This document shows, piece by piece, positions 1 to 64,000 of a stretch of 64,000 nt of DNA. The notes below the pieces were generated by a model, which made no database searches, was not told where the DNA came from, and worked only from the letters and a program-made list of their open reading frames with translations. The position numbers and the translations under genes were made by a program. This DNA comes from Acidimicrobiia bacterium (lineage in GTDB: Bacteria; Actinomycetota; Acidimicrobiia; Spongiisociales; ZC4RG35), in the NCBI GenBank assembly GCA_965215185.1, contig OZ244034.1, positions 896,001-960,000 on the forward strand, written 5' to 3'. Each line of letters opens with the position of its first letter. The first letter of the stretch is position 1.

Positions 1-985
1 CGTGTGGCACACAGCCCACGTTGTTTTCTTTGCAGAGTTTGCTCATGGTGGCGTTGCTGATTGGCCGTCCGGTAGGCGAGGGAAAAATCAGACCATTCCC
101 GCCGGATAGTTGGTGTGCTGTGTCGAGAACGGCCAATGCTCCGCTGTTCAAAGGTACCCGGTGTACTTGCTGTGTTTTGGTGTGCTCGGCAGGGATGGTC
201 CAGGTTGCGGTGGTGAGGTCAATTTCTGTCCATGTGGCGTGTCTGACTTCGCCGCTTCTGGTGGCGGTAAGGGTCAGGAATTTGAAAGCGGCGATCGTTG
301 CCCAATGTGCATCGGTTGTTTCGACGGTTCGGATGGCTGCGCCGACCTTGTTGTGGGGTAGGGCTTTCATGTGTTGGGGTCGTTGGGTGTTGGAGCCCAG
401 GGCGGCGGTGATACGGTCGTCGGCTGGGTTGTTCTCTCGGAACCCTTGAGCGATGGATCATTTCATGACCGCGGCTATCCGTTGTTTGACACGGCGGGCC
501 GTCTCGGGTGTTGTGTGCCATATTGGGGTGAGACAGGCCATGACATTGGCGGTCGTGATTTGGTCCACCCGCTTTTTCCCAAGGTGAGGATAGGCGTAGG
601 TGTGGAGGGTTGACCGCCAGTGCTCTTCGGACCTGCCACCCGGTTTCCATTTGGTGGCGTGAAGCCGGATTACCTGTTCGGTCGCCTGGCGAAAGGTTGG
701 TGCCTTGCGGGGGCGGGGGTTGCGGCCTTCTGCGATGGCTTGTCGGTTCCGGAGAGCCCGCCGGCGGGCTTCGGCGAGTGTGACTGCTGGGTAGCTACCC
801 AGCCCCAGGTTGGTGTATCTTCCGTTGATCTGGTTTCGTTGCGCCCAGGTTTTGGAGAGTCGCCCCTGGATTTTGGTTGGTTTGACTAACAGGCTCAGTC
901 CATGGCCTCCTCGGCCGTCGCCATAGCGTCCGGGTTGGTGCACTGTTCTAACGAAAGATGCTGTGAGTGTTGGTGGTCGTCTCAC
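1..985 (-). pseudogene. P4-like tyrosine integrase (arm-binding domain) with a premature stop; runs off the left edge
   Basis: ORF 458..985 (GRYGDGRGGHGLSL...LGLGSYPAVTLAEAR) aligns with the intact integrase at 24789-25967. It reads K-TGA-SIAQGFR where the intact copy has K-W-TIAQGFR, and the frame continues through ATRSGE to CVPH at the window edge. Confidence 0.9.
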
Positions 986-1160
986 CCCTGCTTCTCCCTT
1001 TCGGCTAACCCAGAGAAGGTCCGGTACCGCCGACTATTCCTAGTGTGGATTACTTCAATAGTTATCAACATTGCAATGCGATTAGGTGCAACCCCATGGG
1101 ACTGTCTGGAACTACCTGGGACACCAATACCCCGGTGACCTGGGCAAATATGAACCACAT

Positions 1161-1213
1161 GGGACACTATGCGCCTATATAGGACGGGAAACCCGCGGAG
1201 GTCACCTCCATCG
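1161..1213 (+). repeat. att-like end sequence, copy 1 (ends GTCACCTCCA)
   Basis: 45/53 identical to 20118-20170. The core GA(C/G)GTCA(C/T)CTCCA also occurs at 26196-26209. It lies ~200 bp upstream of the integrase start. Confidence 0.7.
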
Positions 1214-1221
1214 CACCCAGG

Positions 1222-1329
1222 AGAGAACCTAACCAGGGTGAACCTGCGTTGCTCAGCCCAAGAGGACTCTCCTGGGCACTCTAAGACGAGCAAGATCCGT
1301 GTGACAGATACTCTGGGAATATCTGTCGT
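1222..1329 (-). repeat. Inverted, diverged copy of the shared leader at 15977/30221, ending in dyad site 1 (1301-1329)
   Basis: aacctgcgttgctcagccca...ctctaagac...ccgtgtga aligns to the reverse complement of ~16000-16090. Dyad site: GTGACAGATAC-TCTGGGA-ATATCTGTCGT. Confidence 0.7.
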
Positions 1330-1414
1330 GCCAGGTGGCCCATTCCATCACAACTGTCTCCTACAGCGCTGGCGCGCTGGCCGAGGACTGTGAGACCGTA
1401 TCGTCGTTTCCAGC

Positions 1415-1676
1415 CGGCATCGTCTCTACCGAGGCGGGCATCGACAAGCCAAAGCGGCGCTGTACCGAGTAGCCATAGTACGAATGCGATTCCACCAACC
1501 CACCATCGACTATGTCGCTTGCCGCACTGCCGAGGGCCTCTCCCAAGAGGACATCATTCGCTGCCTGAATCGGTTCCTCGCCCGCGACGTCTACCAACGC
1601 GTCATGGCGGACCACCGAACCCAACAACGGACCACCCCCACCCCCTGAACCCAATATTTGACTTTAGGGGCGTCAA
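1415..1676 (+). mobile_element. IS110-family transposase C-terminal remnant and right end
   Basis: Translates RHRLYRGGHRQAKAALYRVAIVRMRFHQPTIDYVARRTAEGLSQEDIIRCLNRFLARDVY, followed by ttgac...taggggcgtc, typical of actinobacterial IS110 ends. Confidence 0.8.
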
Positions 1677-1805
1677 CGCCATCATGGAATCGTTTTGGGC
1701 TCGCATGTAGGTCGAATTGTTGGACCGGCAGCGCTGGCGGACCCGTATTGAATTCGCCAACGCTATCTTCGAGTACCTGGAGATCTTCCATAACCGGCAG
1801 CGAGT
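1675..1805 (+). mobile_element. IS3-family transposase OrfB C-terminal fragment
   Basis: NAIMESFWARM*VELLDRQRWRTRIEFANAIFEYLEIFHNRQR, with an internal stop. Confidence 0.8.
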
Positions 1806-1883
1806 AGAAGGCATCCTCGGGAACGTCAGCGAACCTACCGGGCTGCGCGAATGCCCCACCCCATGGCACAACTTCGTAACAGT

Positions 1884-2130
1884 AGAGATCCGCTGTTTCA
1901 TCCGGTGAGCGGTGTCCGGGTTTTTCGTGCCATTGCGGTGCGAGACAGGCCATGACATCCGCGGTGGTGATTAGGTCTACCCGCTTGTTCCCAAACCGGG
2001 GATAAGCGTAGGTCCGAAGGCTTGACCGCTAGTGCTCTTCTGACTTGCCGCCCGGTTTCCACTTGGCGGCGTGAAGTCGGATCACTTTCTTGGTGGCCTG
2101 GCCAAAGGTAGGCGCGTTGCGGGCACGGGA
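1884..2130 (-). pseudogene. Internal fragment of the same P4-like integrase
   Basis: Nucleotide near-match to ~25454-25700 (MACLAPQWHEKP; cccgcttgttcccaaaccggggataagc). Confidence 0.85.
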
Positions 2131-2513
2131 CCCGGTGTTGGTTGCCCTGGTCAGAGGGGATACTAAGGGAAGTGCCGGGTTTTCATATCGCTTTCAGTGT
2201 CTCGTTGTGTTGGGGGCCTATCAGGCCATACCGGGTGGGGTGAGGCACGTTGGGGGCGATTAGTCAGGTCATAGCGGTGGGCATCGAAGCCCTGTTCAAC
2301 TGGGTCCTTCTCGATATGCAACGGGCGGGGACGTGCCCTCCTTTTTCAGGCACCGACAAGATTGCCTTCCACCGCGATCCGCGACGCCGCTGGCATTCAA
2401 AAGATTAAAGTAGTGGGCTTGGCTGTTTGGTGGTAGATTGGGATGCGCGCCGAGTCGGTGGCGTCGTTGTACAACTTGCGGCGTCGATTTGAGATTAGGG
2501 CTGATCTGCCACG

Positions 2514-5500
2514 TTGAGTTACAGAAGGGCAAAGGTGCACAAAGCACGCTGGCGGCATTTCGCGCGCTCTCGCGCTGTGCGTGGTCTAGCCTGTGGATCC
2601 GGGAGCGGGAGCGGGAGCGTCTGGAGGGTGGCGGTTTGGTTGGCAGTGTTTGCTGTCTTGTTGCCGGTGTTTCCTGTCGGTGCGGTGGGTGCGCAGGGCG
2701 CGGTTGATGCGGACGAGACGCGGTCGGGAGCGCAGGATCTGGGTGATGTGACGGAGTGGGACGAGCCTAGAGTCTTCGATAGCGAGGTGGACGGCGCCGA
2801 CGATTCGGTGGACTATTTCAGGTTTTCGTTGAGCGAGCCGAGGCTGGTGGTGCTGCGATTGCGCCGAATGGAGTTCGACGCCGACCTATTTGTGGAGGTC
2901 CCGTCGGGATGGGTGCTGGCATCCAGTCAGGAGAACGGAACCGCGAAAGAGGGGATCAGCGTTGGGCTGGCCGTGGGCGTTTATTTAGTGAGGGTGGAGG
3001 CTCGGGAGCAGGGCAGCAACGCCTATCGGCTAAAGGTGGCCGCCAAGGTCGCGCCGGAGGGGACGGTGTTTCATGGGAATACGGAGGGGGTTTCTGATAA
3101 GGAGTCCGAGGATGGGGAACTGGTCGAGGGGTCGGTCCTGCGCTCCGCGCACGACCCGGACTCGACGCCGTCGGGAGCGACCGATTGGGGGGACGTAACG
3201 GGTTGGTCCTCGCCGCGGACGTTTGATGACTCGGTGGATGGCGGGGACGACGTAGTCGATTATTTCGCGTTCACTTTGGCCGCCACCAAGCGGATCGGGG
3301 CGGGGCTGAGCTTCATGGAACTCAATGCCGACATTTTCCTGGAAAACTCGTCCGGCACGGTGCTGGCGTCGGGCAGGAACCGCGACAACCGCCGGGAGCG
3401 GCTTAACACGGAACTCGGACCGGGCGACTATCTGCTTCGAGTGCAAGCGCAGCAGGGCGGTCTCAACACGTATGAGATCTTCTTGCAGACCGCCAAACCC
3501 GACAGTGTCACTGCGGGATTCGACACCTCTGCGGTGGTCAGGGTGGGCGCCTGCTTCGAGGGAGCCGACGGCGCGAACATTGTACCGTCGTGGAACATCG
3601 ACTGGGTGAGGGTCGAGCTCACCGCGGGCGAGGTCTATGTATTGGAGGTGCGGGGCCGCGACTCTGGATCGGGCGCTCTAGTCGACCCTGAGTTGAAAGC
3701 GGTGTATGTGGATCCGGACGGGGCGGTGTTCGACACGTACGACCAAGCCGGCCGGAGTTCCTCCGATGGACTGATCCTTGACAACGGCTTGTCATCCGAG
3801 GACCTGGACGAAGACGGATCACCCGACATATTGGACATGTACCCGAACCTTCCCGGTCCAGTGGGGTCGCCCGATCCGTTCGGGGAGAAACCGGTTCTGT
3901 CGTTTACCGAAGCATATGACCTTGACGACGGTCTTGGCCAGGATGCGTGGCTGCTGTTCCGCGCCGAGAAGACCGGATCGCACTATCTCGTGGTCGAGTC
4001 CCAGGGCGGATTCCAGGGCACCTACACGGTTGCCGCGGCCGAAGCAGCCGACGCGCCGGCGGTGTGCGGGAATGAGCCGCCGAGGCTGGAGAGCCCGGCT
4101 GCAGGAGCAACAGTGGTTGAGAACACGCGGCCGGTGTGGTTGTTGAGGGTGGTCGACGGCGACGCTCAGGACGCTGTTGTTGATGTGCGTCTGGCGGGTT
4201 CGTCCCCGGCGGGGTTCTTTGAGGTGTCTGGCAGCCTGGCGAGCGGCGATCTGCGACTGGTGACGACTGCTGCGCTTGACCATGAGGTCGGCGGCGCCAA
4301 CTCCGGCGTCTACGAAGCCGAGTTGGTGATGATCAGCGGGGTCGGCGACCGAGAGCGCACTGCGAGACAGCGGTGGACGGTCATCGCGGGAGATGTTGAC
4401 GAGCCACCGACCTCGGTGCAAGGTCTGCGCGCCGCAGCCATGTCGCACAGCACCGCGACGCTGCAATGGGGCGCTTCGTCGTGCGACTCGGCGACCACTT
4501 GCCCGTCGATCGGCTATGAGATCTATCGGCTCGACGGGACAGAGTGGATTCTCCTTGACCGTGTTGAGGCGCTGTCTTATACCGCTGCGGGTCTCGAACC
4601 AGAGTCCACCTACCAGTTCCGGGTCGACGCGAACAACGACGAAGGCACCGCTGCTGGTTCTGTGCTTAGTGTTACTACTGACGAGCCGCCGCCGGACTGC
4701 GCGGGTGACATCACCACAGCGTGCACCGTGGCGGTGGACGCCACGGCGTCGGAATCGGTCAGCGAGGCCGGCGACGCCGACTGGTACGCGGTCACGCTGG
4801 GGGTGGCGCGCTTGTATCGGTTCGAGGTGTCTGGCAGGGGCAGCGATGCGCTAGGGGACCCGTTTGTGAAGCTCTATGACGACACCGGCGCCGCGGTGGC
4901 TGCGGGCGGCGTTGTCGTGGAGGACGCGGAAACCACCGGCGACGGCACCGCGGAGGTTGATTTCCGGTCGGGTTTGACGGGCGAGTACTTCTTGGAGGCG
5001 GCCGCTTCTGATGGGGTCGGCACCGGCTACTACACGCTCTCGGTGGTCGATCTGACGCCGGCCTCGATGTCTGAGGGCGTCAACGATCTCCCCGAGTCGC
5101 CTTTCACGCCTGGACGGGTCGAACCTGACGGTGGGGAGGTGACTGGCGGAGTGGGCACGGTCGGCGATGTGGACTGGTTCGCGGTCGATCTGGGGTCGGG
5201 CCGCACCTATCGGGTTAGCGTGGTAGGCGGGACCGGCACCGGGGAGCTGGCTGATCCGGCGTTCAAACTTCTCGATGATGCTGGTGCGGAGCTGTCGCCT
5301 GCGGTGGGCGACACCGACGACGACGATGATGGCACGGCCGTCACCGAGTTCACTCCCGCGGTGGCGGGCACGTATTTCGTTGCGGTGTTAGAGGACGGCG
5401 ATGACGGCACTGGTGCGTACACGGTGCTGGTGCAGGAGTTGGACTGCGCGGGGGATGCCACCACGGGCTGTGTTGTGGAGGTGGGCGGTTCCAAGGTCGG

Positions 5501-8500
5501 CGGGATCGGCGATGCGGGGGATGTGGATTGGTATCGGGTCGCTGTGGGGGCGGGCACTGATTATGAGATCAGTGTTGTGGGCGGGTCCGGCGTGGGGGTT
5601 CTGGCCGATCCGGTTGTGAGGGTCTATGACGCCACGGGTGTCACGGTGGTCGTGCAGGACAGCGACGCCGACGATGACGGCACTGCCAGCGTCGCTGTCG
5701 CGCCCACCGAGGCTGGCACCTATTTCGTTGCGGTGTTAGAGGACGGCGATGACGCCACTGGTGCTTACACGGTGATGGTGGCCGTCATCAACAGCCCGCC
5801 GAAGTTTCTCGATCCGTACGCGACGGTCTTGCCGCTCGGGGAGCGGTTGGATGTGTCCTTGATGGAGAACACCGAACTTGTGCTGGATATTGACGTTTTC
5901 GACGCTGATGAGGCTGACTCGGTGTCGGGGTACAGCATCGTCGGCGGCGCTGATGAGAGCTTGTTCGAGATTGATGCCGGCAACGACGATGCGTTGACGA
6001 TGACGGTCGTCGCGGATTTCGAGATGCCCGTGGACAGCGGCACGGACAACGTCTATGAGGTGGAGTTGCAGGCCACCAGCGGCGCGGGTGCCCGGCAGAA
6101 GACCGCGATGGTGCTGGTGGCGGTGACCGTGACCGACGACGATTCCGAGGCTCCGGGAAAGTCCATGCCGCAGGTGATTGACGAGAGGTTCGACAGCGTG
6201 TCCGTCAGGTGGACCACGCCGCAGACGACGGGCCCTCCCATTACCGGCTATCAGATCCTGCGCCGTCTGCTGCCCAATGGTGAGTGGTCGAATTTGCCTG
6301 AGGTGGCTCCGTCGGTCCTTGAGGGTGTCGTCGACGGTCTGGACTCCGGCGCCGCTTATGAGATTGCGGTGGAGGCTCAAAGTGATGAGGGCGAGAGCTT
6401 GTCGGACTCGGTGATTGCCTACACCGATGAGTGTGCTGCTTCGGCGGTCGGGTCGTGCCCGCTCGCCGTCGGTAGCCCGGTCACGGCGCGCATCAACATC
6501 TTCAACGCCGGCGTTGACGCGGACTGGTTCGTGGTCGAGCTTGAAGCGACCACGCCCTATCGCATCGAGGTCAAGGGCAGCGAGCCTGCTGACCCTGGCG
6601 GCACCGTGAGTGATCCTGCCACTCTTTCTGATCCGGCTTTGAGGGTGTTCGACGCGGGTGGTGTCGCAGTGGCTGATGCGTTCGACGCTGACGGCGGCGA
6701 GGGCCAGAACTCTGTGCTGGCGTTCACCGCCCCGCAGACCGGCACCTATTACGTCGAGGTACGCGAAGACGGCGACGACGCCACGGGCAGTTACACCGTT
6801 GCGGTCAGCACTGACGATACGTGCGGGGCCAGCACCGCGACAGCGTGCACGGTCGCGGTTGACGGGACCGCGGCGGGTACCGCCGAGTCCGGCAGCGACG
6901 TGGACTGGTACTCGGTCGGCCTTGACCCCGACGTCGCCTATGTGTTGTATGTCGTTTCGCGCAGCGAGAACTCTGACGGCTTGGCTGATCCGTTGCTGGT
7001 GGGCGTGTTCGACGCGGCGGGGGTGCTGATTGGCGGCACTGCTGATTCTGACTCTGGCGCGGGGCAGGACAGCTACAAGCTGTTCGCCCCCGACACCGCG
7101 GCGACTTACTACGTGGCGGTCGGGTCCGACAGCGGCCGGGGAGGTGACTTCACCTTGTTCGTGTCGCGCCAGAGGCCGCAGAACTCTGTGCGGGAACCCA
7201 CCGGCGGCGATCTGGCGTCCCATGCCGGCACGACCGGTCACATATTGGTCGCCGGACAGTCCACCGGCGAGTTCTCCGACGAATCCGATCGCGACATGTT
7301 CGGGGTGTGGCTGGAGGCGGGGCGGGTGTATCGGATCGGGGCGAGTGGTGCGTGCAGCGACGACGCGGCACTTGTGGGCGGTACCTCCACAGGCCTGGGG
7401 ATCTCGTTGGTGGATCATCAGCTGGATGCGTCCCACGGCTCAGCAGCGGTCCATCTCGGCGCCGGCGTCGGCGCGGAGTTCATCGCCTCTGCGTCGGGTG
7501 CGTGCCCGCGCCCGACCATGGACGTCCAGGTGCTCGAATCGCTGTTCGCTTATGTGCTGGCAGCCGATGACGGCGTGGCGGGAGCCGGGACCTACACGGT
7601 GTCGGTGTCTGATGTGTCAGCGGAGGTGACGGTGCCCGACACGGCGGGTCGGGATGCTGCTGGGTCCACGTCGACGTCGGGCCGGGCCAGGGTGGGCGTC
7701 GCGGTCACCGGCGTGATCGATCCCAGCGGCGACGTGGACTGGTTCGCGATCGAGTTGGAGGCGGGCACCGCGTACCGCATCGATGTGCGCGGCGACAGCG
7801 TCACCGACAACGGCGGCACGCTGGGGGACCCGTACGTGAGCCTGCTCGACAGCGCCGGCGGTCCGCTGTCGCCTGCGGTGTTTGACAACGACTCCGGCGC
7901 TGACAACAACGCCCGCATCCTGTCGTACACGCCCACGGTGTCGGGCACGTTTTACATCGAGGTGAAAGACAACGCCGGCGGCACCGGCACCTACACTGTG
8001 GCGGTTGGCGTGGGCGACGCCTGCGCGGCGTCGGTGTCCACCGCTTGCACGGTGGAGGCGGACAGCGCTGCGGAGGGCACGATCGGCGAGGCCAGCGATG
8101 TGGACTGGTTCAAGGCGACCGCCCTGGCAGCCGATGTGCCCTACACGCTGTATGTGGCGCCTCGGGGCGCCGCAGTCGACGATCTGGAGGATCCGAAGCT
8201 CGAGGGTGTTTACGATTCGACCGGGGTGCAGATCGCGGGTACCACCGATTCCGACTCCGGCGCCGGGCAGGACAGCTATGTGGTGTTCACACCCGATGCC
8301 GCGGACACGTTCTATGTGGCGGTGGGCCGCGACAGCGGAGTTCCGGGCGATTTCAGCGTGTTCGTAGCCCGCCGCGAGCCCGCCGCGACAGTCTCTGAGG
8401 ACCATGGCAGCGACGTGCACGGCGGCGCGGGCACATGGGCGCACCTGCTCGTCGGCGACACAGCCACCGGCGACCTCTCCCATGTCGGCGACGCGGACGC

Positions 8501-11500
8501 TGTGGGGGTGCGGCTGGCGGCCGGGCGGGTGTACCGCCTCGAAGCGAGGGGCGCATGCCCGCAGCAACCCAACCTCAGCGGCGGCACCCTGGCGAACCCG
8601 AGCCTGACCCTCAACGATGCCGCGGGCAGCACCGACCACAGCCAACTTGCCGCAGTCGACCCAGCCCAAGGGTTCTCCGGTGAGGGCTCCGCGGCGACGT
8701 GCACTCCCGCCAGCGTCGACGTGCAGGCACTGGACACAGTGCTGGTATACGCCCAGATCACCACTGCTGATGCTGTCGCCCCGACAGGGACCTGGACGCT
8801 GTCGATGACCGACATCTCCGCGCACGCCACCATCGCTGAACCCTCCGACGGCGACGCCACCGCCGACACCGACACCGCGGGCCGGGTGGCGGTGGGCGCA
8901 TCGGTCACCGGCACGATCGATCCCGACGGCGACGAGGACTGGTACGCGGTGGAACTGGAGGCAGGCGCCGCATACCGCATCGACGTGCGCGGCGACAGCG
9001 CCACCAACAACGGCGGCACGCTGGCGGACCCGCACGTGAGCCTCCTCGACAGCGCCGGGGCCTACCTGTCACCCGCGGTGAGCGACGACAACTCCGGAGT
9101 CAACAACAACGCTCGCATAGGGTCATTCACGCCGACTGTCACCGGCACGTTCTACATCGTGGTGTCCGATCCCGACGGAACCGGCACCGGCACCTACACG
9201 ATGTCGGTGACCCCCGGCGCCGATTGCCCCACCGACATCGCGACGACCTGCGAAACCGCCATCGACGAGGCCGTGGACGGCGTCGTCCACGCCAACGACG
9301 ACCAGGACTGGTTCAAAGCGACGCTGGCACAAGACACCGCCTACACGTTGTATGTGACGCCACGCGGTTCGAGTGCCGCAGACCTCGAGGACCCCGAGCT
9401 GGTCGGGGTGTATGACTCCTCCGGCGACCTGATCGCTGACACCACCGACGCCGACTCTGGTCTCGGCGCCCACAGCTACACCGTGTTCACCCCCGACGCG
9501 GCCGGTGTGTACTACGCGGCGGTGGGCCGCGACACCGGAGGGGTGGGCGGCTTCACCCTGTGGATGGCGCGCCAGCGGCCCGGCGCCACCGTGGCAGAGC
9601 CCACCGGCGGCGACCTAGCGCCCCACGCGGGCACCATCGGCCATCTGTTGGCCGCAGGCCAGGCGACCGGCACGATCGCCGACGATCGCGACGAAGACCT
9701 CTACGGGATGTGGCTCGAAGCCGGCCGCGCCTACCGGATAGCGGCCCAGGGCGCGTGCACCACAGACGGCCCGCTCCACGGCGGCACCCTCACCGGCTAC
9801 GGGCTGTCGCTCGAGAACGCCGCCGGCGCCACGACCCACATCGGCACCGCCCAACGGATCATCGTCTCCTCGACCGGCGCCGGCACCACCGAACTCTTGG
9901 GCGTCTTCCCCTCCGGCATCGCGTTCACCGCCTCAGTCTTCAACGAGTGCGAGACCGCCAGCCTCGACGTGGAGATGCAGCAGTCAGCGCCGCTTTATCT
10001 GCGGGTCGCCCCGCTCCCAGGGGAGTCAGGCACCTACACTGTGTCGCTGGAGGACATCACCGCGCAGCTGACGGTTTCTGAGCCTGTCGGGCAGGACTTT
10101 CCCGCCGAGACCACGACCGCGGGCCGAGCCGGCATCGGCGGCTCCGCAACCGGAACGATCAGTTCCGCCGGTGACACGGACTGGTTCGCGGTCCACCTCG
10201 AAGCAGGCGGCCGGTATCAGATCGATGTGCTCGGTGACGTCAACCGGGCCTACGGCGGCACCCTCGCAGACCCCGAAGTCACACTGTTCGACATCGACGG
10301 CAACCCGCTGTCACCCGAGGTCAGCAACGACAACTCCGGCTACGTCAACAACGCCCGCATCCGTTCCTACACCGCCACCGGGTCGGGCACCCACTACATC
10401 GTGATCGAGTCCGCCGACGGCTCCGGCACCGGCACCTACACCGTGCAAGTGCACAACCCTCCGCCCATGCGACCATCTGTACCCACCGCGGTCACGGTGC
10501 AAAAGTCCGGCTTTAGGAATCTGGTCGTCTCCTGGGAGCCTCCCGGCGACACCGGCGGCGCCGAGGTTGCCTCCTACCAAGTGGTCTGGGAGTCCACCGT
10601 CGATGGCTATGACGACTTCGAAGACCTGCTCAGGCGAGGCAAGGTGGTCGCCGGCCGCACTTCGACGACCATTTCGGGCCTGCTCGACCGGCTGCCTGCA
10701 TCAGGCACGGCGCCCGAATACCAAGTGAGGGTCCGTGCGCTCAATGCCGCCGGCCACAGCCCCTGGACAGAGCCCGAGACCGAGACGCCCGTGGTGGCCC
10801 CCACCGAAGTGAAGAACCTCAACCTCGAAGTGATGAGCGCCAGCAGCATCAACGTCACCTGGGATCCCCCAGCCGACAACGGCGGACTGGCCATCACCAG
10901 CTATCTGGTCGAATACAAGCCATTCTTCTACACCTGGGCGCAGGCCAACACAGTAACCACCACCGACACGTCCTATCTCATCTCGGGCCGAACCAGCGGC
11001 CGGATCTACGACGTCAGCGTCACGGCGCTAAACGCCGCCGGCGGGACTGACGGGGCCACAAAAGAGACGTTCCTGCCGTCGCTGCCCTACACGCCCACCA
11101 ACCTCACCCTGTACAGCAAACATCAAGGTTTCACCGTCTCCTGGCAGCTAGCCCCCACCGACAGCAGACCGGTCTCCAACAGCGTGCTGCGATGGAGACG
11201 CCTCCCGTCCACCAGCTGGAGAACAAAGACTGTCGACTCCGATTCGCGCCGGGCATACGACTTCAGCGGCTTTGGCAACGGCGCCGACTTCGAGTTCCAG
11301 GTTGTTGCCGAGAACGACGCCGGCCGGAGCTCCTGGACCAACTCTGTTATCGCGGCACCGGTTCACCAGCCGCAGGCACCCCAAAACCTCAGCATCGACG
11401 CTAACCACAAACAGAGCGGCACATCACGCGAATTGCGTGTCACCTGGAGTCATGACCAATCCGATACCGGCTTCACGGTCCGGTGGCGACTCAGCACTTC

Positions 11501-12752
11501 GAGTGACTTCGACGAGGATGACACAAAGAGCCTCGACGGGTCCGCCAGATCAACCACAATAAATGTCCAGAACGGCAAGCATTACATCGTGCAAGTAACC
11601 CGGGGCAGTCAATTCAATAACAACCTCAAGACCGCCACCGTCTCCGGTACCAACTATCAGGTCCGAGATTGGCTCAAGAACGAGTTCTTACCCAACTATA
11701 CGGACGACTACCCCTGGCTCTCCGAGATCTTTGAGAGACTGCCGACATTACCCATCAATGTAGTCTCGGGGAATACGAGCTATGTAAACACGGTTGCAAC
11801 AGACATCGATGGCTGGTCCTTAGCTGGTACTCAGAAGGTGTACCTAACCGAAGATGTGTTTAGCCAGCTCCCGGACAACGCCTACCGGAACCGAGTAGCG
11901 ATCCACGAATTGGCCCACATCTACACATTGAATTGGCGGTTCATCAACGAACCGATGGCTGTCCTGAACTTACAGCAGCGTCTTGAATTCGGTACGGCAT
12001 GCGACCCAACGATCGAGTATCTTGCTGAGACCGTGACATATGCAACAACCGGAAATCTGACAGACAGCTATTACCATGGCTGCAGCGGGAAGTGGAACCA
12101 GTTCAGAAGCAGCACACTAGCAACCAGCGCGGAGAGCGCACTTGCGGGCGAAATACCAGCATGGTTCGCGCAAACATACGAGGATTCGTCGGGAAACATG
12201 GACATGGAGCAGATCTGGGACGATCTGACCAACAAAGAACTAGATCCGCAGGAGCCTGGAAGGGATAGAGATATTCGTATCTGGGGCTTCCGCAACATGT
12301 TCGGTGGTTTCTGCTCGCATTGGGAAGCGCGCACTTCACGGCGGCATCTCAATCTGACGAACCCGGTCAATGACAATAGTGACCCCTATGACGACGTCAC
12401 CACCAACCCATGGCAAGACGGCGGATGCCTGTCGCGTCGACCCCGCGAAGTGACCGCTACGCCCGCCTCGGGTTCGCTGGAAATCAGCTGGAAAAAGCCG
12501 CTGTGGTCCCATGAGCCAACCGTCGACGGCTATCTCGTGCAGTGGAAGCTCGCCCACAAGCCCGATTACCCCTCCAGCCAGCAGATAATTGTTGACGGCC
12601 TTACCGACACCACCACCGTCACCATCGACAACCTAGTCAGAAACGGGTACTACACCGTGCGGATCGCGGCGATCGAAGTCGATAGGCCCGGCATCCTACG
12701 AGACCAGTTCGGTCACAAGCGCTACATAGAGTCCAACTTTCTCGCCAACTGA
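2514..12752 (+). CDS. Giant (~3400 aa) secreted protein: many PPC-like (pre-peptidase C-terminal) repeats, cadherin-like and FN3 domains, C-terminal HExxH zincin-like region
   Basis: Signal-like VAVWLAVFAVLLPVFPVGAVGAQ (true start probably ~2628). Repeated GDVDWFAVELEAG..YRIDV..GTGTYTV units, DFEMPVDSGTDNVYEV cadherin motif, FN3 motifs (W..P...G..ITGY..., YQVRVRALNAAG), and AIHELAHIY..EYLAE. Confidence 0.85.
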   Translation: MSYRRAKVHKARWRHFARSRAVRGLACGSGSGSGSVWRVAVWLAVFAVLLPVFPVGAVGAQGAVDADETRSGAQDLGDVTEWDEPRVFDSEVDGADDSVDYFRFSLSEPRLVVLRLRRMEFDADLFVEVPSGWVLASSQENGTAKEGISVGLAVGVYLVRVEAREQGSNAYRLKVAAKVAPEGTVFHGNTEGVSDKESEDGELVEGSVLRSAHDPDSTPSGATDWGDVTGWSSPRTFDDSVDGGDDVVDYFAFTLAATKRIGAGLSFMELNADIFLENSSGTVLASGRNRDNRRERLNTELGPGDYLLRVQAQQGGLNTYEIFLQTAKPDSVTAGFDTSAVVRVGACFEGADGANIVPSWNIDWVRVELTAGEVYVLEVRGRDSGSGALVDPELKAVYVDPDGAVFDTYDQAGRSSSDGLILDNGLSSEDLDEDGSPDILDMYPNLPGPVGSPDPFGEKPVLSFTEAYDLDDGLGQDAWLLFRAEKTGSHYLVVESQGGFQGTYTVAAAEAADAPAVCGNEPPRLESPAAGATVVENTRPVWLLRVVDGDAQDAVVDVRLAGSSPAGFFEVSGSLASGDLRLVTTAALDHEVGGANSGVYEAELVMISGVGDRERTARQRWTVIAGDVDEPPTSVQGLRAAAMSHSTATLQWGASSCDSATTCPSIGYEIYRLDGTEWILLDRVEALSYTAAGLEPESTYQFRVDANNDEGTAAGSVLSVTTDEPPPDCAGDITTACTVAVDATASESVSEAGDADWYAVTLGVARLYRFEVSGRGSDALGDPFVKLYDDTGAAVAAGGVVVEDAETTGDGTAEVDFRSGLTGEYFLEAAASDGVGTGYYTLSVVDLTPASMSEGVNDLPESPFTPGRVEPDGGEVTGGVGTVGDVDWFAVDLGSGRTYRVSVVGGTGTGELADPAFKLLDDAGAELSPAVGDTDDDDDGTAVTEFTPAVAGTYFVAVLEDGDDGTGAYTVLVQELDCAGDATTGCVVEVGGSKVGGIGDAGDVDWYRVAVGAGTDYEISVVGGSGVGVLADPVVRVYDATGVTVVVQDSDADDDGTASVAVAPTEAGTYFVAVLEDGDDATGAYTVMVAVINSPPKFLDPYATVLPLGERLDVSLMENTELVLDIDVFDADEADSVSGYSIVGGADESLFEIDAGNDDALTMTVVADFEMPVDSGTDNVYEVELQATSGAGARQKTAMVLVAVTVTDDDSEAPGKSMPQVIDERFDSVSVRWTTPQTTGPPITGYQILRRLLPNGEWSNLPEVAPSVLEGVVDGLDSGAAYEIAVEAQSDEGESLSDSVIAYTDECAASAVGSCPLAVGSPVTARINIFNAGVDADWFVVELEATTPYRIEVKGSEPADPGGTVSDPATLSDPALRVFDAGGVAVADAFDADGGEGQNSVLAFTAPQTGTYYVEVREDGDDATGSYTVAVSTDDTCGASTATACTVAVDGTAAGTAESGSDVDWYSVGLDPDVAYVLYVVSRSENSDGLADPLLVGVFDAAGVLIGGTADSDSGAGQDSYKLFAPDTAATYYVAVGSDSGRGGDFTLFVSRQRPQNSVREPTGGDLASHAGTTGHILVAGQSTGEFSDESDRDMFGVWLEAGRVYRIGASGACSDDAALVGGTSTGLGISLVDHQLDASHGSAAVHLGAGVGAEFIASASGACPRPTMDVQVLESLFAYVLAADDGVAGAGTYTVSVSDVSAEVTVPDTAGRDAAGSTSTSGRARVGVAVTGVIDPSGDVDWFAIELEAGTAYRIDVRGDSVTDNGGTLGDPYVSLLDSAGGPLSPAVFDNDSGADNNARILSYTPTVSGTFYIEVKDNAGGTGTYTVAVGVGDACAASVSTACTVEADSAAEGTIGEASDVDWFKATALAADVPYTLYVAPRGAAVDDLEDPKLEGVYDSTGVQIAGTTDSDSGAGQDSYVVFTPDAADTFYVAVGRDSGVPGDFSVFVARREPAATVSEDHGSDVHGGAGTWAHLLVGDTATGDLSHVGDADAVGVRLAAGRVYRLEARGACPQQPNLSGGTLANPSLTLNDAAGSTDHSQLAAVDPAQGFSGEGSAATCTPASVDVQALDTVLVYAQITTADAVAPTGTWTLSMTDISAHATIAEPSDGDATADTDTAGRVAVGASVTGTIDPDGDEDWYAVELEAGAAYRIDVRGDSATNNGGTLADPHVSLLDSAGAYLSPAVSDDNSGVNNNARIGSFTPTVTGTFYIVVSDPDGTGTGTYTMSVTPGADCPTDIATTCETAIDEAVDGVVHANDDQDWFKATLAQDTAYTLYVTPRGSSAADLEDPELVGVYDSSGDLIADTTDADSGLGAHSYTVFTPDAAGVYYAAVGRDTGGVGGFTLWMARQRPGATVAEPTGGDLAPHAGTIGHLLAAGQATGTIADDRDEDLYGMWLEAGRAYRIAAQGACTTDGPLHGGTLTGYGLSLENAAGATTHIGTAQRIIVSSTGAGTTELLGVFPSGIAFTASVFNECETASLDVEMQQSAPLYLRVAPLPGESGTYTVSLEDITAQLTVSEPVGQDFPAETTTAGRAGIGGSATGTISSAGDTDWFAVHLEAGGRYQIDVLGDVNRAYGGTLADPEVTLFDIDGNPLSPEVSNDNSGYVNNARIRSYTATGSGTHYIVIESADGSGTGTYTVQVHNPPPMRPSVPTAVTVQKSGFRNLVVSWEPPGDTGGAEVASYQVVWESTVDGYDDFEDLLRRGKVVAGRTSTTISGLLDRLPASGTAPEYQVRVRALNAAGHSPWTEPETETPVVAPTEVKNLNLEVMSASSINVTWDPPADNGGLAITSYLVEYKPFFYTWAQANTVTTTDTSYLISGRTSGRIYDVSVTALNAAGGTDGATKETFLPSLPYTPTNLTLYSKHQGFTVSWQLAPTDSRPVSNSVLRWRRLPSTSWRTKTVDSDSRRAYDFSGFGNGADFEFQVVAENDAGRSSWTNSVIAAPVHQPQAPQNLSIDANHKQSGTSRELRVTWSHDQSDTGFTVRWRLSTSSDFDEDDTKSLDGSARSTTINVQNGKHYIVQVTRGSQFNNNLKTATVSGTNYQVRDWLKNEFLPNYTDDYPWLSEIFERLPTLPINVVSGNTSYVNTVATDIDGWSLAGTQKVYLTEDVFSQLPDNAYRNRVAIHELAHIYTLNWRFINEPMAVLNLQQRLEFGTACDPTIEYLAETVTYATTGNLTDSYYHGCSGKWNQFRSSTLATSAESALAGEIPAWFAQTYEDSSGNMDMEQIWDDLTNKELDPQEPGRDRDIRIWGFRNMFGGFCSHWEARTSRRHLNLTNPVNDNSDPYDDVTTNPWQDGGCLSRRPREVTATPASGSLEISWKKPLWSHEPTVDGYLVQWKLAHKPDYPSSQQIIVDGLTDTTTVTIDNLVRNGYYTVRIAAIEVDRPGILRDQFGHKRYIESNFLAN

Positions 12753-13142
12753 ACCGCACCGGGACTCACGCAGGCTGTGGTGTGCCCTGTGTTTCGCGCG
12801 GCCTGGTGTGCACCGGGTATACAACACGCACCGGCCCCACCGCTGCCTCAACCAGCGGCCGCCCAATGCGATCTGCGCCGTCACTCGACATCCACCCTCA
12901 CCAACTCCCAGTCGCCAAATCGACCAGATGTGACGGACTCATCGGTCGCGGCGGTTCTCGTGGTGGGTGCGGCGTATCTGACCGATGCGGGCGCGACAGC
13001 CCCGCCATCCAGGCGACAGCGGCGTCTGTGTATCCGACCTGGAGCGTTCCGAGCATCCGTCGGACAGCTTCCAGTTCCGCGGCCGCAGTGGTCACCATGA
13101 TCCGTGATCTGACTCCATAAAACACTCGATTTGCAAAACACT

Positions 13143-13315
13143 CATACTTGTAGGGTGCCCGGGCCGGGACAGGTCTGACTCTTTTGCAAACTGGCCGCTT
13201 GTGCCTTATCTATGATCTGTCGACCTGTTCTCCGGCCCGGGTAGCACTCCCCAGTGGGACGGACGTGACCTGATAGGAGCCTTGACTGATTCCCAAGCGT
13301 CTTGATGCTTCTATG
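13143..13315 (-). mobile_element. IS110-family non-coding end (putative bridge-RNA region) without a transposase
   Basis: The minus strand reads CAAGGCTCCTATCAGGTCACG...GACAGATCA...AAGGCA...GCCAGT...GAGTCAGACC...ATG, a pattern I recall from actinobacterial IS110 leaders. It contains a long imperfect hairpin (cccgggccgggacaggtc / gacctgttctccggcccggg). Confidence 0.6.
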
Positions 13316-13317
13316 TT

Positions 13318-13372
13318 TGGAGTTGCCCCGTTTGTGTGGACGGTGGTGGTACCCCACTTTCGTGGAGTCGGG
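13318..13372. mobile_element. Abutted IS3-family terminal repeat scars
   Basis: tggagttgccccgtttgtgtggacgg closely matches the IS3 end at 46218 (tggagttgctccgtttttgtggacgg). It is followed by a second end-like tggtggtaccccactttc. Confidence 0.55.
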
Positions 13373-13495
13373 TTATTTGAATTGGTGAGCTCCTGAGGTT
13401 GTGCCGGTGCGGTTCAGATATGTGGTAATAGGACTCGGCGTAAACTTGGGAATGTGAGAGTTGGGTTACTCCGAAGATGACGAGATTGTGAGCCT

Positions 13496-14572
13496 ATGAA
13501 GAAGACAGGAAGCGGTTGGTCAACCTCACAAGCCCGCATACTGGTGTTGACTCGACTGAGTGGGCTTCTCGCCGTGGTATTGGTGGTCGGAGCGATGGCT
13601 GCGGCATGTAACGACAACGCTTCCGATCGAGCTGACCCGGTGACCCTTAGCTTGGGTTACCCGTTTCCTGCTAAGCATCCGTTGCGTCTTCAGGTGCTGG
13701 AGCCGTGGGCCGCAGGCGTAAGCGCGGCGACGGCTGGCTCAGTCACCATTGAGTTTCACGCGGAACAGGCCTTGAGTTCAGCAGCGGATACCTATGCAAA
13801 CGTCGCTGCGGGTGGCCAGGACATAGGATGGGCGCTCCAGGGATATTCGGCGGGGCGCTTCCCGGCGACTGCAGTGATGGAGATGCCATTCGTCTTTGAC
13901 AGTTCCTCAGAGGCCACCGCGGCGTTTTGGGTGCTCTACGAGGAGTTTGAGGCCCTTCGCAACGACTATCACGACGTGAAGGTACTCGGTCTATGGACAA
14001 CGGGTCCCGGCGACCTGTGGCTTGCGGAGGGCGTTGCCTCCACAGCAGACGACATCGCGGGGCTCACTATCCGGTCGTCAGGTCCGGTGCAGGCTGCGGT
14101 GATCAAAGCGCTGGGAGCCAATCCGGTGAGCATGGTCGCACCTGATTTGCGCGGCGCATTGGAGGCAGGCGAGATTGATGGCCTGCTCACGGTTGACACC
14201 GCGCTGGCAACCCATGACCTCACAGATGTTCTGGAGAGCGGTACAGAGTGCGGCTGCTACGTGCTTGCCTCGTTCCTAGTGATGAACCTAGACGCTTGGA
14301 ACAGGCTGTCGACAGACCAACAGGCCGCCATAGAGAATCTATCTGGCAAGCAGGTTTCCGAGGCTGTGGCCATGTTCTACGAAAGGGCGAGCGCCACTGC
14401 GGCCGAGAAGAACGCTGCCGCTGGAATCACCAAAGTGGTGCTGGAAGACGCCGAACTCCAGCGGTGGAAGGAAATGACTAGCGGCATCGTTGACGAGTGG
14501 GTCACCGCCAACTCCGGCGAGTTCGACGCGCACGCCATGTACCTGCGAATTCTGGAACTGGCCGCGACCTGA
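13496..14572 (+). CDS. dctP: TRAP transporter substrate-binding lipoprotein (DctP family); no DctQM adjacent
   Basis: Lipobox MAAAC; PGRFP-like YSAGRFPATAVMEMPF; LTIRS; LGANPVSM; LVMNLDAWNRLS. Confidence 0.85.
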   Translation: MKKTGSGWSTSQARILVLTRLSGLLAVVLVVGAMAAACNDNASDRADPVTLSLGYPFPAKHPLRLQVLEPWAAGVSAATAGSVTIEFHAEQALSSAADTYANVAAGGQDIGWALQGYSAGRFPATAVMEMPFVFDSSSEATAAFWVLYEEFEALRNDYHDVKVLGLWTTGPGDLWLAEGVASTADDIAGLTIRSSGPVQAAVIKALGANPVSMVAPDLRGALEAGEIDGLLTVDTALATHDLTDVLESGTECGCYVLASFLVMNLDAWNRLSTDQQAAIENLSGKQVSEAVAMFYERASATAAEKNAAAGITKVVLEDAELQRWKEMTSGIVDEWVTANSGEFDAHAMYLRILELAAT

Positions 14573-14629
14573 GAATCGAACGGCAGAAGCCCGCATACAT
14601 GGACGTTCAGACGGGGACACCGAAAGTGT

Positions 14630-15217
14630 GCACGACCGGAGTCTTCGCACCCGGTTACGTGTTCTGCGTACGTGTTCGCCGACTGGAAACAGCCCCTCTT
14701 CCGCTACGTCGGACCCGACGACGACGGCACCCCAAATAGCAGACACCCTCGCCTGCCTCGACCGTGCCCGCCCACGCAACAAGTTCGACACCCCAGGATG
14801 CTCGACAACGAAACCTACCGCCAAGCGTTCGACGCCTGGGAGTCCGCCCGCAACGATGTTGTCAACAAGTGGAACCATCTGGCTGACAAAGCCAACCTCG
14901 AACCCCGGATCCCACCAGCCCTCACCCGAGCCGCCGACATCGTTCGCTCCCACGCTCCCCCAACCTTGACCCAAGACCAGATCGACGGAGCAATCGACAC
15001 CCTCCACGCCCCCTACTCCCAACGCACCATCCGAACCTTCCGGGCCGCGATGAAAACCACCCAAGAGCCCGCCGAACAGGCCAAGAAGATACTTGAGATC
15101 ATTTGTGGCTTGGGACTAGAACCCTACGTGCCACCCAAACCCCTACCCGAAATCACACCAGACGATGTCTACCTCGTCTGCTGGGTAGCCCTTGTCCCCG
15201 AGGGCCCGACTCCCTGA
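14630..15217 (+). pseudogene. Frameshifted C-terminal remnant of a larger protein, probably a helicase-associated tail
   Basis: Segments GYVFCVR / IADTLACLDRARP / AFDAWESARNDV...PLPEITPDDVYLVCWVAL fall in different frames. The family assignment is from memory only. Confidence 0.4.
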
Positions 15218-15364
15218 TGATGAAAAGTCAGTGTTGAAGGCGACGAGTACGAATTGGGTGGATCGTGGAGCCACGTCGTCAGCGACGGGTAGATGGTTTC
15301 CGGACATCCTCCCATGAACCTGACGCCTTCTGGCTACCCCGGGAGGAGGCGTGGTGGACACCGG

Positions 15365-15480
15365 ACCCGGTGGCCTGGCCGTTGAGAGCAGCCCGGGCGG
15401 CGGCCTGGGCGTCGGTGACATCGGTCTTGCCGAATCGGCGGCGGAGCTGACGGTTCGGGCGGTTCACTTCCACCACCTGG
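15365..15480 (-). mobile_element. IS110 transposase N-terminal (DEDD) fragment
   Basis: VVEVNRPNRQLRRRFGKTDVTDAQAAARAALNGQA. Confidence 0.8.
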
Positions 15481-15544
15481 ACACCGAGGGCAGGGCTGCA
15501 CGGATGGCTCCAGGAGAAAGCCAGTCACCTTGCTCCCGTTTACT

Positions 15545-15573
15545 ACGACAGATACTCTGCGAATATCTCGCAT
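15545..15573. repeat. 29-bp dyad site 2
   Basis: ACGACAGATAC-TCTGCGA-ATATCTCGCAT; same family as 1301, 15977, 26240 and 30221. Confidence 0.65.
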
Positions 15574-15976
15574 GGCGTTTTCATGGTCGGGGGTGGTTGG
15601 GTTTGTTTCGAGGTTGTATGTGTTGTTCTTGTCTGGTGTGGTGGCGGTGGTGGGTGGCATGGCCGGGTTGAACCGTGCCGGGCTTCATAGAGGGTTGGTT
15701 GTTTGGGCGATTTGTGGTGTGGTCGGGTTGGTTTGATGGTAGGCAGCATGGAAACTCACGGGACCTATTTCAATAGCGAAGACATTTCTGACGGTACAAT
15801 GACGATCCGTATGGACTATGGGGCACTCAACCAGCTGGGCGGCATGGTCTGGACCGATGCTATTGCCGAGATGAACCTGCGCACTTGTGAAGTGACAGTT
15901 ATCGACTACGGATTCGAGTAAACGGTCATTCATAGAACTAACACCCAAAGTTAGATCAAGGTTTTAGTCGCCGGTC

Positions 15977-16166
15977 GCGACTGATATTCCATAAATATCC
16001 ATCACACGGTTCTGGTCTTAGAGACCTGAGGCAACTCCGTCTGGGCTAAGTAACGCACGTTGGCGTGTTGCGGTTCTGTTCATGTTCTCATTCAAATGCT
16101 CTGGGTGTTGTTGTGAGCCGAATATGATATCACTGTGATGTATGTGTGATATTGGGTGTTGGCGGT
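15977..16166 (+). repeat. Shared ~190-bp leader, copy A, beginning with dyad site 3
   Basis: Aligns throughout with 30221-30410 (cacacggttctgg..ttagagacctgaggcaactccgtctgg; tcactgtgatgtatgtgtgatattgggt). Confidence 0.9.
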
Positions 16167-16469
16167 CAACAGGATACGCGGTGGATTGCTCTCAGACGGT
16201 TCTGCGACCTCTACGAGACCGGCGAGTTGCCCGAGTACCACGACGTCGTCGACACCATCATCGCCTGGTCAGACGAGATCCTCGCCTGGCACCACAGCGA
16301 CCGGGCCTCCAACGGCCGCATCGAGGGCATCAACAATCTCCTGCAAGTGCTCAGAAGAACTGCCCACGGGTTCACCAATCCGGCCAACTTCGAAGCCCGC
16401 GGCATCCTCGTGACATAATGACCCCAACCGGTGCCAGCAACCCTCAATCCCACGTTTACGCGAAGGGCC
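16167..16469 (+). mobile_element. ISL3-family transposase 3' fragment with right end
   Basis: TIIAWSDEILAWH...SNGRIEGINNLLQVLRRTAHGFTNPANF; terminal cgaagggcc. Confidence 0.85.
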
Positions 16470-16505
16470 CCCTGCTGCTATGGCTATTATTGCTCCAAAT
16501 CAGAA

Positions 16506-19500
16506 ATGGGTGAGTGCTTGAATTCAGGCGAACCGGCGCTCACGGTGTTCGTCCCGCGGCCGGGCAAGCGGGCACACACGAGGCGGGCGTCAGCGATCTT
16601 CGGCGTGCTAGGGGCGCTGTTGGTGTGGGTCTTCTGCGGGGTCGTGGCCCTGCAAACGCCGCAGGCACAAGCTCAAAGTTGTCCTGGAGACGCTCCGACG
16701 CCGACGGCTGTGACTGTGACGGCTGTCCCGGTCGTGGTCGCATCAACCGCCGCGGAGTATTTCGTCCTCTACGCGCGCCTCGACGGCGACGCAGCGTCGG
16801 AGGTGCTGGTCGCTGTTGTCCGCGGCCAAGCCGGCACGACGACCCTCTCTGAGAACGTTGAGGCCCTCCCCGCGGAGCGCTACCGCGTCGAGAAGTACTT
16901 GGTGTCCGACCCCGCCGACGTCGACGGCGACTGTACCGACGACATCACTGAACTCGACAACCCCACCAGCATGAATCCGGTCAACCCCGCCGTCACCGTG
17001 GCCCTGAACGACGGCGCGATCATCATCCAAGACGACGCAACCTTCGATGCGCTCTCCGTTGATTTGAGGACCCGCCGATCCTTCAAGTTCATCATCGTCG
17101 GCCTCTACACAGACCGGCCAAGCATCTATTTCGCGAATTCGAACACCCACGAAACACACCTGCAACTTGCGACCGCTCTGGGCCTCGACTTCACCGGCGT
17201 CGTGCCGGGTGATCTCAACCACGTGAGCGAGCTTCCCGCAGGCAGTGACCGGGAGGATCTAGAGGACATTTTCTATATCCATCTGCGCTTCCTGGACCCT
17301 TCCGCCAGTGTCCTGCACCGAATCTATTCCTTGTTTGCAGCCAATATGCCCGTGGTAGAAGACAATCTGTTCTTGCATCTCACCAACGATAATCTCAAGC
17401 ACCTTCAGTCCGAGATGCCTGCCTTGAGAGAGTCTCGCGTCGACGTGCTGTACTTCGACGACCTCTTTCCCGGGCAAACGTTTCAGATATTGAACCCCGG
17501 CGTCGGGTACGGCAGTCTGCGGGTGCTGGATCCCGACGATCGACCCCATTCCCGAGACATAGTCATATATGAGGCGCTGCCGAACGACCTGCCCCCGGTG
17601 GCTGGCATTATCACCACGGTGCCGCAGACGCCGCTGTCGCACGTCAATCTGCGCGCCGTGCAGAACGGTGTCCCCAACGCGTACGTGCAAGACCTGCTCG
17701 ACGACCCCGACATAGCGGCCCTTCTGGACAGCTACGTCCGTTACGAGGTGACCGACGGGGAGTGGGATGTGCGGGCCGCGACTCCCGAGGAGGTCGACGC
17801 CCACTTCGCGTCACTGCGGCCCGCGACCGCGCAAGTGCCGCAGCGGGACCTGTCGGTGACGTCGATCACGGCGCTGGAACAGGTCGGCTTCGACGACTGG
17901 GACGCCTTCGGGGTCAAGGCAGCCAACGTTGCCGTCCTAGGCAGGCTCGGTTTCGCCGAGGGCACCGTGCCCGACGGATTCGTGGTGCCCTTCTACTTTT
18001 ACGTCGAGTTCATGAAGGCCAACGACCTCTATGCTCGGGTCGACGAGATGCTGGTCGATCCTGATTTCCAGACGGACTTCGACGTCCAGGACGACATGCT
18101 TGATGACTTGCGCGACGACATCAAGGACGCAGTCTCGCCGCAGTGGATCATCGATGCACTCACGCAAATGCACGCATCGTTTCCCGAGGACATTTCTCTG
18201 CGCTACCGGTCCAGCACCAACAACGAGGACCTGCCCGGATTCAACGGCGCCGGCCTGTACGACTCAAAGACCCAGGATGCAGAGGAGACCGAGGAGGACG
18301 GCATCGACAAGTCTCTCAAACAGGTCTATGCCAGCCTGTGGAACTTCCGGGCCTTCACTGAGCGTGAACTCCACCGAGTCGATCACACCAAGACCGCCAT
18401 GGGCGTGCTGGTCCACCCCAACTACAGCAACGAGCTCGCCAACGGTGTCGCCGTCAGTTTCAACCCCATCGCCGGCACGTTCGACCGCTACTACGTGAAC
18501 ACCCAGATCGGTGAAGACCTCGTCACCAATCCCGAAGACCACTCGATCCCGGAGGAACTGCTGCTTGGCCAGGGCAGCGTGTACACCGTCCTGGCCACCT
18601 CCAACCAAGTTGAGCCCGGGCAACTCCTGATGAGCGGTGCCCAAGTGATGCAACTCGGCGAGCATCTCGCCGTGATCCACGACCACTTCGAGCAGTTGTA
18701 CGCCCCCGCGGCCGACGAGCCGTACGCCATCGAGATCGAGTTCAAGATCACCGAAGACGACATCCTCGCCATCAAACAAGCCCGACCCTGGATCTTCCCC
18801 GGCACCACTGCCACGACCACCACGACCACCACGACCACCACGACCACCACGACCACCACGACCACCACGACCACCACGACCACCACGGCCACCACGGGCG
18901 GAGGCGGCGGACGCAGTGGTGGAGGTGGAGGCGGACGCGGTGGTGGAGGTGGAGGCGGACGCGGTGGTGGAGGTGGAGGTTTAGATGAGGGAGGCAGTGA
19001 TGAATTACCGCCCACAGCCTCTGAACTGTTCGAAGACATCGACCCGGGAGTGTGGTATGAGCAAGCAGTGACGTGGATGCTCCTCCACAAAGTCACCTCC
19101 GGATGTTCCACCACCATGTTCTGTCCCGACGCCAACCTCACCCGCCAACAATTCGTCACGTTCCTCTGGAGAGCAGCCGGCCGACCCACCCCCACCTACC
19201 AAGGATCAGAAGCCTTCACCGACGTAGCAGAAGGGATCTACTCGGACCAGGCCATCGGCTGGGCAGTCTCCAACGAAATCACCGTGGGATGCACCCCAGG
19301 CACCTTTAGTGATCCTGACTGGGAGTTTTGCCCAACGGATCACGTCACCAGAGGACAAATGGCCACCCTCCTCTACCGACACGTAGAAGCCGACTATGTT
19401 GGCACAACCCTCCCATACACCGATGTGCAACCAGACCGATACTACGCGGAAAGCATCACCTGGCTCACCGACTTCCAAGCAGTCCCCGGATGCGGACCAA

Positions 19501-19622
19501 CCCTGTTTTGCCCCAACCGAGACGCCACCCGCGCCGAAGCCGCACTCTTCATCAACGCAGTAGCCATCCGACCCCACATCTGGGGAGAAGGCAACACCAG
19601 TTTCATACCCCAACCAAACTAA
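16506..19622 (+). CDS. Secreted protein with PEP/pyruvate-binding (PPDK_N-type ATP-grasp) domain, Thr/Gly linker and C-terminal SLH cassette
   Basis: Signal-like RRASAIFGVLGALLVWVFCGVVALQTPQAQAQ; FGVKAANVA, VPDGFVVPF, RSSTNNEDLPGFNGAGLYDS, KQVYASLWN, IEIEFK..IKQARP; SLH repeats (TRQQFVTFLWR, TRGQMATLLYR, TRAEAALF). Start uncertain. Confidence 0.85.
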   Translation: MGECLNSGEPALTVFVPRPGKRAHTRRASAIFGVLGALLVWVFCGVVALQTPQAQAQSCPGDAPTPTAVTVTAVPVVVASTAAEYFVLYARLDGDAASEVLVAVVRGQAGTTTLSENVEALPAERYRVEKYLVSDPADVDGDCTDDITELDNPTSMNPVNPAVTVALNDGAIIIQDDATFDALSVDLRTRRSFKFIIVGLYTDRPSIYFANSNTHETHLQLATALGLDFTGVVPGDLNHVSELPAGSDREDLEDIFYIHLRFLDPSASVLHRIYSLFAANMPVVEDNLFLHLTNDNLKHLQSEMPALRESRVDVLYFDDLFPGQTFQILNPGVGYGSLRVLDPDDRPHSRDIVIYEALPNDLPPVAGIITTVPQTPLSHVNLRAVQNGVPNAYVQDLLDDPDIAALLDSYVRYEVTDGEWDVRAATPEEVDAHFASLRPATAQVPQRDLSVTSITALEQVGFDDWDAFGVKAANVAVLGRLGFAEGTVPDGFVVPFYFYVEFMKANDLYARVDEMLVDPDFQTDFDVQDDMLDDLRDDIKDAVSPQWIIDALTQMHASFPEDISLRYRSSTNNEDLPGFNGAGLYDSKTQDAEETEEDGIDKSLKQVYASLWNFRAFTERELHRVDHTKTAMGVLVHPNYSNELANGVAVSFNPIAGTFDRYYVNTQIGEDLVTNPEDHSIPEELLLGQGSVYTVLATSNQVEPGQLLMSGAQVMQLGEHLAVIHDHFEQLYAPAADEPYAIEIEFKITEDDILAIKQARPWIFPGTTATTTTTTTTTTTTTTTTTTTTTTTTTATTGGGGGRSGGGGGGRGGGGGGGRGGGGGGLDEGGSDELPPTASELFEDIDPGVWYEQAVTWMLLHKVTSGCSTTMFCPDANLTRQQFVTFLWRAAGRPTPTYQGSEAFTDVAEGIYSDQAIGWAVSNEITVGCTPGTFSDPDWEFCPTDHVTRGQMATLLYRHVEADYVGTTLPYTDVQPDRYYAESITWLTDFQAVPGCGPTLFCPNRDATRAEAALFINAVAIRPHIWGEGNTSFIPQPN
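18804..18980 (+). repeat. In-frame microsatellite linker: ~8 x CCACGACCA (poly-Thr), then GGTGGAGG-rich poly-Gly
   Basis: Directly visible. Confidence 0.9.
18973..19622 (+). repeat. SLH anchor cassette, copy 1 of 3 (others ~36628-37280 and ~42627-43277)
   Basis: Near-identical DNA between copies, e.g. cccgacgccaacctcacccgcca.caattcgt.ac.ttcctctggagagcagccggccgacccacccccacctaccaaggatcagaagccttcaccgacgtag. Confidence 0.95.
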
Positions 19623-19815
19623 GGGCTCCTCCGACAGTACTTCCCCAAAGGCACCGACCTCAGCAGACACTCCAGAGGCGACCTGGACGCTGTCGCCGCA
19701 GCACTCAACAGTCGACCCCGCAAAACCCTCGGCTGGAAGACCCCCGCCGAAACCCTCAACGAACACCTACACTCCCTAAAACAAGACACTGTTGCGACGA
19801 CCCCTTGAATCCACC
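19623..19815 (+). mobile_element. IS30-family transposase 3' end
   Basis: [14 protein letters not shown]...[16 protein letters not shown]; end tgttgcgacgaccccttgaatcc. Confidence 0.9.
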
Positions 19816-20105
19816 TTGGGCGCCGTGGTCGGAGTGGTGGACCAGTCCCGACTGGGGTCGGGGCCGACGACGCCATCTTGCCATCTCGAACGCGTCGCAG
19901 ACTATCTGTGCTCGGATATGGTTGGCTATCGACCATCCGATCACTTCTCGGTTCCAAGCGTCCATGACCACCGCCAAATACACTATGCCCCCTCGGGTGG
20001 GGTGCTGGGTGATGTCCGCCAGCCACAGCCTGTCAGGTTCGGTGGGCGAGAACTGTCGGTCGACCAGATCAGCTGATACTTCTCCGACGCGTCTGTGGCG
20101 CCGAT
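19816..20105 (-). mobile_element. IS3-family OrfB (rve) fragment
   Basis: DLVDRQF...WLADITQHPTRGGIVYLAVVMDAWNREVIGWS...LVHHSDHGAQ. Confidence 0.9.
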
Positions 20106-20117
20106 AGGTGGTCTTTC

Positions 20118-20170
20118 GGGACATTATGCGCCTATATGGGACACTAAACCCGCGGACGTCATCTCCACCG
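20118..20170 (+). repeat. att-like end sequence, copy 2
   Basis: 45/53 match to 1161-1213; ends GACGTCATCTCCAC. Confidence 0.7.
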
Positions 20171-20505
20171 ATCACTGGTTTTCCCTGTTCTCCTTCCTTA
20201 AGGTTCCTACGGGGTACGCTGGGCTTGGGTGACCGGCGACAACAAAACGGCCGAGGCCCCCCAGTCGTTGCCGCAGGCACCGATGCAGCCGTTGAACTCG
20301 ACGAACAGCCCATCCCAGCCGTCGGTGACATGCAGCATTCCGTCCCAGAAACTGTTGGCACCTGAAGGCACCGAAGTCCTCGAAGGCGTTGCACATGGCG
20401 CATCGGATGATCCGGCAACACCGGCCCCTGACCCGACGACAGGGCTAGCCGGGGAGAAGCGAACCACACGACCCATAGCTTCGAGTACGCCAACCACCCA
20501 CTATA

Positions 20506-20545
20506 TTGTGGGTGTAGACCGTGGTTTGTGGGTGTAGACGGTGGT
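20506..20545 (+). repeat. Tandem 20-bp direct repeat upstream of the SLH-CAP gene
   Basis: ttgtgggtgtagaccgtggt / ttgtgggtgtagacggtggt (19/20). Confidence 0.8.
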
Positions 20546-20742
20546 TAGGGATATATTTCACACATCCGTCCCATATGTGCAATAACCTGAGGCTGCCGAG
20601 CCCTGTAGGTGAACGACCCGTTTCCGTCCGCCGACCTGTTGGTATTGTGCGGTCTGGTTTCGTCTGTTGGGAGGGGTGTTTGGTGGGGTGGGTTAGGTGA
20701 TGCTTTGGCCCGGGATTATCCTGGCTTCCCTGTGAGAATGGT

Positions 20743-23490
20743 ATGAGGTTGACCCGCTCTAGTGGGCGTTTGTGGGTTGTGGCTGCGCTGGTGCTGGCCG
20801 CCTCGTTGGTGGTTCCTGCTGTTTCTGTTGTAGCTCAAGGCGGGTTCTCGGATCTTGATGAGGCGGGTTCTCATCGGGCTGGGGTTGAGGGGCTAGCGGA
20901 GATGGGAGTGCTGGAGGGCACTGACTGTGCTCCGGGGGAGTTCTGCCCCGGCGATGCTTTGCAGCGTTGGGTGATGGCGGTGTGGCTGGTCCGGGTCCTG
21001 GACGGTGCCGATCCTGGTTCATCCGGTACGCGTTTCGCCGATGTTGACTCGGATGAGTGGTGGGCGCCTTTTGTGGAACGTCTCGCGGTGCTGGGAGTCA
21101 CAGGGGGTTGCGCCACCGGCCCGGCTCGGTATTGCCCTGACGATTCGGTCACTCGCGCTCAGATGGCCACTTTCCTCACTCGAGCTTTCGGTCTCGAAGC
21201 TGCGCCGCCGTTCGGGTTTGTCGACGTTGAGGGCAACACACACGCCGGGAGTATCGATGCGTTGGCGCGGGCGGGGGTCACAGCAGGTTGCGCTACCGGC
21301 CCGGCTCGGTATTGCCCTGACGATTCGGTGACCCGCGCTCAGATGGCCACTTTCCTCACCCGAGCGATAAACAGAGCCGCTCTTTCGGTCGGACTCGAAT
21401 CCCCAACGGGGCGGACTGTGGCTGGTTCCTTTCAGGTGGGGGTCTCCTTCCGCCGGCCGGTGACCGGCTTCGGTCTGGATGATGTGAGGGTGGTCAACGG
21501 TCGAGCCACCAGCCTGGCGGGTTCTGGATCCGACTATGAGGTGACAATCGTCCCAGCGGCTGGGGGAACGGTGGTTGTACGGATACCCCGAGGCGCAGTT
21601 CGTGATACCGCTGGGAGTCCGAGCCAGGCGTCTGGGCTGTTGGTGAGGACTTTCGGGTCTGATGGCCATCGGGATGGTCCTGGGTTTGATGTCTGGGACC
21701 GGGACGTGGTGGTGTCAGCGTATCTGGCGGAGTTCGAACGGGAGCAACCAGACCCAGGTTTCACAGGCAACGTCGCCGAATGCGATGCGGGCACCACCAG
21801 CCAGGCCTTCCGGGACAGTGTGGTGCAGCGGGTCAACTGGTACCGGCAGATGGCAGGCCTCGACACCGTCACCGAGGATCCCTCCCGGTCCGCCGCGGCA
21901 CAGCGGAAGGCTCTGATCATGTCCGCCGCAGGAAAGCTGTCACACCACCCGCCACCCGATTGGGTTTGCTACACCCAGGATGTCCCCGGAAGGGGCGGTG
22001 AGAATCTTGGTCTCGGTTCCGCCGGGGTGTTCGCCGTCGACAGGTACATGCAAGACACAGGCGCCAGCAATCTGGCGGTCGGGCACCGCCGGCAGATCCT
22101 GTCCCCGTTCGTGGAGGAGATCGGCACCGGCAACATCTACCCCGAGGCCCGCCGTTACCGGACGACCAACGCTATGCACTTCGGGTACGACTACTCCACC
22201 GTTGCCACGGTTCGAGAGCAGCGCGGTTTCGTGGCATGGCCCCCAGCAGGCTACGTACCCGCCGAAACCGTGTGGGGACGATGGTCATTCCAACTACTCG
22301 TACCAGCCGACTTCGCTCAGGCCACAGTCACCGTCACAGACAACTACGGTCCCATACCGGTAGCAGTCATCAACCGGAGATCGGGGATCGTCTGGGCTGT
22401 GCACGGCGACTGGAACTCAGAGAAGCTTCCTGGGTTCCCTGACCGCGACTACTGCTACACGGTGACCATCAGCAACGTGAGAATCGACGATAGGGCTCAA
22501 ACTCCTTACCAGTACGCCACCTGCCTGGGTGACCTCGGTTCGGGAGCTGGCGGTGGTGCGCCCGTATTCCTGGCGTGGTCACCCGACAGCGCCCAAATCG
22601 TGTACCGGCACAACGGCGGGGTCTGGACCGTCAACGCGGACGGCACCAGGCAACGACTGATTCTCCTCTCCGGCTCGCCGAGGTGGTCACCCGACAGGAC
22701 CCAAATCGCGTACGGGGCCGACGGAATCTGGGTCATGAACGCGGACGGCACCAACCAACAACAACTCACCGAATCCGGCTCCTACCCGGTGTGGTCACCC
22801 GACAGCACCAAAATCGCCTACAGGGGCAGCGGAATGTGGACCGTCAACGCCGACGGCACCAACCAACAACAACTCACCGACCAAGGCGCCCCCTACCCGG
22901 TGTGGTCACCTGACGGAACCACAATTGCCTACGGCCGCTACCAAAAGGGAATCTGGACCGTCAACCCCGACGGGACGAGCGATCAACAACTCACCGAATC
23001 CGGCTACTCCCCGGTGTGGTCACCAGACGGCACCAGAATCGTTTACCAGACGTTCTACGAGATATGGACTATCAACACCGACGGCACCAACCAGCAATCA
23101 CTCGCCAAAGGAATAGACACTTGGAAAGTATCACCCGACCGGACCCGAATCGTTTTCTCCTCCTACTCCCCGTCGGACTCGAGTTCCTCCTCCCCATCGG
23201 ACTGGGGTATCTGGATCATGGATACCGACGGCACCAACCACAAACGACTGACCACTAACCGAGCATCCCACCTGACATGGTCACCCGACGGCACCCAAAT
23301 CGCCTACAGCCGCTTCCAAAGGGGAATCTGGACCATCAACACCGACAGCACCAACCACAAGCAACACACCACCCACGGAGGCAGACCGGTATGGTCACCC
23401 GACGGCACCCAAATCGCCTACGACAACGGGAACAACGGAATCTGGATCATGAATGCCGACGGCACCAACCAACATCAACTCACCAACTAA
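20743..23490 (+). CDS. Secreted protein: N-terminal SLH repeats, Ig-like domain, CAP (SCP) domain, TolB-like PD40 beta-propeller
   Basis: Signal peptide; YCPDDSVTRAQMATFLTRA x2; VNWYRQMAGL..LSHHP..GENL..GHRRQIL (CAP); multiple PVWSPDGTQIAY..IW..NADGT repeats. Confidence 0.9.
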   Translation: MRLTRSSGRLWVVAALVLAASLVVPAVSVVAQGGFSDLDEAGSHRAGVEGLAEMGVLEGTDCAPGEFCPGDALQRWVMAVWLVRVLDGADPGSSGTRFADVDSDEWWAPFVERLAVLGVTGGCATGPARYCPDDSVTRAQMATFLTRAFGLEAAPPFGFVDVEGNTHAGSIDALARAGVTAGCATGPARYCPDDSVTRAQMATFLTRAINRAALSVGLESPTGRTVAGSFQVGVSFRRPVTGFGLDDVRVVNGRATSLAGSGSDYEVTIVPAAGGTVVVRIPRGAVRDTAGSPSQASGLLVRTFGSDGHRDGPGFDVWDRDVVVSAYLAEFEREQPDPGFTGNVAECDAGTTSQAFRDSVVQRVNWYRQMAGLDTVTEDPSRSAAAQRKALIMSAAGKLSHHPPPDWVCYTQDVPGRGGENLGLGSAGVFAVDRYMQDTGASNLAVGHRRQILSPFVEEIGTGNIYPEARRYRTTNAMHFGYDYSTVATVREQRGFVAWPPAGYVPAETVWGRWSFQLLVPADFAQATVTVTDNYGPIPVAVINRRSGIVWAVHGDWNSEKLPGFPDRDYCYTVTISNVRIDDRAQTPYQYATCLGDLGSGAGGGAPVFLAWSPDSAQIVYRHNGGVWTVNADGTRQRLILLSGSPRWSPDRTQIAYGADGIWVMNADGTNQQQLTESGSYPVWSPDSTKIAYRGSGMWTVNADGTNQQQLTDQGAPYPVWSPDGTTIAYGRYQKGIWTVNPDGTSDQQLTESGYSPVWSPDGTRIVYQTFYEIWTINTDGTNQQSLAKGIDTWKVSPDRTRIVFSSYSPSDSSSSSPSDWGIWIMDTDGTNHKRLTTNRASHLTWSPDGTQIAYSRFQRGIWTINTDSTNHKQHTTHGGRPVWSPDGTQIAYDNGNNGIWIMNADGTNQHQLTN

Positions 23491-23491
23491 C

Positions 23492-24470
23492 TGACCGCAT
23501 CGCCTTTGTCAGCTACGGCGCCATCCATAATTGCTAAACCGGACGGCTCCGAACCTCAACGTCTTACCCCAGACAACTCCAACCAGGGAGATGACTTCCA
23601 AGGCGACTTCAATCTTGCCTGGCACGACTCCGATCCGAGTTGGTCCCCAGATGGAACCAGGATGCTGTTCAGCAGCACCCGCACAGGTGAAAGCGAAATA
23701 TTCGTCATCGACCCCGACGGCCAGAACGTTCAACAACTTACTATGAGGACAGGTGGCAGCAGTCCCAACTGGTCGCCCGACGGTACCCGGATCGTGTTCT
23801 CACGAATCGAGAACTACTTCACCAGCAAGTGGCGCTACAACTTCGATGAGACCGAAAACGTGTTCATCATCGACGCCGACGGAACTGACATCCAGAGGCC
23901 TACGTACTCTGGGGGCTCGTCCCCAGTTGGTCGCCTGACGGCAGGCTGATCGCTTTTCACAGGGTTGTTGACGGGAACTACCAAGTATTCGTGACGGCTC
24001 CCGACGGCTCCGACGGAAGGCAACTCACCACATCCGGCGGCTCGGACGCTAGCTGGTCGCCTGACGGCAGACAACTGGTCTTCAACGGTGAAGGCGAGAC
24101 ACTCGTGATGAACCGGGACGGCACGGATATCCGCCAATTGACTACCTTCGGTAGTTCCAACGCCCATTGGTCGCCCGACGGCCAGCGCATCATTCTCGAG
24201 AGCCAGCATCTCTACAAAGAGCCGATCACCGATATCTATGCGGAGTTCGAAAGCCACGGCATCCTTTCTATGCGAATCGACGGCAGCGAGGTCGTCCGTA
24301 TTAGTGACGGTGCTTACTCTCCGGTGTGGTCGCCGTCTGAGTGGCGCGTAAGAGATGCAACCAGGCAGACCCTCCGTCTGAAGCAGGCAACGATCGGTGA
24401 TGTTCACGCGTGCGGGTTGGAAACAGGCGGGACGGTGGTTTGTTGGGGAAACAATGACTTGGGACAAACT
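23492..24470 (+). pseudogene. Frameshifted PD40-repeat protein remnant ending in one RCC1-like repeat
   Basis: ORFs 23506..23949 and 23991..24506 carry WSPDG repeats in shifting frames. ATIGDVHACGLETGGTVVCWGNNDLGQ is cut by an IS3 end. Confidence 0.8.
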
Positions 24471-24610
24471 GGAGTTCCCCCGCTTTTCCGGACACGTATT
24501 CTGTGATCGTGTGAGAGGCCGTGTGGTCTCTTTGGAAGGAGTTTTGAATGCCTGCTCCTTATCCGGAAGAGTTCCGGCGTAGAGCCGTGGATCTGGTACA
24601 TGAGAGCGGC
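24470..24610 (+). mobile_element. IS3-family left end and OrfA start
   Basis: tggagttcccccgcttttccggacac terminal repeat; RBS ggaagga then MPAPYPEEFRRRAVDLV. Confidence 0.8.
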
Positions 24611-24788
24611 GAATCCGTGTCTGCGGTGCCTCGTCGGCTGGGGTGATGGCGATCATCACAGTAGCACAGTGCCCAACATTGGTCCTAGACCTCCAAGAGT
24701 AAGTCAAGACCTCTCAGGGAAACGCAGACACCCCACCGCTCCAGTCCTCCTAGAGGTTCTAACGAACGTACCCGCCCTCAATTCGTGG

Positions 24789-25967
24789 CTAGGAACGGTT
24801 TGCCTTCAAGTTGTCTAGGTATCTGCTCCATTGTTCCATGAGTTCGCGGCGTCTTTCTAGGAGGTCCGTTCTGGCGTAGGCCTTTTCTACGGCGTTTCTG
24901 ATTTCGTGACCGAGGGCCCGTTCCGCCAATTCGCGGTCTGCGCCTGTTTCTCCGCACCAGTCCCGAAACGAGCTTCGCATCCCGTGAGGCACACAGCCGA
25001 CATTGTTCTCTTTGCAAAGTTTGCTCATGGTGGCATTGCTAAGCGTCCGTCCGGTTGGTGATGGGAAGATCAGGCCATTGCCGCCTGACCGCTGGTGTGC
25101 TGTGTCGAGAACCGCCAGAGCCCCGGTGCTTAGAGGCACCCGATGCTCTCGCCGTGTTTTGGTCCGCTCGGCTGGGATGGTCCAGATTGCTGTGGTGAGG
25201 TCGATCTCGTCCCATATGGCGTTTCTGACTTCACCACTTCTGGTGGCGGTAAGAGTCAGGAACTTGAACGCGGCGATTGTTGCCCAGTGAGCGTCGGTTG
25301 CTTCGACCGCCCGAACAGCTGCGCCGACCATTTTGTGGGGTAGGGCTTTCATGTGTAGGGGTCGTTGGGTGTTGGAACCCAACGCGGCGGTGATACGGTC
25401 GTCAGCGGGATTGTCGTCTCGGAACCCCTGGGCGATGGTCCACTTCATAACAGCAGAGATGCGCTGTTTCACCCGGTTAGCGGTCTCCGGTTTGTCGTGC
25501 CATTGTGGTGCGAGACAGGCCATGACATCCGCGGTGGTGATTAGGTCCACCCGCTTGTTCCCAAACCGGGGATAAGCATAGGTTTGGAGGGTTGACCGCC
25601 AGTGCTCTTCGGACCTTCCGCCCGGTTTCCACTTGGCAGCGTGAAGCCTGATCACTTTCTCGGTGGCCTGACGAAAGGTGGGCGCTTTGCGAGCACGGGG
25701 GTTGCGGCCTTCTTCGACGGCCTGCCTGTTTCGGAGAGCCCTCTGGCGGGCTTCCACCAGAGTTACTGCCGGGTAGCTTCCCAGCCCGAGGTTGGTTTCT
25801 TTTCCGTTGATCCGGATTCTCTGCACCCAGGCTTTGGAAAGCCGTCCTTCGATCTTGGTCGGTTTGACCATCAGGCTCAGACCATGACCTCCTCGACCGT
25901 CGCCATAGCGACCAGGTCGGCTTAGACTCTTGACGAAAGTGGCTGAAAGTGTTTTGGGTCGGTTCAT
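24789..25967 (-). CDS. Intact P4-like tyrosine integrase (arm DNA-binding domain plus catalytic domain), 392 aa
   Basis: Starts MNRPKTLSATFVKS after RBS gagagg. Catalytic residues are present: ATRSGE, TK, PHGMR, LGH, AY. Confidence 0.95.
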   Translation of the reverse strand: MNRPKTLSATFVKSLSRPGRYGDGRGGHGLSLMVKPTKIEGRLSKAWVQRIRINGKETNLGLGSYPAVTLVEARQRALRNRQAVEEGRNPRARKAPTFRQATEKVIRLHAAKWKPGGRSEEHWRSTLQTYAYPRFGNKRVDLITTADVMACLAPQWHDKPETANRVKQRISAVMKWTIAQGFRDDNPADDRITAALGSNTQRPLHMKALPHKMVGAAVRAVEATDAHWATIAAFKFLTLTATRSGEVRNAIWDEIDLTTAIWTIPAERTKTRREHRVPLSTGALAVLDTAHQRSGGNGLIFPSPTGRTLSNATMSKLCKENNVGCVPHGMRSSFRDWCGETGADRELAERALGHEIRNAVEKAYARTDLLERRRELMEQWSRYLDNLKANRS

Positions 25968-26195
25968 CCTCTCGTTTCCCTTCCCGCTATGCTCGGAACT
26001 GACGGGTTCATTGTCGATGGATTTCCCTGTTAGCTGTCGGTACCGATACCACTGTTTATACCATTTAAGGGTAGTGCGCTTGGCTGACGCCTCCTGACAC
26101 CGCCTGACACGACCCATAACCACAAATAGGCCACTACCTGGGCAAACACAGGCCCAGGGAGACGAATTGAACACGATTGAAACCCAATCAGCGTA

Positions 26196-26209
26196 GACGT
26201 CACCTCCAC
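26196..26209 (+). repeat. att-like core, copy 3 (GACGTCACCTCCAC)
   Basis: ~230 bp upstream of the intact integrase, the same relative position as copy 1. The upstream acctgggcaaa is also shared with copy 1. Confidence 0.6.
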
Positions 26210-26239
26210 TCAACTAGAACAGCCTCCTTTTTCCCCGCT

Positions 26240-26268
26240 ATGACGGATATTCTGGGAATATCTGGGGT
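26240..26268. repeat. 29-bp dyad site 4
   Basis: ATGACGGATAT-TCTGGGA-ATATCTGGGGT; the left flank CCCCGCTATGAC is identical to that of site 5. Confidence 0.65.
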
Positions 26269-26269
26269 T

Positions 26270-26612
26270 GTGATCTGCTTGTTACTCGCGTTGGGTTTGG
26301 TTGGTTTCGGTCTGGATCAGTGGCTCTCGGCAGCTAGTAGCGACAGGTTCGCTGATGTGCCAGTGGATCATTGGGCGAATTACTCGGTTGGATGGGCGGT
26401 GAACCAGCGGATAACCAGTGGGGTGAGCGCCACCGAGTTCGGAGGTTCCCGGACGCTTACCCGCGAACAAATGATCACCTTCCTCTACCGCGCAAAGGAT
26501 CACTGACCGAGGGGTCTTTGGGAACTGACATCTATCAGGATGTGCCCGGTGACCGAAGCAAAAGGGGCTAACTTGCCGATAGGGTGGGCATTCGACCAAG
26601 GTGTCACTGGTG
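26270..26612 (+). pseudogene. Truncated SLH-domain secreted protein
   Basis: Signal-like hydrophobic stretch, then RFADVPVDHWANYSVGWAVNQRITSG..TLTREQMITFLYR*, then a degraded second SLH (YQDVP..IGWAFDQGVTG). Confidence 0.75.
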
Positions 26613-26783
26613 AAGCTCGAACACGCCGACCTCATTAGGTGGGGGGCTGGGACCCAACGTTCCGTCCCTTGACACAGCATCATCTTGGGAGGCCGAATAC
26701 TCGCGAAAGTGCCACACATGCCATTTTCAACGTGCCACTGATCGAGCCGTCTGACCCAATCGGTGGTATGAGAAGGATTGCCC

Positions 26784-26893
26784 CTCAGTTGTCCAGGTAG
26801 CGGCTCCGATTGTCCATCAGTTGGCGGCGTATTTCTAACAGGTCTGTTCTGGTGGAGGCCTTCTTGACGGCGTTTCGGATTTCGTGGCCGAGA
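26784..26893 (-). pseudogene. C-terminal remnant of a fourth copy of the P4-like integrase
   Basis: LGHEIRNAVKKASTRTDLLEIRRQLMDNRSRYLDN* versus the intact LGHEIRNAVEKAYARTDLLERRRELMEQWSRYLDN. Confidence 0.85.
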
Positions 26894-26930
26894 AGGATGT
26901 TGTCAGTGGAACATCCACTGACAACATCCT
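26894..26930. repeat. Perfect 17-bp inverted repeat with 3-nt loop
   Basis: aggatgttgtcagtgga-aca-tccactgacaacatcct. Confidence 0.9.
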
Positions 26931-27180
26931 ATGGTTGACGACCATCCGGTCCAGGTTGATCGCTCTGCCTACTCCTCAGCGAGTGAGAACAGCCGTTCAG
27001 CTATTCGCCGGTGAGGGAATGGTCGACGTGTACTCTCTGGTAGAGGCGATGCATGAGCACCGTCAGTTCTCCTTTGTGACCGGTGATGACGGCAAGAACC
27101 GGCTGTCGCCCACCCCTCGGGCGATGCCATTGGCTGCCGCCTATCCTGTTGCCTCGTCGGTCATTTCCCGGTGGCCGTTG

Positions 27181-29667
27181 TCAGAGGCTGGGAGTCGGGT
27201 GGTGGCTGTCGCCGCCGAACTCTTGCCTCCGCCAGCGATGGTACAGCGCCCAGAGCACCAGCAGCGGGGGAAGCACCACGAACGTGGCGATCAGCGCCAA
27301 CAGGATGGTGACCGCGGTGAGCAGGCCGAGTTGCCTCATCGGATCGAGCGGCGCGAACAGGAGTGTCAACAGTCCGAGAGCCGTGGTGAGAGCGCTGGCC
27401 ACCAGCGCGCCGCCGGTGGTGGTCATCGCTCGTTGCATGGCGTCCCGGATCCGGCCCGACTGCTTTTCTTCTTCCAGGAACCGGTGGGTGAGGTGGATTG
27501 TGTAGTCGACCCCGATGCCGATCGTGAGGGCGGTGATCAAGGCCGTAACCATGTTGTAGGAGATCCTCATTGCCCACATGGCGCCCAGCACCCAGATCAG
27601 AACCACCGCGATGGGGATGATGGCGATCAGTCCTAGAGTGGGGCGAAACTGGGTGAGGCCGAAGTAGAGCACCAGGATGATCAAGGCGGCCAGAGTGGTG
27701 AGGCTTACGCTGAGCACCTGGCTGGCGGTCAACTCCTCGGTCACCAGGGCGATGAGCGAGTCGCCACCGGTGATTGTGATCTCCGAGGTATCCCCTCCCC
27801 ATAGCGTCTCGAGTTCGGCGATCAACTGCTGCGAAGCCTCGATACCCCCGACTGTGACCGGTACCTGGAGGATCGTGCGGTCGGAGCCTTGGGCGCGGAA
27901 GTCCACCACCTTGGAAAACCCCACCGGATCGGCGTTCTCGAGAAGCACCCAGGCGGCGCGCACCTCTTCGTCGGTTGCGAAGACGTTGAGGTTCAAGTCG
28001 GCGTATGCGGCGGCGAAGGCGGGGTCGTAGTTGTCGCCCGGCTGTTCGCTGTCGTTGATCCAGTCCGCTAGGAGCGTCCCCGCCGACGCCGACGGAGGAC
28101 CGGCGACACCCTGCGGTCTCCTGCGGGGATCGGCGAGAGTGGTGTAGAAATCGAACAGGTCACGAAGGGTCCGGACGGTGTCCAGATCGGCTTCGACGAG
28201 GATGGTCATCGTCGAGGCGCCACCGTTGAAATTTTGTTCCAAGAATTCGATGTTTTTCTCCGTTTGGGAGCCCTTCGGCACGAAGTCCTTGAGTGCGAAG
28301 GTGGTATTCAGACCGATGGCGGCTATGGCGGCCAGGATCGTGACCACGATGGCGCCGCCCAGGATCGGCAACGGGCGACGCACGATGGTGGTCGCCACTC
28401 GCGCCAGGGCTGCTCCGGCGCCGGGGATCGTGTCGGCGACCGGTCTCGCCGCCAATGGCTGTCCTCGGGCGGAGCGCCTTCGGTCCAGCACCAGCCGGGC
28501 GGCGGGCACGAAGGTGGTCATCACGATCCACCCCGACAGAACGCCGATACCGGCCACTATGCCAAAGTCGGCAACGGGCTCGAACTTGCTGGTCAGGTTG
28601 GTGATGAAACTGACCGCGGTCGTGCCCGCCGCCAGCAGGACCGGCACGCCCGAGAACCTGACCGCCTCACCGACGGCCACCCCCGGCGCATCCCCACCCG
28701 GATCGTCCTCCCGCGCCAGCGCCTCCCGGTAACGCCCGGTGATCTGCAACGCATAGTCCACGCACAGCCCGATCAGAAGCACCGGCACCAAGACGATCAT
28801 GATGTTTTCGGGATCAACCAGGTCGGCGCCTCCGGGCGACAGCCATGCCTGGGCGCCGAACGTCCAGAAGATGGTCAGGATAAGGCCGACGATGGCCAAC
28901 ACCACGTCCGAGCCGGTACGGTAGAAGGCGGCCAACAGCACCATGATCACCACCAGTGCGATGCCCATGAGCAGGAACAGGCTCGACCGGCGAGCCTCCC
29001 TTCCTTCCGTGTTGCTGTTTGCCTTGGTTATCACCGACACCGCCAGCGGGGCCAGTTCCGCGGATTCCGCGATCTCGTGGGCCCGCAGTTGCGCGGATTG
29101 CAGGCCCAGGGGATCGCCGGCGTCGTTGAGGATGATCAGAGAAAGCCCGGCGATCGGTGTCCCGTCGGCGTCGCGAGAGACGAAACGAGCCAGTCCGGCG
29201 TTCGCCTCGGCAAACTCGGGGACGCTGACCACTCGCCGAAGGACCACATCCAATTGGGCGTCGGAGACCGTGGCCAGGTCCAATCCACCGGCAGCCAGAA
29301 GGCGCTCGATAATAGGTACATACCCAAGCGCCGCTTCGTCCACCACGAATGTCTCGACCTGGGGGTCGCTTCTGATCGTGTTCTGCAGACCCCTGATCAG
29401 CCGCAGGGAATCGGCCGCCAGAACATCGCCCTTGGCCAGGATCTGGACAATCTCCACACCCGCGGCGGCCGGAAAACTCTCCCGGATGGCCGAGGAGGCC
29501 TCCGCCAGCTCACTCTCGGCGGGCAGGAAAGAAGCGGTGGCGTCGATAGGCGCCGCAGGGATGTCCTGCACCGCGAACCCGGCGAGCAGCACCGCGGTGA
29601 TAAGGCCCACGGCCGCCAGAACCAGTTTCGGGGTTCTCTGTATTCTGCGGGCCTGCCATCCGAACAT
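27181..29667 (-). CDS. MMPL/RND-family exporter
   Basis: Two membrane halves with IGLCVDYALQI and IGIGVDYTIHL motifs; 828 aa. Confidence 0.9.
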   Translation of the reverse strand: MFGWQARRIQRTPKLVLAAVGLITAVLLAGFAVQDIPAAPIDATASFLPAESELAEASSAIRESFPAAAGVEIVQILAKGDVLAADSLRLIRGLQNTIRSDPQVETFVVDEAALGYVPIIERLLAAGGLDLATVSDAQLDVVLRRVVSVPEFAEANAGLARFVSRDADGTPIAGLSLIILNDAGDPLGLQSAQLRAHEIAESAELAPLAVSVITKANSNTEGREARRSSLFLLMGIALVVIMVLLAAFYRTGSDVVLAIVGLILTIFWTFGAQAWLSPGGADLVDPENIMIVLVPVLLIGLCVDYALQITGRYREALAREDDPGGDAPGVAVGEAVRFSGVPVLLAAGTTAVSFITNLTSKFEPVADFGIVAGIGVLSGWIVMTTFVPAARLVLDRRRSARGQPLAARPVADTIPGAGAALARVATTIVRRPLPILGGAIVVTILAAIAAIGLNTTFALKDFVPKGSQTEKNIEFLEQNFNGGASTMTILVEADLDTVRTLRDLFDFYTTLADPRRRPQGVAGPPSASAGTLLADWINDSEQPGDNYDPAFAAAYADLNLNVFATDEEVRAAWVLLENADPVGFSKVVDFRAQGSDRTILQVPVTVGGIEASQQLIAELETLWGGDTSEITITGGDSLIALVTEELTASQVLSVSLTTLAALIILVLYFGLTQFRPTLGLIAIIPIAVVLIWVLGAMWAMRISYNMVTALITALTIGIGVDYTIHLTHRFLEEEKQSGRIRDAMQRAMTTTGGALVASALTTALGLLTLLFAPLDPMRQLGLLTAVTILLALIATFVVLPPLLVLWALYHRWRRQEFGGDSHHPTPSL

Positions 29668-29831
29668 GGCAGACTTCAGTAGCCCTCGGGGGGCGCGCGG
29701 TCGAGGCCGGTCGGGGTGGGACTCGTTGCGCTCGACATACCTCTATGTTAAATGAGAAACATGAGTCCGCCGGCATGAATCTCACTGATTTCTTGGACCG
29801 ACGGCACCACCCCACCCGCCAGTCGAAGCGG

Positions 29832-30215
29832 TCAGACTATCCGACCGCCGCCCGTCTCCACCAAGATGGTGACCGGCCCATCAATGACAAGGGACACTTC
29901 CATCATCACTCCGAAACGGCCCGTGGCCACCTCTATCCCTTCGCTCTGCAACGCAGCAACCACCTCGTCCACCAAACGCTCGGCCGGTTCGGGACGCGCC
30001 ACCCGGACGAAGGAAGCCCGGCGGCCCTTGCCAACATCCCCATACAGGGTGAACTGGCTCACCACCAACGCCGCTCCACCGGCGACGGCCAAGGCAAGGT
30101 TCATCTTCCGCTCTCGATCGGCGAATATCCGTAGCCCGGCCATCTTGGCTGCCGCCACCCGGGCATCGGTCACCGAATCCTCGTGGGTAACACCCACCAG
30201 AGCCAAAAGACCACC
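29832..30215 (-). pseudogene. dtd: D-aminoacyl-tRNA deacylase, 5'-truncated (lacks the MRAVVQRV N-terminus)
   Basis: LLALVGVTHED, LVVSQFTLYGD, TGRFG.MM.VSL..DGPVT. An in-frame TAG lies just upstream of RGGLL, at dyad site 5. Confidence 0.85.
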
Positions 30216-30220
30216 CCGCT

Positions 30221-30410
30221 ATGACTGATACTCAGCAAGTATCCGTCACACGGTTCTGGGCTTAGAGACCTGAGGCAACTCCGTCTGGCTAAGTAACGCA
30301 TTTTGGTGTGTTGTGGTTCTTTTCGTGTTCTTATTCAAATGCTGTGGATGTTGTTGTGAGTGGCATATGATGTCACTGTGATGTATGTGTGATATTGGGT
30401 TTGTTGCGGT
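30221..30410 (+). repeat. Shared ~190-bp leader, copy B, beginning with dyad site 5
   Basis: ATGACTGATAC-TCAGCAA-GTATCCGTCAC, then alignment to 16006-16166. Confidence 0.9.
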
Positions 30411-30434
30411 GTCCCTGGGGCAGAGGGTAGGCGG

Positions 30435-33400
30435 TTGAAGAGGCTGCGTCCTGAGGGCTATTGTCGTCGATGTTCGGTTTGGTGGCTTTGTCGGCGCTGG
30501 CTTGTCGGTGTCGCTGTGGGCGGTGTTGGAGGGGGTGGGGATGTTGGGGTGAGGAGGGCGGGGGCGTTGGTGCTGCGGGTGGTGGCGGTTGGTGTGTTGG
30601 CGTGGCTGGGTGTTGGGGTGTTGTTGGTGGTGCCGGTGTTGGGTCAGAGCGCGGCTGTTCCGGTGATCACGAGCGAGGTTTCTTTTGTGGTGGCTGAGGG
30701 GTCTGTGTCGGTGGCGACTTTGTCTGCGTCTGATGATGACACGGTTGTGGGTGATTTGGTTTGGACCCTGGCGGGCGGCGCGGATTCGGCGGTGTTTGTG
30801 TTGAGCGGGTTGGGGGTGTTGGAGTTCGTTTCGGTTAAGGATTTCGAGGAGCCTGACGATGCCGATGGGGACGGTGTTTTTGAGGTGACGGTGCAGGTGA
30901 GCGATGGTGTCAACGATGTCACCGCGGATTTGTTGGTGATGTTGGAGAACGTCATCGAGTTGGAGGAGGTCGAAGGGTCCTCGGCGGTGACGTTCGCGGA
31001 GAACAGTTGGTCACGGGTGGCTACTTTCACCGCGTCGTCGGCGCAGGACCGTGACGGCATTGTGTGGACGTTGGGCGGTGACGACGCGGCGCTTTTCAGC
31101 ATTGATAGCCTGTCGGGCGCGCTCAGGTTCGATCTTGATCCGGTGGCGCCGGTGGTTTTCTCGAAGCCGCCGGATTTTGAGGAGCCGGTTGACAGCGACA
31201 CCGACAACGTTTATGTGGTGACGCTTCTGCCTTCGTCAGGGTCGGCTATGGCTGTTTCTGCGTTGAGTGTGACGGTGACGGTGACCGACGTGGATGAGGA
31301 TGGTGTGGTGTCGTTGTCGACGAAGCGGCCTCGCAGGGGTGTGGAGGTCACTGCAACGCTGGAAGATTTTGATGGTGTGGTGGACGGTTCGCTGACGTGG
31401 GTGTGGGAGCGGACCGTTGGATACGACGGGTGGGTGGCGATCTCGGGGGCGGTTTCGTCGAGTTATACGCCGGTGGCGGCTGATGCGGGGAGTTTTTTGC
31501 GGGTCGGTGTGTCTTATAGCGACGGCCATGGTAGCGGCGGGCGAGCGCGGGCGACGGCGCCGGAGGTGGTGGCGGCTGATCAGTTGAGCGGCCTGTCGAT
31601 CAGCACCAATGACTCCGTGGCTTCTACCGAGGTGTGGCGGCTGATGCGGCCGGTGTTCGATGCGCAGATTCTGCATTATTCGGTGGGTTGTGACGACACC
31701 GACACGATGACGTTGACGATGCGCCCGGCTGTTGGGTCGAGCCGGATCTCGGTGGACGGCACCCAGCACGCCAATGCGGGCGCCTCGTTGACGGTGACGC
31801 GGGCGGTGATGGGCGACAGCGTGGTGCGCATCTCTCTGGCCGACGCTGAGGGCGCGGAGACCCAGTATGTGGTGCACTGCCTCCCGGACAACTTCGGCGA
31901 GGTCACGGTCACCAAGCCGCGGGGTGAGGCGAAGGTGCTCGACGAACTGATCCTCTATTTCCGTGACGGGCGTCTGGTGATTATGGACAGCAACGGCGTC
32001 CCACGCTGGCACACCAAGCCGAGGAATGTCCCGGGCTCGCAGTTCTTCCGGTTCTATCCCGATGGCGGTGGCGAATCCCGATACTCCTACCGCGGCCCTG
32101 GCAACACCTACCAAATTCTCGATGCGACCCGGCAAGCCCTCAGTGTGGTGAGATCGGTAGCGCCCCTCACACGCGCCGACGGCCACGATTTCCGGGTGCT
32201 CGAGGACGGGAACTACATGTTGATGGCCTACCAGGACGCCGAACGTGACCTGTCCCATCTCACTTTTAACGATAGGGCGGGCCTGCTCTACGGGACTGAT
32301 GTGTATGTGGAGGACTCGGCCATCCAGATCGTCACCCCGGGCGGGGCGGCGACGTTCAACTGGAACTCGTGGGACCACATGCCGCTGGAGGACTGCACGC
32401 AGCACTTTTTCCCGCCCAATGACGGCGACTATGCGCATCTGAACTCGATCCAGATGGTGGACGGGCTCATCATCGCGTCGATGCGGGGGTGTTCAAGAAT
32501 CCTGGCCATCGACGCCGACACCGGTGATGTGGTGTGGAGGGTGGGGCTGTCCAATCTGAGCGACGAGGAGTGGAGCGAGCGCGACATCGGGCCGCCGCCG
32601 CTGGATATCGTAGGCGATGAGGAGGGGCAGTTCTGCGGACAGCACGGGTCGTCGCTTCTGCCCAACGGCAACCTGATCCTCTACGACAACGGCGTGCAGT
32701 GCACCAGGAACCCTTGGACGCTTCAGAACCTTCTCCGAGCCAACGAAGAGTACAGCCGCGCCCTGGAGTACGCCCTGGATCTGGAGAACGGCGAGGCGGT
32801 GTTCGTGCGGGACCATTCGCTGCACGGAACCGAGGACGAGGTAGGTTATCGCGGCGGGAACGTCGAGCCCTTGAGCAATGGCCATTGGCTGGTCAGCTGG
32901 GGTGCTGCCCGCCCACGGAACTCTCCCACCCCGCCACCGACCGATGTGTTCACCCAGGTCGATCCAGACACCGGCGAGGAGTGGCTGTCTGTGGATGGAC
33001 TCCCTAGCTTCACGCGGGGCACTGTCATGCGCCCGGAGTTTCTGGCGGAGGCTCCTGCGGCGTTGGAGGCGCGGGTTTTGGCTGGCAGTTATACGTCGGT
33101 GATTCATTCGGGTGTGGGCGATGCTCCGCGGGTGGCGGTGGCGTTCAACCGGCCGGTAGCGGATTTTGCGGCCTCTACTGCGTCGTTGAGCGTTGTGGGT
33201 GCGACGGTGACGTCGGTGGCGCCTCTTTTGGTGGCGGGCGAGCCGGCCAATGCGTATTTGGTGACGTTGGCTCCTGAGGGTGTGGCTGCGATCACTGTGT
33301 CTGTGGTCGCTGGTAGGGGGTGCGACGTTGGCGGTATTTGCGCGGCTGACGGCACGATGTTGTCGAAGGTGCCCGCGGTGTTGGTGGTCGGTCCGCCGGT

Positions 33401-36400
33401 GACGGTGTCGTTTGGTGCCGCCTCGTTTAGCGTGGGCGAGGGCGCGACGCTGGAGGTGCCGGTGGTGTTGAGCAGAGCTCATGGCGGTGGGTTGGAGATT
33501 GAGGTGCTGGTCGTGGCGTCGGGTGTGAGTGCTTCTGGTGATGATTTTTCGGTGGCGGCTAGTGTCAGTTTCGCGGCTGGTGAGACCCGCAAGACGGTGT
33601 TGTTCGACGCTGCGGATGATGATTTGGTGGAGGGTTCGGAGACGGTGGAGTTGAGCTTCGGCGCGTTGGCGTCGGGGTTTTTGGCGGGTTCGACTGCTTT
33701 GACGACGGTCACGATCGGGGATGCCGACGCGGGCGCGTTCGAGTTCGGGGTTGTGAGCAGCGAGGTTTCTGAGGGTGGTGAGACTGTGTTGACGTTCGCG
33801 ATTACCAATGGTGTGACGTTCGCCGTGGATCAGGTTGTCAGCATTGTGGTGGGCGGGTCGGCCACCGCGGGCGACGATTTCGTGTTGGTGGATTCTCAGA
33901 ACCGGCCGCTGTCGGCGCCGTATTCGGTGACGTTGGCGGCGGGGGCGAGTTCGGTCACTGCTGTTTTGCGGGTGGTGAACGATTTGGTTGAAGAGTTGGC
34001 TGAGACGGTCTCGGTGAGCGCCACGCTGGTGTCGACTGGCACGCGTATCGGTTCGCGCACTGTCACCATTCCTGCCAGCGACTTGAACGTGCCGGAGGTC
34101 ACGATCACATCAGCGGGGACTGTGACCGAGGGCACCGACGCGGGGTTCATGCTGAGGCGCACCGCCACGCTGGGGACCCCGTTGACCCAGGCGCTGTCGG
34201 TGCGGGTCGGGGTGACGGCAACGGGTGGGGTCCTGAGCGGCGCTCGGGTGTCGACGGTGACGTTTCTGGCTGGTGACAGCACCGCTGAGCTGCTGGTGGC
34301 GACCACTAATGACGCGGTCGTGGAGGACGCGGCGACGGTGACCACCCTGGTGCGCGCCGACACTGCTAGTCAGCCGAGGTATGTGACCGGCTCGCCGAAC
34401 CGCGCCACGGTCACGGTGCGAGACGACGACGAGGCGAGCTTTGCCGTGTCGGCGGGCGCCGACGCGGTCGTGGAGGGCACCGAGGTGACGGTGACGGTGG
34501 CCACGGGCGGGGTCACGTTCGCGCAAGCCCAGACTCTGTCGGTGAATGTGGCGGGCAGCGCCACCCTCGGCGACGATTTCGTGTTGACCGACTCCAATGG
34601 CGATGGGTTGGTTGCGCCCTATGAGTTGACGTTGGCGGCTGGTGCCGGTTTGGTGAGTCTGAGGATCGCAGCGGCGGTTGATGTGGTGGAGGACGACGGA
34701 GAGACTGTGGTGCTGGTGGTCCTGCACGACGGAGGGTCCATCGGGACGGTGTCGGTCACGGTGACCGACACCAACGACCCGCCGGCGGTGAGCGGCGGCA
34801 GCCGGTTCCTGTTCGCGGAGAACACCATGACGGACGTGGCCGTGTTCACCGCCACCGACGCCGAGGGCGACCCGGTCACCTGGTCGGTCGACGGCTCCGA
34901 CGCCGCTTTGTTCCAGATGGTCGGCGGGACGCTGCGGTTCCGCGCGCCGCCGGATTTCGAGACACCAGCAGATGTCGGCACCAACAATATTTACGATGTC
35001 ACAGTGCTGGCCTCTGACAGTGAAGGCTCCACCAGCCACAACGTGACTGTGACCGTCACCGACGTCGACGAGGCCGCCACCATCAACAGCGTGCCCGGGT
35101 CTTTCGTGTACAGCTACGAAGAGAACGCCACCACGATGGTGGCTACTTTCACCGCGAACGATCCCGAGCGGGCCACCATCAGATGGACGCTGGGCGGCGC
35201 CGACGCCGCCGTCTTTGCGATAAGCGACCGCGGTGTGCTCACCTTTGTCCGTCCACCCGATTTCGAGCACCCGGTCGACGACAACCAGTATCTGGTGCAG
35301 GTGCAGGCTCGTGCCGGCGCCAACGACCCGGTCTTTGAGGACGTGACCGTCAATGTCTCCAATGTGGACGAGCCGGGCGTGGTGGTGCTGTCGTCGCCGC
35401 AGCCGCAGGTCGACACAGCCCTTGACGCCGAGGTCGCTGATCCCGACAGTGTGCTGGTGGTGCAGACATGGACCTGGCAACGCAAGCTGGGCGGAGGCCC
35501 CTGGGAGAACATCACAGGAGCCACGACCCGAAGCTACACACCAGCGGCCGCCGATGTGGGATATGACCTGCAAGTCGAGGCCACCTACCTCGACCGCGTC
35601 GGTACCGGCACCGACACCGCCGCTGTGGAACCCCCCTACCGCACCCGCGCCGCGCCCAGCACCAACAGCCCGCCGGACTTCGGCGACAGCCCCGGCGACG
35701 ACCCCCTCGGGCGCTCTGTCGCGGAGAACTCGGCTCCGGGCGCGGCTGTCGGCGCGGCGGTCAGAGCCACCGACACCGACCCCGGCGATGCCGCCCGACT
35801 GGCGTACACGCTGTCGGGCGCCGATGCGGGCCTGTATGACATCGACGGTTCCACAGGCCAGATCCGCGTCGGTTCAGGCACGCTGTTGGACTATGAGACC
35901 GCGGTCAGGTCTCACTCTGTCACGGTCACCGCCACCGACCCCTCAGGTGACAGCGACGACATCTCTGTCACCATCGAGATAACCGACGTGAACGAAGCGC
36001 CCATCGCCGGACACGACACCGCCACAGCTGCCGAGGACGGCCGGGTGGTCATCGCAGTGCTGCCCAATGACACCGACCCAGACGGCGACACACTCACTGT
36101 GGCGCTGCGCGACACCCCCCGGCACGGACGCGTCACAGTGCAACCCGACAAGACCCTCGCCTACACGCCCACAAGCGACTTCAACGGCAAAGACATCTTC
36201 ACCTACACAGCCTCCGACGGTCGCCTCCGCAACGAGGCGACCGTGACCGTGACCGTCAACCCGGTCAACGACCAGCCCAAGTTCCCAACAACCTCAACGA
36301 CACGCACCATCGCCGAAGGGGCCCCAGCCGCAACACCGGTGGGCCACCCGGTGACAGCCACCGACGTCGACGGTGATCCGCTCGAATACGGACTCTTCGA

Positions 36401-37280
36401 AATCGACGCTCCGTTGTTCACCATCGACCCGGACACGGGCCAGATCAGGGTGGCAGAAGGCACTGTCATAGACCGGTCGGCCCAGTCCAGGTACAGGCTA
36501 CGAGTCGAAGCGACCGACCCGGACGGCGCCAGAGTCAGCACCGCCGTCACCGTGACCGTGACCGCCCGAGGCACCACAACCACGACCACCACCACCACCG
36601 GAGGAGGCGGCGGAGGTGGAGGTGGAGGTGGAGGTTTAGATGAGGGAGGGGGTGATGATGAGCTGCCGCCCACAGCCTCTGAACTGTTCGAAGACATCGA
36701 CCCGGGAGCATGGTACGAACAAGCCGTGACGTGGATGATCCTTCACAAAGTCACCTCCGGATGTTCCACCACTATGTTCTGTCCCGACGCCAACCTCACC
36801 CGCCAACAATTCGTCACGTTCCTCTGGAGAGCAGCCGGCCGACCCACCCCCACCTACCAAGGATCAGAAGCCTTCACCGACGTAGAAGAAGGGGTCTACT
36901 CGGACCAGGCCATCGGCTGGGCGGTCTCCAACGAAATCACCGTGGGATGCACCCCAGGCGCCTTTAGTGATCCTGACTGGGAGTTTTGCCCAACGGATCA
37001 CGTCACCAGGGGACAAATGGCCACCCTCCTCTACCGGCACGTAGAAGCCGACTATGTTGGCACAACCCTCCCATACACCGACGTGCAACCAGACCGATAC
37101 TACGCGGAAAGCATCACCTGGCTCACCGACTTCCAAATAGTCCCCGGATGCGGACCAACCCTGTTTTGCCCCAACCGAGACGCCACCCGCGCCGAAGCCG
37201 CCCATTTCATCAACGGAATAGCCATCCGACCCCACACCTGGGGACCAGAAAACACCAGCTTCATACCCCAACCAAACTAA
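30435..37280 (+). CDS. Giant secreted protein: cadherin repeats, arylsulfotransferase (ASST)-like domain, Calx-beta, Ig-like (Big_9), C-terminal SLH cassette
   Basis: DFEEPDDADGDGVFEV cadherin motifs; ASST-like DGHDF, DYAHLNSI, ASMR, GQHGS, YDNG; SVSFAAGETRKTV..DDDLVEGSETV Calx-beta. Probable start ~30549. Confidence 0.9.
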   Translation: MKRLRPEGYCRRCSVWWLCRRWLVGVAVGGVGGGGDVGVRRAGALVLRVVAVGVLAWLGVGVLLVVPVLGQSAAVPVITSEVSFVVAEGSVSVATLSASDDDTVVGDLVWTLAGGADSAVFVLSGLGVLEFVSVKDFEEPDDADGDGVFEVTVQVSDGVNDVTADLLVMLENVIELEEVEGSSAVTFAENSWSRVATFTASSAQDRDGIVWTLGGDDAALFSIDSLSGALRFDLDPVAPVVFSKPPDFEEPVDSDTDNVYVVTLLPSSGSAMAVSALSVTVTVTDVDEDGVVSLSTKRPRRGVEVTATLEDFDGVVDGSLTWVWERTVGYDGWVAISGAVSSSYTPVAADAGSFLRVGVSYSDGHGSGGRARATAPEVVAADQLSGLSISTNDSVASTEVWRLMRPVFDAQILHYSVGCDDTDTMTLTMRPAVGSSRISVDGTQHANAGASLTVTRAVMGDSVVRISLADAEGAETQYVVHCLPDNFGEVTVTKPRGEAKVLDELILYFRDGRLVIMDSNGVPRWHTKPRNVPGSQFFRFYPDGGGESRYSYRGPGNTYQILDATRQALSVVRSVAPLTRADGHDFRVLEDGNYMLMAYQDAERDLSHLTFNDRAGLLYGTDVYVEDSAIQIVTPGGAATFNWNSWDHMPLEDCTQHFFPPNDGDYAHLNSIQMVDGLIIASMRGCSRILAIDADTGDVVWRVGLSNLSDEEWSERDIGPPPLDIVGDEEGQFCGQHGSSLLPNGNLILYDNGVQCTRNPWTLQNLLRANEEYSRALEYALDLENGEAVFVRDHSLHGTEDEVGYRGGNVEPLSNGHWLVSWGAARPRNSPTPPPTDVFTQVDPDTGEEWLSVDGLPSFTRGTVMRPEFLAEAPAALEARVLAGSYTSVIHSGVGDAPRVAVAFNRPVADFAASTASLSVVGATVTSVAPLLVAGEPANAYLVTLAPEGVAAITVSVVAGRGCDVGGICAADGTMLSKVPAVLVVGPPVTVSFGAASFSVGEGATLEVPVVLSRAHGGGLEIEVLVVASGVSASGDDFSVAASVSFAAGETRKTVLFDAADDDLVEGSETVELSFGALASGFLAGSTALTTVTIGDADAGAFEFGVVSSEVSEGGETVLTFAITNGVTFAVDQVVSIVVGGSATAGDDFVLVDSQNRPLSAPYSVTLAAGASSVTAVLRVVNDLVEELAETVSVSATLVSTGTRIGSRTVTIPASDLNVPEVTITSAGTVTEGTDAGFMLRRTATLGTPLTQALSVRVGVTATGGVLSGARVSTVTFLAGDSTAELLVATTNDAVVEDAATVTTLVRADTASQPRYVTGSPNRATVTVRDDDEASFAVSAGADAVVEGTEVTVTVATGGVTFAQAQTLSVNVAGSATLGDDFVLTDSNGDGLVAPYELTLAAGAGLVSLRIAAAVDVVEDDGETVVLVVLHDGGSIGTVSVTVTDTNDPPAVSGGSRFLFAENTMTDVAVFTATDAEGDPVTWSVDGSDAALFQMVGGTLRFRAPPDFETPADVGTNNIYDVTVLASDSEGSTSHNVTVTVTDVDEAATINSVPGSFVYSYEENATTMVATFTANDPERATIRWTLGGADAAVFAISDRGVLTFVRPPDFEHPVDDNQYLVQVQARAGANDPVFEDVTVNVSNVDEPGVVVLSSPQPQVDTALDAEVADPDSVLVVQTWTWQRKLGGGPWENITGATTRSYTPAAADVGYDLQVEATYLDRVGTGTDTAAVEPPYRTRAAPSTNSPPDFGDSPGDDPLGRSVAENSAPGAAVGAAVRATDTDPGDAARLAYTLSGADAGLYDIDGSTGQIRVGSGTLLDYETAVRSHSVTVTATDPSGDSDDISVTIEITDVNEAPIAGHDTATAAEDGRVVIAVLPNDTDPDGDTLTVALRDTPRHGRVTVQPDKTLAYTPTSDFNGKDIFTYTASDGRLRNEATVTVTVNPVNDQPKFPTTSTTRTIAEGAPAATPVGHPVTATDVDGDPLEYGLFEIDAPLFTIDPDTGQIRVAEGTVIDRSAQSRYRLRVEATDPDGARVSTAVTVTVTARGTTTTTTTTTGGGGGGGGGGGGLDEGGGDDELPPTASELFEDIDPGAWYEQAVTWMILHKVTSGCSTTMFCPDANLTRQQFVTFLWRAAGRPTPTYQGSEAFTDVEEGVYSDQAIGWAVSNEITVGCTPGAFSDPDWEFCPTDHVTRGQMATLLYRHVEADYVGTTLPYTDVQPDRYYAESITWLTDFQIVPGCGPTLFCPNRDATRAEAAHFINGIAIRPHTWGPENTSFIPQPN

Positions 37281-37317
37281 AACTGAACAGCTCCCAGGAT
37301 TCCCGGTCCCCGTCAGC

Positions 37318-37342
37318 CTCTACTAAACGCGGCGCGATTCAA
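37318..37342 (+). mobile_element. Isolated IS3-family terminal repeat
   Basis: ctctactaaacgcggcgcgattca versus ctctaccaaacccggcgcgattca at 47583-47606. Confidence 0.7.
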
Positions 37343-37489
37343 TGTGGTTGAGGGGGAACATTGTTTGTGTTCTCTTCTTGGCAAGGTTTAGCCGAACGCG
37401 AAGGATCCCCAAGCATTGCTCTTACGCCCGTACCGGTGCCCGCCACCAACGAATGAGGGGGCGAAGCTCGACCGTCTAGCTGTCGCTGG

Positions 37490-40400
37490 TCACCCAGCCC
37501 AGCGCACCCCGTCTGGCAGCTGCGGCCAGCAGACGATGGTGTCGTCGCTCTTGATGGCGCAGGTGCGATACTCGCCTAACGCAAGGGCTTTGTAGGTGCC
37601 TGCGGGCGGGTCGATCTGCCTGTTGCCGTTTTGTCCCCAGCAGGCGATGGTGTCGTCGGTCGCGATAGCGCAGGTGTGCTCGGCGCCCGCGGTGAGGGCT
37701 TTGTAGGTGCCTGCGGGCGGGTCGCTCTGCCCGCTGTCGTTGTATCCCCAGCAGGCGATGGTGTCGTCGGTCGCGATGGCGCAACTGTGGTTGTAGCCCA
37801 ACGCGAGGGCTTTGTAGGTGCCTGCGGGCGGGTCGCTCTGCCCGCTGTCGTTGTTGCCCCAGCAGGTGATGGTGTCGTCGGTCGCGATGGCGCAACTGTG
37901 CTGGGCGTGGAGAGCAAGTGTCTTGTAGGTGCCTGTGGGCGGGTCGCTCTGCCCGCTGTTGTTTAGCCCCCAGCAGGCGATGGTGTCGTCGGTCTTGATG
38001 GCGCAGGTGTGGTCTGTGCCCGTGGCGAGGGCTTTGTAGGTGCCTGTGGGCAGGTCGCTCTGCCCGTATAGGTTGTATCCCCAGCAGGCGATGGTGTCGT
38101 CGGTCGCGATGGCGCAGGTGTGCTCGTAGCCCGTGGTGAGGGCTTTGTAGGTGCCTGTGGGCGCGTCGGTCTGCCCGTATTGGTTGTATCCCCAGCAGGC
38201 GATGGTGTCGTCGGTCTTGATGGCGCAGGTGTGGTCGTAGCCCGTGGTGAGGGCTTTGTAGGTGCCTGCGGGGCCGTCCGTCTCTCCATACTCGTCGTAT
38301 CCCCAGCAGGCGATGGTGTCGTCGGTCTTGATGGCGCAGGTGTGGTCGTAGCCCGTGGTGAGGGCCTCGTAGGTGCCTGCTAGCGGGTCGGTCTGCCCGA
38401 GGTAGTGGTATCCCCAGCAGGCGACGGTGTCGTCCGTCGCGATGGCACAGGTGTTGTCCAGGTTCATGGTGAGGGCTTTGTAGGTGCCTGCGGGCGCGTC
38501 GCTCTGCCCGCTGTCGTTGCTGCCCCAGCAGGCGACGGTGTCGTCCGTCGCGATGGCACAACTGCGATGGGTGTCGACAGCGAGTGTCTTGTAGGTGCCT
38601 ACGGGCGGGTCGCTCTGCCCCCTGCTGTTGTATCCCCAGCAGGCGATGGTGTCGTCGGTTGCGATGGCACAGGTGTGATAGGAGCCCGCGTCGACGGCTT
38701 TGAAGGTGCCCGCGGGCGCTCTGGTCGCTCCGCGTCTCAGGTAGTTCACTCCCCAGCAGGCGATGGTGTCGTCGGATCTGATGGCGCAAGTGTGAACTTC
38801 GCCGGCGGCCAGGGCCTCGAAGGTGCCCCCCGGCGGCGACACCGACGGGGGGTATCCCCAGCAGGCGATGGTGCCGTCGGTTGCGATGGCGCACGTGTGC
38901 TCCCAGCCGATATCGAGAGCTTTGAAGGTGCCCGCGGGCGGGTCGCTCTGCCCGAAGGCGTCGTATCCCCAGCAGGCGATGGTGCCGTCGGTTGCGATGG
39001 CGCAGGCGTGACGGGATCCGGCGGTGAGGGTCTGGTAGGCACCCGCTGGCGGGTCGCTTTGTTCAATGTCGTTGCTGCCCCAGCAGGCGATGGTGTCGTC
39101 GCTCTTGATGGCGCACGTGTATCTGGCTCCCGCGTCGAGCAGCTTGTAGGTCTCCGCCGGGGGGTCGCCCCTGCCGTCGCCGTTGTTGCCCCAGCAGGTG
39201 ATCGTGTCGTCGGTTGCGATGGCGCAGGTGTGGTAAAAGGCGGCGGCGAGGGCCTTGTAGGTTCCACTCCGCGCGGCGACGGCCGACGTTGTCTCAATCG
39301 AAGGCTGTGACCACTGGGAGTAGCCTTCGCTGTTGTGGGCTCGGACACGGACGGTGTATTGGGTGTCGGCGCTCAGGGCGGTCAGGGTGGCGCTGTTGGT
39401 GATGTGGGTTGATGTCTGCCAGGGGTGGGTGCCGACCGCGGGTCGATGGCGCAGTTCGTAGGAGTCGATGTCGGGGCCGGTGTTGGCCGGCGGGTCCCAA
39501 AACCACTGCAGGCTGTCGGGGCCTCGCTGGGTCAGCGCCGGCGGGTCCAGCTGGGCTGGGGGCTCGGCGGAGTCGATGACAGTGACGAGGATGGTCTGGG
39601 TCTGCGAACGCTCCCTGGTACCGGTGCCGCTGCTTGCCGATACCTCGAACTCGTACTGGTTGTCGGAGCCGCTGTCGGCCGGGCGCTCGTAGTCGGGGGA
39701 CAGCACGAATCGCAGCTCGCCGGAGTTGGCAACGGTGAAATGCCGGGCGTCGGCTCCCCTAGAGATGAGGTATCGGGTGATTGAGTCCGACGGGTCGGGG
39801 TCGTTGGCTGTGACATAGCCGACAAGGGTCGTGTTCTCCTGCACGGTGTGCTGGCCCGAACTCGTGAAAGCCGGCGGATTATTGACCTCCCGGTCAGAGC
39901 CGCCGCCGCCTCCTCCTCCGCTTCCGCTTCCGCCGCTTCCGCCTCCTCCGCTTCCGCCGCCTCCTCCGCTTCCGCTTCCGCCTCCGCCTCCGCCGGAGTC
40001 TTCTTCTCCGCCGCTGGCGCCGGGGCTTTCTTCCGAGGGTTCCAATTCCAAGGCGCGTGCGAGGAACGTGGCCATCTCTGCTCTGGTAACAGCTTGGTCC
40101 GGGCAGAACATGGTGTCTTCGCATCCTTTGGTGATACCCGAAGCGGCGAGCTTGGCGACACTTGCCGCGTACCAAGCGTCGGAAGGCACGTCGCTGAAAC
40201 CAGGGTCGGGTCCTTCATCCAGACCGAAAGCCCGCGACAGGAAGGCAGCCATCTCGGCGCGGGTCGTAGTCCGATCGGGGCAGAAGACACTGCCGTCCCC
40301 GCATCCCTTGGTGACGCCAAGTACTGCCAGGCGCTCAACGAAAGCTACGTGAGGATGCGCCGCGTCCACGTCCCCAAAGCGCCTTGACGCAGCCGGCCAG

Positions 40401-40717
40401 GGGTCCGCTCCGTCCAGGACGCGAACAGTCCACACCGCCACCGTCGCGCGATCTATGTCATCCCCGGGGCAGAACCCCTCATCGCACTCAGTGCCCACAA
40501 ACACCCCGGCGGCGGCAAGAGTGCTGACCGGCTCCGCGTAGTAGGTGTCCGGGGGAACATCCGAATACGGCGCACCGTCCTGCGCCACGGCCACCGACGT
40601 TGCTGCCCCCAGTACCGCAGCCACCATGGCCACAACAGCCAACCCCCAAACCACCCCAACACGAACGCCACTCAACCACAACCGCACTAAAACGAACCCC
40701 CACCGAGGCCGACACAA
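37490..40717 (-). CDS. Secreted SLH + cadherin + FN3 + RCC1-repeat protein
   Basis: Signal-like N-terminus; SLH (FCPDRTTTRAEMAAFL); Gly linker; cadherin (PDYERPADSGSDNQYE); FN3; 16 units of YKAL..G..HTCAIATDDTIACWG.N..GQSDPP. Confidence 0.9.
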   Translation of the reverse strand: MCRPRWGFVLVRLWLSGVRVGVVWGLAVVAMVAAVLGAATSVAVAQDGAPYSDVPPDTYYAEPVSTLAAAGVFVGTECDEGFCPGDDIDRATVAVWTVRVLDGADPWPAASRRFGDVDAAHPHVAFVERLAVLGVTKGCGDGSVFCPDRTTTRAEMAAFLSRAFGLDEGPDPGFSDVPSDAWYAASVAKLAASGITKGCEDTMFCPDQAVTRAEMATFLARALELEPSEESPGASGGEEDSGGGGGGSGSGGGGGSGGGGSGGSGSGGGGGGGSDREVNNPPAFTSSGQHTVQENTTLVGYVTANDPDPSDSITRYLISRGADARHFTVANSGELRFVLSPDYERPADSGSDNQYEFEVSASSGTGTRERSQTQTILVTVIDSAEPPAQLDPPALTQRGPDSLQWFWDPPANTGPDIDSYELRHRPAVGTHPWQTSTHITNSATLTALSADTQYTVRVRAHNSEGYSQWSQPSIETTSAVAARSGTYKALAAAFYHTCAIATDDTITCWGNNGDGRGDPPAETYKLLDAGARYTCAIKSDDTIACWGSNDIEQSDPPAGAYQTLTAGSRHACAIATDGTIACWGYDAFGQSDPPAGTFKALDIGWEHTCAIATDGTIACWGYPPSVSPPGGTFEALAAGEVHTCAIRSDDTIACWGVNYLRRGATRAPAGTFKAVDAGSYHTCAIATDDTIACWGYNSRGQSDPPVGTYKTLAVDTHRSCAIATDDTVACWGSNDSGQSDAPAGTYKALTMNLDNTCAIATDDTVACWGYHYLGQTDPLAGTYEALTTGYDHTCAIKTDDTIACWGYDEYGETDGPAGTYKALTTGYDHTCAIKTDDTIACWGYNQYGQTDAPTGTYKALTTGYEHTCAIATDDTIACWGYNLYGQSDLPTGTYKALATGTDHTCAIKTDDTIACWGLNNSGQSDPPTGTYKTLALHAQHSCAIATDDTITCWGNNDSGQSDPPAGTYKALALGYNHSCAIATDDTIACWGYNDSGQSDPPAGTYKALTAGAEHTCAIATDDTIACWGQNGNRQIDPPAGTYKALALGEYRTCAIKSDDTIVCWPQLPDGVRWAG
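37520..39262 (-). repeat. 16 tandem ~111-bp RCC1-like repeats (37 aa)
   Basis: gcaggcgatggtgtcgtcgg recurs at a 111-bp period (37751, 37862, 37973, ...). Confidence 0.95.
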
Positions 40718-40874
40718 TTACTACAGATACAACTCATTTATAGAGCAGAAGTTAGCACTTTATACTCGGCGCTCTCATTTTTACCTCACAATCGCCTTAT
40801 AAATGTAACACAGCGGGGCAGCGTCCCATTGACGTGGTGGGAATGATCCTTACCGCAGGATTGGATGGTATCTC

Positions 40875-43277
40875 GTGAGGACCGTCATGCGTCGGCTGGC
40901 AAGACTGGTGTGCTGGGTTCTGCTGTGTTTCGTGTTAGCAGAAGGCGGTGCTGCGGCGGGGACTGCTGTTGGTGCAAGAGTGGCTTTATTCGCGGTTCCT
41001 TCAATGAACGTATGCGATCGCACACCAGCAGTTCGCGACACGATCGTCGCCGCGGTCGCCGGAATCGACGATTGCCAGGATGTGACCGAGGCGCACCTCT
41101 CCGGAATCGGAAGGTCTCTCATCCTGAGACGCATGGGCATCACGGCTCTTAGGGTTGGAGACTTCGACGGTCTGACCTCTCTGAGGAGATTGACGTTGCG
41201 AGACAACTCCCTAACTGTTCTACCGGCGGGAATATTCGACGGATTGGCGGCTTTGGACACACTGAGTTTGCTGAACAACCAACTTACCCATCTGCCGGAC
41301 GGGGTGTTCGCCGACCTTGTCGCTCTGATGACACTGGATTTGGAATACAACGATCTGGTTTCGCTGCCGCCGGGATTGTTCACCGGTCTCGACCTTGAGT
41401 TCCTGGGTCTGGAGGGCAACCAACTCACCTCGCTGGGACCAGAAGGGCAGGGAGTGTTCAGCGGTTTGAGAGTGGAAACTCTGGACCTGAGCGGGAATCG
41501 CTTCGAAACCGTGCCCGCGGGAGCGTTCGAGGGCACCGACCTGCACCTACTGGACTTGAGCGAGAATCAGTTGTGTGAACTGCCGGCGGGGATCTTTGAG
41601 GGGCACACCAGGCTTGCGTACCTGTGGCTGGACCAGAATCCAGGCGCCGCCTTTACCTTAACCGTGGTGTTGGAGCAGATCCCCGACACCAACAACGTTG
41701 TGGTCAGGATTGCCGAGGGTGCACCATTTGCCATGACCACTGCAATAGGCGTGACGGGAGGGACCCTGCCCCCCCTAGTGAACTCGGTCACGATCCCGCT
41801 AGGGCACACAACAAGCAACGAAATCACTATCACTCCCACTGAGACCAAGACCACGGTCACCCTGGGCGCTCCGCCGCCGGTTCCCGATTCGCCATTGTTC
41901 TACGGCGTGTCGAGCGCGGTAGGTGTCCCATTGATACTCAACAGCGACGGGCCGAACTTCGACAGCCGACGTTTGGCCCGCTCGATCGCGGAGAACCCGG
42001 TACCGGGAACAGCCGTCGGCTCACCGGTGACGGCAGACTCTCCCGGAGGAGACCCGCTCACTTACATGCTCTCCGGCCCGGGCCTGAATTTCTTTACCAT
42101 CGACCCTTCCACGGGTCAGATCCGGGTGAGGTCCGGCGCGGCGCTCGACCATGAGAGAAAACGCTGCCGCTCGGTAACGGTCACCGCTAGCGACTCCTCC
42201 CTCGCCCAAGAAGCGGTGATAGTCACCATCATGGTCGAAGACCAAGACGACCATGGAACAGTGACGCTCTCGACGGCAGAGCCACAAGTCGGTGAGAGCC
42301 TGACAGCCACCCTCACCGACGATGACGGCGTCGCCAACGCGGATTGGCTGTGGGAACGATCCCTCAACAGCGTCGGTAACTGGACACCGATCGACAACGC
42401 GAGTAGAAGCTACTACACGCCAACAGCAGCCGACAAAGGCCACTATCTGCGGGCTGCTGTCACCTACACCGACAATTACAGCTCAGCAGCTACCGCGCAA
42501 GCAGCCACCAACACACCCGTACGCGAGCCGCCTCCCCCTCCGCCACCTCCGCCACCTCCGCCACCTAAGAACCGTGGAGGCGGTGGAGGCGGTGGAGGCG
42601 GTGGAGGCGGTGGAGGCGGTGGAGGCGGTGGAGGTTTTGATGATGGGGGAGGTGATGAACTACCGGCCAAAGCTTCGGAACTGTTCGAGGACATCGACGC
42701 CGGGGTGTGGTACGAGTCGGCGGTATCGTGGATGATCCTTCACGATGTCACCTCAGGCTGTGCCCCAACCCTGTTTTGCCCCGACGCCAACCTCACCCGC
42801 CAGCAATTCGTTACTTTCCTCTGGAGAGCAGCCGGCCGACCCACCCCCACCTACCAAGGATCAGAAGCCTTCACCGACGTAGAAGAAGGGGTCTACTCGG
42901 ACCAGGCCATCGGCTGGGCAGTCTCCAACGAAATCACTGTGGGATGCACCCCAGGTGCTTTTAGTGATCCTGACTGGAAGTTTTGCCCAACGGATCACGT
43001 CACCAGAGGACAAATAGCCACCCTCCTATATCGACACGTACAAGCCGATTACATAGGAAAAGTCCCCTCCCACACCGACATTGTTCTTGATGAATATTAC
43101 GCGGTCAGCGTGTCCTGGCTCACCGACTTCCAAGTGGTTCCCGGATGCGGACCGACCCTGTTCTGCCCTAACCGAAAGGCCACCCGCGCCGAAGCAGCCT
43201 TATTCATCAACGGAGTAGCCATCCGACCCCACATCTGGGGAGAAGGAAACACCAGCTTCATACCCCAACCCCAATAA
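40875..43277 (+). CDS. Secreted leucine-rich-repeat protein with cadherin-like domain and C-terminal SLH cassette
   Basis: VCDRTPAVRD cap; LRRs such as LTLRDNSLTVLPAGIFDGLAALDTLSLLNNQL; Pro/Gly linker; SLH cassette copy 3. Confidence 0.9.
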   Translation: MRTVMRRLARLVCWVLLCFVLAEGGAAAGTAVGARVALFAVPSMNVCDRTPAVRDTIVAAVAGIDDCQDVTEAHLSGIGRSLILRRMGITALRVGDFDGLTSLRRLTLRDNSLTVLPAGIFDGLAALDTLSLLNNQLTHLPDGVFADLVALMTLDLEYNDLVSLPPGLFTGLDLEFLGLEGNQLTSLGPEGQGVFSGLRVETLDLSGNRFETVPAGAFEGTDLHLLDLSENQLCELPAGIFEGHTRLAYLWLDQNPGAAFTLTVVLEQIPDTNNVVVRIAEGAPFAMTTAIGVTGGTLPPLVNSVTIPLGHTTSNEITITPTETKTTVTLGAPPPVPDSPLFYGVSSAVGVPLILNSDGPNFDSRRLARSIAENPVPGTAVGSPVTADSPGGDPLTYMLSGPGLNFFTIDPSTGQIRVRSGAALDHERKRCRSVTVTASDSSLAQEAVIVTIMVEDQDDHGTVTLSTAEPQVGESLTATLTDDDGVANADWLWERSLNSVGNWTPIDNASRSYYTPTAADKGHYLRAAVTYTDNYSSAATAQAATNTPVREPPPPPPPPPPPPPKNRGGGGGGGGGGGGGGGGGGGGFDDGGGDELPAKASELFEDIDAGVWYESAVSWMILHDVTSGCAPTLFCPDANLTRQQFVTFLWRAAGRPTPTYQGSEAFTDVEEGVYSDQAIGWAVSNEITVGCTPGAFSDPDWKFCPTDHVTRGQIATLLYRHVQADYIGKVPSHTDIVLDEYYAVSVSWLTDFQVVPGCGPTLFCPNRKATRAEAALFINGVAIRPHIWGEGNTSFIPQPQ

Positions 43278-43305
43278 CCCAGCAGGTGATACCCCACTTT
43301 CATAG

Positions 43306-43354
43306 TGAACCGCCCCAGATGGTATGACTGACCCGAAAGGAGGGTCTTCATGCC
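43306..43354 (+). mobile_element. IS3-family left-end scar
   Basis: tgaaccgcccc terminal repeat, RBS aaggagg and ATG, then truncation. Confidence 0.5.
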
Positions 43355-43385
43355 GTGTGTTGAGGTATCGGGTTCTGGGTGTTGG

Positions 43386-45830
43386 TTATGTGGGTGGTGT
43401 TGTTTGGGGGGTGGTGGGTTTGGGAGTGCGGTAGCCGATGTGGGGTACGGTGATGATGTATTTGGGGTTGTTGGCTTGGTCGTTGAGTTTGCGGCGTAGG
43501 TTTTTGATGGCGGTGCGTAGGGGTCGGGCGTCTCCGGTTTTTGTTGTGCCCCAGATTCTTTTTAGGAGTTGGTCGTGGGTTAGGGCGATGCCTGGGTTGG
43601 TTGACAGTTCGGCTAGTAGACGGTATTCGGTGGGGGTGAGGTCTACGGGGTGTCCGGCGATGGTGACGGCGCGTTGTGGGTAGTCGACGTGTAGGTCGCC
43701 CGATGTGTAGGTGTCTGATGGGGCGGCCTGTTTGCGTAGTGCGGCTTTGACTCTGGCGGCGAGTTCGGTGGGTGAGAACGGTTTGACTATGTAGTCGACG
43801 GCTCCCATCTCGAAGGCTCTGGTGATCACCTGGTTTTGGTCGTAGGCGGACAAGAAGATGATGGGGATGTCCTGGACGGAAAAGATGTCTCTCATCAGTT
43901 CGATTCCGTCGGTGCCGGGCAGCATCAGATCCAGTAGCACCACGTCGGGGTTGGTTTCTTTGATCAGTGGGATGGCCTGCTGGGGGTCGCCGGTCACGAC
44001 GGGCTGGTAGCCGGCGGCGGTGAGCGCGTCTCGGACGAGTTTGAGCGTTCTGGGGTCGTCGTCGATGGCGAGAACCCGGGTGTTCGTCTGGCGAGAGGAT
44101 GCCGGGGTATGTTTGGTGATTGGTCTGGTGGGGTGCTGGTCGGATGTTGGAAGGGTGAAGGTGAAACGGCTGCCCAAGCCTGGCCCGTCGCTCTCGACCC
44201 AGATGCGACCACCGTGGGCTTCCACGATCCCTTTGCAGATGGCGAGGCCTAGGCCCAGGTCGCGGCTGTGGTCAGATCCCTCTGGGTGGGAGAACTTGCG
44301 GAACAGGTGCGCTAGCCGTTCGGCGGGCACACCCTTGCCGCTGTCGGTGATGGAGACGGCGACATGGACACCCTCGTGGGTGGCGTCGACGCGGATCACC
44401 GATGTCTCGTGGGAGTTGCGCTCGGCGTTGGAGAGGAGGTTGTTGACCACCTGGACTATGCGCCGCCTGTCCGCCATTGCTGGCGGCAGGTCCGGTGCGC
44501 AGTTGATGCGGATGTTGTCACGGCCGCCTGCGCTCAAGAAGGTGTTGCGAGCTCCGTCCAACAGTCTGGGGACGTCGAGTGGTTCGAGGTTGACCGACAG
44601 CGTGCCTGTCTCGATGCGTACAATGTCGATGAGGTCTGCGATCAGGTCGCGCATATAGTCGGCTTGTTCGTTGATGATCCGGTGGTATTGGATGATCTCG
44701 GCGGGATCCAGCGAGGACTGGGCTTCCAGCAGGGTGGTAGCGGAACCCTTGATGCTGGTCAGCGGTGTGCGCAGTTCGTGGCTGACGATGCCCAAGAACT
44801 CGGCGCGCAGCCTCTCCAGTTCCTGCAGCGGTGTCATGTCCTGCACGGTCATGACCACCGAATCCATCTCACCCGTATCGGTGCGGATGGGTGTGGCGTT
44901 GACTACTGCGGTGACGCTGCGACCATCTGGGCCCTCAATGATGATCTCCTCGGCTCGTACCGTCTCGTTTGAGGTGAGAGCCCTGGCCAGAGGGAGAGCC
45001 TTGTTGGGGATTTGTTGGCCGTCGGCGCTTCGGTAAGTCGCGGTGTCCAGCAGTTCCTGCACCGACCCGCCCGGCAGGAGCAGATCGCGGGCGATACGCT
45101 GCGCCTCCCGATTAGCCGACGTCAGCGCCCTGGTGTCGGCGTTGAACACCAGCACACCCACCGGAGCCGTGTTCACCAACGTCTCCAGGTAGGCTCTGGC
45201 CCGCTGCTCGTCCCGGTATGTGCGGGCATTGGAGATCACCAAAGCAGCCTGGGACGCGAACATCACCAGCGACTCCTCGTCATCGGCGGAGAACCCCTCC
45301 CCGTCATCGGTGCCGGGTTTGGGTGCCATGGGATCGATGAGGGGCTCTTGGTCCACATCGCCCGCGGTGGGCTCCTCTTCCTTGTCGGCGAGGTAGATGA
45401 CGCCGAGGCGCTTGCCCCGGTAGCGGATCGGCGCTGACAAGAAAGGCATGATCGCACTGATGGGAAACGGCGGGCGGAACAGGGGAAGACCCTGAGCGCG
45501 AGTGTGACTCTGGAAGTCCCGCAGCCGCAAGGGCTCCTCGAAGTTGCATAGATACTTTTGGAACTTCATCCCGTCGGGCATCTTGAAGAACTGCTGAGCC
45601 TGATCAGGTGTCCCCCCCGAACTGACATAATCCACTATCCACCCGCGGTCGTCATAGAGCAGCATCATCCCGTAGCGGGTGCCCGTCAACGCCCGTGCGC
45701 TGTGCATCACCTCCTGCAACACCATCTCCAAATCCAGGCTCTCGTTGATACGCAAGCTGGCCTCGCTCAACCGCGACAGGCGCTCCCGCAACGCCGCCAC
45801 TTCTCCTCTCAACTCGTCAACCTGGTTCAC
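43386..45830 (-). CDS. Hybrid sensor-regulator: GAF-PAS-HisKA-HATPase-receiver-OmpR/PhoB winged helix
   Basis: VSHELRTPLTSIKG, NLLSNA, GLGLAICKGIVEAHGGRIW, VLAIDDD..LLDLMLPG..KPFS, LTPTEYRLL..I.TVPHIGYR. Confidence 0.92.
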   Translation of the reverse strand: MNQVDELRGEVAALRERLSRLSEASLRINESLDLEMVLQEVMHSARALTGTRYGMMLLYDDRGWIVDYVSSGGTPDQAQQFFKMPDGMKFQKYLCNFEEPLRLRDFQSHTRAQGLPLFRPPFPISAIMPFLSAPIRYRGKRLGVIYLADKEEEPTAGDVDQEPLIDPMAPKPGTDDGEGFSADDEESLVMFASQAALVISNARTYRDEQRARAYLETLVNTAPVGVLVFNADTRALTSANREAQRIARDLLLPGGSVQELLDTATYRSADGQQIPNKALPLARALTSNETVRAEEIIIEGPDGRSVTAVVNATPIRTDTGEMDSVVMTVQDMTPLQELERLRAEFLGIVSHELRTPLTSIKGSATTLLEAQSSLDPAEIIQYHRIINEQADYMRDLIADLIDIVRIETGTLSVNLEPLDVPRLLDGARNTFLSAGGRDNIRINCAPDLPPAMADRRRIVQVVNNLLSNAERNSHETSVIRVDATHEGVHVAVSITDSGKGVPAERLAHLFRKFSHPEGSDHSRDLGLGLAICKGIVEAHGGRIWVESDGPGLGSRFTFTLPTSDQHPTRPITKHTPASSRQTNTRVLAIDDDPRTLKLVRDALTAAGYQPVVTGDPQQAIPLIKETNPDVVLLDLMLPGTDGIELMRDIFSVQDIPIIFLSAYDQNQVITRAFEMGAVDYIVKPFSPTELAARVKAALRKQAAPSDTYTSGDLHVDYPQRAVTIAGHPVDLTPTEYRLLAELSTNPGIALTHDQLLKRIWGTTKTGDARPLRTAIKNLRRKLNDQANNPKYIITVPHIGYRTPKPTTPQTTPPT

Positions 45831-46217
45831 TCGGCCACCTCAAACAGGTTCGCCAACGCTGCTCCGTCGACACGTTTCCCAATCCACCGTTGTCTGTCAA
45901 TGCTCACACTTCGTTTCTAGTCTATACCACCCAAAACTCACAACCACCTCATACCAAAAGGCTCGGTCGTTCGCTCCAACCGAGCAGGCGTTCCAACCCA
46001 TCTCACCGAAACCGGCGCCCTCTGCACAGCAGACGGCCGGACGCTAACCACGAGCCTGGGCCATAGCATCCCCGGCCCCCGCAAGCACGACCGCCCCAAA
46101 CCCAGCAGGGGACTCCGAACTGGTGGCCGGGTTCTTAGGGGCCTCTGGGATTGATCCGTGCCGGGTGAGGTTGTTCCGTTTGAATGGACCCAGTCCCGTG
46201 TCAAACATTCTCATGGC

Positions 46218-47606
<1,389 letters not shown>

Positions 47607-47699
47607 CTCCTGGCATGCGAACCGACCAGAAAATCAATTGGTTGAAGACTTGAAAAGATTAGGCACCATCTTGACAGCGCGTTCACGGGCATGGCTGTC

Positions 47700-47992
47700 G
47701 AAGCTGACAGCATGTGTCGGCCAAGCAGCCAACGACACCCCAAGGCGAGATCACCCCGGAGCCCTCTCCTCCAAAGGACAAAACCGTGCTACCTCGCCGG
47801 GCGAAACCAGCTTCCGCGGGCTACCAACCGAGGAAACGGAGACCGGACACTCCGAACCCGAACCACCAGACAACGGAATCACCCCGATGCTCCTATGTTT
47901 GTCATCAGAGCACTCAAACCTCGCATCTCAGACCGCATCCGGACCCACCTCCAACCACCCAAAGTCCACCTTCATTTGACAGAGGAGCTCAC
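47700..47992 (+). mobile_element. Probable degraded IS110 C-terminal remnant
   Basis: IRALKPRISDRIRTHL followed by an end-like ttgacagaggagc. Confidence 0.4.
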
Positions 47993-48145
47993 CTAGGTGC
48001 CGACGCTGAGCGCTATCTGGAGGCTGCCTTTATCGGGTAGGCTCCCGATAGCGTTTGCCTAGTAGGTAAACAGAAGGCGCCGAGCGCGCTCCGCGCTTCG
48101 GCCTGTGGGCGAATCCAAAGACCACGAGGGCGACGAAGAGGTACA

Positions 48146-60508: not shown

Positions 60509-61588
60509 TCAAAGGGGAGTGAGAAGAGTCTCCAATGCTGCGCACAGGCGTTCGGTGTCATCCTGATCCACTCCGAGGTGGGTCACTATTCGTATCCGCC
60601 TCTCGCCGAAGGCGCCAACTGCGAAACCCCGGGAGAGCAACTCGGCGACCAGTTCGGCTGCAGTCGGGCCCTGTGGCGAAATGGTGAAGATCACGATGTT
60701 GGTGTCTGTGGGCAGAACGGCATCCACCCACTCCAGGCCTTCCAGGAATGATGCGATCTGAGAGGCGTGGCGATGATCGTCTGCCAGTCGCTCCACGTTG
60801 TGGTCGAGGGCATACAGGCAAAGGGCCGCCATGAATCCGGACTGTCGCAATCCCCCCCCGATGAGTTGTCTAAGGCGCCAGGCGCGCTGGATGAATTGCT
60901 CGGACCCGGCAAGTGCGGCCCCAAAGGGACTGCCGAGGCCTTTGGAGAAACAGAGCGTGACGGAGTCATAGCCCTCTGAGTAGTCCTTGGCTGATATCCC
61001 GGTCTTGACCACCGCGTTCATCAGCCGAGCTCCATCCAGGTGAGTCGCAACTGCGGCCTCGGCGGCTACTGCGGCCACTTCCCTCATTTGTTGCAGGGGC
61101 CAGACTGCGCCACCTCCCATGTTGGCGGTCTGCTCCACAGCCACCATGGCGCTTTCGGGGAGGTACAGGTTGCCTTTGGGTCGGAGAGCGGCAGCAACCT
61201 GCTCGGGGCCGAACATGCCGTTGGCGCCGTCCACCATATAGGTCTGCACTCCCGCCAGCAGCGCCGGGCCGCCGGCTTCGAAGGTGACTATGTGTGAGGA
61301 CCTTTCGCAAATGATTTCGTCGCCCGGCCGGCAATGCACCGCCACGGCGATCTCGTTGGCCATGGTTGCCGAGGGCATGAATAGGGCGTCTTCTTTGCCG
61401 AGCAGTTCGGCTACCCGGTTAAGGAGTTCGGTGGTGGTCGGGTCTTCACCCTTTTGCTCATCGCCGAGGGGCGCGTCCAGCGCTGCTTCCCGCATCTGGC
61501 GGGGAGGTATCGACTTGCCGTCACTGTAGAAATCGGCGGTGCCGGCGGGCAATGGGGTTGCCTTCGTTCCTCCGTAAGTGCCGACCAC
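60509..61588 (-). CDS. ltaE: Low-specificity L-threonine aldolase family, paralog 2
   Basis: Aligns end to end with paralog 1 (CFSKGLG). GTG 61588 corresponds to the paralog-1 start. Confidence 0.92.
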   Translation of the reverse strand: MVGTYGGTKATPLPAGTADFYSDGKSIPPRQMREAALDAPLGDEQKGEDPTTTELLNRVAELLGKEDALFMPSATMANEIAVAVHCRPGDEIICERSSHIVTFEAGGPALLAGVQTYMVDGANGMFGPEQVAAALRPKGNLYLPESAMVAVEQTANMGGGAVWPLQQMREVAAVAAEAAVATHLDGARLMNAVVKTGISAKDYSEGYDSVTLCFSKGLGSPFGAALAGSEQFIQRAWRLRQLIGGGLRQSGFMAALCLYALDHNVERLADDHRHASQIASFLEGLEWVDAVLPTDTNIVIFTISPQGPTAAELVAELLSRGFAVGAFGERRIRIVTHLGVDQDDTERLCAALETLLTPL

Positions 61589-61867
61589 TTCTTGCCCGCC
61601 TTTCTCTGATAGGAGTCGTAACGGTTTATCTTGCAATAGGATCATACGGCCATTCCATGGTCGAGGTCCACACCCAAGTCGCTTATCGGGAAACCCTTGA
61701 CCCCCAAAGAGGGCAACCCGCACCAAATTCATGCTCCGACCCGTTCGCTGGTTCGCTGCCACCGATGCCGAATCGACGCATCAACAGGCTGGTAACCGGC
61801 CTCTTGGCGCGTCTGAATGGCACGCTTTTGGACCGTCGGCGCCTGAAGTCAAGCTCTCCACGGTCCC

Positions 61868-63226
61868 CTAGACAATCGGCCACCGTGATGGGAACCCGAC
61901 ACCAGTAACTCTTCGTATTCGTTTGCCGATCTCCTCGACCTGTTGTATCAGCCCCCACAGGTCATCCACGAACCGGGGTTTGCCCGCCTCCACCACCACC
62001 CTGCCTTCGACAATCACCGTATCCACTGATTCGCCGGTGCTCGAGTACACAAGATTTCGGACTGGATCTATTAAAGAACGCCACTCGGCGCGGCGGGTGT
62101 CGAAGAGAACCAAATCGCCCCTTCTTCCCACCTCTATGACGCCCAGCGAATTGCCAACCTGCAACGCAGCGGCGCCGGTTCGGGTCGCCAACTCGAGTGC
62201 TGTCTCCGCCGGGATAAGGCTCCTATCTCCCCGAACATCTTTGTAAACGGTTGCCGCCAGGTTCATACAACGCACCATGTCCGAGAAGTTGGAGCTGTTG
62301 ACGGAGTCTGTTCCCAGGGACACTGGTATACCGGCGTTCAATAACTCAGGAAGCCGTCCGCCTCTACCAGTGTTGCCTCCGGCCTTCATCACTGTGCTGG
62401 GACAAATCACCACCGCCGCGCCGGATCCGGCGATGATTTCTATTTCCCTATCGGTCAGGTCCATGCAATGAGAGAGCACCACGTTGGGACCGAGAATCCC
62501 CAGCTCCGCCAGTCGTTGGGTTGGCGCTGATCCCGGTGCTCGGGCGCCACCCGAGTGATGGAGTGTCATTGCGGTTCCGTAGTGGTCGGCGATCCTCTTG
62601 GCGCCGATCAGAAGCTCCGGGCTACAGAAGTCAAGCGAAAATGGCATGGCCCAGGCCCGCACCCGTCCCGAAAGACAACCGTCCAGTCCCGTGATAGAAG
62701 CCTCCAAACGTTTTAGCGCATCGGTGGTGTCATAGACCGCAAGATTCAACCCGTTCTCCAGATCCTGGACCTGCGCACCGATTACTACCCGGCATCCGGC
62801 TTCGTCGTAAGCAGCCAGGCACGCCTCCGGGTATTTGGTCGTGCCCGGATCCACGAAGGTCGTGGTACCCGTCCGAAGCAATTCCGCCAGACCGAGCAAG
62901 GTGGTCAGATATTCCTCCTCCTCGGTCATGACCGATTGCATGGCAAATACGTGTTGTAATCGGTTGGGAACGTCGTCGGGAAAGATGCCACGGACCGAAT
63001 GGGCGTAGCTGATGTGCATATGACCATTGACGAACCCGGGCGTCACAACCATGCCGGTGGCGTCGATTATCCGATCCGCCTCAATGTGGCGGAGATCGTC
63101 GGCTTTGCCAACGTGGGTTATCTGTCCAGCCCGCACCACAACCGAGCCGTCTTGGATAATCCTTCTTGTGTCATCGACCGTTATGAGGTATTGAGCTTTG
63201 TCGATCTTGATACTCGGGTTAGTCAC
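61868..63226 (-). CDS. Metal-dependent amidohydrolase (SsnA / MTA-SAH deaminase-like)
   Basis: PGFVNGHMH, GTTTFVD, SHC, LGTDS, GVIEVGRRGDLV, VDTVIVEG. Confidence 0.9.
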   Translation of the reverse strand: MTNPSIKIDKAQYLITVDDTRRIIQDGSVVVRAGQITHVGKADDLRHIEADRIIDATGMVVTPGFVNGHMHISYAHSVRGIFPDDVPNRLQHVFAMQSVMTEEEEYLTTLLGLAELLRTGTTTFVDPGTTKYPEACLAAYDEAGCRVVIGAQVQDLENGLNLAVYDTTDALKRLEASITGLDGCLSGRVRAWAMPFSLDFCSPELLIGAKRIADHYGTAMTLHHSGGARAPGSAPTQRLAELGILGPNVVLSHCMDLTDREIEIIAGSGAAVVICPSTVMKAGGNTGRGGRLPELLNAGIPVSLGTDSVNSSNFSDMVRCMNLAATVYKDVRGDRSLIPAETALELATRTGAAALQVGNSLGVIEVGRRGDLVLFDTRRAEWRSLIDPVRNLVYSSTGESVDTVIVEGRVVVEAGKPRFVDDLWGLIQQVEEIGKRIRRVTGVGFPSRWPIV

Positions 63227-63328
63227 CTTGGGCTCCTATCACTCTGGGCCGACAACCTATCTGAAGCCCAATGTGTGTTGGCGCCGGATGGATACGGCCC
63301 GCCATCAGTGTGTCGCCGTATCTCTTTT

Positions 63329-64000
63329 CTATGAGGTACTGGCTCCTTTCTTGGCCAACTCGCCAGTGTCCACCAGGTCTTGCGTCGCCAGATACTCGGG
63401 ATCCTCATAGCGGCTGAGAAGAAACGCCTTCGCAGACTCAGGGAGGTCGCTTCCGGTCAAATGGCAGCCAACGAGTTCGGCGGCGCCTGTGCAAATCATC
63501 ACCCCGTATCCCGACATCCCGGTCATGAGATAGAACCCCTCAGGGCCCGCCGGCCCGATCAGAGGGAGGTTCTCCGGAGTCTTCATGACGTACCCGCCAT
63601 CGACAACCGAGTAGGGCAGATGATCGCGGTACCGGGTCAGAGACGGCACCATGGTGGCCATTCCGCGCATGACCGCCTCGGGGAACATGAAGTCTGCTTC
63701 AGGCGCCGGCCAGGTTGGTCGATCTCGAACAACGGGCCGGTAGTTGCAGAGAGCTTCGAAAAACGGTGAATCGATGCCGCCTTCGGGCCGACCGAAGACC
63801 GGGGTCGTTATCTCACCCAGCAACTCATCGAACCCTTCCGCGGCCAGAGCGGATCTCTCTTCTTCGCTCCAGTCGATAGTTATAGGGTCGGTCCACAAGA
63901 GCATGGGAGCATCACGGGGAAACGCTCCTAGGTGATCTCTGAACGACACTTTGTGGTGAAGCGATGCGTGCATGGGTAGTTCAACTCCTACCAACCCCGC
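63329..64000 (-). CDS. FAD-dependent oxidoreductase (DAO/sarcosine oxidase-like), C-terminal part; start outside window
   Basis: DGGY..KTPENLPLIGP..GMSGYGVM...AAEL. Confidence 0.8.
   Translation of the reverse strand, partial: AGLVGVELPMHASLHHKVSFRDHLGAFPRDAPMLLWTDPITIDWSEEERSALAAEGFDELLGEITTPVFGRPEGGIDSPFFEALCNYRPVVRDRPTWPAPEADFMFPEAVMRGMATMVPSLTRYRDHLPYSVVDGGYVMKTPENLPLIGPAGPEGFYLMTGMSGYGVMICTGAAELVGCHLTGSDLPESAKAFLLSRYEDPEYLATQDLVDTGELAKKGASTS

Follow-up and report, generated by a model that had tools for sequence, protein, structure and literature searches.

Dispersed 29-bp dyads at gene-module boundaries in an Acidimicrobiia genome are candidate core sites of an Xer-like recombinase

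The window (the whole 64-kb stretch of DNA that was analysed) contains five 29-bp palindromes, here called dyads, with P4-like integrase sequences, SLH surface-protein genes and a transporter arranged between and beside them. All five agree letter for letter, at the starts given below, with the first-pass annotation that had reported them as related sites. A degenerate pattern allowing up to two mismatches hit these five places only (9 strand-hits, 0.02 expected from shuffling), and 0/100 shuffled windows reached 9 strand-hits. The palindromes are real. Features are listed by window coordinate; a dyad or dyad-bounded module has no strand.

1..1006, minus strand, decayed paralogue of the P4-like integrase (tblastn 81% identity; 11 stops in one frame)
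1241..1300, minus strand, leader-like flank, inverted, left of site 1
1301..1329, dyad site 1, 11-7-11, spacer TCTGGGA
15545..15573, dyad site 2, spacer TCTGCGA
15970..19632, plus strand, module starting at site 3, with shared leader and PPDK_N/SLH surface-protein gene
15977..16005, dyad site 3, spacer TCCATAA
16006..16166, plus strand, shared leader (flank class F3) after site 3
16506..19622, 1038-aa PPDK_N/SLH surface protein in the site 3 module
24789..25967, minus strand, P4-like integrase (Arm-DNA-bind_3, Phage_int_M, Phage_integrase)
26196..26239, plus strand, flank class F2, a tRNA-Ala(CGC) 3'-end copy (26196-26209) plus 30 nt abutting site 4
26240..26268, dyad site 4, spacer TCTGGGA
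26240..26506, plus strand, SLH remnant in the site 4-5 module
26242..30248, module bounded by sites 4 and 5, with SLH remnant, transporter and truncated dtd
27181..29667, minus strand, RND/MMPL-type transporter in the site 4-5 module
29832..30206, minus strand, truncated dtd in the site 4-5 module
30221..30249, dyad site 5, spacer TCAGCAA
30250..30410, plus strand, shared leader (F3) after site 5, preceding a 2254-aa gene (30516-37280)

The flank relations described in the first-pass annotation were all found again. Sites 3 and 5 have a common right flank (189 bp at 87%), which recurs inverted on the left of site 1, at 70% over an 88-bp stretch that takes in the dyad. The heptamer CCCCGCT precedes the dyad at both site 4 and site 5, and the reverse complement of the site 1 right arm equals the first 10 nt of the site 2 left arm. 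The left flank of site 3 is a decayed copy of F1, the flank on the recombinase side, and site 4 joins an F2-type left half to an F5-type right half. The last bases of site 2 form the start of a 54-codon signal-peptide-like open frame (15572-15736). Site 5 does mark the dtd truncation, with the truncated paralogue losing homology to intact dtd (genome 677185-677565) 9 nt before the site. Sites 1 and 4 were also correctly placed just beyond att-like cores: copies of the tRNA-Ala(CGC) 3' end lie 103 and 44 nt away, respectively, and P4-like integrase genes adjoin. The core accompanying the decayed integrase paralogue is at 1198-1211, and F2 occurs in six copies across three genomes. The P4-like integrase at 24789-25967 belongs to a separate att system based on tRNA-Ala 3'-end cores and is not proposed to act on the dyads.

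Two modules have close counterparts in G011, a genome of another species. The site 4-5 module (~4 kb) is 98.3% identical to it over 4007 bp (L012 11651-15655), yet both outer flanks differ and the core flanking genes of the two genomes are only 87-88% identical. The site 3 module is 97% identical to L013 3107-6766 but lies elsewhere in G011. The modules had been described as surface-display cassettes. This description fits the several modules that hold SLH proteins and the shared leader, but not the site 4-5 block with its RND/MMPL transporter and dtd fragment.

The inner part of the pattern occurs 20 times genome-wide against about 4.5 expected by our own composition estimate, and 16 family members plus one degenerate copy were counted as the 17 dyads of the genome. 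By our own codon-usage gene calls all 17 are intergenic, apart from an overlap of site 4 with the beginning of the short SLH open frame. Of 31 relatives searched, 4 have exact motif matches; the 27 in which none was found include 13 of the 17 genomes of the genus. Within the lineage 7-17 intergenic places per genome carry a dyad. The 11-7-11 layout is present in 47/47 sites of the compared set, which bears out the earlier reading of inverted arms around a 6-8-bp spacer, the architecture of tyrosine-recombinase core sites. Arm symmetry is at least 7/11 in 42 of the 47, and the consensus half-sites are nearly symmetric. Five spacer classes, which reappear in unrelated contexts, cover 35/47 sites. 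At the variable arm position 20/47 sites are complementary (17 expected, P=0.22), and this absence of hairpin-type covariation fits protein binding to duplex DNA. Flank classes are freely combined, with the pairings F1-F5, F2-F5, F1-F3, F8-F3, F10-F3, F1-F4 and F4-F7 all present, as the first reading of combinatorial flanks had it.

Homology is lost at the dyads. Among 1081 site pairs, 111 have one common 40-nt flank and 5 have both, and of 332 informative BLAST alignment ends, 115 are no more than 30 nt away from a dyad centre (5 expected). These counts were taken across site pairs related by descent and therefore overstate the number of independent events. Only 14/174 alignments cross a dyad. 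Unchanged flanks at syntenic core genes, the operator-like outcome named beforehand as speaking against recombination, were not the pattern seen. Synteny breakpoints had been proposed to fall inside the 7-bp spacer, and in nucleotide alignments homology changes over within the spacer or right beside it; in one pair (L009_8117 and L018_2722) both flanks are alike and the spacer is the sole difference. Between two species, island DNA with 96-98% identity already has its modules in a different order at dyads, and the exchange is therefore recent. In an ungapped control the homology of many short flank classes also ends, 20-60 nt farther from the dyad (52 continue, 69 stop). At some boundaries between this genome (G000) and G011 there is no dyad, for example at the 909140/909343 junctions and where the site 3 module ends on the right. 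Other mechanisms, including P4-like integrases and IS elements, therefore act too. The proposal that rearrangement takes place at the dyads is largely supported, although not every boundary is one.

The candidate enzyme is encoded outside the window. The rec gene (genome 245472-246398) encodes a 308-aa Xer-like tyrosine recombinase and is the only intact copy in the genome; it lies ~650 kb from the window, which itself has no rec gene. In each of the four motif-bearing genomes of the genus it adjoins a dyad, and the conserved flank F1 joins the dyad to the rec 5' end at 12 loci in these genomes. A dyad is also found upstream of paralogues that are 53% and 59% identical. A cognate gene beside the dyad supports the earlier assignment of the dyads as tyrosine-recombinase sites. 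Rec matches the Pfam models Phage_int_SAM_1 and Phage_integrase and looks catalytically intact, as judged from residues R154, K178, H251, R254, H277 and Y286, which are invariant in 8/8 aligned copies. Full-length rec is found in 4/31 relatives, the same four as the motif, and two others have fragments only. Many copies are frameshifted or truncated, and each of the four motif genomes keeps at least one that is intact. Profile scores are 97 bits for XerC (cut-off 335) and 88 bits for XerD (cut-off 330). The nearest annotated relatives, actinobacterial plasmid site-specific integrases, are 41-45% identical across some 90% of the length; Bacillus plasmid matches, which carry no TnpI annotation, are 22-24% identical. 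The enzymes originally suggested for the dyads were the 24789-25967 integrase, which has its own att system, and host XerC/D, to which none of the results point. Neither is the best candidate, and nearly symmetric half-sites better suit a single recombinase than the XerC and XerD pair. The TnpI/PmrA-like recombinase Rec appears to be a better candidate than either.

Rec homologues in other phyla have a similar site arrangement. A dyad with at least 9/11 arm matches lies within 310 nt upstream of 60/80 related rec loci, and 38/80 have a third half-site ~96 nt closer to the gene than the dyad. The arm sequences differ clade by clade and co-vary with rec. A DUF4158 transposase gene lies beside some homologues (L088, L083, L091, L092, L100 and L042) and downstream of others (L065, L067, L069, L076 and L090), and searches of G000 with PF01526 and PF13700 gave no Tn3 transposase match. 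The rec clade is widespread, with members in other bacteria located on plasmids and inside Tn3-family transposons, beside a cognate dyad and one accessory half-site. At the rec-adjacent sites a single accessory half-site is located 92 nt from the dyad centre. In the 47-site set accessory half-sites occur only at offsets of -92 or +79 to +81, and these fixed offsets account for 17/21 extra half-sites when neighbouring dyads are excluded (1.2 expected). The carriers are rec-adjacent dyads and a few dyads of relatives whose right flank, which is F7 for three of the four, looks like F1; every dyad of the window lacks the accessory half-site. The unrelated 5-Mb genome G031 has a cognate dyad of its own in at least 9 copies, and a similar spread of sites may have arisen independently elsewhere.

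The dyads are probably the crossover core sites of Rec, through which modules would be exchanged between neighbours and related bacteria by a system that is presumably still active. The core would consist of two inverted 11-bp recombinase-binding half-sites flanking a 7-bp crossover spacer, with Rec as the putative dedicated enzyme. Core-only copies would have spread in the Acidimicrobiia lineage to the intergenic places counted above, and recombination between them would have joined, swapped and relocated the flanking modules. These would include the giant SLH surface-protein genes with their shared leader, P4-integrase island ends, and the transporter with its dtd fragment. Two sites whose spacers match could exchange by excision and integration or by inversion. 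For TnpI, a bare IR1-IR2 core is described as allowing unconstrained inter- and intramolecular recombination (PMC2847244). Most neighbouring sites have different spacers, and a mismatch of this kind should make exchange by a tyrosine recombinase harder. In the public runs, which were made up of short contigs, no circle, alternative junction or other product of recombination was seen. The distance of 650 kb to the sole intact rec and the lack of accessory half-sites at the window dyads are points against the mechanism.

Three other explanations were weighed against this assignment. The dyads could be nothing but operator or promoter elements for island and surface genes, bound by a dimeric transcription factor or by Rec as autorepressor, with recombination playing no part. 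Their intergenic position at 17/17 sites, adjacent genes that read away from the dyad in the recurrent flank classes F1, F2, F3, F5 and F8, and arms that do not covary as in a hairpin are all compatible with an operator, and resolvase sites commonly overlap the recombinase promoter. Duplicated promoters with an operator would not, however, produce the loss of homology at the dyad or the excess of pairs alike on one side over pairs alike on both. About half of the neighbouring genes point at the dyad or end beside it, and sigma-70-like promoters coincide with none of the four dyads in 14500-31500. Most relatives lack the motif, which therefore does not mark a core regulon. The operator explanation is very unlikely. 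A recombination site served by the adjacent P4-like integrase family or by host XerC/XerD instead of Rec is quite unlikely. In six cases a tRNA-Ala-like att core, with P4-like integrase genes or fragments next to it, is indeed 30 nt away from the dyad (F2), and Rec scores weakly on the XerC and XerD models. These integrases nevertheless own a different core, the tRNA-Ala 3' end, and only 3/12 of the integrase paralogues examined have a dyad upstream. The dyad instead follows rec, sharing its distribution among the 31 relatives and co-varying with the rec clade in phyla that have no such integrase next to it, and its near-symmetric half-sites differ from the distinct XerC and XerD halves described in PMC13141974.

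It is also unlikely that the dyads are inert relics, resolution sites left by decayed Tn3-type transposons or integrated plasmids, with rearrangement due to IS elements, integrases or rare homologous exchange at short repeats. The absence of a Tn3 transposase from G000, the many damaged rec copies, the boundaries away from dyads, and the IS3, ISL3 and IS110 genes and >20 integrase fragments that crowd the dyad regions would all fit such decay. Relics would not be expected to stay as symmetric as these dyads, to be the points at which nearly identical island DNA is already reordered, or to coexist with an intact rec in each of the four genomes. Partner sites have at most about 12-17 identical bases in common, which is too short for efficient RecA exchange. 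Assignment of the dyads to Rec thus remains the preferred reading. More tentatively, the whole may form a self-contained chromosomal module-exchange system in which a single dedicated Xer-like recombinase, with Tn3/plasmid resolvases as its ancestors, has dispersed core-only sites with a small number of spacer 'addresses' as its targets, and multi-gene modules, notably giant SLH-anchored surface proteins that have the leader in common, are traded between species. If so, modules would be excised, integrated and reassorted among species of an uncultured Acidimicrobiia genus, and the system would have converged in function with integrons and the dif modules of Acinetobacter.

Tyrosine recombinase sites are tied to variable surface proteins in the Rci/sfx shufflons and in Mycoplasma vsa/HvsR, and the dyads resemble these systems in that association. 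The shufflon-like membership first suggested was not upheld: the sites lie between whole genes, not in the variable end of one gene, 15/17 point the same way by a weak asymmetry, and no single expression site of the kind used in surface-protein inversion systems was identified. Membership of the integrons, the other first suggestion, was not upheld either: they too have a recombinase gene by a primary site and arrays of site-bounded cassettes, but the cassettes here are large, multi-gene and in both orientations. Rec scores 42.4 bits on the IntI model TIGR02249 (cut-off 265), and the dyads are duplex sites whose arms are conserved in sequence, not in attC-like structure. The nearest annotated relatives, integrases of the Rhodococcus plasmid pFAJ2600 type, are single copy on small plasmids, and the pFAJ2600 gene presumably has a role in multimer resolution.

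The TnpI-IRS modules of Tn4430 and Tn5401 are alike in having a small Xer-like tyrosine recombinase gene directly adjoining its site and, as described in PMC2847244, a palindromic core with accessory repeats between core and gene and a core that alone supports relaxed recombination. The core-plus-accessory arrangement is found at the rec-adjacent sites and at the related loci that carry the third half-site, and some rec homologues adjoin Tn3-family transposases. Tn4430 has two accessory repeats, DR1 and DR2, in that description, and rec sites have one half-site; Tn4430 combines 14-bp motifs with a 4-bp spacer, unlike the 11-7-11 dyads. Core-only copies are dispersed in the chromosome here, and rec lies inside a Tn3-family transposon only in some distant relatives, not in G000. 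Orthology of Rec to TnpI is at most tentative, with the Bacillus plasmid matches at only 22-24% identity. Acinetobacter pdif modules, as described in PMC13141974, have short 11-spacer-11 sites that bound modules in varied combinations and orders, recurring spacer classes, and inversions and deletions between sites with matching spacers. The dyads do not belong to that family: pdif sites are 28-bp 11-6-11 elements with distinct XerC and XerD halves in alternating orientation, carried on plasmids and served by host XerCD, whereas the present sites have near-symmetric halves, a 7-bp spacer, a chromosomal location, a dedicated single candidate recombinase and giant surface-protein cargo. By analogy, it is the Acinetobacter pdif modules that the system would most resemble in the way it works.

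The first-pass annotation reported five dyads in the window, each a 29-bp palindrome of two inverted 11-bp arms and a 7-bp spacer, and direct reading confirms both their positions and their sequences. Searched with a degenerate pattern that tolerates two mismatches, the window has matches only at these five places against an expectation of 0.02, and none of 100 shuffles reaches the observed count. The dyads lie among copies and cores of a P4-like integrase family and copies of a very highly conserved ~190-nt leader that precedes giant surface-protein genes (window positions, unless L013, a locus from a relative, is named):

1-1006, P4-like integrase copy
1198, P4-like integrase core
1301, dyad, site 1
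15545, dyad, site 2
15977, dyad, site 3
16006-16200, surface-protein leader
20155, P4-like integrase core
24789-25967, P4-like integrase copy
26196, P4-like integrase core
26240, dyad, site 4
30221, dyad, site 5
30250-30440, surface-protein leader
L013 3143-3340, surface-protein leader
L013 7170-7365, surface-protein leader

The combinatorial sharing of flanks described in the annotation also holds. Sites 3 and 5 have a right flank in common (189 bp at 87%) that lies inverted on the left of site 1 (70% over 88 bp), and CCCCGCT directly precedes the dyad at both sites 4 and 5. Site 5 marks the truncation of dtd, with the dyad 9 nt past the end of the match to the intact gene (genome 677185-677565). 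Nothing like a dyad is present at the corresponding point of intact dtd, so a natural secondary site does not explain the truncation. Copies of the tRNA-Ala(CGC) 3' end, next to P4-like integrase genes, stand just before sites 1 and 4.

The dyad family has 17 members on the single 3.12-Mb contig of this genome (G000), arranged in three clusters (239-252 kb, 861-926 kb and 2495-2505 kb) and as lone dyads at 1470 kb and 1590 kb. Nine low-scoring G000 matches and the two sites L009_5085 and L025_4519 were removed from the site list because the outer arms are absent. All the G000 dyads are intergenic by our own codon-usage gene calls. Fifteen of the 17 face the same way, as judged from a weak asymmetry that leaves the TATCCCA class uncertain, and this shared orientation fits integration-built arrays better than an inversion switch. 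Five spacer classes account for 35 of the 47 sites collected from four genomes of the genus and recur in unrelated contexts, and neighboring dyads mostly have unlike spacers. Sites 1 and 4 both have TCTGGGA, equally oriented, and an exchange between them would delete 24.9 kb as a circle. The TCCATAA spacer of site 3 recurs at genome 246485 and 250529, and the TCAGCAA spacer of site 5 at genome 873956.

The annotation suggested a check for breakpoints inside the spacer, and base-level alignments place the switch in homology within the site. Site 5 and its counterpart in G011, another species of the genus, are 99% identical from the left flank across the left arm to the second spacer base and are unrelated thereafter. 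Between site 3 and the dyad L013_3128, left flank and left arm are unlike, and identity begins with the last spacer bases and continues to the right; site 4 and L012_11663 have everything in common from the inner left arm rightwards. The dyads L009_8117 and L018_2722 have both flanks alike, and their sole difference is the five central spacer bases. Outer arm bases mostly go with their own flank. The dyad consists of two half-sites, each inherited with its own flank.

With all counts inflated by shared descent of the sites, 111 of the 1081 pairs of the 47 sites have one 40-nt flank in common and 5 have both, and all-versus-all BLAST among the 45 sites that have 2 kb of context (two sites lack it and were left out) places 115 of 332 informative alignment ends within 30 nt of the dyad centre, where a uniform distribution predicts 5. 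Alignments that run through the dyad number 14 of 174. The alignment-end histogram was used in place of an ungapped continuity control (52 continue, 69 do not), which indels and short flank classes confound. Several flank classes are short, so that many pairs also lose homology 20-60 nt further out.

Recurring flank classes, each with an F number, combine freely, in the pairings F1-F5, F2-F5, F1-F3, F8-F3, F10-F3, F1-F4 and F4-F7. The block between sites 4 and 5 (window 26242-30248) contains an SLH remnant, a transporter of the RND/MMPL type and the truncated dtd. Over 4007 bp it is 98.3% identical with G011, where both outer neighbors differ. Identity between G000 and G011 is 96-98% in island DNA versus 87-88% in the core genes beside the 239-kb cluster, which indicates that the islands were recently shared and that their module order has changed since. 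The two genomes also differ away from dyads, at the 909140/909343 junctions and at the right end of the site-3 module. A search at the left core flank of the 239-kb cluster recovered no clean empty site; in every genome with this flank its homology stops ~380-470 nt ahead of the first dyad. The stretch is present in six public runs (three studies), all as short Logan contigs that mix populations. Among the entries listed (81 joints and 1377 loose ends in all) no recombination product is seen, neither a dyad joint nor a contig that leads from a dyad into an alternative flank, and with such contigs this is no evidence either way. The 120 bases just left of site 2 (window 15365-15486) are skipped by contigs of all four public runs, which is a population indel and not at the dyad.

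Alignment of the sites with their flanks identifies the commonest module, F1, as the upstream region of a 308-aa gene, rec, that reads away from the dyad and whose far end gives a second peak of alignment ends at 1020-1050 nt. Rec has the Pfam domains Phage_int_SAM_1 and Phage_integrase and scores far under the NCBIfam cut-offs for XerC/XerD, XerA and the integron integrase. The catalytic residues Arg154, Lys178, His251, Arg254, His277 and Tyr286 are invariant in all eight aligned copies; L012:4803-5711 and L019:6070-6990, with one in-frame stop each, were excluded from this alignment (A1). G000 has one intact rec (genome 245472-246398) plus frameshifted or truncated copies, none of them in the window. 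Two frameshifted copies (genome 3353-4211 and 2996699-2997557) have equal tblastn identities and scores, are both without the dyad and F1 flank, and appear to belong to a longer duplication. Several loci have in common, about 50 nt beyond the rec stop codon, a short GTCACCCTC(C/T)ACC-like stretch that resembles a tRNA-Ala-type att core. Flank F2, which contains the tRNA-Ala core, may be the F1 module after loss of rec.

The stretch from the dyad to the rec start contains one extra half-site, at a distance of 92 nt from the dyad centre. This accessory half-site occurs at fixed offsets only (-92, or +79 to +81), and, neighboring dyads aside, the fixed offsets hold 17 of 21 extra half-sites versus the 1.2 expected from shuffles. 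Its carriers are the rec-adjacent dyads and a few dyads in relatives with an F1-like right flank (F7 in three of four). The full site, with both core and accessory half-site, is found at the rec genes, and the five sites of the window are core-only.

The exact motif is present in 4 of the 31 relatives searched, all of the same genus (4 of 17 genus genomes including G000), and a reversed-pattern control gave zero matches in the 31. Full-length rec is found in the same four genomes, and two further genomes have fragments only. With one genome scanned per species, 365 rec relatives were found, and the 80 loci kept come from taxa that include Acidimicrobiia, Solirubrobacterales, Nocardiopsis, Nonomuraea, Streptosporangium, Acidobacteriota, Dehalococcoidia and Chromatiaceae. 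At 60 of the 80 loci the 310 nt before the gene contain a dyad whose arms match at 9 or more of 11 positions, a few of these being plainly chance GC-rich dyads, and 38 of the 80 combine the dyad with a third half-site that lies a median of 96 nt closer to the gene. The 11-7-11 geometry is constant and the arm sequence changes with the rec clade. This cross-phylum co-variation is the strongest argument that rec, and not the neighboring integrase, would be the protein that reads the dyad. G031, an unrelated 5-Mb genome of another taxon, has at least nine copies of its own rec-cognate dyad, three of which (4378364, 534281 and 69303 on G031:C1) match over the dyad alone. Each region of G031 examined contains one dyad with an accessory half-site, and one of them (L118) has a decayed rec. 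A Nocardiopsis genome has a single cognate dyad, beside rec, and the difference between at least nine dyads and one means that site proliferation is lineage-specific.

The annotation was largely right to read the dyads as a recombination system, and its choice of enzyme gives way to rec. The P4-like integrase it proposed belongs to a family with more than 20 copies or fragments genome-wide, many beside duplicates of the tRNA-Ala(CGC) 3' end (the genuine tRNA gene lies at genome c[1302999-1303074]). These copies look like repeated island integration and decay. The family has its own att core and the dyad lies upstream of only 3 of 12 paralogues examined, so it is not favored as the dyad enzyme. 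A pure operator or promoter element fails to account for flank breakpoints at the dyads, for the mixed orientation of the surrounding genes or for the absence of promoter-like hexamers. An ATG directly follows several dyads, and a leaderless promoter was considered and dropped because none of the four dyads in window 14500-31500 coincides with a sigma-70-like promoter and gene orientation is mixed. A hairpin, either attC-like or in RNA, also fails: the variable arm position is complementary in 20 of 47 sites versus 17 expected, with no covariation. An Rfam search found no family at or near any dyad. The dyads are possibly inert relics, a reading that sits poorly with recent reshuffling and with an intact rec kept in each genome.

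Other elements share these regions. IS3, ISL3 and IS110 elements are abundant, and together with the P4-like integrases they surely contribute to rearrangement. The sole Rfam match in the window is an ALIL pseudoknot (RF01497, 56.9 bits, window 47147-47276 (-)), an IS3-family frameshift signal that marks an IS3-type insertion sequence. In L009, an IS110-family transposase gene (13254-14546 (-)) ends ~90 nt from dyad L009_13164 of the TATCCCA class, whose right-flank class F7 recurs at L015_3420 and L022_4845. An ORF fragment in G000 (genome 860743-861087), which we read as a putative IS110-like remnant, breaks off 10 nt short of the dyad at 861097. Dyad sites may be the target of an IS family. 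An 85-bp dispersed repeat (L026 9760-9843; genome 239760-239843), with many copies in most genus genomes, resembles a MITE or REP element. A 1065-aa gene (37490-40687 (-)) with SLH domains at genome 936070-936570 contains a 111-bp unit in 14 tandem copies (window 37415-39268). The surface-protein leader has TGTGA/TCACA-like repeats and a terminator-like hairpin at window 16050-16071, and its four near-identical copies give no usable covariation for an RNA structure.

In the proposed mechanism, rec dimers would bind each core and two cores with compatible spacers would synapse by random collision. Strand exchange at the spacer edges would swap the flanks. Directly repeated cores would release a circle able to re-enter at another core, inverted cores would invert the segment between them, and repeated integration would build site-module-site arrays. 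Rec binding likely also regulates its own gene as a side role. If this is correct, a resolvase-type recombinase that has lost its transposon uses bare core sites to assemble and reshuffle chromosomal arrays whose cargo is very large surface proteins in uncultured Acidimicrobiia, and the patchwork of the islands is explained. It would be a third route to module shuffling, beside Xer-type plasmid modules and integrons. The literature considered covered TnpI, Tn3 passenger genes and pdif modules, and we make no claim as to its unpublished status. Rec and the dyad would form a concrete, testable enzyme-site pair, and a compact 29-bp site with natural spacer variants could be a recombination tool.

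Integrons combine a special integrase with folded attC sites, and to our knowledge Xer-moved, site-bounded modules have so far come mainly from Acinetobacter plasmids. The annotation called the dyads integron- or shufflon-like; tests for the defining features of integrons, shufflons and pdif modules did not find them, which places the system outside these families and sets those names aside. Several relatives have a Tn3-family transposase (DUF4158) divergent from rec or just downstream, and a profile search found none in G000, which has the recombinase and sites without the transposon. The TnpI/IRS region of Tn4430 has the same layout, with a core palindrome that is separated by accessory repeats from the gene of a small tyrosine recombinase. 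PMC2847244 describes IR1-IR2 as the crossover core and DR1/DR2 as imposing resolution selectivity, with "relaxed" inter- and intramolecular recombination at the bare core and both deletions and inversions from symmetric cores. The likeness to TnpI is one of layout, with orthology no more than a possibility, as Bacillus plasmid matches to rec have only 22-24% identity. The nearest annotated relatives of rec, at 41-45% identity, are actinobacterial plasmid genes labelled "site-specific integrase", among them one on the 5.9-kb Rhodococcus plasmid pFAJ2600. The spacer classes parallel the spacer matching of Acinetobacter pdif sites, which react when their spacers match (PMC13141974). We infer that the system resembles Acinetobacter dif modules, and less closely integrons, in the way it works, and that resolvase systems of the TnpI/plasmid type are its ancestors.
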